From: Paragordius varius
Lineage: Eukaryota; Animalia; Nematomorpha
DNA: 64,000 nt
Direction: 5' to 3'
Assembly: GCA_964247055.1 (NCBI GenBank)
Contig: OZ176055.1
Span: forward strand, 8,184,001-8,248,000
The position numbers and the translations under genes were made by a program. A model generated the notes under the pieces. That model worked only from the letters and a program-made list of their open reading frames with translations. It was not told the DNA's origin and did no database searches. This document shows, piece after piece, positions 1 to 64,000 of the stretch; position 1 is the first letter of the stretch; every line of letters starts with the position of its first letter.

Positions 1-90
1 AATATACATATATATTTACTAAAGCAACGGTGTTTTTTAAAATTTTCATTGCACAATAATTGGATAATTTTATACGTATATGTTGATATA

Positions 91-741
91 TTATCCATAT
101 AGATCAAAATTCATGGGGGTAGGTTTATAAAATTTTCTTCGAAAGGAGGAACCGAAACGAAACCTTCGTTTTTGACCATCATTATTTTTTTCCATATTCG
201 CTGCATCATTCCCATAAAATAAGGAATTTGCAAAGAGTTTTGAGGTTTGCGGCCCTTCTATATTACGTTTCCTACCCGCTGGGCCCCAACTCACAGAACT
301 AAAAAGGTAGGGTGTAGCATCTATATTCAACTCTAAAACCGTATCTTTTCCCTTTCTTCCTAATTGGAAATTATCATTTAATACCAAATTTTTTCGTTTA
401 TTTCCATCGATAATTATCATTTTATCTTGGAGTGGAAATGATCTAACAACGGGTCTAAATAAATTTGTTGGATATATGTAAGCTGGCCCATTTTCAGACA
501 AATATTTTTTTATGGGTACATTGCTGCCTTCATTTTCTTCATTATTAAGGGTTTGACCCGGTAACCAACTTTTAGAATAAAAGACTCGTTTTAAACGCTC
601 ACCTCCGAACTCACCGAAGAAGGGTTCAGAATCTTCAGGATTTTTATAAGAATTTTGGTTAGAGATTTGCCATGCGGGAACATTCGATGCCAAAAATGAG
701 TGTGTTTGGAATAAAAGTATGAAGTATAATTGATGAATCAT
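91..741 (-). CDS. Neuropeptide prepropeptide, 216 aa, single coding exon
   Basis: Hydrophobic N-terminal signal (MIHQLYFILLFQTHSFLAS), several basic cleavage sites (KR, KK, KRK, RKR, KRR, RRK) and Gly-basic amidation signals (NLVLNDNFQL-G-RK; YLFSSVSWGPA-G-RKR). Confidence 0.75.
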   Translation of the reverse strand: MIHQLYFILLFQTHSFLASNVPAWQISNQNSYKNPEDSEPFFGEFGGERLKRVFYSKSWLPGQTLNNEENEGSNVPIKKYLSENGPAYIYPTNLFRPVVRSFPLQDKMIIIDGNKRKNLVLNDNFQLGRKGKDTVLELNIDATPYLFSSVSWGPAGRKRNIEGPQTSKLFANSLFYGNDAANMEKNNDGQKRRFRFGSSFRRKFYKPTPMNFDLYG

Positions 742-1894
742 AAATTGCTAATAGAGTAATATTTAAGGTGAAAGGAATAATCAGTTACAAAAAATGTACT
801 TTAAAAACGAAAATTATATTAAAGTAATTAATGTATGTTCGGAATAAAACCCTTGACTAAATATAAGAGTATTTTATGTAAATCTAAATAAGTGTATAGC
901 GAGGAAAAAGTATACTCTGAGTGACATATATGTGTAAATTATATAAAAATGGTGACATATTGAATATTAATGGGGGACGACCGAAGAAAATGATACGAAA
1001 TAAACACATTTTTTCCACTAATTTAATTATTTTTTATTGTCCAGTTTTAATTAACAACAACATTGTTTTACAAGTAATATATCTAAATATAAATGAGATT
1101 GATTGATTAAATTATTATTATTATTAAGTAATTAACCATACGTTTTGAGTTTCCTAATTATTCTACTTTTATATAAATTTACATGTTATTAAACATTGTT
1201 TTTGGCATTGGAATGCAAAAGATTATTTTTGTTGTGTGTGGGTTTCTTTTTGAAACTAAAATTAGATTTATGGATAAGCACACCGTTATTTATAACTTTA
1301 TGGTGAGAACAATAAAAACCAAAACAAATTTCTTGTGTTATTATTGATTAATTTTTGGCGGAATTAATTAATGCTGTTTTATTTGTAGGTAAAAAGTTGG
1401 TGTTAATGTTAACAAATTCTTTGATAAACTTTTTTGGTGTGTCGCAATCGAAAAGCGAAAAATTTACTAATTAATTGATAGCTTTGTTAAATGAACGAAA
1501 AAACGATCTCAAGGGATGAGATTTTAAAGTTAGTTAATGTAAACCAATTGTGGATTGAACATTTCAATTAGTTTTGTAACTTTATTTTATTTTTTAGAAG
1601 GCAACCCCGTCTTTGTAAAAGCACTCATTTTGGAATATAGTTATTATATTTTACTTATAATAGTAAATTAATTTTTAGAAACCTAATACCTACAATAGAT
1701 AATTTACATATATTTTAAATATATTTTCAAAATATCAAGATTAACTTCTATTTAATATATCATACCTAGACCGCTTTCAAGTTTTATGCACTGAGCCAAA
1801 TATCAGGGTTATTGCTTTTGGTTTTGGCTTTACGAGTGATTTAAAAAGTTATACACTTTTGTGATGAATGCTCCATATCAGAAAATAAAATATA

Positions 1895-2631
1895 AAATAA
1901 CTACATATAAAAAACAAAATAAAATTTTTTTAAAAAATTTAATTTTTAGATGTGATTAAATTTTTTCGCTCTTCTAAAATAGGCTGTTTCTTTTAATATA
2001 AACGCAAAAATGCTGAGACGCGATAAAATTATTAAATTATGCTAAATTTTAGTCCAATAAAAACGTTTTTTTGATAATGTATATTTTTTCAAAATTAGTA
2101 AAATTTCTTGAATCATACATCATACTATTTGAGAAACGGTGTAAAACGCTTTTATATTATAAAAACAATTTTTTATAGAATTCGATGATGCCGAACATTT
2201 CGCTTCAGAACTTTAATTTAAAGGTTCGTTTGCTTTAAAAGTTTGGTAAATATATGTAAAAATTCCAATTATGTTTGACATTTGAAGACGAACAAATATT
2301 TTAAACAAAATTTAGAATGTTAATATTATCATATTATATGGAAAAGGTGTTATTATTTCTTAAAGCTTACATCCATCAGGCCTTAAAATCATATGAAGTC
2401 GCTTCAACAAATTTTTTCTAAAAAATAATTTATTGAAAAAAGTGTGAATTGTTATAAAAATATTTTTGGTTGATATCATTTATAATATATAAAAAAAAAT
2501 TATGGCGCGATCTCAGCATTTTTGCGTTAATTTTAAAAAATTAGCTTGTTTTAGAAATGCGAAAAAAATTGGGACTTTCGGGGTCCCTTCTAAAAATAAA
2601 TTTTTAAAAATATTGTTTTTTAATATTTTTA
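1895..2631. mobile_element. Degenerate foldback/MITE-like element with long inverted arms
   Basis: 1951-2020 is an imperfect reverse complement of 2499-2570 (core aacgcaaaaatgctgaga). The internal motif ttcgatgatgc(c/t)ga recurs near 36281 and, inverted, near 63915. Confidence 0.5.
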
Positions 2632-4678
2632 CTAGCTGGCCCTGTCACACTTGGCTGTGAATAGTCTCACACCGATATTCTTAATAATTTAATTTGCAAT
2701 TAATTGAGGTAATGGATATAAAAAAATAATAAAAAACATATTTAATAAAAAGAATGTCTTTGATTATTCTTTCAGGGATTTGGCATAGGCTCAAATATTG
2801 TTTACTCTAAATTGACCATATTTTAACTGTCCCTTATTAAAGTTAATATTCAACTATCATTGTATTTATTTTAACATTTTTGTTTTACTAAATCATGGTT
2901 AAAAGTTTTATTTTAAAATTGTGTTCACGCAGCTGCCAAGGGATATAAAAAGTAAATCATATGTCCCTTTAAAGGAAAGAATGATATATACAAATTCCTC
3001 AGAAATGTGTTTAGCTGAACTCGTATGGCTTCTTAAGTTTTTGAAAATTAGCTCCAAAATCACGCCATTTTTGTATGGCGTCTCAGTTTTGAACTAGACC
3101 CCTGGCCATGGACCTATATGGAAAAAGCGCTGAGTCAAGTTCTTTGCCTTTATAGGGCAAATATTTGGAATCATTTTTAATACCATCGTCTCATGGGTTA
3201 TGGAAAAAACACCTTAACACTAAATAATCGTAATATGATGGCGTATTTTTAGGGCATAAATGCCCCAAATTAACGGCTAATAAAAAAACGCATGACCTTA
3301 ATTGGCTAATATTTCAAGCTTTTAATGAGCTCAAATGGCTTCATAAATTTTTTGTAAATTAGCTCCAAACAACGCAACTATATAGTGGCGCAGTTCTTGG
3401 GGGTAGCTCGGCAGGTATAAAAAAGCTTTGGGCAAATGCCTTTACATGGGGAATATCTGGATTATTATGGATTCCATATGTTCCTGTTAGTCTCATAAAT
3501 TTTCTAAAATTTGCCTCCAAAGTCACGCTGTATCGATATGGTGGCGCAGTTGTTGGCGGGTATCCCCCTGCCAAGAGGTTAAAATAAAAAAGCGTTCGAT
3601 AAAAATTTCTGCCTTTATAGGAAAATACATGGAATCATCAATCATTCCATATGATCTTTATAGTTTTTGGAAGAAGGCTTCAAAACTAAATAATAGTTCA
3701 ATGATAAGAGCATTTTTTAGGGCGCTTAATTAACAGCTATTTTAAAAACCGTTCGACTTAAATTTTGGCCTTTTTATGGGTAATATTTGAGGCCCTTATT
3801 GAACTGATGTGGCCTGATAAATTTTATTAAAATTAACTCCTAAACAACCCAATTTCGATATGGTGCGCAGTTTTAGGCGGGTAGGTCCCTACCCAGAGGC
3901 TGATACAAAAAAGCGCTTGATTAAAATTTTTGCCTCTTTACGGAGAATACTTGGAATCATGATTAATTCTATATGCTCTCATTAGTTTTTGGAAAAATTG
4001 CCTCAAAACTGAAAAATCATTCCATGGTGAAGCATTTTTAGGACATGAAGAGCCTAATTAACGGAAAATTTTTAAAAACCGCATGACCTAAATTTTCGCC
4101 TTGTTTCGGTTAATATTTTAAGCACCTATTGAACTCATAAGGCTTGACCGATTTTCTGAAATTTAGCTTCAAAGGCACGCTATTTCGATATGACGGGGGC
4201 AGTTTTTTGCGGGTATCTCCTTACCCAGCAGCCAATATAAAAAAACGACGACTAAAATCTTTGCCTTTCAACAGGGAATATCTAAAATCTTCATTGAATT
4301 TTTACGGTCTCACACCCTGGGCGATATTAGCTTCAAAAAATTATTTTTGTGGACTTAATTTTTTGAAAAAAGTGTCATTTTATGGGGGAAGCGGGTAAAA
4401 AGAGCCAAATTAAAGCAAGCCGACTATGTTCGGCACAATCGAAAATAAGTAATTCCGGAATGTCTCAAAGACACGAGTTTTGTGGACTTGTGTTTTCAAA
4501 AAAAACCGTTTTTTACACGGGTAGGCCCGAACTGTGGGTGGGGGCCTAATTCAAAAAAAGGGCGAAGCTATTGTCGGGGCATTCATTGATTATATTTTTA
4601 CCACATTTGGATAATGGGTCTACCGATTTTCCGGAAACAGATCACAAAGCCAGCATTTTTCATTTTTATAAATATAGA
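2632..4678 (-). mobile_element. Non-autonomous Helitron (about 2.05 kb)
   Basis: On the minus strand: A|TCTATATTTATAAAAATG at 4678, a tcaca-gccaag-tgtga hairpin, then CTAG|T at 2632. This is an A|T insertion site with no TSD. No Rep/helicase ORF. Confidence 0.7.
3040..4340. repeat. Degenerate tandem repeat inside the Helitron (units of about 310-330 bp plus one of about 150 bp)
   Basis: A recurrent anchor (t/a)agctccaaa..cacgc occurs near 3049, 3360, 3511, 3834 and 4163. Units also share the motifs gcgcagtt and aaaaagcg..ttgccttt. Confidence 0.7.
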
Positions 4679-6974
4679 TTACCAACCTTTATTCCTTTGT
4701 TTAAAATAAAAATAAGTTAGCTCCATAAGAATCCCAATTTTACACCCTGTTTTTATGAAAATCAAAGTTGTATAATTTGTAATAAATTATATTTAGAAAC
4801 AGTAATCACGATATTACACACTTCGCATCGATTTTACCTAATAATTGTTGTGTTCAATCCATTCATTAGATGTGAAATATACCAGATCCATTTCCCGAAA
4901 ATCCATGTCATTTTGTAAAAAGTTAATTAAAAATATGCGCCATTAATTTGTTTCGTATTAAGTTTGTTAATATAATTATGTTTTTTTTCGGATTAATTAG
5001 GTAAATATATAGAACATTGGAGTCTTTTAAGCCAAATTTAGTTGTTAACTACAGTGTTTTATGTGTATATGGATAATACAAATAAAATATATGGTATGAA
5101 TGTAATGAGAGGTTATATGGAATGAACGATTATGACTTTTTTAAATTTATATTTGCGCACTTAAAGTAGTTTTATATTCCGTTGAATCCGCACTCAAAAA
5201 AAATTTGGTATAAAAAAGTTAAAACACCGTTTAAATTAAACTATACAATAATATTTTATAATAAGCCATCAGATGACTTACCAAAAATTTCGTTCAATCT
5301 TAAATATGTAAAAGAACATGAACGTATATTAAATTTATACGGTTAAATATTTTTATCCAATTCATCTTTTTGGCTGAACTTACGATAGTGTAACTAAATT
5401 ACATTTCAAGTTTTTATAAAACAATGAATGCCCTTTTACAATTGCAATGCTTTAAATCTTTCTTTCACTTAATTTTTGCAACTATAAAGAGATTGAGTTA
5501 TAACTTGCATTGAAAATACTGATTTTTGACAATTTTACGGTAAGATGTTACCTTACATGCGCTAATTTAAATGTAAAGATTATATAATTTTAAGCTGTAT
5601 AGGAGATGTGTAGCGTAAAGTTGGGTGCGGTCTGCTTTAGTTGAAGAGTATGCTCCGATAGAACAGTTATTCATGTGAAATAATGTAGCTAGAGATTGGT
5701 ATTTAACTAATCCAAAAAAATAAGCTGACCCCTTAAAAACGCAGTCATAATGGGTCAGAAAAAGCCTGTTACGTAAGTGTATAAAAATTTTAAACGGAAT
5801 ATATTACTACTAATTGATGGCAGTTATATAATAAATTAATAATAATGTTATAATTATAAATACTAATCTTAGACTATAATTTGATTATTATATTACGTAT
5901 TAACATTGATTGATTATTTTAAATGGCTGGTTTTAAGGCTTGCCACAGTCACAATGCATAAACAATTGGAGTCCAAATACCAGGACTATTCATAAATTTT
6001 TATCGTTTTTTAGTAAAAAAATGTTATTTTGAAAGGAAATTAGTTTTTATTTTATTAAAAATATACATATTTTGACCATTTCAAATGCCGTGCCAGAACA
6101 AATTCCACTTCTTGAAATTATCGAAGTGCTGATCCGCAAAGGTGTGGACCCATTGATGCAAAGTTGTATTAGTCAAATGGCGTCAGGTCAGGATAGTTCA
6201 TCGGATACGGAAAGATCTCTCATAGAAGCGATTTTTAGTTTCTATACTGTGTGAGACGTAGTATTGTCATGAAACAATTTCACTTGGTTGTTTTCGAAAA
6301 ATTACAAGATAAGATATGCTGTATGTATATTGCCCAAGAAATTTAATGGAAAAAACGGAAGACCTTGTTCTCAAAACTATTAATAGCATTTTAAAGATAT
6401 CAAATGAGATTTTAATACAATTATACATAACCTGAAAAAAATAATGGAATTTTTTATTTGTGTGTAGGATTAAATATTTCATTTTAGCTATTAACATAAA
6501 TATTGCAATATTTCAGGGTTGTGCCTGAAAATTTAGCGGAGTTTAATCAAAAGGCTTAAATATTATATTGGGCAGTCATTGAATTTAAAAATTTTATATT
6601 TTTTACATTTAATCAGAAAACCAAAATTAGGCAAGAATACTTATATATACATATACATCTCTTTTCATTTTGCGAGTAAAAAATTTTATGTTAAAATATC
6701 CGATATATAAAATATTTTTGTAGCAATGACATCGAAGAAGGTGAATACATTAGTTACACAAACTTAAATATTTATTATGAAACAAATATGAGTAAATTAT
6801 ATTGCGTAACAAAATTATTTACAAAATAACTATAACTAATACATAAATAGCGATACTTATTTTCATATAAAAGATTTTGTTTCAGCTACCTATATAAATA
6901 TACCCAAATTATATAAATGCGATTATATGCATTAATGTAATTTTTTGGAATATTTGTCATATAAATGCGATTAA

Positions 6975-9900
6975 TCATGAATTGTAAGTTCTTATCCCAT
7001 TCAAGACATTCGCTATAACTGAAACACGGTTATATGGTTGCTTTTGAACCGATTGAATTACAGTAGATGTAGAATGCCCAGTAAAAGGATTATCCACCAC
7101 AGAAACGAGATCAATGATTGGTATAGAATGCTTATTATGTATGCCGTTTTGGTTTATTTGAGTAGGGCTATGTATAAATGTATGGTTTAACCCTGTATCT
7201 TTATAATCATCAACGGCATGATTATTAACTTTAACTGAAGATTTGTCATTGGGTTGACTATGGCCCGAAGTTTGATTGGAAACAAAAAAATCTGAGATCA
7301 TGGAATTTATGGGATAAAATGTTTTGAAATCTACATTTTTGTTTGCCGTCTTTTTGTCTTGAACATCATGACGTATTATTGTGGAATGTTTTATATTTGC
7401 CGCATTGACATTGTTAGGTTGATTCTTAGGTATAGAATTCGGTATAATAATTGGTGAGTTACCCAACTAGTATTAAAATATTACGATTATGTTAAAAAAT
7501 TCAAAATTAGTAAGATTTATTGATTACTTCTGATGTTGGGGGGTAAGAAGTTTTATCTGAAATTACGCTATGATTGGGAGGGTGGTTATTGGCTTTATCA
7601 TTTGAAGCATTTTTCTTAGGTATATTGGTTTTTTTAATTTTATTTTTGGTTCCAATTTCCATATCATGCTTTTCGGAGTCATCATTGGGCATTTTGGGAT
7701 GGGCTACATCACCTTTACGGGCTGAAAATGGAATAATTATTAGACTAAAGTAAATATTAAATTTAATGCCTTTGATTGATTGAAATAAATGTCCTCACAA
7801 GCATAATCAATTTAAAAAGCCTAAGTTTTGTATTATAACCAAATTGGAAAGTTTCTTTTTAAATAAAAACATATTTGTATTATATTCTTCAAAAAAAATC
7901 ATTTACAAATGTGCCAAACACATTCTAGTGACATTTAAAAACCGCCTAATAATGGTTAATAAAAAAAGTTCCAACATCAAAATTCCATAAAAAATAATTT
8001 CAATTCATTATAGCGGTAATCATAACCAAGTCATTTTTTTGAATACCCCCCGCAAAATTAGCATTTTCGCAAAACAAAATTATTTCTTTGTAAAAAACCC
8101 TAACACCCCACATAAAGAATCGTGATAAAACAATCCTAATATATGCTCTAGGAATATGCAATTCATAGTAGGACCACCATTTTAAAAATCATAAACAATC
8201 GTTTGTGCCAAGTCATACGTAGCGACGTGTGAAAAAGGGTTGCTAAACTCCTTATATAAATTCAGCATAATTAAACAATCCTTTATCCTAGTTATCTATG
8301 TACTATTTACTATATAATATTGATTTTCGGACAATATTTTAAACAGAAATATATTAAATTAACCTGCTTTTTTCTTAATCTTTGTTGGTTCTTTAACTTG
8401 GCTGCTTAAATCTATGCTCCCGGGGTCTCCGCGTCGCATTTTTCTAACGTACAAAGATATAACATTAATCAAATTATTGAGTTAGAAAAAAAATCTATTT
8501 TACTTATTCAATTTGGGCTCTTTGTAATTTGGGACATTAACTAAGCGTTTTCTCGTTAAAACTTCTTTATGAAGTGATGCGTCTTGATTTGCGTTCGATG
8601 CCTTTTTATATGCTAAATGAAATATTTTTACAGTATATAATATAATGAGTGTGGTTACCAAATGACGTTAAAAAAATAAAAGTGTAATAATATATTCATA
8701 AAATATCTAATAGCTAAATATTAAAACTGATAATTATTCCCAAAAAAGAAAGCTTAAAAATGCATATAAAACTCATTAATAAAAGAAAAACTGCCAGAGA
8801 CTAAATAAATTAGTAATAAAGAAAACAAGAAAATTATGCTATTAAAATACTTTTTTTCTCGTCCATTAAAGTTGATTCCCTTTTTATCTTTTTGATTGTG
8901 TGAGCATTCGAAGAAGCGATTGTTTGCCCATCCAATAATAAGATACTATTTTTCACTTGTTTAGACTCATTTTTATCGTTTGACTTTGGACTTTTAAGTA
9001 TTTTTGGGGTGTGATTTTGATTTAAATATTTGGGTTTTAATATTCCTGGCGTTTTTGTAGAACCAACAACCTCTTTACTATGTTTCGATGGGATTTTATG
9101 AGCAGCTATACTGTTTATAATTTGTTCAATTCTTACTTGTTTTTGGTGTTGATTCGAGTTATTATCCATCATAGAAGTAGTTTCAGGTTTAATCCGTGGA
9201 TGTTCAATAATGAATGTCATTTGATTTAAATTTTCCATTTCAGACGTATGTGGTGTCTGTTGTTTTTCATTTTTACAAACGACAAATGATGTATTATTAA
9301 CATTCGGGTTCCAATGATTAATATTAGATTGATTTATAAGCTCAGCGGGTAAAAGGTTTGAAATGTGAAGGAAATTAGAATATTTTTGAGGTGTTATATC
9401 TGATGACGAGGTTATGGCCATTATACGATTGTTACTGTTTTATAAGGAAAAATTATAAATAACTATGATTTTTAGTATATTTAAAAAATTGACAAAACCC
9501 AAAGATAATTAGAGACTCTTAAATTTTAAAATTTAATACGGTTATATATATATATATATATATATACCATTTACAACTCAAATTCACTCTTGAACAATTC
9601 AAATTCACCCTCGAACAATTCAAATTCCATCTTGAACAATTCAAATTCACCCTAAAAAAATTATGTGTTTTCGGGCTAATATAACTCATCATTAATATAA
9701 AATATATTCTTATGGCATAGTTTATTATTATTTCAGTATTATATTAATTTTATACGTAATTTTATTTTTTTTTATATAAAAAAATATAGGTAAATTTTAA
9801 TCTTAAAAACACATAATTTCTTTTAGGGTGAATTTGAATTGTTCAAGGGTAAATTTGAATAGTTTAAGGGTGAATTTGAACTGTAAATGGTATATATATA

Positions 9901-12900
9901 ACTTAGAATTAATTCTACAACTGGTTCCTTAGAGATTTTTTATAAACTTATTATCTCAAAGCTTTAAATATTGCTACCCATTCAAAAATTATTTTACCTG
10001 TTAACTAAAGTTTGGGTGTGATTAATATTGAGTGTTTTGTTTTGGAAACTATTGGAAGAGTTAATTTGTAGTTGTTGTTTGTTAGAAATTCTTTCTGGCG
10101 TTGTGGATTGTGAAATCTTTTTCAAATTTTTAGCAGAATCAGGAGATGAAAGAACAATGCCTTTAACTTTACGACGTTTTATGGTTTTTTGTTCGGATTC
10201 TACAGAGTTTGGTGTATCTAATATCCTTGTTGTCGTTTTACTAAATAAAACATATACATCTGAATATGAGTATACAAAGCAATTTAAAATTGTCATAAAA
10301 AACGGAATAATATACAAAACAATCCCGCACCCCTGAGCTATATAAAATTTATTCACATTATTGTTGGCGGCCAATCGAAAACACAGTAGCGTATGGGAAA
10401 AACAACAAAATGTTGAAATCAATCAACTTTTTCCTTTTATTTATTTAATTATGTCCAAATTTGTTATATAGCATACGCTATTGTATTAACTATTGCCCAA
10501 CAATAATGTGAATAGTCCAACATAAATGTGCACATTGCCAGGTTGTTATTTTTTAAATATGAAAATAATAAGCTATGCGTAAAACAAAATATTCAGTCAA
10601 TAAAATTAGATAAAATGGTCATAAAAATTGCAGTGTATGTATTGGAATATACAAAAAATGTTTAAGAATATATTAAAATTACGTTGATTTTATATATGAT
10701 AACAATAATTACGACGATTGATTGATTAAATGTTAACAAATAACCGAATTAAAGTAACGAAATTCAATGTAAATTTCAATTTTTCTCTGATATAACTTAT
10801 CAAATCATATTAAATCAAAAACCGAGTTTACTAATGAATAATATTATTCAGTGGTGCTTAATGAATTATAGTTAAATTAAAATATCTAAAGAATGTCAGC
10901 ATTATTCACTAAAAACCAAATTATCGACTCAAATATGCAAAATGTAAACAAATAACTATAAAAATTACCTCTTTTCTATCGCATTTGCTATTAATGTTCT
11001 CTTTGATTCCCGTTTGGATTGTGGTTCTTCGGGCGTCAAAATTTTATTTTTCAAATTTGGCCTCCCGATTCGTTTTCTGGAAAATGATGTTTTGTTAACG
11101 GCCAATTTGTCAGGATTGTCGTTAGAAACATAGGTATTATTACTGTTTAAATTTGCATTACTATTATTTTTAGTGATGTTTTGTTCAGCTTTGCTTATTG
11201 GGGAATAAACATCCCTTAAAATGTGTTCCTGATCGTTCGCAGATATTTCCACAATATTTAATGGTGAAACCGTGGGTAACTTTGGGTTTAAATTAAACGC
11301 TGATGTAGAAATGGGTAGATTATTTAAGGGGCCATCAGAATTATTTTCGCTAATAGGATATGTGTTTGGAAGTGTTTGCGTTTCATTCAGGTCAACAAGA
11401 GTCTTTTTACCATTATCGATAAACTTTTTGATTTGAATGCCAGGCTGTTTGAAAAGTTCTGATCTGCGACTTCGTATTGCTTTTCCCTTTATCTCGTGAT
11501 ATGAAGCGTGGGTTGCATTTATATTTGAAGCATATTGAATTGTGTTAAGCGTGTTAACGTGAAGTGGAGTAGTTTTATCCATCGTATAATCTATAATTAA
11601 GTTACCATCGGCGATTTGATTGTCCAAAAATAACGCGGGCGACGCATTTAAATTTGTATTGATATTACAAGAAGTGGCTAATTCGGAGTGCAGTGTATTA
11701 GCTGTTAAAGTCTCAGCGTGTTGTTGAGTAGTTGTAGATTTTATACTATCCTTTGGTAAAAACACATCCCCTTTTTTGGTGATTTTTGGTATTAGAGCAA
11801 GGCTATCATTTGAGTTTATAGACGTGGGCGGACCTGTTTTTGTCGCTCCACCGATTGGTTGTGGTTCATGGCGTTTTCCTCTCCGATTAATCACATTTTT
11901 GGCATTCATTGCCGTTTTCAAGGGTGGGAGAATTGAGATATTTTCATCGTTTTTATTGGGTAGGGAGGGTGGAACATCAGTAAATGCATTTATTGAGGTA
12001 ATTACGCAACTTTGAGGTATAATACAATTATTATTATTAGGTAATGTAGTGATGACATTTTCCGATTCTGAGTTATTTTGGAGTGGTGGTAGATTGGTAT
12101 TTTGAACGTCAAAACCCAAACTTAAAGGTAAAATCACAGGCGCAGAAGATTCAAAAAATGAGTACCGTTTTTTAAGATTTTGTTGTCGCAAAATGGCAAA
12201 AGGATCCATCGCTGATGTCGTAGTAATCGGAAGCATATTATTGTAAATATAATTACTTTGAAAGCTAGTAGGGTTTGTTGCAGGATTTATAAAATTATTG
12301 GTTGCTAGTTGGGATTCGGAGCAAAGTGTGCCTATAGCCAAGGTGGGAATGTTTTCAAAATGTACCGTTTGTTTTGCTGGTAATGAAACATTGTTGTTAC
12401 TAACATATGGTAGGGGTGCTGCCAGATTTGTAAAGGAATGATTATTACACATGTAATATTTATTATGCGATGTATTTTGGTCCCCATCAGTTGGTAATTG
12501 ATAAATAGATGGCCGATTTAAAAGATCACAATCGCCGATATCTTGGCAAAAACTTAACTTTTTGTAAAATTCTTCAATTTCTCGGTCAATCGTGGCAAGA
12601 CGAGCATTTAATTCATTGATAGAAAATGTGTATTGATTTTTGAAATTGTTTACGCTTCGTGTAACAAGCGCAAATTGTTCTTTAATCTATTAATTAAATA
12701 AAAGAGTATTTTGAAAATTTTTGTTGATAAATTTGTAAATACCATTTATTAATATAGTATACAGGAATGTCCAACAAAAATGTCTGTGTGGGTCGCATTT
12801 TTAGTTTATGAAAACTCGCCCAACCGCATTTGATATATATATGGGCACTATCAAATATTTTATTGACGGTTTGTAAATGATGAATATCAATAGGATATAG

Positions 12901-14609
12901 AAATAACTTTTAACCATTAAGAGCACACTAATAAGAATATTATTTTTTATATAAACACAATTATAAAATAATTTTTTCTATTGCCAATACACAATCATTG
13001 ACTTATTCTTCAAAATTATATTTGATTAAGATAGGTCTTTTAAAATTTTTAAGTAATTTTATAAAAAAATTTATATATCAATGGTGCGCATTTATATTTG
13101 GGATTAAAATATAAATATCTACAGTTTTGGATTAAAAAAATATATATTTCAACTCAAATTGGTCATTTAACACTCAAAACTGGTTTTTCAAGTTGATCGA
13201 TAAAAATACTGTCGGAAAAAATAAAAATTTTGGATAATAAATGGTTTTAAATGAAATGTTAATAAAAAAGATAATTGACCAAAATTTATACAATATATAT
13301 AAACTATGGTACGTAATTTTCAAATGTTAACCAATTTAATGAACCAACTTGAGATGAAAATGGTATATATTTTTGAATTTTTATTATTGCATCCGAAACT
13401 AGAAATATTTTTAGATTAGATCTCAATATTGATGCAAACCATCACGATCAATGGCTAAAATAAAAAAAATATGAATACTTTTTATATCAAACCATAAAAT
13501 CTCATCCAGTTAATAAAATATACTATTAAAGAGTGAATCATTAATGATTTTGTATTGGCTTATAATAAAAACAAATTATTCAAATATTGTGTTTATATAA
13601 AAATATTTTTAAATCTTGTTTTTAAGTTATCATCAAATATAAAACCACTTTTATTCACTCGGAAAAGGTTTTTATTGATTGGAAAAATGTTTCGATTGAC
13701 TAAAAAAACATTTTGATGAATGGGGAACGGTTTATATAATTATTTTTGATCTTTAATATTTACAAACTTTTAAAATATTTTAATCACTTAATAAATATAT
13801 TGTTAGATTTTATGAAGAAATTTAATATATTTTAAAATGTAAACATTGACATTTATTCACCTTTCAAATCTTTGACACATAAATGCACAATATGTTTAAT
13901 TTAATGATTTTTCAAATAAAATTAAAGTCTAAAAGACAAATTGAGTTTTTTAAATAAATGGTTATAAAAAAATGAAGTAAAATCTTCAATTTTAATAACA
14001 ACTAAAAAAACAAAAAAAGAATATAACAAATCAACAACGAAAACACGCAAACAATATTTTTAAATTATTTACGTTTATTAAAAATGTAAAATTTTAATGA
14101 CTAAAATAGGCTTTTTTTGTATAAAAAAAAACATACTAACCTCGGAGAAATTTGTAACCTGGTTAGTTTTCCGTAACTTTAACATTAACTCATAATTTTG
14201 AGACTGCATAAGAATAAAGTTGTCTTGTAAAATTTTATTTTCTTGTTTTACATTTTCAAGGGCAGCTGCCAACGCTTGGTTATTTTTAAGAATGGTCTTT
14301 CTTGATATGGTGGAATTAACTACAATATAAAAATATTTTATTTACGTCCAAGACGAGATTTATGTAAAATTGATTTAATCTTTTTGGATTTATTTAGAGC
14401 CTTATTACAAATGGTAACATTTGTTTTTGAATTGTTTGACACTTTGGTTAAATTGACTTTTTTAGCTGACTTTATTTTTCTACCACGAGAGACAGATTTA
14501 ATTTTATCATCCGTTTTTGGAGTATTATCCTCAAAATCATACACGTCCTGCATAATAAAAAAATAGATACTGAGGTTTTCCTGACAGAACTTTGGCGAAG
14601 TTTTACCAT
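6975..14609 (-). CDS. SGO1: Shugoshin, about 1279 aa, 10 exons (14609-14571, 14547-14346, 14319-14141, 12686-10969, 10240-9998, 9434-8851, 8612-8504, 8443-8364, 7721-7528, 7466-6975)
   Basis: N-terminal coiled coil LKNNQALAAALENVKQENK and the basic SGO motif YKEPKLNKKMRRGDP, assembled across the 8444-8503 intron. All junctions are GT-AG with matching phases. Exon 1 is less certain (alternative ATG at 14553). SGO1 versus SGO2 orthology cannot be resolved. Confidence 0.9.
9567..9890. mobile_element. MITE, CCATTTACA-terminal family, inserted in (TA)n
   Basis: Ends ta|CCATTTACA...TGTAAATGG|ta with 21-bp subterminal repeats (caattcaaattcaccctYgaa). Lies in a shugoshin intron. Confidence 0.85.
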
Positions 14610-14809
14610 AATGAAATTCGTGCAAACCGCTCTATTTTAAGAGGGAACAACAAAGGGATTTTCATATGATACAACTACTAAGTTGAAAAGCTTGTAATTT
14701 TGTTTTGTTTATAATATAAAAATTTTTAAACCCTTTATTTCTTGCTATGAGAATTATCTAAATAATTTACATTGTACAAATATTTGATTTATATATAATT
14801 TATCTCATT

Positions 14810-15392
14810 TTAACACTTAGATACAATACACTCATTTTAGTCCTTCTCAAATTGGGGTAGTTGGATACCCCAGGCCTGTTTAAAATTAAATACTTTAAAA
14901 ATGGAAGCAATCGAAACCATGGCAAAATTTTGCACTTATATAACATTAATAAACCGAAATATATAAAATATTTAATTAAAAAATACTTGATATTAATTAT
15001 TTTGAGCTAAAACTGAAAGGAAAAAATTTGGTCAACGTGACATGTGTCAAATTGTAAAATTAAAAAATAATACAAAATAAACCGCTTTTTCTATCTCTAT
15101 CAAAGTTAGATGTAATTTATATTAAAAATAAGCTTTAGTTTTACCCTTAAAATTAAATGAAGACGATATTTTGCGAAATTTTTGTAAAATAAAAATGGCG
15201 TCGAAGTAGTTAGAGGTGGAACTTTTTATTCCAAACAAAATTTTATCAAGATATTTTGGCATATTTATATAATATTTATCAGGATAGAAACATAAATTTA
15301 AATTTGGACCGTTTCCTTCATGTGTTTTTTAAAAAATTTAATTTAATTTTAGTCTGGGGTATTTAGATACCCCAATTTGAATCGAATGTTAA
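14810..15392. mobile_element. TTAA-bounded (piggyBac-like) MITE, copy 1
   Basis: TTAA at both ends. The inverted subterminal block tcaaattggggta..tacccca(g) occurs at both ends. At least four more copies are in the window. Confidence 0.75.
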
Positions 15393-15760
15393 AACATTAA
15401 ATTTTATTTTAATATGTTTCATCACACAAACTGTTTTAAATAATTGTGATTTAGTTCCGCGTAATAAAAAGTTTTTATTATTTGTGCACATTATATGTAA
15501 TTGCCAACTAAGGGTTTTGAAAATATTATTTATATTTTATCAAATATATAAGATGCAATACAATATATAAAATGTTTTAATTTGGATGTAGGCTCCAATG
15601 GTCTATAGCCCATAAAAAATGGGAGAAATCGTAAAATAACATTTTAAACTTAATATTATAAGATTAAGTTAATTTTTGCTATCAAAACATTAATGTCGTA
15701 AGGTATTGTTGAAGTAGTTTATGGGTTTTAGATGGTTCAAACGGTATCAAAACACATTGG

Positions 15761-18758
15761 CACTTCGATTCAAATTGAGGTATTACTAGGGTGACCAGAC
15801 GTCCCGCTTTTTCACACTTTGTCCCGCGTCCAGCCACGTTTTTGAAATGTCCCGCTTTTTCACGATTATATAAAAAAAAATTTTTTTAATACATTTAAAT
15901 TTTTTATTAATTTTTTTTATCCGTGTAAATTTTTTATCATTAGTTTTCTTTGAAATTATATCAATTGTAAATTAAAATTTTTTATTTTTAAATTTATTTT
16001 TTTCGAATTTATATCATATGATTATACACTTTGCTTCTTACTCCTACTGCCAAGATTATCAAAAAAACAAATTAATACCACGAATCGGTAGCTTATACGT
16101 TTACTCTAGTAAAATAAGGTAATAAATTATTTTTTTATATTAATATTTTAGTTACATTACCTGCAACATTATTAAAAAGACAAATTTATCACAAATCGGT
16201 AGCTTATACGTTTACTCCAGAAAATTAAGTAATATAATAATTTTTCTATACTAATATTAGTTTAAAAATATGAGAAAAAGAGGTTGTAAATTCATTTAAT
16301 GAAAAATTCCTTTTATTAAAAAAACTAAGAATGAATCATTTGTTAAATGTTCTTTATGCGAGGGGGAAACTCTAGTACATGGCGACAAGCATGATATTAC
16401 AAAGCATATGAAAACAGAAACATAAGAAATGTTTAGTGGCGGCATCATCTTACAAAGTGAGCGAATTTTATCAAAAACCCCTTTTGGAGAGTAAGAAAAG
16501 AATTCGGCACTAGCCGAAGGCGCTTTAATCATTCCTTTGCTATGGATTGCTAACAGGTTATTCGTACCTTATTCATTAAAAAATTTACATGTGCCCGTAG
16601 AAAGGCTAAAGCCATATATGCAATGTCCTTTCACATGCATTTTCTGAAATACAAAAAGATTTGATGAAAATTAATTTCATATCGCTATACTCTGATGCAT
16701 CAAATTACATGGAAAACAAATCTATCCGGTGAAAGTTCCGACATAATTTTTAGTTTACTAATGAATATTTTAGAAAAAAATAAAATTTAAAAGACAAAGT
16801 CATCGCATATTGCGCTGACAACACCAATACCAACTTCGGTGGAAAAGCAAGAAGTGGAACAAAAATTATTTTCATAAATTAACATATAATTTTAATCAAA
16901 ACATTTTGGCGTTGGGTGTGCAACGCATATAGTACACAATATTTAAACAGCTGTTGATTTGTTACCCCTAGATGTGGAAAATGTAGTTGTTAAAATATAT
17001 TCCTATTTTTAATATACACGGTACGCGTTGAAAAGCATAAGGAATTCTGTGAATGTGCAGAATTCAATATCAAAAAATGCTTAGATATTGTAAAACTTTT
17101 TTAGCTATTCTGCCAGCTATCGAAAGAATTTTAAAAATGTATGATCCTTTATATCCTATTTTTTATGATAGGACATATGTCCTATACCATTTTAAAAATA
17201 TATGATCCTTAAAATCCTATTTTTTATCACAGGACTAATGTCCTAGAACTTTGGAAAAGTTTTTGAACGTGATTCATAAAAATATGGTTAGAGTTCCTAC
17301 ATAATCAAGCTTCTCTCTCTCTAAAATGTTATTAATTGATAGAAGGTGACAAAATTTCGGCAATCAGCCAATGAAGTTAGTAACCTAGAATTTGTATGTC
17401 AAGATAGGTTTAGAAAATAATTTTATACCATTAACCATCCGCAATCTTATAAATAATTTAGAAAAACAAGGCTTAATAAATCGACAATATATCCCGTGCC
17501 ATATAAAAATGTTTTGAAACGGTAAAGATTATTTGGAAGACTGGACGGTGCAATTTAAAGAAATTGATCATTTTCATTGGATAACGTTAAAACCAGAATT
17601 TAATTGGTGCGATGTTCAAAAATCATTTGATTATATCCGCATCTCCCAAAAATTCCCAAAAAGTAATCTTTCAGAAAATGATCTTTTTTCTGAAGTATCA
17701 TTAGTTAAAAAATATATTAATAATGGAAAACTTAAATTATGGACAACAGTAAAAAATACAGTAGAAAAGAAATGGTTAGAAATATTTCATCATTTTGAAA
17801 CAAACTATATTCCATACAATATTATTTTAAAAATTGTGGAATTTGGACTATCTTTACCTGGAACCAACGCTGCTATTGCGCGCGTTTTTTCCACAGAAAA
17901 TCAGGTGTGGACATCGGAAAAATCAAATTTAAATGCTGAAACTTTAAAGGCCATTTATCTGTCAAATATAATTGGACAAATTCTTATGAAGTCTTCTACA
18001 ATATTTTAAAAAATGATGACAATCTTCTAAAACGCATTTACTCAAATAAAAAAATTACCAAGGAATGAAATATTTTTTTATATTTATAATGTATTTGTGT
18101 TAAAAATAAATAAATATTACAATAAATTTATTTTTTTGTAAAAAATTTTGGTTGTGCCCCCCATGCCCCCCTTTCTCAGATTTTCCCGCTTTTTCCTTCA
18201 AAAAATCTGGTCACCCTAAGTTTTACCCCAGACTAAATTTAAATTAGGATTTTCAATAAATTACTGAAGGAAATGGTCTGAATTTAAATTTATGCTTTTA
18301 TCCTAATTAAAATTTATATAAAAATGCCAAAATGTCGAAAAAAATTTTGTTTTGAAAAAAAAGTTTCATGTCAAACTACCTGAACGCCATTTTTATTTTA
18401 TAAATTTTTTGCAAAATATGGTCTTAATTTAATTTTAAGAGTAGAATTAAAGCTAATTTTTATTAAATTACATCTAACATTGATAGAAATATAAAATGTG
18501 GTTTTCTAATTTTACCATACCACACATGTCACGTTAACTAAATTTTTACCTTACCGTTTTACCTTAAAATAATTAATATCAAGTTTTTTAAATAAAAGTT
18601 TTTATATATTTCGGTTTATTAATGTTATATAAGTGCAAGATTTTGCCATGGTTTCAATTACTTCCATATTTTCAAGAAATTTTAAACAGGCCTGGGGTAT
18701 ATAACTACCACAATTTGAATGGGAGGACTAAAATGTATGTGTTGTATCCAAGTGTTAA
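15761..18758. mobile_element. Same MITE family, copy 2 (opposite orientation), split by a hAT insertion
   Basis: The left terminus cacttcgattcaaattgaggtattac resumes as ttttaccccagact after 18218. The right end is gttgtatccaagtgTTAA. Confidence 0.75.
15787..18218 (+). mobile_element. Decayed hAT transposon (Blackjack-like termini)
   Basis: TIRs TAGGGTGACCAGA / TCTGGTCACCCTA. Imperfect 8-bp TSD (ggtattac/agttttac). A zinc-finger remnant lies near 16340-16430 and a hAT dimerisation-like segment LSLPGTNAAIARVFS lies in ORF 17533-18009. Confidence 0.85.
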
Positions 18759-19249
18759 CATAATGTGAATAAATTATTTATATGATATTTTAAAATATTT
18801 TAAAATATTTGTTATTTAGATTCGTCTGTCTTTAATTTCAGGTTAAATTATTTGGTTTAAAAATACAAATTTTTACACTTCATTGTGTTTTGGAATAACT
18901 TAATATCGAGAGCAATATTAAACTTGAATATTTTAAAAGATATTTAAGGTTTTAGGCAAAATATGTACTTTCTTTGTTTTAGATTGCCTTATTTTTCTTA
19001 ATATAATATTTATCAATATTCCTGTCTCAAAGGTTTAACCACCAGTTTATCATGATTTTTTAAATCGTTAATACAACAGTCAAATGTATGTATAGATGTA
19101 ATGATTAAATATTGAAAGCTTTTAGTTTAAATTTTACCAAAAATTTTAATAAATATCAGAGTTTTTTTACAAATTTATTTTTTACCAAAAACAACTTGCA
19201 AATAGGCAATAAAATCTTAAAATTTTAAGTTTGATACTGTAAGTTTCAT

Positions 19250-22200
19250 ATGTTAAATGTTATATCAGATGATATAATTGGTCCAAGCGGCATGCTTGAA
19301 TTTACTGTGAAAGATTATTTTTTGAGCAGAAGTGATATGTGGTTTATTAAGGAGCATTTAGTAAATTATATATTTAGCTTAGAATGATATAAACTATGAA
19401 TTAAATTCGAAGTAGGCTTTTAGTAAATTTTTAGTTTAAAGTTACTGCAAAGTTCTGATTATAAGAAAGATGAAATGGTAAAAATTATATAAATTTAGAT
19501 ATTTCGGTCATTGACTTCGTCATTTAACATTTTTATACAAATCAGCAGTGAGATGTGGGACTTTAATAGTGACGATGATTTATACTTTGAAAAAACTTTA
19601 AATATCTTAATGAAAATGTTTGATCTTTGGAAAGTATCTTTTATCATATTCAGGCCAATAATTGCAATCATGATATAACAATTATATTCTTTTCCCGAGT
19701 ATATTTACTTGGCAGTTTCTCATACAAAGATGTTTATTGGTTGTTCAATGAACTTATATATAGGGTGGTTATAAAAAACGAGAAATGTGAATATTGGACT
19801 AAAATCGCACCATTAATCATTAAAATCTTTAAACATTACAAAGAAACGCTCGAAAAATATTTCCAGGATAACATAAAAATTACGAATTCAATGGACGGTA
19901 ATTTGTTGGAAATGATTAATTTATCGCTAAATGTTAGCGAAAAACATTATATTGATTGTAACTTTGAACGTACTGGTCAAATGTCTCTGGTAATTACACC
20001 AGGGAACGGTATTTTTAGAACCAAACGAAGATTAGCTATTATTTCCAAGGAGAGAATTAATGAATTAGGTGAAAACTATATCATGCTTTTTTTTTGAAAA
20101 CAATATGGCTAAAACATTTGCTAACATTTCATGATATTAAATATTTTATTCAGGACCGAGGTTATAAATAAATTGTTTACTTAAAAGTTAAAATGCTAAA
20201 AGAGAATTTTTTTCCATATTGAATCCATAAAAGAATAACACCGAATGCAGAAACTAAAGATTTATAATTCATTTGATTTCGCCGCAAAATAAGTATTTGT
20301 TAGACTGTTAGCAAAAGCATTATCATTAATCGTTTTCCAAATAATTTTATATAACATGAAATAAGGATATCAATAATTTATTAATATTATATTTTTTAAC
20401 TATTGAAAAATTTTTAAGATATAGGGACAATCAATTTATTTTAGACTAAAAATGGATTATATATGTTTGAGTCGCAGTTTTTAAAATTATATGATATAAA
20501 ATTCAAGTTGACAAAAAAATGTGCATACCTTGCAAGCCATATATATTATTTTGACAATATTGCTTATAATTTCTTTATAGGATTTCATCCTGTCATATTG
20601 TGTTTAGCTGATCCTCCTTTATGTACTGTTCCACTCCTAATAGTAAATTTTCTTTTTATTGCATTTGTAATTCAACGCTAATTATATGAATTTATTGGGG
20701 TTAATTTAATCTTTGTCAAACGTAAAAAATAAAATTAAAATATTCAGCGTATATCCTAATAGTAAATTTTCTTTTTATCTCAAGTTTGAAGATGTCTATG
20801 GATCTGAAAACTATTACATATCATTTTGGCTAAATGTTTGGTATGTGTAAATTTGTATAAATTTTATGGTTATGACCGCGCGAAAAACAATGAAGAATTC
20901 TGCACTTTAATGGCATTTAATGAAACTTTAACCCACAAGATTAAACCCGAAATCTATAAATCACTTCAAAATCTTGAAACGCATTCGAGGTTGATATTTT
21001 TTTAAAAAAATAGAATTTAATCATTTAGTTTAAAATTTATAAATTTTATTCTCCCTTTTATATACATAGAAATGCTGTATCTGGTAATCACAATTATTGT
21101 ACACAAAAACGATCGGTATCATTACCCACGTTTACTAAAGGCCATCCATCATTAAAAGGTGATATTTTCTATTGCTTTCTCAGAAATATTTTTTTGGTTA
21201 AAATAATTTGTAGTATAAACGATATTATTTTTTTAAAAAAAACATAATTATTGCTGAAATATATATCTCAATAAAATCTTTTTTTTGTATTTTAGCAACC
21301 AATCCCTTAGTTAATCCATTTAGTTGTCGGAAAGTTCCAATTCGTCAAATGCCTAATCTATATCAAAAATGGCACACTATGAGTTACGCTTTTAAAGAAA
21401 GAACTCCACACCAAAATGGAATTAATGTTCAAGATCCATCATTTACGGAAGGAAAACTTAAATACGAAAAATGTGATCGTATCAAAAATGTGCCTATTAT
21501 TGAACCATCACTTACTCGTGAAAAACTACATAAAACCACCATTGAAATTAAGGGAGAAATTGGACGGTACTTATTCTGAAAAATTTTTTGCTTTTAAAAT
21601 TTTTTTGATGTGAATTAGATTTGCGAAAAAGGCTATTTTTATAATATAAAATATATACATTAAAACCTCTAATTACTACAAAATATTTTCATAAAAATAT
21701 GCCAACTTATTTAAAGGGAAATAGATGAATGGCTTAATTTTATTATGGCGAATCCCAGAAAAACTTAAAAGGTAAAAAAACCGTTTTGCCATAAAAGATT
21801 AAAGGGTCAACACACAAAATTACTTTGCGTTAATAAGGTTTCACCTTATTTTTTTCCAAAACATCTAAAGTTTTTAATTATTAATTTTTAAAAAGGTTTA
21901 ATGTCCACATTAAATTTTATCACTAATATACCATTTGCACTCTAAGAGTGTCCTTGAACACTTTAAGTTGGTCCTTGTTCAAGTTGTCCTTGAACACTCA
22001 AGTTGCTTCTTTGATTTGTTTTGTTTTTAAATTTTATCAATTAAATCGTATATCATTCATCTAATTTTTCGTTTTTAACCTATTTTCAATTGTTTACGAT
22101 AAGTTTTAAATCTATATCAACTTTTAATCATTGAGAAACCGTATATCTATATTAATTTTTTAAAATTATTTTGGATACTTATGAGATTTTAACCGTAATA

Positions 22201-25200
22201 AAAAAATATATAAGTTTTCCGGGTTATTATTTAGAATTTTTCATTGAAAACATTTAAAAGTTAATGGTAATGTTAAATTGGAAAAAAATTAGTTCGAAAC
22301 AAAAAGTAGTTTTTAAACAAATTTTTTTATTTTTAATGAACAAATATATAATAATAAAGAAAATTAGGTTAGAAAATAATAAAATATAAAAATACATGCA
22401 AAAATTATGGTTAACTTAAAACTTTAACATTTTAAGGACCAACTTAAAGTGTTCAAGGACACTCTTGAACTGCAAATGGTATATTTAAAAACTAGAAATG
22501 ACGACATAAGAAACCAACAATCTTCAAAAAATAAATATGAATATTACATGAAAAAGATATCCGCTATGAAAACTGAAAATTTATCTAAAGCCAATATTAA
22601 TAATAATTTATCCTCATTCATTAATTCTAATTTATCCATTGATACCTCAAAAGTTCGCTTATTTGAACCAAAATCTAATGTTTGGGATCCAACACATAAA
22701 GCTGGTATTTCACATGTTTTTAATCTTTAGTGAAATTTTGGTTCTCCGCAATTAAATTAATTTTAATTAAATTTAATAAACTGTTTTATAGTAATATAGT
22801 AGTACTCTACCTAAAGTTTTTGGAAAAAAATCGTAATTAAAAGTTTATTGTTTTAATAAGTATGCAAGATAAATTTATAATATATAAGTTTATTTTTTCA
22901 CCTATTGTCTAAAATATTCCTCCTTTCTCAGAAATTTATTGGAAAAATATCGTGGCTCCAGTATGTTTACCCCTAACTGTAAGTTATGTACCAGAACCTA
23001 AAGTCATCCGTCGTGATTATATGGTTTCCGATTATTTTGTAGCTGTCGAACATTCGAGAATCACAGGAAATTCTACGCAAAATTTAATCCATATCCTACA
23101 ACAATTACTTTATCAAAGATTACGTTTCGTAAAGCTTTATTTACATTTTGTTGTACTATGATTAAATGAAAAATGGGTGTTAAATTTAGACTAAATTTAC
23201 AAATATAATAGTTGTTAATGCTTAATTTACCATATATCGTACTAGTTTTTTTGCTTTAAATCTTGATAAAATTTTCAGTTTTTTGATGTTTTATTTTATC
23301 ATTTTTCGAAATATTTTATTCTTCAATAATGGTAATGTCTAAATTTTAATACCCAAGTCCTTTTTTTAATAGTTGCTTATTTCACTATAAAAGCGCAATT
23401 CGCAAGACAGAAGTGTATGGAAAAAAAGAAATACTGTGTTTAAAATTGCGCTACTATACTGTGTTAAAAAAGCAACCATAAAAATGCATACTGTAATTGA
23501 AATGCGGTTAATATCAACTAAAAGTTTTTTTTTCTTTTATTTAGGGTGGACAAATTGTCACAAGCTTGAGTCAAGAGGCTAAAGAATTTTTTTTCTCAAT
23601 TCCTAAAACATCATCAGCCCTATTTGGTGGTCAGAATGCGTCATCAATATTATTTAATGATTATCAAAATAAAGCCACTAAATACGTAAATACTTCATAC
23701 CTTATAAGCATTGGAAGGTCTTATCACATGTTAAGTATTGAGGCGTGTCCATCAAACACTATACATGTTATCATTTATAGGCCAAAGTATGTCCCCCCTT
23801 ATTTTGTTTTGGAAAGTATGAAAGATAATAAAATTATATTGTGTTGTATGTATAAAACATTCTTTATTTTTTTTGTTCTTTTAATCTGTGTGAAATATAT
23901 AGTATTGAACATATTTACATTTATTTCTTTTAGCAAAATATGAATGATAGGATATATTGAAAGAAAGATTTTAAAATTACGTTTTTATATAATGTTTGAT
24001 GATTTTTTTTACTCTGTATATTGTGAAATTTTGGAGAAACCATCAAGTATAAAACTAGAATTTATGAAGACAAAACATAAAAAGTTGAAAACTGTTTTTG
24101 TGCATAAAAGAAAACTATATTATTATTATATCATTAATTTTTCCATCACACCTTTAAATTATCAAAAATATAATTGTTTTACCAATTTACATCTCCATCA
24201 CTTATTTTGGTTACCCCAAAAAGATTGGTGATTTTGAAAATGGTTTTGTTTTTGATATTACAAAATCAATTAATGTACTTTTAATTTTTATGCTTAATTC
24301 TTAATGTAATTTTACAGACACAATTATTACAAAAATCAATTTACTGACCAACAAAAAGAAATGAATTATGAATACTATCTGCGCGTCCCTGAACAGGATG
24401 GATTTTATGAACGAAAAACTCTCATAAAACATGAAAGGATTTTAGATTCATTTATGTGGAATACGTTGGATACTTTTATTACGACATCATCTTATGAGTA
24501 TAACAAAATTATAATTGTACCGCAATTTCGAATTTTCGACTTATATTGATTTTCTTTGATTGAATTTTATATTACTGCATGAAAGATTAGTCTCCATGTT
24601 AAAAAATATAGCAATATGAGTTATTTTGATTAAAAATTAATTTCTATTAAAAATTATTAAATAATATAATTAATAAATGGCTCAGTATTTGAGGAAATCG
24701 ATCGAGATCTTATTTTTTTGTAAATTTCGGATCTATGATACTTGTGGGGATATTTATAACTCAAAAAATAGTGCATTATTTTAAAATCGCAAATGTGCAT
24801 AATGTTTAACATGATATATATAGTTTTAGGTGGTATTTAATGTATAAAAACTCCTATGGTAGGAGGTCTACGATATATACATATATTTTTATTTTAGACA
24901 TATTCAAGAGTTAAGTCTTCAATATCGACATTTATGGTTTACGCGGGTTCGATTCCTTATAATACCGTATCATGAGGTGAAAAATGCTTTAGATTGGGAC
25001 ATGATTTGTGAAAAGTTTTTCCAATTTATAAGCACTATAAATGGGATTCCTAAAACAAAATTTCCAAATAGTCTAAAGGTTATTTTTCTTGTGTTTAAAC
25101 GGTAAAGTGTAATGAAAAGATATAACACAAAAATTGGTTGATTTTAAGAAAACCATTTTTTTAAACTTTAATATAGTATGATGTAACTATCGGTTTGGGT

Positions 25201-25351
25201 TGCGAAAGATATAGAATAGAAATATAATTGATAATTCATTCAACTTTATATTTCACAATAGAATAAAATAAAAGGCGAAATTTTTTTTTCATTATAACTA
25301 TAAGAAGTCTTTTACTTTTTATCTTTACCTTCATAAATTAAATTTTTACCG

Positions 25352-25386
<35 letters not shown>

Positions 25387-28300
25387 AGAATTTAAAATCA
25401 ACAAAGAGTCCCCCCTTGGAATTTAATTCAATTCTGCCTGGGCATTATGAAAATTTAATAAATGAAATGTGGAGTAGCAAGTTTAAATTGATATATATAA
25501 TTTATAATTAGAAATATGATTGTATTGAAAATGTCAAACCCTTCTAAATTATGTTGTATGTCTTATCAAATAATATCTTGGCTTCAACAAAATTTACAAA
25601 TTACAAATGCATATCAAGCTATTGAAATTGCACAGGTTTTAAAGAATATTATATATATAACCATACAAAACACTATCAATCACACTTAACATTTTTCTGC
25701 CTTAATTAAAACTCAACGCTTATTTTCAATTAAAATTATTAAATTTTAGCTTGGAAAGTTGGTTGGTTGGTTTTTCCTAAGTCGTAAACGACTTTTTGGA
25801 TATAGTTTTAACTATTTCTTTCCATTTTTTTCTATCTTTAACCGCTATATTGAGCTCTTTCAGTGTCATTTTGGTCTCTTCTTTTATCATATCCAACCAT
25901 CTCATCGGTGGTCGGCCTCGTTTCCTTTGCCCTTCTACCTTCCCAAACATTGTATCTTTCTCCAGAGAATTCGATCGCATGACATGACCAAAATATGTTA
26001 ACTTTCTTTTTAGAATTATCTCCATGATGTTTGTTTTAGGTTTTATTTCCGAAATTAGATTTCCATTCTTAATTTTATCCTTTCAGGTGTATCCTAGCAT
26101 CCTACGCCAGCAGCTCCTTTCAAAAGCCATGAGCCTTTCTTTGTCCCTTTTTCTGATAGTCCAACTCTCACATCCATATGTGGTGACCGGGAGAACGAAA
26201 CATTAGAGTAATCTTTTTTTGGTTTCAACTCCTACGCTTTTGTTTTTCCAAATCTTTATTAATTTGGTCATCGCTTCTCTACCCAATCCTATTCTCTTTC
26301 TGATGTCAGGAGTTGAAGACCCATCCTCTGAAATTATTGCGCCCAAAAACGTTAACTGTTTAACTATTTCTATTTCTACTCCTTCTATTATAATTGTAGG
26401 CTTTTTTGCTGTACATAATATTTTGGTTTTGTTAGGATTAAGCCTAAGACCATACCTCAAACTTTCCTTTCGAATCTCTTCAATCAATTCCTTCAAATCA
26501 TTTGCACTTTCAGCTATAAGAGTGGTATCGTCTGCAAACCTTAAATTATTGATTGTTCTCCCTCCTATTCTTACTCCAATATTTTTACCATCCAACTTCC
26601 TCATTATCATTTCTGTGCACATATTGAACAGATAAGGGGATAAGCAACACCCTTGTCTGACTCCTTTCAAGATTGGTATTTCGTCTGTGTCCCCCGCTGG
26701 TGTTCTAATAATCGCTCTTTGTTTTACATACAGAGAGCTAATCAATCTTATTAAGTGAGACGATACCCCTACTAACTTTAATATTTCCCACAAGGAGTCA
26801 TAGTTAATTGAATCGAATGCTTGTCTGTAATCAATAAAACACATGTATAATTCTTTCTGGAACTCTTTTGATGTTTCCATTATCCTTCTCATGTTTGAGA
26901 TATGGTCTCTTGTGCTTTTTCCCTTCATAAATCCGGCTTGATTTTCTGGTATTTCTGTCTGTATGATACTGTGCATTCTGTTTTGTATTACTTTTAGTAA
27001 GACCTTACTAGCGTGGCTAATAAGAGATATGTTCCGATAATTCTCGCATTGGAGTACATCTCCTTTTTTATATATTGGGAGATATACAGATGATGCCCAA
27101 TCGTTTGGCCACTCACATGTTTCCCACACCTTTTGACATAACTGGTGTAACTTTTCAACGGGAATAGCTTTTATGAACTCTATTGGGATATTGTCTAATC
27201 CCATCGCTTTGTTGTTAGGAATTTGTTTTAAGGCTAATTCAACCTCCTCTCTTAATATATCTGGATCACGTTCTTCTTCTTTTAATTGCAACACCTTTGT
27301 TTGAGGAGCCTGATAGAGTTTTTGGGTGTATTCCTTCCATCTTTCTCGTACTTCTGTTTGTTTGCACAATATGGTGCCATTCTCTTTTTTAATCTTTTGT
27401 GATGATATAAAAGGTTTATGAGTCATTTGCTTCAGTTTCTGGAACATTGGTTGCATTAATCCTTTTTTGTTATTTAATTCCACTTCCAGACATTGTTTAT
27501 TAAGAAAATCTTCGTAATCCTTCCTTGTTTGTCGTTGAAATTCTTTGTTATATAATTTTACCATTTTATTATCACCTCTTGATTTAGCTTTTCTCCTCTT
27601 TTCTGCTATCTCTATACTCTTTTCTGATATCCATTTGTTATCTTTCCTCTTTACTCTCTGCACTTTTTCTTTTGCCACTTCATTAACAACATTTTTTATC
27701 GTTCCCCATAATTGTTCTGAGCTACATCCATTGTCCAATCTTCCTAATCTATCTTTGGTTTCTGTTCTAAAACTATTTGGAATGTTCCGAGTGTCATATC
27801 TGTATATCTGTTTAACCTTATTTTTAATTATTTTAAGTTTGATTTTGGTTATTAGAAGCTCATGATCGCTAGAGCAATCGCTGCTTTTGCTTGTTTTGGT
27901 ATCGATTATAGAGCTTTTCCATTTTTGAGGACACATTATGTAATCAATTTGATTCTTATATTTACCACATGGAGAGGTCCATGTGTATAACCTCCTATTG
28001 TGTTGTGGAAACCATGTGTTGGTTATCATCATCTCATTTTCTTGACAAAAATTGATCAGTGCTTCCCCGGCCTCGTTTCGTTCTCCCAATCCATATGGCC
28101 CGACTATTTGATCTACTCTACCTCTACCAACTTTGCTGTTCCAATCCCCTCCTATGATAATCATATCTCCTTTCTTCGTTTCATCCAAAACTATTTGCAA
28201 CGTTGCATAAAAGTCCTCTATGTCTTCTTTGGGAGCGTTTGACGTAGGAGCATAGACTACTATGTATGTAAATTTAAGTGGCTTGGCATTCAGCCTAATA

Positions 28301-31193
28301 CTCATGATTTTGGGTGTATATGGTGTATAACTAATGAGACTTTTATTTAATTTGTTTTTTATTAATACTGCAACGCCTTCAGATTTCTGGTCATCTCTCC
28401 CCGATCTTAACAATGTATAATTTTCGTTTTGTACTTTCGCGCTACCTTTTTGCTTGGTTTCCGTTAGACCCAGTATATCTATGTTCAATCTTTCCATTTC
28501 CTTTTCAATTATCACCTGTTTGGTTGATGTTAAGGAACGTACGTTCCAGCATCCAACTTTGAAAATTCTTGTGTTCATATAGTAAAACTATTTTTTGGCA
28601 GTAATAAACGAGGGTGGTTTGCCATTGCCTTCCCTCTCACTTACCCTCTTTACAAAAAATAAATATCTAGAATAATTAAAATTAAAGAGTAATCTTTATA
28701 AATGTTGTTAATTTGGATTAATTATAAATATTGATATTTTACTCTGTCTGGCAATCATAAAGGAAAAATATAAAGAAATTATGGCTAGGCTAGTAAAAAT
28801 AAAATAATTAGGCACCAAGGAGTAGAGAAAAAAAAAAGAGAGAGATCTGTATAACAATGATTTTTGATGACTTAAGAATTATGTTACTCTTTAAATTACA
28901 TACTTACATGCACGAAACCATGTGATTGAAAGCGGGAGGATATTCAAGGATAGTATTATTTTATTATATACTATAAATATATTTAAAAATAGGTTTCCTT
29001 TTAGTAATTATTAATCTTTTTCCTTGTTTTGTAGAGTTTTTATTTTATTTGTATGCTAAGTATGTAATTTAAAGAGTAACATAATTCTTAAGTCATCAAA
29101 AATCATTGTTTTTTTTTGGAAAGTTAATTTTCTTAAAAAAGCATATAAATAATATACATATAACTCCTATAAACTTTCTTTTAAACGATTTTGAAAATAC
29201 TTTAAAAAATTTTTGTATCTGCATAGGACATGGTGAATAAGCAGTTTTTAATTCCATACAATTCATCCGCATCCAAATTTATATATGGGACCTATTTATA
29301 TTATCCAAACAAAGTGGGTGATGAAAGCATTACTTTTGATACGAATAATAGGTTGGCAATAATAGAATGGACTAATGAACATTTTTATGAAATTGAAATT
29401 ATTTCTGTACAGGTTTTATTTTTTCCGTCTTATATATATTATTAGCCCAATGATGGGAATCAATTGCCCTCTTTTCAACGTAAAAGAACCAATTTAAATC
29501 GTGTAACTTCACCCAACACTCCACAAAAACAGTTTTTTTCTTTTTCTTATTCATGTTAATAGGCAAGAGGATATATTTAATTACGATGAAATGTATGATA
29601 AAGATTGGAGAACGAGCCATCAATTTAATAACATAAGCCTACATTATGCCTCTTGGTTTTCGCCGAATTCGGCCTTTGAAATTGGGTCGGTTTATATCAT
29701 TTTAAAATTTTTGTAAAAAATTGAAAGTAAATATTCAAATTATAAGGACAAAGAAAGCATTATGTGTAAACGACACTAATATATATGGAAAGAAAACCAT
29801 ATTTTTTAAATCACTTTTTTTTAAAAAAAACTAATTTTAGGTTGCTAAACAGGGAAGGGAAATGGAAATTAGTATTCTCAATTTATATATTTTACAATCG
29901 TATTCATATGGGTTATTTCAAGAATATATGGACGTCCTTACAAAAAATCTGTTACTTTTGTTTTACATATATAATTTTAATTATTGCTGTAACATGTCCA
30001 CAAATCATGACAATCAAGTTTTATTATTTGTTTTGTTAAAAGAAGCCTTTTAACTAGAAATTGAAGCATAGTCCATAATTGTATTTTTTTATAAAATTTA
30101 TCATTTTATTTTATAAAACTATTTTTATTATTTGGAATTATTTGTTAGCATTGAATGGATGTCGGCCATGCCAAGCCATTTAATTGATGAATTAATTAGC
30201 AAAAATTGGTCAAGAAAAGCTTCAGCCACAGGATTTTTACATATAATCCCTGCACTTATTAAACCGTTTGCGTATGCTCATGATCAATGCTTTCAGGATC
30301 CTTTGAGAATGCCTGTCTTTTTCAAATTTTCTCAACACCAACTATCCACCCATAAACAATTGATTTTTGGTATAATAGCATCTAAAAACTTGAGACAAAA
30401 TAGTTTAATTTCATATTTTAATAAACAACTTTAGAAATATATCTTTTATTAAGTTAGTATTAAAGTTTTTTTGGGTTTTTTCAGAGAAAAGTAGAAGTAC
30501 AAATTTTATCTCGCTTAGATGGTATTATTCTTTAGCTTCTTCGCCTTGTATTGAAATAATTGGGCTGCCAATAAGTTTTCAAATGCAACCTATATTAACA
30601 GCATAAACAATGCAGCCCCCAAATTTTTTGCTGAGCAAAGAACAATAGAATCGTAAATTGAACCATTTACGAAGAAAAATTAATTTTTAAAACTTAAACG
30701 GGATAGAAAATGGAACTTCTTAAAGCTTTTTTCAGTTATTTTCCTCAAATATATTACTATATATCCAATTATATATATATATATATATATGGTAGAACAT
30801 GAACGAGAAAAAAGATTACCAAATCTAACTCTGGCTTTCCTAAGCTATCTTGATGACATTTTAACTGGATACCTGTATATTAATCATCCCCTGTGCCAAG
30901 AAGATATAACTAATCAAGGCTCAATGGCTGATCTGATAAACTTTAAATGTGTTAAACAGTATGTTCATATCTCGGGTGGTATGTTTTTATCATTAGAGAT
31001 GACCCGTGCCGGAGATTCAAATGATATTGATGTTGGGTTTCGATGGTCCTGGAACTTTTTATTGACTAAAAAATGGCGTTTGCCCGAATTCACGGAAGAG
31101 GTTTTGTTGGAAAATGCTTTCAGTGATTTCATTAAATACGTGGAATCGGATTTATTGCTTAATAATTTTGTCAAAACTAATCATAAATTATGA
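19250..31193 (+). CDS. DEPDC5: GATOR1 subunit DEPDC5/Iml1, multi-exon; 5' end unresolved
   Basis: SABA motifs (FIQISSEMWDF, HYIDCNFERTGQMSLVITPG), PLVNPF, WKNIVAPVCLPLT, LSIGRSYH, DEP-domain ISWLQQN and FIYGTYLY, and C-terminal YVHISG and GFRWSWNFLLTKKWR. Stop codon at 31191-31193. Confidence 0.92.
21931..22479. mobile_element. MITE, CCATTTGCA-terminal subfamily
   Basis: ta|CCATTTGCA...TGCAAATGG|ta with subterminal cttgaacac repeats. Lies in a DEPDC5 intron. Confidence 0.8.
25758..28635 (-). mobile_element. RTE-clade (BovB-like) LINE, nearly full length, antisense in a DEPDC5 intron
   Basis: APE domain (GCWNVRSL, GDWNSKVG, QIDYI, SDHELL) and RT domain (GVRQGCCLSP, LRFADD). One reading frame from 28578 to 25777 with two nonsense codons. 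3' stem AAGTCG-ttta-CGACTT and an (AACC)3 tail. Confidence 0.95.
28853..29110. repeat. 258-bp element with perfect 54-bp inverted arms
   Basis: 28853-28906 is the exact reverse complement of 29057-29110. No TSD seen. Confidence 0.85.
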
Positions 31194-31288
31194 GTATATT
31201 TTTATTTTCATACATATAATATTTTCTATGAATAAATTAAATAAAAAAATCACTTATTAAATAATCAATACATAAGACTGGATTTACA

Positions 31289-31809
31289 CTAACACTCTGA
31301 TTTCTATGGGGGTAACTCGTGACCCCAGACCATTTTAGAATTGATATTATTGAATTACAACTGAAAGAGACGGACCCACTTTAAATTTATGCTTATATCC
31401 TAATAAATATTATAATAAGCCGAACTAAATAAAATTTAGTTTTAAAAGAAATATCAAACTAGTTTAACGCCATTTTTATTTTACCACATTTTTGCAAAAT
31501 ATTGATTTTTTGATTAACGCTTAAATTAATATTTTATTAGGATTATATCTAACATTAAAATAAACAGAAAAAGTGGTTTATTTTGCCATATTAATGTTTA
31601 TCTAATGCACAGATGTCATGCTGGCTAAATTACAACAATCTGATTTTATCCAAAAAATATTAATATCAAGGTTTTACAACTGCAAATTTTTGCCATGGTT
31701 ACAATTTAATTCGTATTTTTAAAAATATTTGTTTATTTATAGGCCTGGAGTCATTAGTTACCCCAATTCGAATCGAATGACAATGAATATGTTGTAAGCC
31801 AAGTGTTAA
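31289..31809. mobile_element. TTAA-type MITE, copy 3
   Basis: Has ggggtaac..gaccccagac at the left end and aggcctggagtc..ttaccccaattcgaatcgaa...aagtgTTAA at the right end. The internal sequence matches copy 2. Confidence 0.7.
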
Positions 31810-31888
31810 AATCGCGTTCCACATAGTTTTTGGGTAGAAAAAAACTCTTTATTTTAATGGTTAAAGAACTTATGAGAACTAACATAAT

Positions 31889-34235
31889 TCATATATCATT
31901 TTTACAAAAAAACTTTAATGATGTATTGTGTGCTAATTTTCCTATTTTTGGATTTGGAGCAAATACCACAATAGAAATATAACACTTGTAGGACTCAAGA
32001 CCAAAAGCACCATGAGTATCCTGATAAATTTTTCCATAAGAAAATATATATTTTTCAGGATATTTATAACCTCCAATTTTGTTCACTCTAAATTTGTTTA
32101 ATCTAATGCTCTTTTCCCCGGACTTTGACTATTTCTGCTTAATTGTTATGATTAATTATTGGAAAGATACAAGTCAATAGAACAACCAATTTTTTATTAC
32201 GCCATCATCCACAAACGTACTAAACCACCCGTTAATACTAATTTTAAATCATTCTGATAATAATATATAAGTTCCACAAAATAATTTGATGCCGCTGATT
32301 AATATAAAATTTTAAATAAATTGATCGCTTATAAAAGACAATATAAAAATAATTTTGATGGCGAGCAAATTTTTGAATAATGCGCTTATAATGTCTGTTT
32401 TTATTATATTAATGACGGATTTTTTTCGTTATGCTCAAAAATAGGATAAAATATAAATAGAATATTATTTATTAGGATATCGTCACTGATGAATAAGTGT
32501 TTGTGGGTTATTTTTGTTAAATTCTAAACTAATATTATTTCCATTCAGTTATGTTAATTTTTGTCCCCTATCAACTTAACAAAAATTACGAATTGATACA
32601 CCATTAATATTATTTTCTATATTGGTGCTCAACCTAACCACATCTTAAAATTTTATTAACCAATTAATTAGCCAATTAACTATTAAATCTTAGGCTGATG
32701 TTAGCATCCACAAAACTTAACGTAAACCCCATTTGCACTCTAAAATAAATTTTAAGAAACCACAAAATAACATTTTCTTATCCGGTTATGCCGAATACTT
32801 ACAGGTTTTTGGCAAAATTTATGAATTATGGAAAAGTTGATAATTAAGTCGCTCAAACCAATCCTAAACGTACTATAAAATAAATTTGCCCAAACGAAAT
32901 GGGCATAAAAGACAGTAATATATTCCAACGCTTTTACTTTATTATATCCATTTACAATTATGAAGTACCTGGGGCCGACTATATCAAACCTATAATACTT
33001 AATGATCTATAGAGAACTGGCAGACATTATTTTAACTTTTAAAGCAATTATACAAAAAATAAATTTTGAACAATTCTAGCAAAAACAACCCCTAAGCAAA
33101 TTTTCGGTTAAGAAATACATACTTGGAGGTACCATACAAAACAAATGGGTTTGACGTAACAAATAAAATGCTAGATATATTATTGAATATAACTATAATA
33201 CCTCAATATTTTTATTTTTTATGTAACTCTAAAATATTTTAAAAAACTTTAAATTTCAACTGAAAAAGTATTATTTATATTAAGTGTTTAAGCAAAATAT
33301 TTTATTATAGAATGGTTCTTTAACATATATATGTAAGCCTCTACACTTAAATAATTTTACTCATTAATACCTAAAAATTGTAAAATGTATAAAATTTAAA
33401 CAAAATAAATTTTTATATTTATTTACATATAATGCATATCGATAAATATAATTATGGAGTTGACCTCCATAGCATAGGACCAGTATTTTGCCCCATCGTT
33501 CTAACATCATGTTTCATGACAACCAAATTTTTTATAACATTTTCCAATTTAATACCACTCCTCAAATAATTAAATTTTTCCCAAATTCTTTCATCTAGTA
33601 CTAATGGTCCATTTTGTATTCCGGTATTGTCGGGTTTTGGTTGTCTTTCAACTAAAACACAACATACACGTAAGTAAAAATTGAAATTATTAAGACAAAA
33701 CGTAAACGCTTAAAGAAAAATAATATAATTTTATAAAGAGATCCATATTGTTTAAATATGATAATAATTATTCATAACCTAATGTTTTTGGATTACAAAT
33801 AAGATGGATAAATTGGTATATACTTAATATTTTAATCATCATTTAAGTTAAAAAAGTCAATAATTACCAAAATTGTTTCCTTTGTCGGTTTATTTTTACG
33901 TTATTTCTATATTTTTTAAGTTTAACATTGTAATCAATTTAACTAGTCATTAAATTAATAAAAAAACGGGGGTTACCATTTGTTTTAGAGCAAAATTCGC
34001 CTACCGAAATAGTAGGGATACTCTGACCTTTGATGTGAGGAAGTGATCTAGTTGGGAAATTTTGAAGACTTCTCTTAGCACCCAAAACCTTTATATCTTG
34101 GGTACGATTTTCCTGCTTCATGACTGGTTTCAAACAGGAATATTTTTGACAGATCGAAATAAACCATCGTTGAAACTTTTTTCCTTTGTCGGATTCACCG
34201 TTTCGATTACTCTTTCTTTTCCCAAACAGTTTCAT
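31889..34235 (-). CDS. Uncharacterised multi-exon protein; middle exons unresolved
   Basis: Exon 34235-33977 joins in phase 1 to an open exon starting at 33651 (VERQPKPDNTG...IWEKFNYLRSG). A terminal exon 32128-31889 has a clean acceptor and 79 open codons. No family recognised. Confidence 0.5.
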
Positions 34236-34508
34236 AATTAAAAGAATTTTTGTAAAGTTTGTTTTTTTTCAATAAGTTAGTCTTTAGCGATTATGATTAA
34301 AAGAGATGTTTAAAGAATGTTGTGTAGTGAAGTTATAAATTTGATTGTTGTCAAACCTAATATTATTGGTTGTTCTATTTTATAATTATATAGAGTATAT
34401 TAATATCATAGCATATTTACGTTTATAGTTGGTGTGTCAATTCTATAGGGGTTATGGATGGGTCTTTACCGATCGAATAATGCAGTTTAACATTATAAGC
34501 AGTATATA

Positions 34509-34852
34509 CCATTTACAATCAAATTCACATTTAAACAATTCAAATTAAGCCTCGAACAATTTAAATTCACCCTTGAACAAATCAAAACCCTCGAACAATT
34601 AAGATTTAACCTAGAAATAAATTATATGTTTTCGGGCTAATATAACACATCATTAGTTAGAATTATTTTCTTATGGCATAGTTTATTATTTTTTCAGTAT
34701 TGTATTAATTTTAAACGTAATTTCATTTTTTAAAAATTTCAAAATATATAGGTAATTTTTAATCTTAAAAAATATATAATTTATTTTAGGGTGAATTTGA
34801 ATTGTTTGAGGGTGAATTTGAATTGGTAAAGGGTAAATTTAGACTGTAAATG

Positions 34853-34853
<1 letters not shown>
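34509..34853. mobile_element. MITE, CCATTTACA family, copy 2
   Basis: Same termini, subterminal repeats and internal sequence as 9567-9890. Abuts (AT)n. Confidence 0.85.
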
Positions 34854-34889
<36 letters not shown>

Positions 34890-35039
34890 AACCATACAAA
34901 ACCAAATAAAGTCTGATTATTATATATCTAATGACAGTACAAAAAAATTGGAATATTTATGCCGCTTAGAATCTTTATTTTAGATTGGAAATTTAACACT
35001 TATTTTATTGATTAATGACTTGGGAAAATCCTTCACTCG

Positions 35040-35131
35040 CCCAGGGTCAAGAGTTATGACGGACTTGTGCGGTTTAAAGATTAAAATTTTGAATAATAGG
35101 CAAGCCGGAAGCCTTAACCACTCTACCACCA
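35040..35131 (-). other. Decayed tRNA-like/SINE head
   Basis: The minus strand reads GGTGGTAGAGTGGTTAAGGCTTCCGGCT, resembling an A box and D arm. No intact B box or cloverleaf. Confidence 0.3.
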
Positions 35132-35299
35132 TGAAATTTAATTTTTTAAAAATTTAACCATATTTTACCAATGCACATTTTTTACATAAGCTGATAAACA
35201 AATGGTTTATTTATTAAACAGGTCAATTATGAAAGCGTTTAGGGTTATAAGATGCACTTTAAACCGGCCAAACCAAATCCTATTATGATTGTTATTTGA

Positions 35300-37300
35300 A
35301 CAAAAGCAAAAGCAATTTAATCAGTTTTGAGACATAGCAGTTTTTATCATTCAAGGGGGAGAATTGCTCCGAACGTCACTGACCACACAAGACGACCAAT
35401 ACCGTGTTCTAGACTTTTACACATTCCATAGGAGGCCTTACTTCATTCTTCATATGATAAGCAAACTAAGAAAAAATACAAAAGGCGCCTGAATCATTAA
35501 TACGATCTTAAATGAGAACTTTCGTGATGTGTATCTAATATCGACAGTTAATTTGATTATGCATGACGTTATTTTGAATTTTTAAAGAACAAGGACAATA
35601 ATTGTAAAATATACATGGTAGAATTTACTATTCATATACCGAAAACCAATTAGGAAAACGGTTGACACCAATTTTATGGTAATTTATATATTTTATGCTA
35701 CACAGAGCACTCATTGATGAATACACATGCTGTAGAAAATGCATTAGGATTTTCATGGTACATTTAATTTTGGGCTTTAAAAGTTATTTAAAATTATACT
35801 TTTTTTAATTGGTCCATATAAAAAGGTTTGGTGCACATTACACTGTACACACTAAAATTATTTAAATGAGACCATATTGTGATAGATAAATGTATCAGGA
35901 TTCTGATGGTAGTTTTGTTTTGTGGTCTTTGATAAATAAGAAAGCCATTTGCACATTTGTAGTAATTGCTCAAAATAGTAAAATCGCAAAATTATAGCAT
36001 TCCTATTAAATTTTAATTTTTAAATGTGGGCTCGGAAAACCCCTAATTTTTTTGATCTTCTAAAAGGGCTTTTCTCTCAAAATAAACCCAAAAAATCCAA
36101 GATTTACGATAAAAATAATTATATATTCTATGGCATCAAATAATCAAATTTTTGAAAAAAATCATACTTTGTTCAAAAATTTAATGTTAAGAAAAATTTT
36201 GTTGAAGCATACTTTAAACTATGAAACATGAAGGATATAAAAACGCTTTAATATCTTATATAAACACTTTGTCTATATAATTCGATGATGCTGAATATTT
36301 CTTCTCCTTGGAATTTTGATCGTTCGTCTTCAAATTTATTTAAATATTAATTGTTTCTTTACAATTCACCCAATTTGAGATGATAGATATGTTTCACATT
36401 ATTGAACTACAAAACAAAGTGTTTATATAATATTTCAGAGTGTTTTACTGTTTTTAATTTTAAATAAGGAAAATCGCTTGGCCAAAATTTTTCTCTACAC
36501 GTTAATTATTCGCTTTACACAACCAAACCAGTGAAAGACACCTTAAAATCGCTTCAAAAGGAAATTTTCCGCATCCGCTGAACTCTCCTAAGATAAATCG
36601 CAGACTTAAAATGGCTTTACAAATGGTTCATAAGAAAATGCAAAAAATTGGATTTCCTCTCAAAATCATATATTTTCACTAAAAAACCGGCAAAAACATA
36701 TGAATACACCTGATATATTATATACATATGGAAGAATTTCAGAAGTTGCGATATAATTTGATATGTATTAAAAGTTGTTGATAGGTCAATCAAAGTAATT
36801 AAATGATGTATATATAACATATATTAACAATCGGACATTTTTCCTCTCAAAAAATTGCCAATTAAGGACATCATATTCCGCATACGCTATCACTTTGAGT
36901 TCATCGAATGTTTATTTCGGAGGGCATAGCCTTCACAAATGAGTAGGGTTTTCTTTCAATCTTCATGATATTTATCGATTCCTATGATCCATAATCATTG
37001 ATCTAACATAATAATCAGGTTTTTTTGTTTGTTCAGAACTTTCGGTGATGCCACCCTATTTCTTACAGGTGTGCATATGTCATTGAAAATATCATCATAA
37101 TGTAATTATTTTGTCATTGCATCCCAATGAGCGGATCGATTTGGCATCTGATCCCCAGTTTTCCTCATAGACGATTATTGACCGCGCAGTTTGTGAAACT
37201 GATATTCAATGAATATAAATGATTTGATGGATGATGATGTGGTTGATTGGGATCTTATGGAGGAAAGAAAATATGTAGATTGTTAATATTATTTATTTTT
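35300..37300 (-). pseudogene. Possible highly decayed PIF/Harbinger transposase relic
   Basis: Only short, stop-riddled minus-strand pieces resemble Harbinger motifs (KENPTH..TFDEL, RFPN, FTIIVL..VDI, DSGAF). Confidence 0.3.
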
Positions 37301-38480
37301 TAGTAATTTACTTTAATAGACCTATCAACTACTTTTACTATACGCAATATATATCCAATTATATCAGCAAGCTATGGATGGCACTTGAACATTTACAATT
37401 AATGTTAAATAAAAAAAGTATAATAAATTACTTTAAGTACTATTACATGGGTGTGTTTGTGTCAGCATTAGCAGAATCTGATATAACAGATTTCAAAAAC
37501 ATATCCAAACGGTTTGTTTGTGCCAAAACTGGAAGAAGCTTGAGGCTCAGTCTTTAAAACAAAATTCAGTTGTTTTACAAATCTTTATAAAAAATCAAAA
37601 GGATAATCCATATTTTGTAATTTAATAAAAAGGGATTGGTTGTAGGGTATGCGCAATTTTAAATCAATTAGTAGTCTCGTCGGCTGTAGTTAACGGTGTA
37701 GCTAATTTTATTTTTCCCTTATAGAATTATTTAGTTTGATATTTAAATAAATCATTGTGTTAATCCACACATTTTTACCGACCGAATTCTTATTTATCAC
37801 AGCCGTGTCTCTTATAAACGTTTCCAAAATTTTAAGTTTATTCCATAAATTAATTGTGAAACATTGATTTAGGATTATCTTTAATATAGAATATATAGAG
37901 GTTCAACGTTTTCAATGACCATTCGATGCAGTCACAAATTTTATTTTGTCTTGTCTTAAAGAATATTTGATTATTTGAGTTAATTCAATTAAAATATCAT
38001 ATGATATATGAAATAACTCGCTTGCCAAATTAATAATTTGACTTAAAACAAAGTTTAATTTGTTTCAACATTTACCACCAACCTGGCTTAAAAAGTAAAG
38101 TGGTGAGTGAGATGACATTAAAAAAAGTTATTGTTATTGAATTGAATTTTAGTTTTTTTTGTATTACATATAGCCAGTAATCTTTTTTTCCAACAAACAA
38201 AATTGAAATGACATATTATTGAACTGCTAAACAATGCGCTATTTGAATAGTGGCCAATAAAAACTGCTTAGTTTATAATATAATAAAGCAGGTAGAGATA
38301 GGTAGGTAGTATAAGGTAAAAAAACCGTAATTATTTTTATTTTACGTAATGGCTAAAAAAATACCGGATTTCATCAAGCTTTTCTTCCTTGTTAAACAAA
38401 TATATATATACATCTAGTCAAATTTTTAGGACTTTTAATTTATCATTATTTTGTTAACATTTATATTTTTTAACGACCAA

Positions 38481-39266
38481 ATGCGAATTATTTTATTCAG
38501 TAGTACCCTATTTTTATCAACATTCATATTTTTATTATACAATATTTTGGGGGGAATTAATGCTAACTCGTATGTAACCTTGCCACAAAGTATGTATAAA
38601 ATTTAAATTTGGAAAAAATCATCTTTGATTAGAGAAATATATTTTAAAAAAATTTAAGTTCACTAACGGTTCTTTTATGATTTTTTCCTATATAAATAAT
38701 ATCAACCATGAATTTGTTCATTTATATTATATATATTTTTCTTAACTAATCTCCTGATGATGCCTATGGCGAAAATTTGAAAATTAATAAATTTATATTT
38801 TATTTTTATATTATTTTACGAAGATTTAAACATCATCTTTTATTTATTGTTTTGTTTTATTATTTTTGGAGCATACATTTTAAAAAGAATTCTTAAAATA
38901 ATTAGCCTTTTCTTTTTACGTTGTGATTATTTTTTATAAATTTAATTTATTAAAAGTTTTTTAATATTCTTATGTTACACAGAGTGTGCTCTAGTTTTAT
39001 GTCAACGACCAAATTGTTCAAATACTTTCCTACCTGCCCGTGAATGCTGTCCAGTATGTATTTGTTCAGGTATTAAAAATAAAACATTTTTTTATTTCAA
39101 ATCTTTAATTACAAAAAATAAACCATTATAGGTATCAATTTTATCTCAAATAACTATATAACTTGCTAATAACTTTTTAGATAGAATATGTCGTCGAAGA
39201 TGTGTAAATGGCAAGAAAACTAAGGACCTTTGTAAATGTCCATGTGAATATAAAAACAAAGGATAA
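38481..39266 (+). CDS. Small secreted Cys-rich protein, 93 aa (VWC-like half plus antistasin-like module); exons 38481-38589, 38983-39069, 39181-39266
   Basis: MRIILFSSTLFLSTFIFLLYNILGGINA signal region, then KCALVLCQRPNCSNTFLPARECCPVCICSDRICRRRCVNGKKTKDLCKCPCEYKNKG*. Two phase-1 GT-AG introns and 12 Cys. Confidence 0.8.
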
Positions 39267-39446
39267 AAATCCATTATATTTTTTAAAAATAAGCTCATTT
39301 TAACATCAATAGAGTTATATAAATATATATGTATATTTTATTTTTTTACACACATATATTAGCTACTTTATGTACATTTAATATATAATTTATCATTTTA
39401 TAAATATATAAACTCATGTCAATAAATATATAATAAAATCTGTATA

Positions 39447-42400
39447 TTATTGCTTAGTATGTGGCGGTGTATTGTGTAAAATATTTTTGATGTATTCACT
39501 TGCTATTTGAATTTTGGAAAGATCAACCCCCTGCGAAAAATGTAAGATAAAAAATAAATAATTTACATACAATAATACCAAAATATCATCAAAAAGTCGA
39601 TTTTTACAATATTTTTAAGTAAAATTTTACCAGTAAATATAACCAAAAATTCTGGCTTCAATGATTATTGGTATATATTAAGTAAATAGCAAATAAAACG
39701 GATTTTATCTTTATTTATTTAACTAAACAGAAAAGGTCTAAGATAACTCTGGATTTCTAAAAAAATAAAACATATTAAGTTGTATATAAAAAACCTTTAC
39801 CGTGTAATAACTATGGGTAGGTAGAAAATTTAACAAAGTTTTAATAAATCTTTATAATAATAATAAAAATTAGTGAACAAATAATAAAACGCATTTTTCT
39901 AAATCATTAAATATCGAGTAATCATATATATATATATATATATAAATGTCAAAGCAATAATTTATAGGAAAAAACTAATTACCGTGTAATAACCATGGGT
40001 ATGCAAAAAGTTTAACAAAGTTTCAGTCGATATGTTGCCTCTTGCAATACCATCAGCGTAGGGACAGCCTCCAATACCCCCCGTAGAAGAATCTACCGTT
40101 CGGATTCCCATCTATATAGAAAAGGAAAAATTTTTTACAAATAAAGGATATGTGCAACACAAACATATTTCGTATAGAACTTTCCAGCATTTGTTTGTGA
40201 AAATAATGAAAAAATATCATAATATCATAAAAAAGTTAGTCTTTTTTAGTTAAAAGATTATTTTAAAGGGGGCCTGAATCAATCGCCATACATTGTCTTA
40301 TATCATAATTATTTGGTTTTTGGTAGTTTTTCCAAATATTATATTGAACATGTGCGCGGATTACACGTAACTTTTTTTAACACAAAAACGTCCCTACAAT
40401 AGTCGATTCTTTTTACTATATAAAATGCTTAAAAATTTTTATGCTTAATTTCAAATATATCAAACAATTATATCACTAAAATCTAAAAGTGAATTCAATA
40501 TAATATAATAAATATAGCAAACAAAATTCCTACTTTTTTTTCACTACAATAAATATAAAAAGGGCAAAACGTAAAATATCATTATTATATTTTTACCATA
40601 AACGATATATTTTATTCCTTTTTTATACATCTAAATTATTAATGTTATATAAATAAGTGCATAACCAATTCAAATCTCTATTCCCAATTGTGGAACCCAT
40701 TAAAATCAAGATCAAGACATGGTAGTCTTAGTACTTACAAATATTAATGTTTAAATTTTTGGGTTTTATATTAATTTTTATTAGTACTGTCCTTATTTCC
40801 TTTTTACCTAAAACAATAAGTTATATTAAAAATTAAGGTCAAAACAATATATAGTCTTAATAAAAAAAAATTTGAATGTTTAATTTAGTCTATTTTTGAA
40901 ATAATAATTAAATATTTGTAGTACCTCTAAAGCCGTTTTTACATTGTTAAGGGCACTTTGTCCATCGATAGAATCGTGACAATGAATTGCAATTTTATCC
41001 AAATCAATATTATACAATGACCTTTGACATTCCTCAATTAAACGTTTCCAATCATTAGGTTTTCCTATTGATTATGTATTAAGTAAATATTATATAATAT
41101 TGTGGGGTAAATTTTAATTATTATTTGGCATTTATCATTCGATCTAACTTTTATTGAACAGCTAATGTGAAATTGATGTGAAACAATAAACCCTTTTATT
41201 TATATACTCTAATTGCGCGATAAAATTGTTATAACATAATGTGAGTTCAATACAAAAGATATAAAGGTTAATGCATCATATATCCGATTGCTAAAAACTT
41301 GGGAATAATGAATATCGCAACGATATATGCGGTTTAAATACTATCAAAAAATTATAATAATTTTTCTCTTATTAGCCACAATTGAAAAATCGCATGTCCA
41401 ATAAAATTAATTACAATAAATGAAAATGCACTATTTTAAGTTGATGGTATTTCACCCAAGTTTGTTGGGATCTATATTGAACTGTTTGATTTATTCCACC
41501 TAAGCAATTTATGACATCGCCCTAGTTAAAATTATTAACCACTTCGATTTTGGAGTCTGACATATAAAAAGGTAATTTAGGGAAGTAGGTGAGTGATTTA
41601 TAGTTTTATTTTGCACGATTCACATAAAAAAAATTTATCATTGTTGATTAATGTCCCTTTATAAGCGAACACCTTACCCATTTATTGCAAGATGTACATA
41701 GGATTGTATTGAGTACATCTAAATTACATACTCCACATGGAAACTTCAAACTTAAATTATTTCTGAAATATAAACACAGTATATAGAGTTAAAAGCGAAA
41801 TAGAAATTACGCTTTTTCTTAAAAATATTGAATACAGTTTCACCCGTTATCATCACCTTTGTTTTGCTTATATTTATATTCATTCCACCCTTTTCTAAGT
41901 GTGATTTCCATGTGTTGCACTTTTGATTTAATGCTTCCATTGATGTTGCGGTGAGGACAATGTCGTCCGCATAGATAAGTTCCCATGGTGGGCCTTGTTT
42001 TATATCTTTTGTTAGGTAATCCATTATTAAAATGAAGAGTAGAGGGCTTAGGATGGAGCCTTGATGAAGACCGGATTCGTTTGGAACAAAAGCTGTGTTG
42101 CCTAGTGTTAATCTGACGCAGTTTGTTGTTTTGTAGTACATTTCTATAGATTTGATTATCCAAACATATATGTTGTTGTATCGTAGTGTGGATGTAATTA
42201 AATTCCTGGAGATACAATCAAAAGCCCTTTATAAGTCTATAAAAACATGATAAAGTTTTTTACTTTTGGCTATATAGTTTTCTTGTAATCATCTCAAAAT
42301 GAAGATTGCATCAATTCTGCTACTGTTTGTTTTATAGGCATATTGCAATTCCTGTATGCTAATGATTGATCGCAATTTTAATTCAATAATGGATTCAAAA

Positions 42401-45400
42401 TGTTTTAACGGGTGTTCCAACAGCTTTAGTGGTTTGTAGGAGGAACAAACGGGTATGTCTCCTTTGTTTTTAAAAATGGGTATGATGGTACTTTTGACCA
42501 ATCTTTAGGGATGCGATTCGTTGACAAGATTAGAGTAAATATATTAGTTAAATGTAGAATGTCGGTTAATTATGTGGGAGCTGAGTTCAAATAGACCAGC
42601 TGCTTTGTTTTTGACCAAGGCATCTCTTATATCTATTACTATCAATGGTCGGGGACCAATTGCTGATGGTTGGTTTATTGTAGTTTTTGGTAATATGTGG
42701 TCCAGACATTGCTTATGTCTCTCTAATCCGTTGCTAAATGTTTGTGTCAATTTTTAAAATAGACAATTTGGTTATTGTCTTTTTTATTATAACTGAGTTT
42801 ATTGTTCGAAAAATCTTAAGATTTTTCAAGTCTTGTCCTAGTTTTTAAGCTAAATCCAAAGCCCTTTCGTTGGCTAAAATATTGATGGCCTGTTGTATTT
42901 TATTTGATTTGATATCAAGCAAAAATAAAACTATAAATCACTCACCCACTTAAATAAATTACCTTTGTAGGGCAGACGCCAAAATGAATTGGTAAATAAT
43001 TATAAATACTTGGGCGATGTCATACATTGCCCAAGTGGAATAAACCAGTCAGTTTAATATAGATCCCAACAGGCTTGGGTAAAATATCATCAACTTAAAA
43101 TGGTGCTCATAAATAAACACATATCAAGAAAAAACAAAGGTTTAATCTACAAAGCCGGCATACGTCCCATACTCCTGTATGGAAGCGAGACGTGGCCAAT
43201 GACAGATTCAATCGAGAAAAAACTAATGAACATAGAAGAGCGGATGTTAAATTTGTTCGACCCCAATAATTCATCAACTGTACCAAATCGAACCTTTAAA
43301 TATTATGATCAGAAAAAATAGGCTTAGATATTTACATAAAACGTGCTTCAGAACAATGGACAAATAAAATTTTATCCCTACATCCCGAGGGTAACAATCG
43401 CAGGGGTAGACCAACATTTAACTGGGAAAAAACAATAAATAATGATTTAAGTGTTGCCAACATTGATGATAACGCCTGGCAGGATCGCAAATATTACAGG
43501 CAGCTTCTATACGGATACAATGGCTAGCTTTAAACAAAGACGATACATAGATGAAAATGAGTAAATTAAATTTTATTTGTTATATATAGCATAAGGATAA
43601 TACTATAAAAATATTATAAATAAAGATTCAACACTATTTGGATGGTCCTAGAAAGATTTACAAGAATATACGCTAAAAAATCGCTCTTTGGCATCAAATT
43701 TGAATCATAAAAATTATTTAACATGCGGTAAAATATTTATATTTTTTGAAACAATCATATTTCTCTATAGAAAGTTTACCCAATTATCGCTTTCAAACAA
43801 ACCTTAGGCTATATATACAAAGCGGACGTATATTTTTTATAAAACATTCAGTTATTATGAATAGCCTTTCCATACAATTCCATGAAAAAAAAGAACTATC
43901 AACACAGTTTTTTAATTTGGAAAATCTTTAGGTCCTAAAGCCACTATTAAAAGTTAAAATGGTTGCAAAAATATATAAACAAGATTTTCGGATAAAGAAA
44001 TTCCTTAAATCAAAATTTTGGGATGAAATATCTTTATATATATATATATATGTTTTTTAAAAATATACGCAGCTTCCGATTTGGTCTAAATTATCGAAAA
44101 ATTTTCTTTTTTATATAAGGCTTAAATTTTTTGTTAAAGGCGATAATTTAATTAACTCTCTTTATAGAATTAATATATGCTTGGTTTAATAAAAATTAAT
44201 ATTTACCGCATATTTACAGGTTTTTATGATTCCAGTTTGATGCCAAAGGGCGATTATTTAGCTTATATTATTGTAAATTTTTTCTGAGATCCTCCAAATA
44301 AGTGTAAATCTTTACTGATAATATTTTGCGTAAGGAATTAACCTTATGCTATATTTGATCAAATAACCCTTAGTAGATGCGTTTTCATCTATTGTAATTA
44401 ATTTTATTTGACCTAATAAGCAATAAAAATGCGATTTTTTTATTTTGACTAATAACAGAAATATTAAAATAACTTTTTTTGTATTTTGACCGCATATATC
44501 GTTTCGATATTCATTATACTGAAGCTTTTAGCTATCGAATGATATATGATTTATTAACCCCTATTTTTTGTTCTCCGTTTTTTTCCGCACAGTGTTATAA
44601 GAGTTTATGCCTAAGTTGTAAAATCCCTTGATAAAAATCAAAATTAGTGAAAGGCTTTAAATCTCTGGAGATTTGGGATTAACATAAAAAAACAAAAATA
44701 AATGAATTTAGTTTTAAAATCTATGTAATCAAAAACGTAGGAAACATGGATTCTCTATTATATAGAACCATTTAAGTAATATAATAAATATGTGATTAAA
44801 TTAATTTAATAGGAAACAAAAGATTCTAATTATTTTCTATCTATAAATAATTTAGGCCATTAGAACAATATAATATACAATTTAATAAATTAAATAGATA
44901 AATTAAATTATTCTTATTTTTAAACCATAACTTTTTCCATTTATTTTTTAAAAAAATCGTATAATGTCAAAATTTTGAAAAAATTAAAATAATTTTTTAC
45001 CCATTCCAATCGTATCGCCCAACGAAACTTCATAACAACCCTTGTCAAAAAGTTTAGTAACTAAAGGTGCAACTTTGGAAGCATCAATTTTACCCTCATA
45101 AGGACATTCTATCACACATGATATATAACTAAAAAAAAATTATTTAAAAATCAATCAATAAATCTAACCCACGTATGTTTATATTGTTGGCTAAAGCGGC
45201 TTTCATAACGGGATCAAAACGTCTAAAACTTTCGTCGATTGAGCAATTAATGTTTTTTCTAAAAAATATTTACAAATGCAACTTGCTAAAAGATTCGCTT
45301 GCTGCTCCAAACACAGCAATTTCTTTCAAACCATACTTTAACTTTTACTATATAAAAAAGATGCGTCTTACAGCTTTATTAAATCCTGTTATATTAGGCA

Positions 45401-45736
45401 CAAGAGCTGAATAAGTTACACCAGGTCGCCTTTTTACTTGCTGGGCTACCTCCATTGAATCTGCCAATTGAGGTATCCACTCAGGGGAAACAAAACTGGT
45501 TATTTCAATATATTTCAATCCTGAATCGGCCAATAAATCAATAAATTTTAATTTTTCCCGAGTTGTTATAATTTTCTATATAATTAAAAAAATTAGAACT
45601 TTTTCATTTTGTAAACCATCGCGGGGAGCTACTTCATATATTTTAATATTTTTGTTGGTCGACACCTTTATTATATAATGGTGTAAACCTTTCGGAAAAA
45701 TACTATGGATAGTTTAAAATATTTTGAAAGCAACAT
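39447..45736 (-). CDS. HMGCL: Hydroxymethylglutaryl-CoA lyase, 315 aa, 9 exons (45736-45689, 45665-45600, 45575-45372, 45341-45283, 45258-45169, 45128-45001, 41064-40925, 40111-39983, 39530-39447)
   Basis: [28 protein letters not shown] and GGCPY motifs. Introns of 23, 24, 30, 24, 40, 3936, 813 and 452 nt, all GT-AG and in phase. Confidence 0.95.
41428..43550. mobile_element. Decayed RTE-type LINE with a PHD-like Cys cluster; 5' part inverted relative to the 3' part
   Basis: Minus arm (about 42900-41428): [41 protein letters not shown]. Plus arm (42918-43527): [15 protein letters not shown], 3' end. Candidate TSD ATGAAAATG at 41420-41428 and 43551-43559. Confidence 0.8.
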
Positions 45737-46411
45737 GTGTCATTTATCGATTTATGGCTTTTTCGTTTTCTCCTCATTTATCCTTATATATATAATAATT
45801 TATTGGAGGATGGTTTTATATTTTATTTAAGATAATATATTCTGTAACAATTTTACTTAATTTGTAGTGCAACAATATAATTGTTTTACAATACATAAAA
45901 AGAAATACTAATGTAGTTAAGTTATAATAATTAATGTGTCAGTTCCATATTGCTTTATTTGGGGTAAAGAGTCATAAATAGTGAACATACTAATAATATA
46001 TCTAAATGACTAAGAAAGTTTTCTTTTTATATAAGAGATTTTTTAAACAAATTTTAACTTAACCTCTTGTATTATTTTAAAGCGATTTTATACACCGAGG
46101 GATTCCCAAATTAGATATTCGTACCTGTATAAGTTGGCAAATATGGTTTCCATAGCCTTTTAGCATTTTAACACTTTGATGCAACTCATTGATTTCAGTC
46201 CTTTAAATTGGGCTACCCCTGGCATTTAAATCACATATTTTAAAATATTTTAAAATGGAATCATTGCAAAAGTTTTGTATAAAGAAAGATTTATTTAAAA
46301 CCCTTAATGTTACCCATTTATGTATCTGGAGGCAATAATTTATTTAATATGACATGTGTGCATTATGTTAATAAAAATATATTACAAAATAAACTGTTTT
46401 TACTGTTTATA

Positions 46412-46945
46412 ATAACGCTTGGATTCAACCTATTCATTTCAGTCCTTCGATTCAAATTGGGGTAGTTGGATACCCCAGGCCTGTTTAGCATTAAACTCTA
46501 AAAATATGGAAGGAATTAAAACCATGGCAAAATTTTGCAGTATATAACATAAACCGAAATATATAAAAATTTATATTCAAAAATACTTGATAATACTTGT
46601 TTAAAGCTAAAACCGAAAGGTAAAAAATTAGGCATCGTGACATGTGTGCAATGGTTTAATTGAAAAATACAAAATAAACCGCTTTTTCTATTATCAATGT
46701 TAGATGTAATTTAAAAGAAAAATGTTTAACCCTAAAAATTAAATGAAGACGATATTTTGTAATATAAAAATGGCGTCGAATATTTTAACATGAAACTTTT
46801 TTTAAAACAAAATTTATTTAGATATTTTGGTATATCTATATAATATTAGGATAAAAGCACAAATTTAAATCGTTCAGTAGATTGTTAAAGATCCCAACTT
46901 AAATTTAGTCTGGGGTATTCTACCCAATTTGAATTGAAGTGTTAA
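46412..46945. mobile_element. TTAA-type MITE, copy 4 (partial relatives at about 46168-46265 and 47250-47645)
   Basis: ttcgattcaaattggggtagttggataccccagg ... agtctggggtattctacccaatttgaattgaagtgTTAA. Confidence 0.75.
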
Positions 46946-47772
46946 TTAATACCTTTTCACTTTTTTGTCCTAGTTTACTTTTCGAAGCATTTGAAAGTTA
47001 TTTTGGTTTAAATAAGATTGTTGTCATGAGTTTGGAGTTTTATGACTTTGAAAATTGGGATCGCTCCAAAACATGATTGAACCAAATCAAAATATATCAT
47101 TTTTTGGTTATGTAGCCTAATTCACAAATTAATTAATTACGTTCACTAACCAAATTATAAATTTATTTGCCTGTTGCATTAACAATTGAAATATATTTTT
47201 AGAAAAAAAATGGCGGCAAAAAAATTTGAGATGAGGATTGTTTTATAATTTTATATTTTTTTAATAAAATATTGCATAATGCGCCTCGGCTAAAGAAAGC
47301 ATATTTTTAAATTCGGCTTAAAAGCTAAATTCAAATTTTGAATCGCTCTCGGATATAAAACAATCCCATAAGATAATGAAGTGCTAATGTTAGATGTCAT
47401 TTTATTAAAAATTAGCGTCAGAATAAAAAAGCGATATTTTGCGAAAATGTTGCCAAATAAAAAAACCATTAAATTAGTTTGGTCAGAAACTTTTATTTTC
47501 AAGCTATTATTTAGATATTTTGGCTATATATTATTTTTATTAGGATTTAAGCATAAATTGGAATCATATCTCTCAGTATTTTTATAAGATCAAATTAAAT
47601 ATGGTCTGGTGTCGTAACTTACCCCAATTTGAATCGAAGTGTAGAATACTGGTAAAACATTTTTTTATAAAGATTTTGCATCTAAAAAGTTTTGTTCCCA
47701 ATTCATATGAATTCCATGTTTGCGAGATATTAATTAAGTATAATAAGCTCATAACCTATGAACATATTAAAC

Positions 47773-50211
47773 CAGTGATACTCAAACCGCGGGCCGCATG
47801 CGGCCCTAAGTGTGCTTTAAAAATGCACTATGACTGATATTTAATTTTTTTTAAATAATATTTATTTTTTACCCAATTTGAAATGTAGAAAAATTTCCTA
47901 CATTAAAATGATTTTAAAATTTATGATTTATGGGCACACGTTGTTTCTTCTTCTCTTCTTTTTGAAATTTTTATTGCATTTCTTTTTTGTTTTCACCCAT
48001 TGCACATACATTTCATTGCTATCCTGCATCATTTTTAAACTCATTCTCATAAATATTTTCAACTCAATATCATTAAATTTCGACCTGTTTTTTATAGCAT
48101 AATTCAATTTATATTCCTATTTTTTTTACATAATATATAAACATAAATTCAAAGGATGACATCTAATGCCAAAAAACGTAAATTATCCGATGAAAATCGC
48201 TCCTTTAAAAAAGAATGGGAAACTAATTTTTTTGTCGTTTTAAATAACAATGTTGCTACCTGCCTTATATGCAAGGAAAATATAATTATAAAAAAATACA
48301 ATATTGAAAGACATTTTAAAATCCATCATTCTCATAAATTACCAGAAAATCTTGAGGAAAGAAATGAAAAATATATAAATTTTAAGGAATTATACGAGAA
48401 AGAAAAATCTATTATGGCCATAGCTTTTTCCCAGGAAAAAGCTGTAACATTAGCTTCGTATGAAATTTGCTATATTTTAGGAAAAAATATGAAACCGTTT
48501 ACTGATTCCCAACTAATTAAAGAATGTTTAATAAATGGTTGCACTTTTTTATTTGATAAATTCCATAATAAAGATCAAATCATGAGGCAAATTAAAAAAC
48601 TTCAACTTTCTGATTCAACTTGTGCTCGACGCATTGAAGATATGTCTAAATATATTTTTAACAATATATTATTGGCTCTGAAAAATTGCAAATACTTCAG
48701 TATTGCAATCGATTCTAGCACTGATATAAGTTCAACACCTCAATGTGCGCTCTTCGTGAGATTTTGCAACGACAACATAATCAACGAGGAATATTTGAAA
48801 TTTTTACCAATGAATAATACCACAAAAGGCAGTGATTTTCTTGAAGTAATTAGCACCTTTTTCGATAATAATGGTATATCTATGAAAAAATTGGTTTCGA
48901 TCTGCATAGATGGCTGTCCCTCTATGATTGGAATAAACAAAGGGTTTATTTCTCTTTTAAAAAACAAATATAATTTGCAAAATCTATTATCCTTTCACTG
49001 CTTCATTCATCAGCAAAACTTGGTTTCGCGTGTAAAAGATGAATCACTAAATTTAGTAATTAAAACGGTTGTGGATATAGTTAACTACATCCGTGGCAGA
49101 GAATTCAATCACATTAAATTCAAAAACCTTCTGAAAGATATCCACAGTGAGTTTGATGATATTCTTTTGTACACCGCTGTGAGATGGCTAAGCCTTAGCA
49201 AAGTATTGAATAGATTTTTTGATTTAAGACATGAAATTCTATTTTTATAAAAGATACAGAAAGTTTGACGAGGAAATTAGTAGTGACAAATGGTGGATTT
49301 TATTAGCCTACCTTTGCGACATTACTTATAAACTTAGTACTTTTTATACAAGTCTTCAAGGGAGCAAAATAATAACCCAATTTGCTAATCATATATTTGC
49401 TTTTGAAGAAAAATTAATAATATATAAACAAGATTTTATAGATAAAACACTCCTACATTTTCCAACACTTAAAACGATTCATAAAGAAAATATGGAATTT
49501 ACCGCGGATATTAATTAAATAATAGACAATCATTTAACATTTTATCTAATGAGATGAAATTCAGATTTCAAGAATTAAAAAATATAAAAAATTGCTTAAA
49601 GCTAGTGGAAAATCCATGGCATATGGATATATCCAACATTAAGCAACTTGAGCTTTTTGGTTTTGATCAGGCGGTTATCATTGAAGAATTCGTTGATTTT
49701 AAAAATGATTCCAATTTGGAAGCTATATTTAAGGAAAACCATAGAGAAGAAAGATATATAGAGTTTTGGCAGTTGTGCCAAATAAATATGAAAATATAAA
49801 AAAATGTGCTCAAGTTATCTTAACTATTTTTCCATCAACTTACACGTGTGAGACGGCATATTCAAAAATGAAGTACATTAAGAATACTTACAGAAATCGC
49901 TTAACTAATGATCATATGGACGACGTATTAAGAATGGCCTGCCATGAGGCGAAACCAAATTTGTCAAAAATTATTGGTTAATATTAAAATAAATGTTGTT
50001 ATCAATATATTTTAATTTTTAAAACTAAATGGTGCAAACGAATTTTTAGCTGGATTTACATGCGACCCGCAAAAAATTTATTGTGCTGATTTAGAGTATA
50101 AATATGTATGTGTCAAATAGCTATGGAATATTTGCCATTATAAGGTTCATGGCCCTCGAAAAAAAAATATGTTTTATTTGGCCCGTCAAATTTTTTTGGT
50201 GAGTACCACTG
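47773..50211 (+). mobile_element. hAT transposon (Buster/SPIN/Charlie-like), 2439 bp, transposase broken by three frameshifts
   Basis: TIRs CAGTGATACTCA / TGAGTACCACTG and a perfect 8-bp TSD TATTAAAC. Successive ORFs 48156-49981 carry C2H2 CLIC..H..H, SIAIDSSTD, CIDGCPSM, HCFIHQQ, VRWLS and FPSTYTCETAYS. Confidence 0.95.
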
Positions 50212-50643
50212 TATTAAACTATTTAATGGTTGAATGACGTTTGTCAAAAACTATGATTTTTCGATAATAGGCCACTGGGTATTCGTAAAAGCTCTATTGA
50301 ATAATAATGGGTTATTAAATGATTTTTTAGAATTATATCCATTAGAGCATCATTTTAACATTCATTTTATGCAAAATGCACATCGAATCAAATATCAATT
50401 CTGTAATAAAATATCCCAAAATTTCCATTATTTATCATCCATAATCGCTTTTTGTTATATTAAATCCTATTTTATAGAGTATTTTTAACAAAATGTCGTC
50501 TTGCTTATATAAGAATAAAGAATAAATAATTATATTTATTTTATATTTATATAAATATAAAATTTGACGAGATAAATAAATAGGCCAAAAATAAATAAAT
50601 TCTGTATAAAATTTGTAAAAAATATGCGGATATAAAGGTTATT

Positions 50644-53600
50644 TCACATTGTTAATGGTTTTAGATATTTGGCATAATATTCGTAAACTGTATTTTCTGT
50701 AAGGGAGTTACAACTATCCTGATATTTTAACATATCACTCTCATTTATATTGGTATTTAGAATGACTAGTTTGTCCGTATTTTTAGTTAAAGTTTCATCA
50801 TCATTAACGTCCCAACTTTTAAACCTATAAAATATTGGTAATTTTAACAAAAGATTACTTAAAATCGCCTTGTTCAAAATTCATATCCAAAGTCATGAGA
50901 GAAGCGTTTACATATTGAATATATGTTTCCATTTCATCATTGTTAACGTAAAACTCTTTCATCTAACAATATAGTGTTTAAAAATATTAGACATATAGAA
51001 TAATTTCAGTTTCGTAATGGAAAATTTTTATATTTTTCTCTTAGAGACGATATATACAATAAAAATGGTACATATTACTACAATGGTTATAAACCAACCA
51101 TCAAACCTAAAAGATTTTAATTTAATTAAAATTTATGATTATTCAATAATGTTATAGATTTAGTACCCTTCCTAATATAAAATAAAACATTATAAAGTTA
51201 AAAACTGATATTCCACCAAATAATTGCTTTTATTCTACACATATGGTTAATGCAATACACGGATTTATTTATCAAAAAATAATGCTTAAAAAAACAAGCA
51301 ATAAACGCTAAATGTCTCTCATCTTAAATTAATGATCACAGTATTTTTCTAGAAAAATACAAAACAAGTTAAATTAATGTTATAAAATCAAAAGTTGTAA
51401 CAAAAATTCCGCAGTTTTTATTGACATCAAAGTTTTTTATTACAATTTCTAGTACCGCATCATTGGATGGTGTTAAATGTAAAGTTCTTTGCAAAGGTTC
51501 AAAACTTTCGTCTTTATCTTCTTTAAACTCTTGTTTGTGACTACAAAATGGGGAGTTTATGGATGCATTTGGTGGGGTATAATCGCTAAATATTTTACAA
51601 ATTATCAATATTTTTGGGTCAAAGTAATGCATATTTACCATTAAGTAATTGAAATTATAGAGACAAAACATAAAACTTAAAGATGAATATTTTTATTTAA
51701 TAAAAAACGGTCATATTTGTAAAACTTGATTTTTTATATACAACTTATCGTCTTGGGATGCAAAATACGGAATAGAGATCAAAAAAGTATGCCTGCCTTT
51801 CGAAAAAACCATTTAATTTTTACGTTTTGCCTGTATATTTTCAATTTTTACTGTTAAATTGAAAAATATGTCATATCATTTAAAAATACCGCTCTGTGTT
51901 AATTGCATTGATGGAAAATAGGTTATGGAAACTAAAATATTCATAGGGTTTGTAATAATTATAATATTCATCTAAGGCCGGATTATTGTAATACGATTGC
52001 CCAACAACCAATTCGTTTTCCTCATTATTTTTGTCATCGGCTATTTTATTTTGCAGTAAAAACATAAAAGAGTAAAAAATAAAATTTTATTAATAAAAAG
52101 TAAAAACTAAAAGATAAATATTTCCTAATTAAGAGTCATAAAAATTATTTTTGGGGTGGCAAAGTAAATATTTATTATATAATTTATTACAATATAAGCA
52201 AAAATCTATAAAAAACAAGGTTTAAAAAAGTATAAATGCCTTAAAAATATAAATGCCTTTTAGTTTTACGTTTTGTCGTTATAATTTGAAATTTTTACTG
52301 TATTTATATAAAAATTTGTCAACTAAAAAAGCGAAATAATAATGTAATTACCTGGAAAGACAACAGTAGGATAGGGCAGCGATTTTAGTGTTTCTAACTC
52401 ATACCATTTACAAATTGGCCGATTCTGGCATAAAAGTTTAATCATGAGTGAGATTCTATCACAATCTAAAAGAAAAAATAAGATAAAAAAATAAAACGAT
52501 TTATGACATTAAATATTAAATTTATTAAGACCAATCGTAAAGGCATATATTTTTAAAACATTGATTATTTATACATCATAATTTTGGGTCTTAAAAGATA
52601 TAAAAATTCGTATCACACAAATTATATATTTCAATTTGTAATAATTATAATTTTATGTAAGAAATATTAAAGTGTAAAAAAGTATGGTTCTTTAAAAATA
52701 CCAAAAATTATTGTACATAAATTTATAGTTATAAACCAATCATTGTGTTCGCATTTTTGAAATGGCCGTTTTGAAATTTAAAATATTCAGCAAATGCCAA
52801 ATTTTGTAATATCGTGTCTGACGGAATATCCCAACATCCCGGTGGATAATGTAAAGAGGGCACATATACCCCGAGTAAAATGTTGATTGAATCTTGTTTT
52901 TCGGCATCTAACAACGTAAAATATATATAATAAAGTCAAAATCGATATGATTATAATTAATATTTTAACAAAGTTGGCATATGAAAGTTATAAATGTTTT
53001 ATATAATACCCAAGACACTTAAAAAGACACAAATATGCCATTTACAAACATGAATCAATTAAAATATGGGTATTTTCTTATCACGTGTACACCACCAGTT
53101 TACAATGTTTTAAAATTAATTAGTTAGGCCAAAAATATATATCCAAAGTATAAAACTAAACTACTGAAACTAAAAAGGGAGACTAATGTTTTTATTGAAG
53201 AAATAATTTATAAAAAGTGTAAGAAACATGGAATATTAATTGTTTATTTTATGAAAATGGTTGAAAAAATAAGATTTTATATTATTTCAGACAGACATGA
53301 AAACAAACAGAAAATAAATTCTTTCACAATGGCTATTCCATATAGCTATCATATAACAACATATTTTTTCAAAAAAAAAGAAATTACCCGAAAAAGTGTT
53401 ACTATAATACCGAGAAAAAGTTTGCATCATATCTCTCGATTGATAAGTCCAGGAAGGGGATGCCTTTCGATAAGTATCAACTCTATGGACTAATTGTGAG
53501 CCACCGTATTGTAATGCTAACACATCCCCTTGTTCTTCATATAAATCCTCTAGCAAACTAAGGGTAAGAAACATATTATTATATAATCCAAAAGATAATG

Positions 53601-56600
53601 TATATTCGTCTTGGATTTTTTAATATTTAAAAAGAAAAAATTATAATTATATCGGTAAAAAGATTGAAATATATATTATAGAGGGTAAAAAAGTGAAACG
53701 CGATGGATAGATATGGTTAAAAGGATATGATAAAACTGAACTTATACGCGAAGACGCCATGGATAGGGTTCTATGGCGAGTTTACGGATATGACAGCTCG
53801 AAAGAGTGTTATACCTATATAACAACAATAAATGTGATATGTTTTCATAAGATTTCAAAACAAAAACTTAAAAACTGGAATCGGTTCTCGGGCATTTTCA
53901 AAGAAGCAGCATAGTTACATAAAAACTCTGATAGGAGTATACAACAGTAACAAATTCAATTTAAAAAACAACTTTTCAAACTGCGGGTTCCTATAAAAAA
54001 ATTGTCATAAATCCAAACCTGTATAAAAATAATAAAGATCAAACTCTCATAGTCTAAATGGTCTTAAATACTTATAAAATTTTATACTTAAAATGACCTT
54101 ATTTTTCTGCAAGAGAGTGATATATATAAATTTTAAAAATGAATACCGGACAGCATCACATTCATAAGATAGTGGAATATTTTGCGCGTCTAACAGTTTG
54201 AAAGCTAAAAGTTGCTTTTCTAGAGCACATTTTCCAATCACAAATTGAGCCGTATTCGTACGATCCAAACAATCTATGCAATTTGTCCTAAAATTTGAGT
54301 AAGAATGAATTTATACAGACAAATCGTAAAAACTAAAGGAAAATCTATTTTTTAAAAAAATCTACACAATCATACTTTACATCTTAATTTTTCCTTTATA
54401 AACTAAAAATAAATATATAATTTGCTGTTTTTTTATCAATTCATTTCTCTTTTGTTTATACAAATTATGAATTAGATATAGAAAAGTTAACAAAACTCAC
54501 GTTAAATTCAATTTTTACTGTATATAATAATAGAAACATAAAATACCTTATAACGCCAGTTTGATAATAATCAATGGCTATATCGGTACATTTCATAAGC
54601 GAAGTTTTAACAATCAAATTATTACAAATTTCTTCCAACTCTTTAATCACGTCAGTGGTTTTACTGGAAAAATATAAAGCATACAATAAATTTGGATATA
54701 TTTTCAAAACAATTGTTTTATAAACTAATTATACTTTTTATTTAACTTGGCTAAATCTAAGGCATGATATACGATTTTGTGAGGCTCTGATAAAAATTGA
54801 TTCAAAAAATCAATGTTTTCAATGTAATCAGTAGTCAGTAAAGCTTCGCCCTTTTTCGTTTCACGATCCTATTTTGCATTCAAAATATGCATTTTAAAAA
54901 AGTAAAAAAAAATTATTTTGAAAAAAAAGTTATTTTATAGTTAACTTTTGCCAAATTAAGTACGACAATAGGTGCTCCATATCGTTCCAACAAGCGTTTA
55001 AAGTGTATCCCAATAGCCATACAAAATGGATCATTGTTAGTTATTTGAATGGGTGGTTTAGGTACCATTTTGGAAATTTCCTAATCCAAATTTTAAATTT
55101 TTTATATTTTTTGTGAAGATATTCAGATAGAAAAAATCGGTTTTTTAACAAATTTATTAAAAAAATTGGGTACAATCCCATTGTATTTGAATCACAAATA
55201 TTTAATGTATATTTTTAAAAAAAATTTAACAATGTATAAAAATAAACAATAAACAGTTTTTGGTTTAAATCCCTTGAATTTTATTAAATACTATAAAAGA
55301 AAAACTTGTGTCCAAAATATTGGTATAGATCCGCGCATTTGGACATAGGCCGAAAACGTGTATTGAATTGATAAATCTTGCAAAATTTGTTCAGTTTCAA
55401 CACAATTTGCAGTGAAACCACCTAATTGAGATATGCCGCGTTTCAGGTATCGGGTCCCTGCAAAAAAACTAGATCCTAACGAAAAAAGCATATTATGTAT
55501 TAGTACTTAATAACATATAAATGTTTTATGGAGATTACATCTAAAGATTTCTGTTCCAGAGGTAAAAACTGTCAAATACTCTTCTAAAAGTTATGTTTTG
55601 CCAAAATAATTATAAAACATTGAACTAATATAAAAAATAAAAAAATTTATTATTATTGTTTGTTTGTTTGTTTAAAGAAGATCAGCATTAAATCTAATTA
55701 AGACATAAAGTTGCTTTATAATCATTATTTGAAAAAACATGGCTGTCACATATTTTTTTTTAAAACTCATGGGCCATGTTTCAAACGATACGATAAAAAT
55801 TCCAGAAAAATGACTATTAAAGGTTAAAAATACAATATTACGATTTTGGAAAATATCTTTTGAATAATGCACATAAAAGTCCATGCCGTCCATATTTTTT
55901 AATATAAAGTATTTTTAATATATTTATATTTAAAATAGTTCTGGGAAAAACTACCTAAAAAGGTGTTTATAACTAAAATCTATTAGAAAGTTCAAACAAA
56001 AATTACTGCGAGCAATTAAGGTAAGAGCCAAATTTTGTCCATGCAGAGATATGTAGGATTGTTTTAAGTAACCATGAATTACAGGTGCAAACCAGAACAG
56101 TTTAACTTTTTTAAGATGAGGGGTAATTAAATGCCGATTCCAAACAAACTCCCAATTTGGACGAAATTTATAATATTTATTATTATCTAAATATACAGTA
56201 ATATATGAAATTATACAGACAAGTAAAAACTAATAAAATGTTTTCTATAGTACAACCAAAACCTGATTTCATATAATATAACTCATTGCTTTGTGTTAAA
56301 AAATGAGGAATAGAGATTACACTAAATTATATAACTTAAAATCAAAATTATCAAAGTGGTGGCCTTTTTAAAATATCTGTCTTAGTTTTTACGTTTTGCA
56401 TAATTTCGATTTTTTATAATTTGATAAATAAATCCAAACTAATTTACTGTTGTTTGTTGAATGATGCGGTAATTTTAGCATATTGATTTGCATGGTATTA
56501 CTTAAGTCATAGCTATAACTAAAATAAAAATTGTTGGCAAAATAAATGTTTTGAAACATTTTAAGGAACCTAAAATATAATTTATATAAAAACCTTTGTT

Positions 56601-57104
56601 CATCATTGTTGGAAAATGCTTGCATATTATTGGGCAAATAAATTATTTGTGTGCTTTCAATGCTGTACAAATTTCGCCTTCCAATAGAACCGATTTTTCC
56701 TTTTTTAGTTACGACAACCAAATAATACCCAAACAAGAACTTTATAAATCCTAAGGTTAATATGCATTATAAACCTAAAATTGCAAACGCGTTCAAAATT
56801 TTCAACTGCCTTGATGGTAGTTTCTGATTTATTTTCAGATCATTCCCAACTTGTAACATATTAATCAATTCTCCAACTTCTTTTTTATTGTAATAAACCT
56901 TAAGACATATATTTTTACGTATACTTTCTCTTCTTGAATATTCAATTCATATACCATTCGATCTATTTTCAATATTAAATATTTAGTCTCGGCATAATCA
57001 CTTCCAATAATATAAAATTTCTGGCGTAAAATTAACTGTTATACGGAAAAGGTTTCCAAGATTTGGAATTTTTGAATATCATTGTTAATTGGATTTTGTA
57101 ACAT
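50644..57104 (-). CDS. FIG4: PI(3,5)P2 5-phosphatase FIG4/SAC3, multi-exon
   Basis: [42 protein letters not shown], catalytic [16 protein letters not shown] and [12 protein letters not shown]. The first four introns are 24, 26, 24 and 24 nt. The 3' exons are less certain. Confidence 0.93.
53675..53810 (+). mobile_element. Short 3' remnant of an RTE-type LINE in a FIG4 intron
   Basis: Translates roughly as EGKK..W....[12 protein letters not shown], resembling an RTE ORF C-terminus. Confidence 0.4.
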
Positions 57105-57153
57105 CGGGGAATTACTCTAACGGATAAACCCCATGTGGTATCGCATGTGATCA
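57105..57153. promoter_or_regulatory. 49-bp spacer between the divergent FIG4 and NDUFS8 start codons (putative bidirectional promoter/5' UTR overlap)
   Basis: FIG4 ATG at 57104 (-) and NDUFS8 ATG at 57154 (+). Each strand carries a short in-frame upstream ORF. Confidence 0.7.
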
Positions 57154-57815
57154 ATGGAAAGATACCGAGGCATCTCTAAAGTTAATTTTCCTAACTTATT
57201 TAGGTTCTTTATGGTATTGTTCGAAGGTCCTCGCAGATAGCTAGTCAGTCGCATAAACAAGCAAATTATGTCTTAGTCAACAAAGATTACTTCATAGAAT
57301 TGGATGATGATCAAAGAAAATCTCTTACAGATTTAGCTAGTCGGACACTAAAATACACCTTTTTAACTGAACTAATTACTGGGATGATGGTTGCAGTCGG
57401 TCAGGTCTTTAAAGAACCTGCTACTCTTAATTACCCGTTTGAGAAGGGTCCTTTATCGCCACGTTTTAGGGGGGAACATGCTTTAAGACGGTATCCTTCC
57501 GGAGAGGAACGGTGTATAGCTTGCAAACTTTGTGAGGCTATTTGTCCGGCTCAAGCTATTACAATTGAAGCGGAAGAACGTGAAGATGGGAGTCGACGCA
57601 CGACCCGATATGACATTGATATGACTAAATGCATATATTGTGGTTTTTGTCAAGAGGCCTGTCCAGTCGATGCCATAGTTGAAGGCCCAAACTTTGAATA
57701 CAGTACGGAAACGAGGGAAGAATTGTTATACAACAAGGAGAAATTACTTTCAAATGGAGACAAATGGGAAGCCGAAATATCGAACAATATTAAAGCAGAC
57801 TATTTATATCGTTAG
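57154..57815 (+). CDS. NDUFS8: NADH:ubiquinone oxidoreductase core subunit S8 (TYKY), 212 aa; exons 57154-57180 and 57204-57815
   Basis: Two 4Fe-4S motifs ([24 protein letters not shown]) and [18 protein letters not shown] 23-nt intron after codon 9 adds a presequence-like N-terminus. Confidence 0.95.
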
Positions 57816-58623
57816 ACGACATATTCAAGATCCACATAGTTTAGTTAATATGGTGTTGTGTGTGATATAGTTAGCCTAGTTATTAATTGTAATACCATTG
57901 TCAATAAATTAGTGTCAAATATGGTTTATTAATCATTTTAAATACATCTAATCTTCAATTAGAATATTTTTTTTCATGGACAAAACTGTTAATGCTAAAA
58001 TCAACCTTTTGACTCGGAGCTACTAGGTTTTTATCGTTTAAGACTATAAACTGCTTTCGAATGCAGTTTTAGCATTAAGATAATTAAATTAAAATAATTT
58101 AATTGTGATCAAATTATCAAAGCTGCTTTTGGGTTAGGAAAAAATCATAACCGTGACTTAACCGCTTTTATGAATCACCATCAAAAGTATTTGAACATAT
58201 GTTTATCATGTGATAAAATACAAATATGAGGTAGGATAAAATTTATAATGCGAAATGAGCTTTTATCAAATTTTTATAGATGGAATTAATATTGTAAACC
58301 ACATACAGAAATTAATCCTGAACTCGTTCCAGTTTTCTAAAATAAATTTTATTGTTGGTAAACTATAAAAATTAAATAGACCATTTATATAAAACTCAAA
58401 ACGACACATTATATTTAAACTCGTTTTCAAATCATCGTTTTCTACCTATTTATAGCGACACGCTATGAGGCAGAACTGATATTTTTAAATTTGAACTATC
58501 TAAATGCGCTCGAATTATTAAATGACTGTTGGGACAAAAACGATCCCTTTTAACTGAAATAAAGTTTTGATTAAACAATTTTTTATTTATTTATTTTAAT
58601 AAAAATAAAGAGGTAAACATGCA

Positions 58624-61600
58624 TCAATGTTCCATTTTATCGGTGTCACATAGTTTGAGTAAAAGGCTTTGCCACAACGGATTACTTATTTTAGATATTA
58701 TAATTTCTTCCAATGAAGCTTTATAGTATGTTTGTATACCCTCTACAATATCATTGAAAATGGGTTCCTTTAATAAAATTAAAAATAAAACTGTTCGTTT
58801 TGAAAGTATGTAATACACAAGCAAATCTTTGTTCTCATCATTTAAGACTTTGCAAAAACGTGTAATAAAGTATCGTAATGGATTCATAAGCCATTGTACT
58901 ATGGTATATTTAATACAAAAAAGTATACCCATTATAATGATAATATCTTTAACTAGCGCGTCTCTCAATCGTTTCTGTAAAAATGTTTCGATCGTGTCCT
59001 TCTTCAAATACTGGAAAGAAATTAATTATAGCAAAACTTTTTCTAGTTCATAAAGGTCATTTTTTGATTGACCAAAACTTTGTAAAGTTAATTTTGTGAA
59101 GAGAAAATCATCAATCACAATATTAGGTTCCTATATGTATATTATCATCATATTTACCTGTGCGATCTGTCTGACGAATATTTTGGTTAAATTTTCATTG
59201 ACATTTTGATATTTTCTATCCACCTATGCATGATGATATAATTGTTGTTAAAATTGAAAATTTATTATTAAATTTGGAGCAAAAAATTATTTACCATTTC
59301 ATTGTTTTAAAACCTGAAAAATGTATAAAAATCCAAAGTTTTATACGGATATGTCATTGAAATTATGAGTTGTTGTATACAATCATTATATATCCATAAC
59401 CGCGCAGTTTCAAACAAAATTTAAAAAATAATAATTTTTAATATATTTTATTTTTCTATTTTTTATGATAATAATTATATATTATAACTTTTCTCTTGAT
59501 TACTTTTATGGATATTTATATAAAATAATTAAGCTATATGTTAATTTTAATAAAATGAAACCGAAAAAACTAGACGAAAAAATTCTTTGGATACCGAAAC
59601 AGTCCGGTTTTCTTAAAAATTTAAATTACTTAAGACTATCTTTTACATTTTTTTTTCAAATTGAAAGGATTAAACTAAGTTTGGACATGAGACAGTAGTA
59701 TAAATAGGTTCTGTTTCTTATTGATCAAAAATACCACAAATGCAGTATCGGTGAATATTACAAAATATATTTGGCCATTCATTTTTATAATTTGTAATTT
59801 AATTTATAATGTTTATTGATTGACAATATGTTGCGTTAGAAACACATTTTTATCTGGAAATTTATTATAAATATTTAATCTTTTTGGTTTTGTAATCATT
59901 AGATATGTTGAATTTATATTTGATTTCAAAACAAATATAATGATCTGACTCATGAAATTCCCCATCATTTTTTGCAAAAACTGCTCAAACCGCCGGAAAC
60001 GAAAGTTTTATCGAAAATTTTTAACCATTTCAACTTTGCATTTAATAAAATTCCAATCGCCCTCAAAACATTTTATTACATCAAAGATAATTAATTACCT
60101 TAATCATAGAGCAATAATAGCTGATAAGGTCCGTTGAAGCTTCCTGCTTTACATAATTTTCCAGAGATTGATCAAAAACTTTAGCATCAAAAAATATATT
60201 ACAAAAAATAAAGTAAATAGTTATAAATAAGAATATAGATATCTTACCATAATGAAAAGTCTCTATAATTTCACGGAATTCCTATTTATATTATATACCA
60301 TTTACACCTCGAATTCACCCAACATTTCAAATACATCCTAAAAAATTTTGGTTTTGAAAATTCAAACTACTTATATTCCTATATATTATAAAAATCAAAT
60401 TTTGTTAAGATTAACAGTGGAAAAATGATAAACTACTTTTCCACAAAGCTACATTTCTAATCAATAATGAGTTAATTTAGCCCAAAAACAGGTGTTTTTA
60501 GGGATTTGAAATGTTTAAGGGTGAATTTGAAGTGTAAATGGTAAAATATTTTTATTTCAATTTGCAAAAGTATCATACCTTGGCCGATTTAGCAAACAAT
60601 ATTTCAGTTATTATGGTTAAATAATTTTTGTTTCCCATATATGTGTGCAACATATGGATATCCAGCATTGATTTAGATAATAAAAGTAGTATATACTGAT
60701 CCCTTAAAACTAAATTTGATTTGACGATTTCATCTTTCAAAAACTGTTGTCGTAAAGTATGAATTTAGACACACATTATAATATATATTTCAAATTTTAT
60801 GTAAAATCAAACTAAAATAAGGGCTTTATAAATTTTCAAAATGGCCCGCCGTATATTTGGTTGCGACCACCTTTTATTATCAATACAGTTTTTGCCCACG
60901 ATTAGTTTCTAAGATATACAGAAAGAATAATCTATTAACCTTTTTATGATGGTTATAATATTCATATTGTAAATAATCCTTTTCCAATCTGGAATAACTG
61001 CAAAGTATACCAATCATTGTATCATCATCCCCATCTGATTAAATATTAATATATTAAATTTTTTATAAGGAAATGAAATTTTTTTTTTACTAACCATCGA
61101 TTGCTTTCTGTATATTTTTAAGCGTATCGAATAAATCTTTGTTTGTTCGCGCTATAAATTCCCTTTGATGTACGACGTTCTTGGCATTTAGATACGGTTT
61201 AAGGACATTATAACTTTTACTATATTCATAATAGAGAAATATTATAAAATTAAATTTACACTTTCCTGAATATTATTACAAACAAACTTTCATTTGTATG
61301 TTAGGCTTGGAAACTCAATTATGCTTGGGACCCTATTAGCCAGTGAAAAGGCTAAGTTCTCCAAAACAATGGTTTTTAAAATAGCAAATGATAAAAATCT
61401 GCCTATGTCTGTTCCAACCACAATTATTTTTCAAAAAATTGATTATAAAACGTTAAACAAGTATTAAGACAAAAAAATGCTCCAAAAAACCAAAGGTTTA
61501 CAAAAACAAAAGTATTTAAAATATGGTTTAAAAATATATATTAGGATATGCGCATTCTTAAATCCAATAACAATCAAAAATATACGATAATTTAATTGAG

Positions 61601-63802
61601 TTAAAATTTACTTTCCTTTCACTATTTGTGACATTAAGTAATTGTAGGCTGTAGGCGGTTGAACAAATGCATTTTCCAATGGACCATATAAAATGCGATA
61701 TCTTGCCTTTATTTTTTCCAAATCTATCTGAAAAATCAATAGATTTTTTTAACATTTTTTAGCATGATAATTTTTTCATAAATCTAGGCAGTTTAAAATA
61801 TTTAAATTATATGTATTTATTTTTAAATGTAATCCATCTATTTATATATTTTTATAATAGTAACAATTGTACAAATACCTCAGATCGGGTAACAATAATC
61901 CAATTAATCAAGTCTTGGTGATTGGTATTAATTGCATGAGCCAAGTAATCGCAAAAATACTCAATACTATCTATAATGTACCAACCTAAACCATAATAAA
62001 AGGATTTGAATCTAAGAATTATCTCTAATTTATAAATAAACATTAAATTGATAGAGAAAATTTTTTAAAATTCAATATAAAGAATCGAATAAAGTTAATA
62101 TAAAAATTTGAAACTCAACACCCGACCTAAGCATCGGCGGGAATTATTTTACAAATTAAACGAAAAATATTATATTTGACGAGAAGAGAGTTTCGCTGGA
62201 ATTTATCAGTCAATGTGTTAAGAAAAATATATTTTTTGGCTATAAAAACAAATCTCATAAATTCAGATTTTATATTAAATTTGGAATATTAATGAAAATT
62301 TCGAAATAATTTATTGTCACAACTTTTTCACACTTTTTAATTTCCAATTTTTATTAACAATTTTACATATTGAAATATCAAATTTATCAGATGGTTAAAT
62401 TTAATTTTATAATATACAAACGGTTTTAACTATTTCTGGATAAAAACAAATATATGCCAATAAAATTGGACAAAGTTGAAAAAAATATTTTTACCATTTC
62501 ATATCAATTATCACGTTTATATATTTTTTGTTAAATAAGTTATTAAAAATATGGTAATGTATGTACCCCGTGCTAATAAGGCATGTTGAAATGGACCAGC
62601 ATAATTTTGTGAAATCGTTTCTGATAGGTCTAAATTAGTTATCTGAATAAAAGCAATTTAAGTTTATCTATGTATATACTTGTTTGTATTCTCTGATTAC
62701 GGACTTTATATGGTTAGGTTCCCGTTTAGTAAAAAGGTTAATGATAAATTCTTCATTTTGCCAACTTGAAAACTGTATGAAAAAAAGGCGTACAGCAAAA
62801 AAAGTTTCACGGACCAAACGTAAAAATATAAGGACAAATATTTTTTGTCAAAAGGCAGCTGTATTTTTTAAACTTGTAGTCATATATAATTCATTGTCTT
62901 AAAGTGCAAGTAGAAACTAAAATGTAACCTAGTAACACAATTAATATATATTCTACGATTGTAATTACGTAATTCTAGAAAAGATTAAGGGGTGTTTTGA
63001 AAAAAATATTCGTCTTTATGTTTTTACGTTTTGTCTGCATAAAATCAATTTTTACTGTATATAAAAGTTAAACTTTTATCAAAAATTCCACATCATTATC
63101 AATGCTATTCGTGTGATCGGATTTGTTGCTTTCGTTATAACTAGTACACAGTTTCAACAGGAATTTTTTTATGTTACCCGATGTGCGCCCAGATATTTTA
63201 TCTGTAAGGCTAATATTATACGTTGTCCCAAAGACATTTAGTAAATTTTCCATCTCCTGAATAAAATATATTATACCCCATTTATCTTTTCAGCAAATAC
63301 ATTTTATAACTGAAAAACAATATTTTTTAATTCAATGACAATATTTTTACCCAAAAGCAGTTTTTATTTAAAGGCAAAATCTATCATTCCAAAATTTTTT
63401 TTATATAAAATATAATTTAATAACAATAGGTTTGGGTAAACATTTTGCTAAAATTGTTTTTAAATAAATAAATTCGGAATATTATTCGATTGTTCAAAAA
63501 GTATTAAACTATCCAGTAAAAAATGTTGTTTTTTTTAACTTATATGCAGCCCCTATTAAATTTTAAAAAAGGTTAAATTAACACAAGTTAAAACATCTGC
63601 TGTTTTATAAAAAATTTAAAAAAACCATGTGAGTTCGTGAACATAAAATGCATAGTAATAGTCGATAATTTATATCAGAGTCTTGGTTGGATAGCGCAGT
63701 GAATATGGATGTTGCATCCCTCAGAGCAGTTTCTTGCATTAGAGAAAGCATAATTTTGCAAACACTGCTATTGACTTGAAAAGTCAATTCTGAATCCAGA
63801 TC
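58624..63802 (-). CDS. Divergent annexin locus with two four-repeat modules (one octad protein or two tandem genes); 5' end outside the window
   Basis: Module 1: DLDSEL..LMQETALRDA..ILCSRT, ISGRTSGNIKKFL, ALLARG..YFCDYL..IVTRSE|IDLEKIK. Module 2: GDDDTMIGILCS, TEILFAKS, QSLENYVKQEAS, NPLRYF..ILSKRT|EPIF..LLLKLC. Splice phases are consistent throughout. Confidence 0.85.
60298..60541. mobile_element. MITE, CCATTTACA family, short copy 3
   Basis: ta|CCATTTACA...TGTAAATGG|ta with caaattcaccc repeats. Lies in an annexin intron. Confidence 0.8.
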
Positions 63803-64000
63803 CTATGTTGTTATTAAAGAAAACAATGCATAAAATTGGGTGGTATTAAAAATGACCTGATGTAATATTTACATTATAATAGATAAATGTATCTAGATTC
63901 TATGATACAAATGCTCAGCATCATCGAATTATAGCGCAAATTTTGCCATGTTCGATATGGAGCAATTACCAAAGTGTAAATATATTTCTTAAATGACTTG

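Follow-up and report, generated by a model that had tools for sequence, protein, structure and literature searches.

Candidate 20-30-nt GT-AG introns in conserved nuclear genes of a hairworm

Tiny introns are known from Paramecium (~25 nt) and the Bigelowiella nucleomorph (18-21 nt); the minimal introns of C. elegans, Drosophila and human measure ~40-60 nt. Stentor introns of 15-16 nt and an animal lower limit of ~30 bp (Piovesan 2015) are taken here as they are cited in a 2026 survey, which among animals lists introns shorter than 30 bp only for myxobolids and Dicyema (Hadjez et al., Mol Biol Evol 2026, PMC13644364). In the same survey, the median intron is 27 bp in Henneguya salminicola and 22 bp in both Thelohanellus kitauei and Myxobolus rasmusseni (PMC13644364). 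The parts of the Dicyema japonicum genome report drawn on here give a mean intron of 38 bp in a 67.5-Mb genome with 49% repeats (Lu et al., GBE 2019, PMC6736024). The sequence-only reading that preceded this analysis named dicyemids among the known tiny-intron cases and omitted the myxobolid myxozoans (PMC13644364).

That reading proposed 20 introns of 30 nt or less in six genes of a 64-kb stretch of DNA from the hairworm Paragordius varius (the window). All 20 segments lie where it placed them, begin with GT and end with AG on the strand given, and are 20-30 nt long, with a length peak at 24 nt (seven segments) and 23 nt (four). Once they are excised, the reading frame is open across every junction; the segments cluster within the first ~230 codons of their genes. 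Of the 20, 16 break the frame or carry an in-frame stop, and four are in-frame and stop-free, at 19740-63 (DEPDC5), 56570-93 (FIG4), and 58899-928 and 58768-91 (both in a gene labelled “annexin”). Twelve of the 20 segments have a length divisible by three, and of the 12 only these four are without a stop. In Paramecium, introns that are stop-free and divisible by three in length are depleted; a sample of 20 segments is too small for a test of this kind.

The window contains 2,375 GT..AG segments of 20-30 nt, which occur everywhere in its AT-rich DNA, and among ~48,000 segments of all boundary dinucleotides with two open flanks of at least 25 codons there was no excess of GT-AG. Since the motif and open flanks arise by chance, protein homology alone can decide. 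Eight of the 20 segments are backed by homology (three in HMGCL, four in FIG4, and DEPDC5 19634-53), with gap-free or nearly gap-free alignment to orthologues. GT and AG each occupy ~4% of window positions, and GT-AG ends would be expected on ~0.2% of random inserts, so eight consecutive cases are not chance. Five segments have no unique parse (the NDUFS8 intron, HMGCL intron 1 and the three upstream introns of DEPDC5), four are not required by the frame (the first shugoshin-like intron, 19740-63, 58899-928 and 58768-91), and three are needed for the proposed frame and are candidates only (the second shugoshin-like intron, 59131-57 and 59011-37). That an animal genome has genuine-looking 20-30-nt GT-AG introns in conserved genes holds on this protein evidence. 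It is highly likely that ordinary U2-type GT-AG introns have shrunk to ~20-30 nt, most often 23-24, in these nematomorph nuclear genes, and that at least eight of the 20 are real; the other 12 would be partly probable introns whose boundaries are uncertain and partly segments that need no intron reading. Taken as a whole, the observation of 20 micro-introns is partly confirmed, and the interpretation placed on it partly supported; within that interpretation, routine splicing and a spliceosome adapted to a mode near 24 nt are proposals.

Strong evidence for introns of this size came from HMGCL, on the minus strand. Spliced residues 11-192 align to positions 5-186 of a profile built from 17 full-length homologues with zero gaps and 289 bits, and the exons tile gap-free on P0148. 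The micro-intron at 45576-45599 (24 nt, in-frame stop; junction QNEK|KIIT) beats the in-frame alternative, that at 45342-45371 (30 nt, in-frame stops) is the top of five in-frame stop-free parses (289.4 bits vs at most 282.2), and that at 45259-45282 (24 nt, in-frame stop) is the top of nine in-frame parses. A further GT-AG intron of 40 nt at 45129-45168, missing from the earlier list, leaves a junction (RG|YISC) that is gap-free in the profile alignment.

FIG4, also on the minus strand, supplied four more. Evidence for the 24-nt intron 1 (57021-57044, in-frame stop) is strong to moderate: exon 1 has no database match, exon 2 begins precisely at human FIG4 residue 34, and the intron is the sole GT-AG parse within 480 nt upstream that supplies an ATG. 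The 26-nt, frame-breaking intron 2 (56899-56924) is strongly supported, being flanked by exon 2, which corresponds to human residues 34-55, and exon 3, which resumes at residue 67, with a one-residue length difference in a non-conserved loop. Equally strong is intron 3 (56751-56774, 24 nt, in-frame stop), where exon 3 reaches human residue 107 and exon 4 takes up at 109, leaving 108 as the split codon. Intron 4 (56570-56593, 24 nt) is in-frame and stop-free, and its excision is not demanded by the reading frame alone. It is supported by the orthologue: the spliced product follows human FIG4 159|160|161 without a gap, and retention would add 8 residues. The gene also has inter-exon gaps of ~240-510 nt.

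The remaining homology-backed micro-intron lies in DEPDC5, on the plus strand, at 19634-19653 (20 nt, frame-breaking; junction DLWK|ANNC). Support is strong, since the upstream exon runs to human chain residue 226 and the following exon starts at 227, while Pfam IML1 positions 110 and then 112 meet across the junction. Further downstream, a ~3.5-kb intron with approximate bounds 25687-29226 separates the DEP-domain exon (25501-25686) from the DEPDC5_CTD exons (30132-30431 and 30789-31190). It contains an intact-looking LINE on the minus strand, whose open reading frame (26206-28578, 791 aa) matches endonuclease (1.8e-12) and reverse transcriptase (2.5e-39). The claim that micro-introns sit beside a kb-sized, transposon-filled intron is thereby borne out. 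This LINE-bearing intron and the hAT-type open reading frames in the same stretch indicate that the region is not compact. Together with the FIG4 gaps, it also makes a genome-wide median intron below ~30-40 bp look unlikely, as judged from one 64-kb window.

Splice signals in the 20 segments are slight. Position -3 is a pyrimidine in 16 segments (46% in controls, p=0.002), and position -5 is T in 15 (45% in controls, p=0.007); 3' signals are limited to these and the AG (T-N-Y-A-G). At the 5' end, A follows GT in 11 segments and T in the other 9, and positions +4 to +6 are weak. AT content is 80% in the introns vs 70% in the flanks. A branch-like YTAAY motif, said to be present in many of the segments, is not enriched: it occurs in 6 of 20 vs 24% of AT-matched controls (p=0.34). 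Across the 20, no motif is conspicuous as a branch point, the best loose one reaching p=0.027 uncorrected. The spliceosome would take AT-rich segments with minimal signals (a 5' GT followed by A or T, and a 3' T-N-Y-A-G) out of the RNA, probably recognizing each short intron in its entirety and tolerating little variation in length. It would do so in genes that also appear to have ordinary introns several hundred nt long and, in DEPDC5, the ~3.5-kb one with its LINE.

These features have parallels in the myxobolids, which are likewise parasitic animals with GT-AG introns below 30 nt, signals cut to roughly “GTa” and “AG”, no clear polypyrimidine tract, and short introns that adjoin other short introns (PMC13644364). 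The reduced “GTa ... AG” signals are common to the two published animal cases (PMC13644364), and the hairworm signals match them. Myxobolid introns were also validated by conserved coding sequence on either side (PMC13644364), and eight hairworm introns qualify in the same way. Myxozoan introns have long-read cDNA support in addition, whereas the hairworm introns are read from protein homology. One difference is that myxobolids have small genomes of ~75 Mb with an ultra-short median intron, whereas the hairworm type is large and repeat-rich (Gordionus, 288 Mb, 64% repeats) and places micro-introns in the same genes as introns hundreds of nt long and a ~3.5-kb one. Myxobolids are, moreover, cnidarians, and the hairworm is an ecdysozoan. 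Dicyema japonicum, as described in the parts of its report drawn on here, is likewise a parasitic bilaterian in which introns can fall below 30 nt, splice signals are reduced and repeats are many, but it is spiralian, nearly all of its introns are tiny, and those parts report no mixture of micro- and kb-sized introns within single genes (PMC6736024). Introns of ciliates and the Bigelowiella nucleomorph share canonical GT-AG ends, lengths narrowly peaked in the same range, AT-richness and, presumably, recognition as whole introns; virtually all introns are tiny in these systems, however, which are protists or the reduced nucleus of an endosymbiont. With model animals the GT-AG chemistry is presumably shared, and the window has its 40-nt intron and a Gordionus FABP-like gene has introns of 40 and 48 nt, but the eight supported hairworm introns, at 20-30 nt, fall below the ~30-bp limit as the survey cites it.

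It is fairly likely that a considerable share of the 20 are not the micro-introns proposed, with in-frame stop-free segments being coding and other introns being bounded elsewhere. The three introns claimed at 19361-82, 19412-34 and 19478-98 in DEPDC5 (19361-19498, plus strand), with micro-exons of 29 and 43 nt, could instead be one 55-138-nt intron or another parse. This stretch allows 13 frame-preserving stop-free GT-AG parses, including a single 138-nt intron, and the micro-exons have no database match and set 24 residues against ~42 IML1 profile positions. The claim that excision restores gap-free homology, which stands, fully or nearly so, for the eight homology-backed cases, fails here. 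The 24-nt, in-frame, stop-free DEPDC5 segment at 19740-19763 (plus strand) is doubtful as an intron: left unspliced, its eight codons (LFNELIYR) pair with human RFYEDFYK as part of a match of 1e-24. The spliced form also aligns, by eye, via an adjacent near-repeat, and the unspliced form fits equally well. In NDUFS8, no ATG precedes the conserved part within the 203-codon exon, and an upstream exon is thus needed, but the 23-nt intron claimed at 57181-57203 (plus strand) is one of 32 working ATG-exon/intron parses, 13 of them with introns of at most 68 nt. Evidence for the first HMGCL intron (45666-45688, minus strand, 23 nt as claimed) is moderate, with an ambiguous donor: it is needed only for reaching the ATG at 45736, eight parses supply an ATG, and the alternative donor at 45703 (38 nt) scores equally (289.7 vs 289.4 bits). 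A Gordionus FABP-like gene illustrates the ease with which such parses arise, having 49 GT-AG parses of the annotated length, of which only the one with 48-, 196- and 40-nt introns resembles a normal FABP (by eye).

The same doubt extends to two genes of uncertain identity on the minus strand. The shugoshin-like gene, whose best match is a non-significant one to human Sgo1 (E=0.21), has an in-frame ATG inside its first claimed intron (14548-14570, 23 nt; ATGCAG|GAC), so translation could begin there without an intron and the segment could be 5' leader; the second (14320-14345, 26 nt) is a candidate joining two open frames whose flanks show no alignable homology. The “annexin” label given to the gene at 58.6-59.3 kb found no Pfam or PDB support. 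Its two 27-nt candidates with in-frame stops (59131-59157 and 59011-59037) must be removed for an open frame, and the exons flanking them have no Pfam or PDB match. The 30-nt, in-frame, stop-free segment at 58899-58928 is not frame-required and weakly supported; an annexin-like repeat at 61.9-62.0 kb has a same-phase AG two residues ahead of the aligned block, which is only suggestive. For the 24-nt segment at 58768-58791, similarly in-frame, stop-free and not frame-required, evidence is weak to moderate: a paralogous annexin-like repeat has a ~150-nt GT-AG intron within one codon of it (RSE|IDL vs KRT|EPI). Against wholesale over-calling, the eight supported cases show introns of this size class to exist, which removes any a priori implausibility of short parses; Y at -3 and T at -5 are over-represented in the whole set; and the in-frame segments of FIG4 and the annexin repeat, if retained, would put 8-10 residues into conserved spacing.

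Removal from DNA rather than RNA, by ciliate-style internal eliminated sequences or programmed DNA elimination, is very improbable. Nothing positive favors it; it comes up through the small size and AT-richness that the segments share with ciliate eliminated sequences. Paramecium eliminated sequences are bounded by TA repeats; here every segment is bounded by GT...AG, mostly with position -3 a pyrimidine, and not by TA. Moreover, several DNA-type runs contain 53-76% of the region's 31-mers. The least probable explanation is that these are pseudogenes or assembly insertion errors with coincidental GT-AG ends. While the frame interruptions do look like those in pseudogenes, every one in HMGCL, FIG4 and DEPDC5 can be excised exactly at GT-AG ends, after which the orthologue match is free of gaps and stops and 180-190 codons show no further lesions. 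GT-AG ends would arise by chance at ~0.002 per insert, and 20-30-nt inserts are not created by read errors.

Spliceosomal removal of shrunken introns would be placed in Nematomorpha. The lineage placement by NDUFS8 phylogeny that the sequence-only reading had proposed as a check groups the window with the nematomorph Gordionus: its NDUFS8 is sister to that of Gordionus sp. m RMFG-2023 with 96/87 support and 83% identity, to the exclusion of other phyla, in a tree of one gene with one nematomorph. The NDUFS8 gene of Gordionus, the relative tested, has no intron, so positional conservation fails there. The window itself has a GC content of 25-30% with a load of hAT and LINE elements, in agreement with the Gordionus genome report (288 Mb, 26.9% GC, 64% repeats).

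All 20 segments that a sequence-only reading had listed as micro-introns in six genes, namely a shugoshin-like gene (SGO), DEPDC5, HMGCL, FIG4, NDUFS8 and a gene labelled "annexin", were found where described, begin with GT and end with AG on the strand of their gene, and have lengths of 20-30 nt, including 24 nt in seven segments and 23 nt in four. Excision leaves an open frame at every junction. Sixteen of the 20 cause a frameshift or contain a stop in frame. The other four (19740-63, 56570-93, 58899-928 and 58768-91) keep the frame and are free of stops, and their removal is thus not demanded by the frame alone. Twelve lengths are divisible by three, largely owing to the 24-nt mode, and eight of those 12 segments contain in-frame stops.

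The GT...AG motif is ubiquitous in the window, where GC content is 25-30% nearly everywhere and 2,375 GT...AG segments of 20-30 nt occur on the two strands; introns between short exons therefore need homology or RNA evidence. A reference-free scan for short deletions joining two open flanks, covering all 256 pairs of boundary dinucleotides, returned 203,178 events, and 47,749 with flanks of at least 25 codons, with no GT-AG excess in the 64-kb window. This test is powerless in 64 kb because open 25-codon flanks are too frequent at 26% GC. Exhaustive parsing of DEPDC5, NDUFS8 and a Gordionus gene, described below, leads to the same conclusion. Homology individually supports eight of the 20 claimed micro-introns and leaves 12 without individual support. 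GT and AG each occur at ~4% of window positions, and ~0.2% of random inserts would be correct at both ends, so eight in a row are not due to chance.

Three of the eight lie in HMGCL, for which a profile was built from 17 full-length homologues gathered with the 68-aa exon as query. Residues 11-192 of the spliced product align to profile positions 5-186 with zero gaps (289 bits), and the exons tile end to end on the HMG-CoA lyase homologue P0148. In this profile alignment, introns 45576-99, 45342-71 and 45259-82 score above all in-frame, stop-free alternatives. For the fourth proposed intron, 45666-88, a donor at 45703, giving a 38-nt intron, scores equally. The alignment also places, gap-free, an additional GT-AG intron of 40 nt at 45129-45168 (minus strand) that was absent from the original list; the short class thus forms a gradient of lengths that begins at ~20 nt and reaches 40 nt or more. 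A separate observation concerns the HMG-CoA lyase representatives of the public protein collection, several of which are chimeric or frameshifted. Entries P0122 and P0124 consist of duplicated halves joined by a "STRLNSSH...SLHDALPI" linker, and the C-termini of P0148 and P0238 are arginine-rich nonsense; such entries make poor seeds for profile searches.

Four more supported introns are in FIG4, whose exons were searched singly against solved structures and given coordinates on human FIG4 (chain 7k1w_F). Exon 2 corresponds to human residues 34-55, exon 3 to residues 67-107 followed by split codon 108, exon 4 to residues 109-159 followed by split codon 160, and exon 5 starts at residue 161. 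The junctions across 56751-74 and 56570-93 are gap-free on the human protein, and 56899-924 is supported with a one-residue length difference inside a non-conserved loop. Exon 1 has no Pfam match; the intron that joins it to the rest of the gene, 57021-44, is the sole GT-AG parse within 480 nt that supplies an ATG, at 57104 on the minus strand. In NDUFS8, the 203-codon exon lacks an ATG ahead of the conserved part, so some intron is needed there, as had been claimed, but the one proposed, 57181-203, is simply the shortest of 32 parses that supply an ATG. The NDUFS8 start codon is at 57154 on the plus strand. FIG4 and NDUFS8 are thus arranged head to head, their start codons separated by 49 nt, in what resembles a bidirectional promoter of very compact form.

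The eighth supported intron is DEPDC5 19634-53 (20 nt), where the upstream exon stops at residue 226 of the human chain and the next exon starts at residue 227. The three introns proposed upstream of it (19361-82, 19412-34 and 19478-98) represent only one of 13 GT-AG parses of a 138-nt stretch that keep the frame and avoid stops. The two micro-exons that they define give 24 residues against ~42 positions of the IML1 profile, so the gap-free homology that had been asserted is not restored, and the context of micro-exon 2 has no Pfam match. Evidence on 19740-63 is divided: left unspliced, its eight codons match conserved human residues, but the spliced form also aligns by eye, by way of a neighbouring near-repeat. 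A search with the 147-aa DEPDC5 exon for a Gordionus orthologue returned none in the permitted length range.

The remaining claims concern the shugoshin-like gene and the gene labelled "annexin". The shugoshin label has human Sgo1 as its top match, but with E=0.21. SGO 14548-70 is not required as an intron, since it contains an in-frame ATG, and 14320-45 bridges two open frames, but those frames lack alignable homology. Downstream of the shugoshin-like exons, on the minus strand, is an ORF of 495 codons with no Pfam family (10968-12452), adjoined by a coiled-coil-like ORF (12402-12686, minus strand); together they could be a large exon of the shugoshin-like gene. At 58.6-59.3 kb, the annexin label was not borne out by Pfam in any of the four exons, and two of these exons, together with the unspliced ORF, gave no annexin match in PDB; Pfam Annexin matches in the window are confined to 62671-63289. 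The last exons at 58.6-59.3 kb still resemble an annexin repeat by eye, and in a paralogous repeat at 61.7-62.0 kb the site of a GT-AG intron of ~150 nt differs by no more than one codon from that of 58768-91, which lends mild support to that intron alone of the four. A weak lead towards VPS9/DUF5601 instead of annexin for the minus-strand ORF 58627-59007 was not adopted; its protein-language-model score (0.69) falls below the reliability line.

The splice signals of the 20 segments are sparse. At the 5' end, GT is followed by A (11 segments) or T (9), with little beyond. Toward the 3' end, T at position -5 (15/20, p=0.007) and a pyrimidine at position -3 (16/20, p=0.002) are more frequent than in AT-matched GT..AG controls. 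AT content is 80% in the introns and 70% in the flanks. The YTAAY branch-like motif, which had been said to occur in many of them, is found in six of the 20 and is no commoner than in controls; among looser branch motifs none stands out in the 20, the best reaching p=0.027 before correction. The GT-AG ends make excision of the segments at the DNA level unlikely. Pseudogenes or assembly errors could produce broken frames, but they cannot explain eight interruptions that are precisely excisable from coding stretches otherwise free of lesions. The most probable reading of the genomic sequence is that conventional GT-AG splicing removes these extremely short introns, whose signals are minimal; it would imply that the whole intron is recognised as one unit with a narrow length preference.

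All eight supported micro-introns (FIG4 56570-57044, HMGCL 45259-45599 and DEPDC5 19634-19653) fall within the first ~230 codons of their genes. Farther downstream in FIG4, introns are hundreds of nucleotides long, the exons beyond the four micro-introns being ~240-510 nt apart. DEPDC5 spans at least 19,247 to 31,190, and the claim of transposon-filled introns holds there: between the DEP-domain exon (25,501-25,686) and the C-terminal-domain exons (from 30,132) is an intact-looking LINE, whose uninterrupted ORF of 791 aa (26206-28578, minus strand, opposite to DEPDC5) encodes an endonuclease and a reverse transcriptase. The element may be young or active. Elsewhere in the window are hAT-type transposase fragments (Dimer_Tnp_hAT; zf-C2H2_12 with DUF4371) and a second reverse-transcriptase fragment, at 17533-18006 (plus strand), 48156-49247 (plus strand) and 41755-42141 (minus strand), which fit a DNA-transposon-rich genome. 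Rfam and tRNA scans of the whole window gave no matches.

The NDUFS8 protein is nearest, at 83% identity, to that of the hairworm Gordionus sp. m RMFG-2023, and a tree of 22 animals joins the two (support 96/87). The published Gordionus genome has 26.9% GC and 64% repeats, mostly DNA transposons, and the window agrees with it in GC content and in its burden of hAT and LINE elements. Together these place the source in Nematomorpha, in a species other than that Gordionus. In the Gordionus locus that was fetched (GCA_954871325.2, OX940787.2), the NDUFS8 orthologue (10001-10705 of the locus) is a single exon with no intron, and the locus has no synteny with the window. A nearby FABP-like gene (18740-19428) allows 49 parses, the best having introns of 48, 196 and 40 nt. 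When a profile search was aimed at HMGCL of Gordionus, all that it retrieved were bacterial relatives of the seed.

Among 51 animal genomes surveyed by Hadjez et al. (Mol Biol Evol, September 2026, PMC13644364), myxobolid myxozoans and Dicyema japonicum were alone in having introns of <30 bp, and in both the splice signals have shrunk to "GTa" and "AG". In Dicyema, the mean intron is 38 bp and the genome 67.5 Mb (PMC6736024). A difference from myxobolids and Dicyema is that the micro-introns of the window lie next to introns of ordinary and kb size, in a genome rich in repeats. Hairworm genome papers in the searchable literature are silent on intron sizes, and the word "intron" is absent from the Gordionus genome preprint. 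Going by the gene structures predicted here, hairworms would be the third animal lineage of the known <30-bp class and would add a third origin of such introns. The hairworm case would also dissociate intron miniaturisation from genome compaction, since LINE-filled introns occur in those very genes. A broader joint reading is possible, although we regard it as somewhat doubtful: hairworms would be an independent third lineage, the first in Ecdysozoa and the first with a large transposon-rich genome, in which micro-introns form a separate start-proximal class and downstream introns range from ordinary sizes to kilobases, suggesting a mode of intron recognition or shrinkage that depends on position and is not part of a general compaction of the genome.

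Genes with micro-introns would come out broken or truncated from aligners and gene finders whose minimum intron is 30-60 nt, and published gene-loss claims for the phylum may therefore need re-checking. If the joint reading is true, part of the low BUSCO completeness (~72%) and of the "rampant gene loss" reported for hairworms would be due to gene finders blind to such introns. One instance of such annotation trouble is the shorter annotated isoform of Gordionus NDUFS8, which starts at an internal Met and lacks the presequence.
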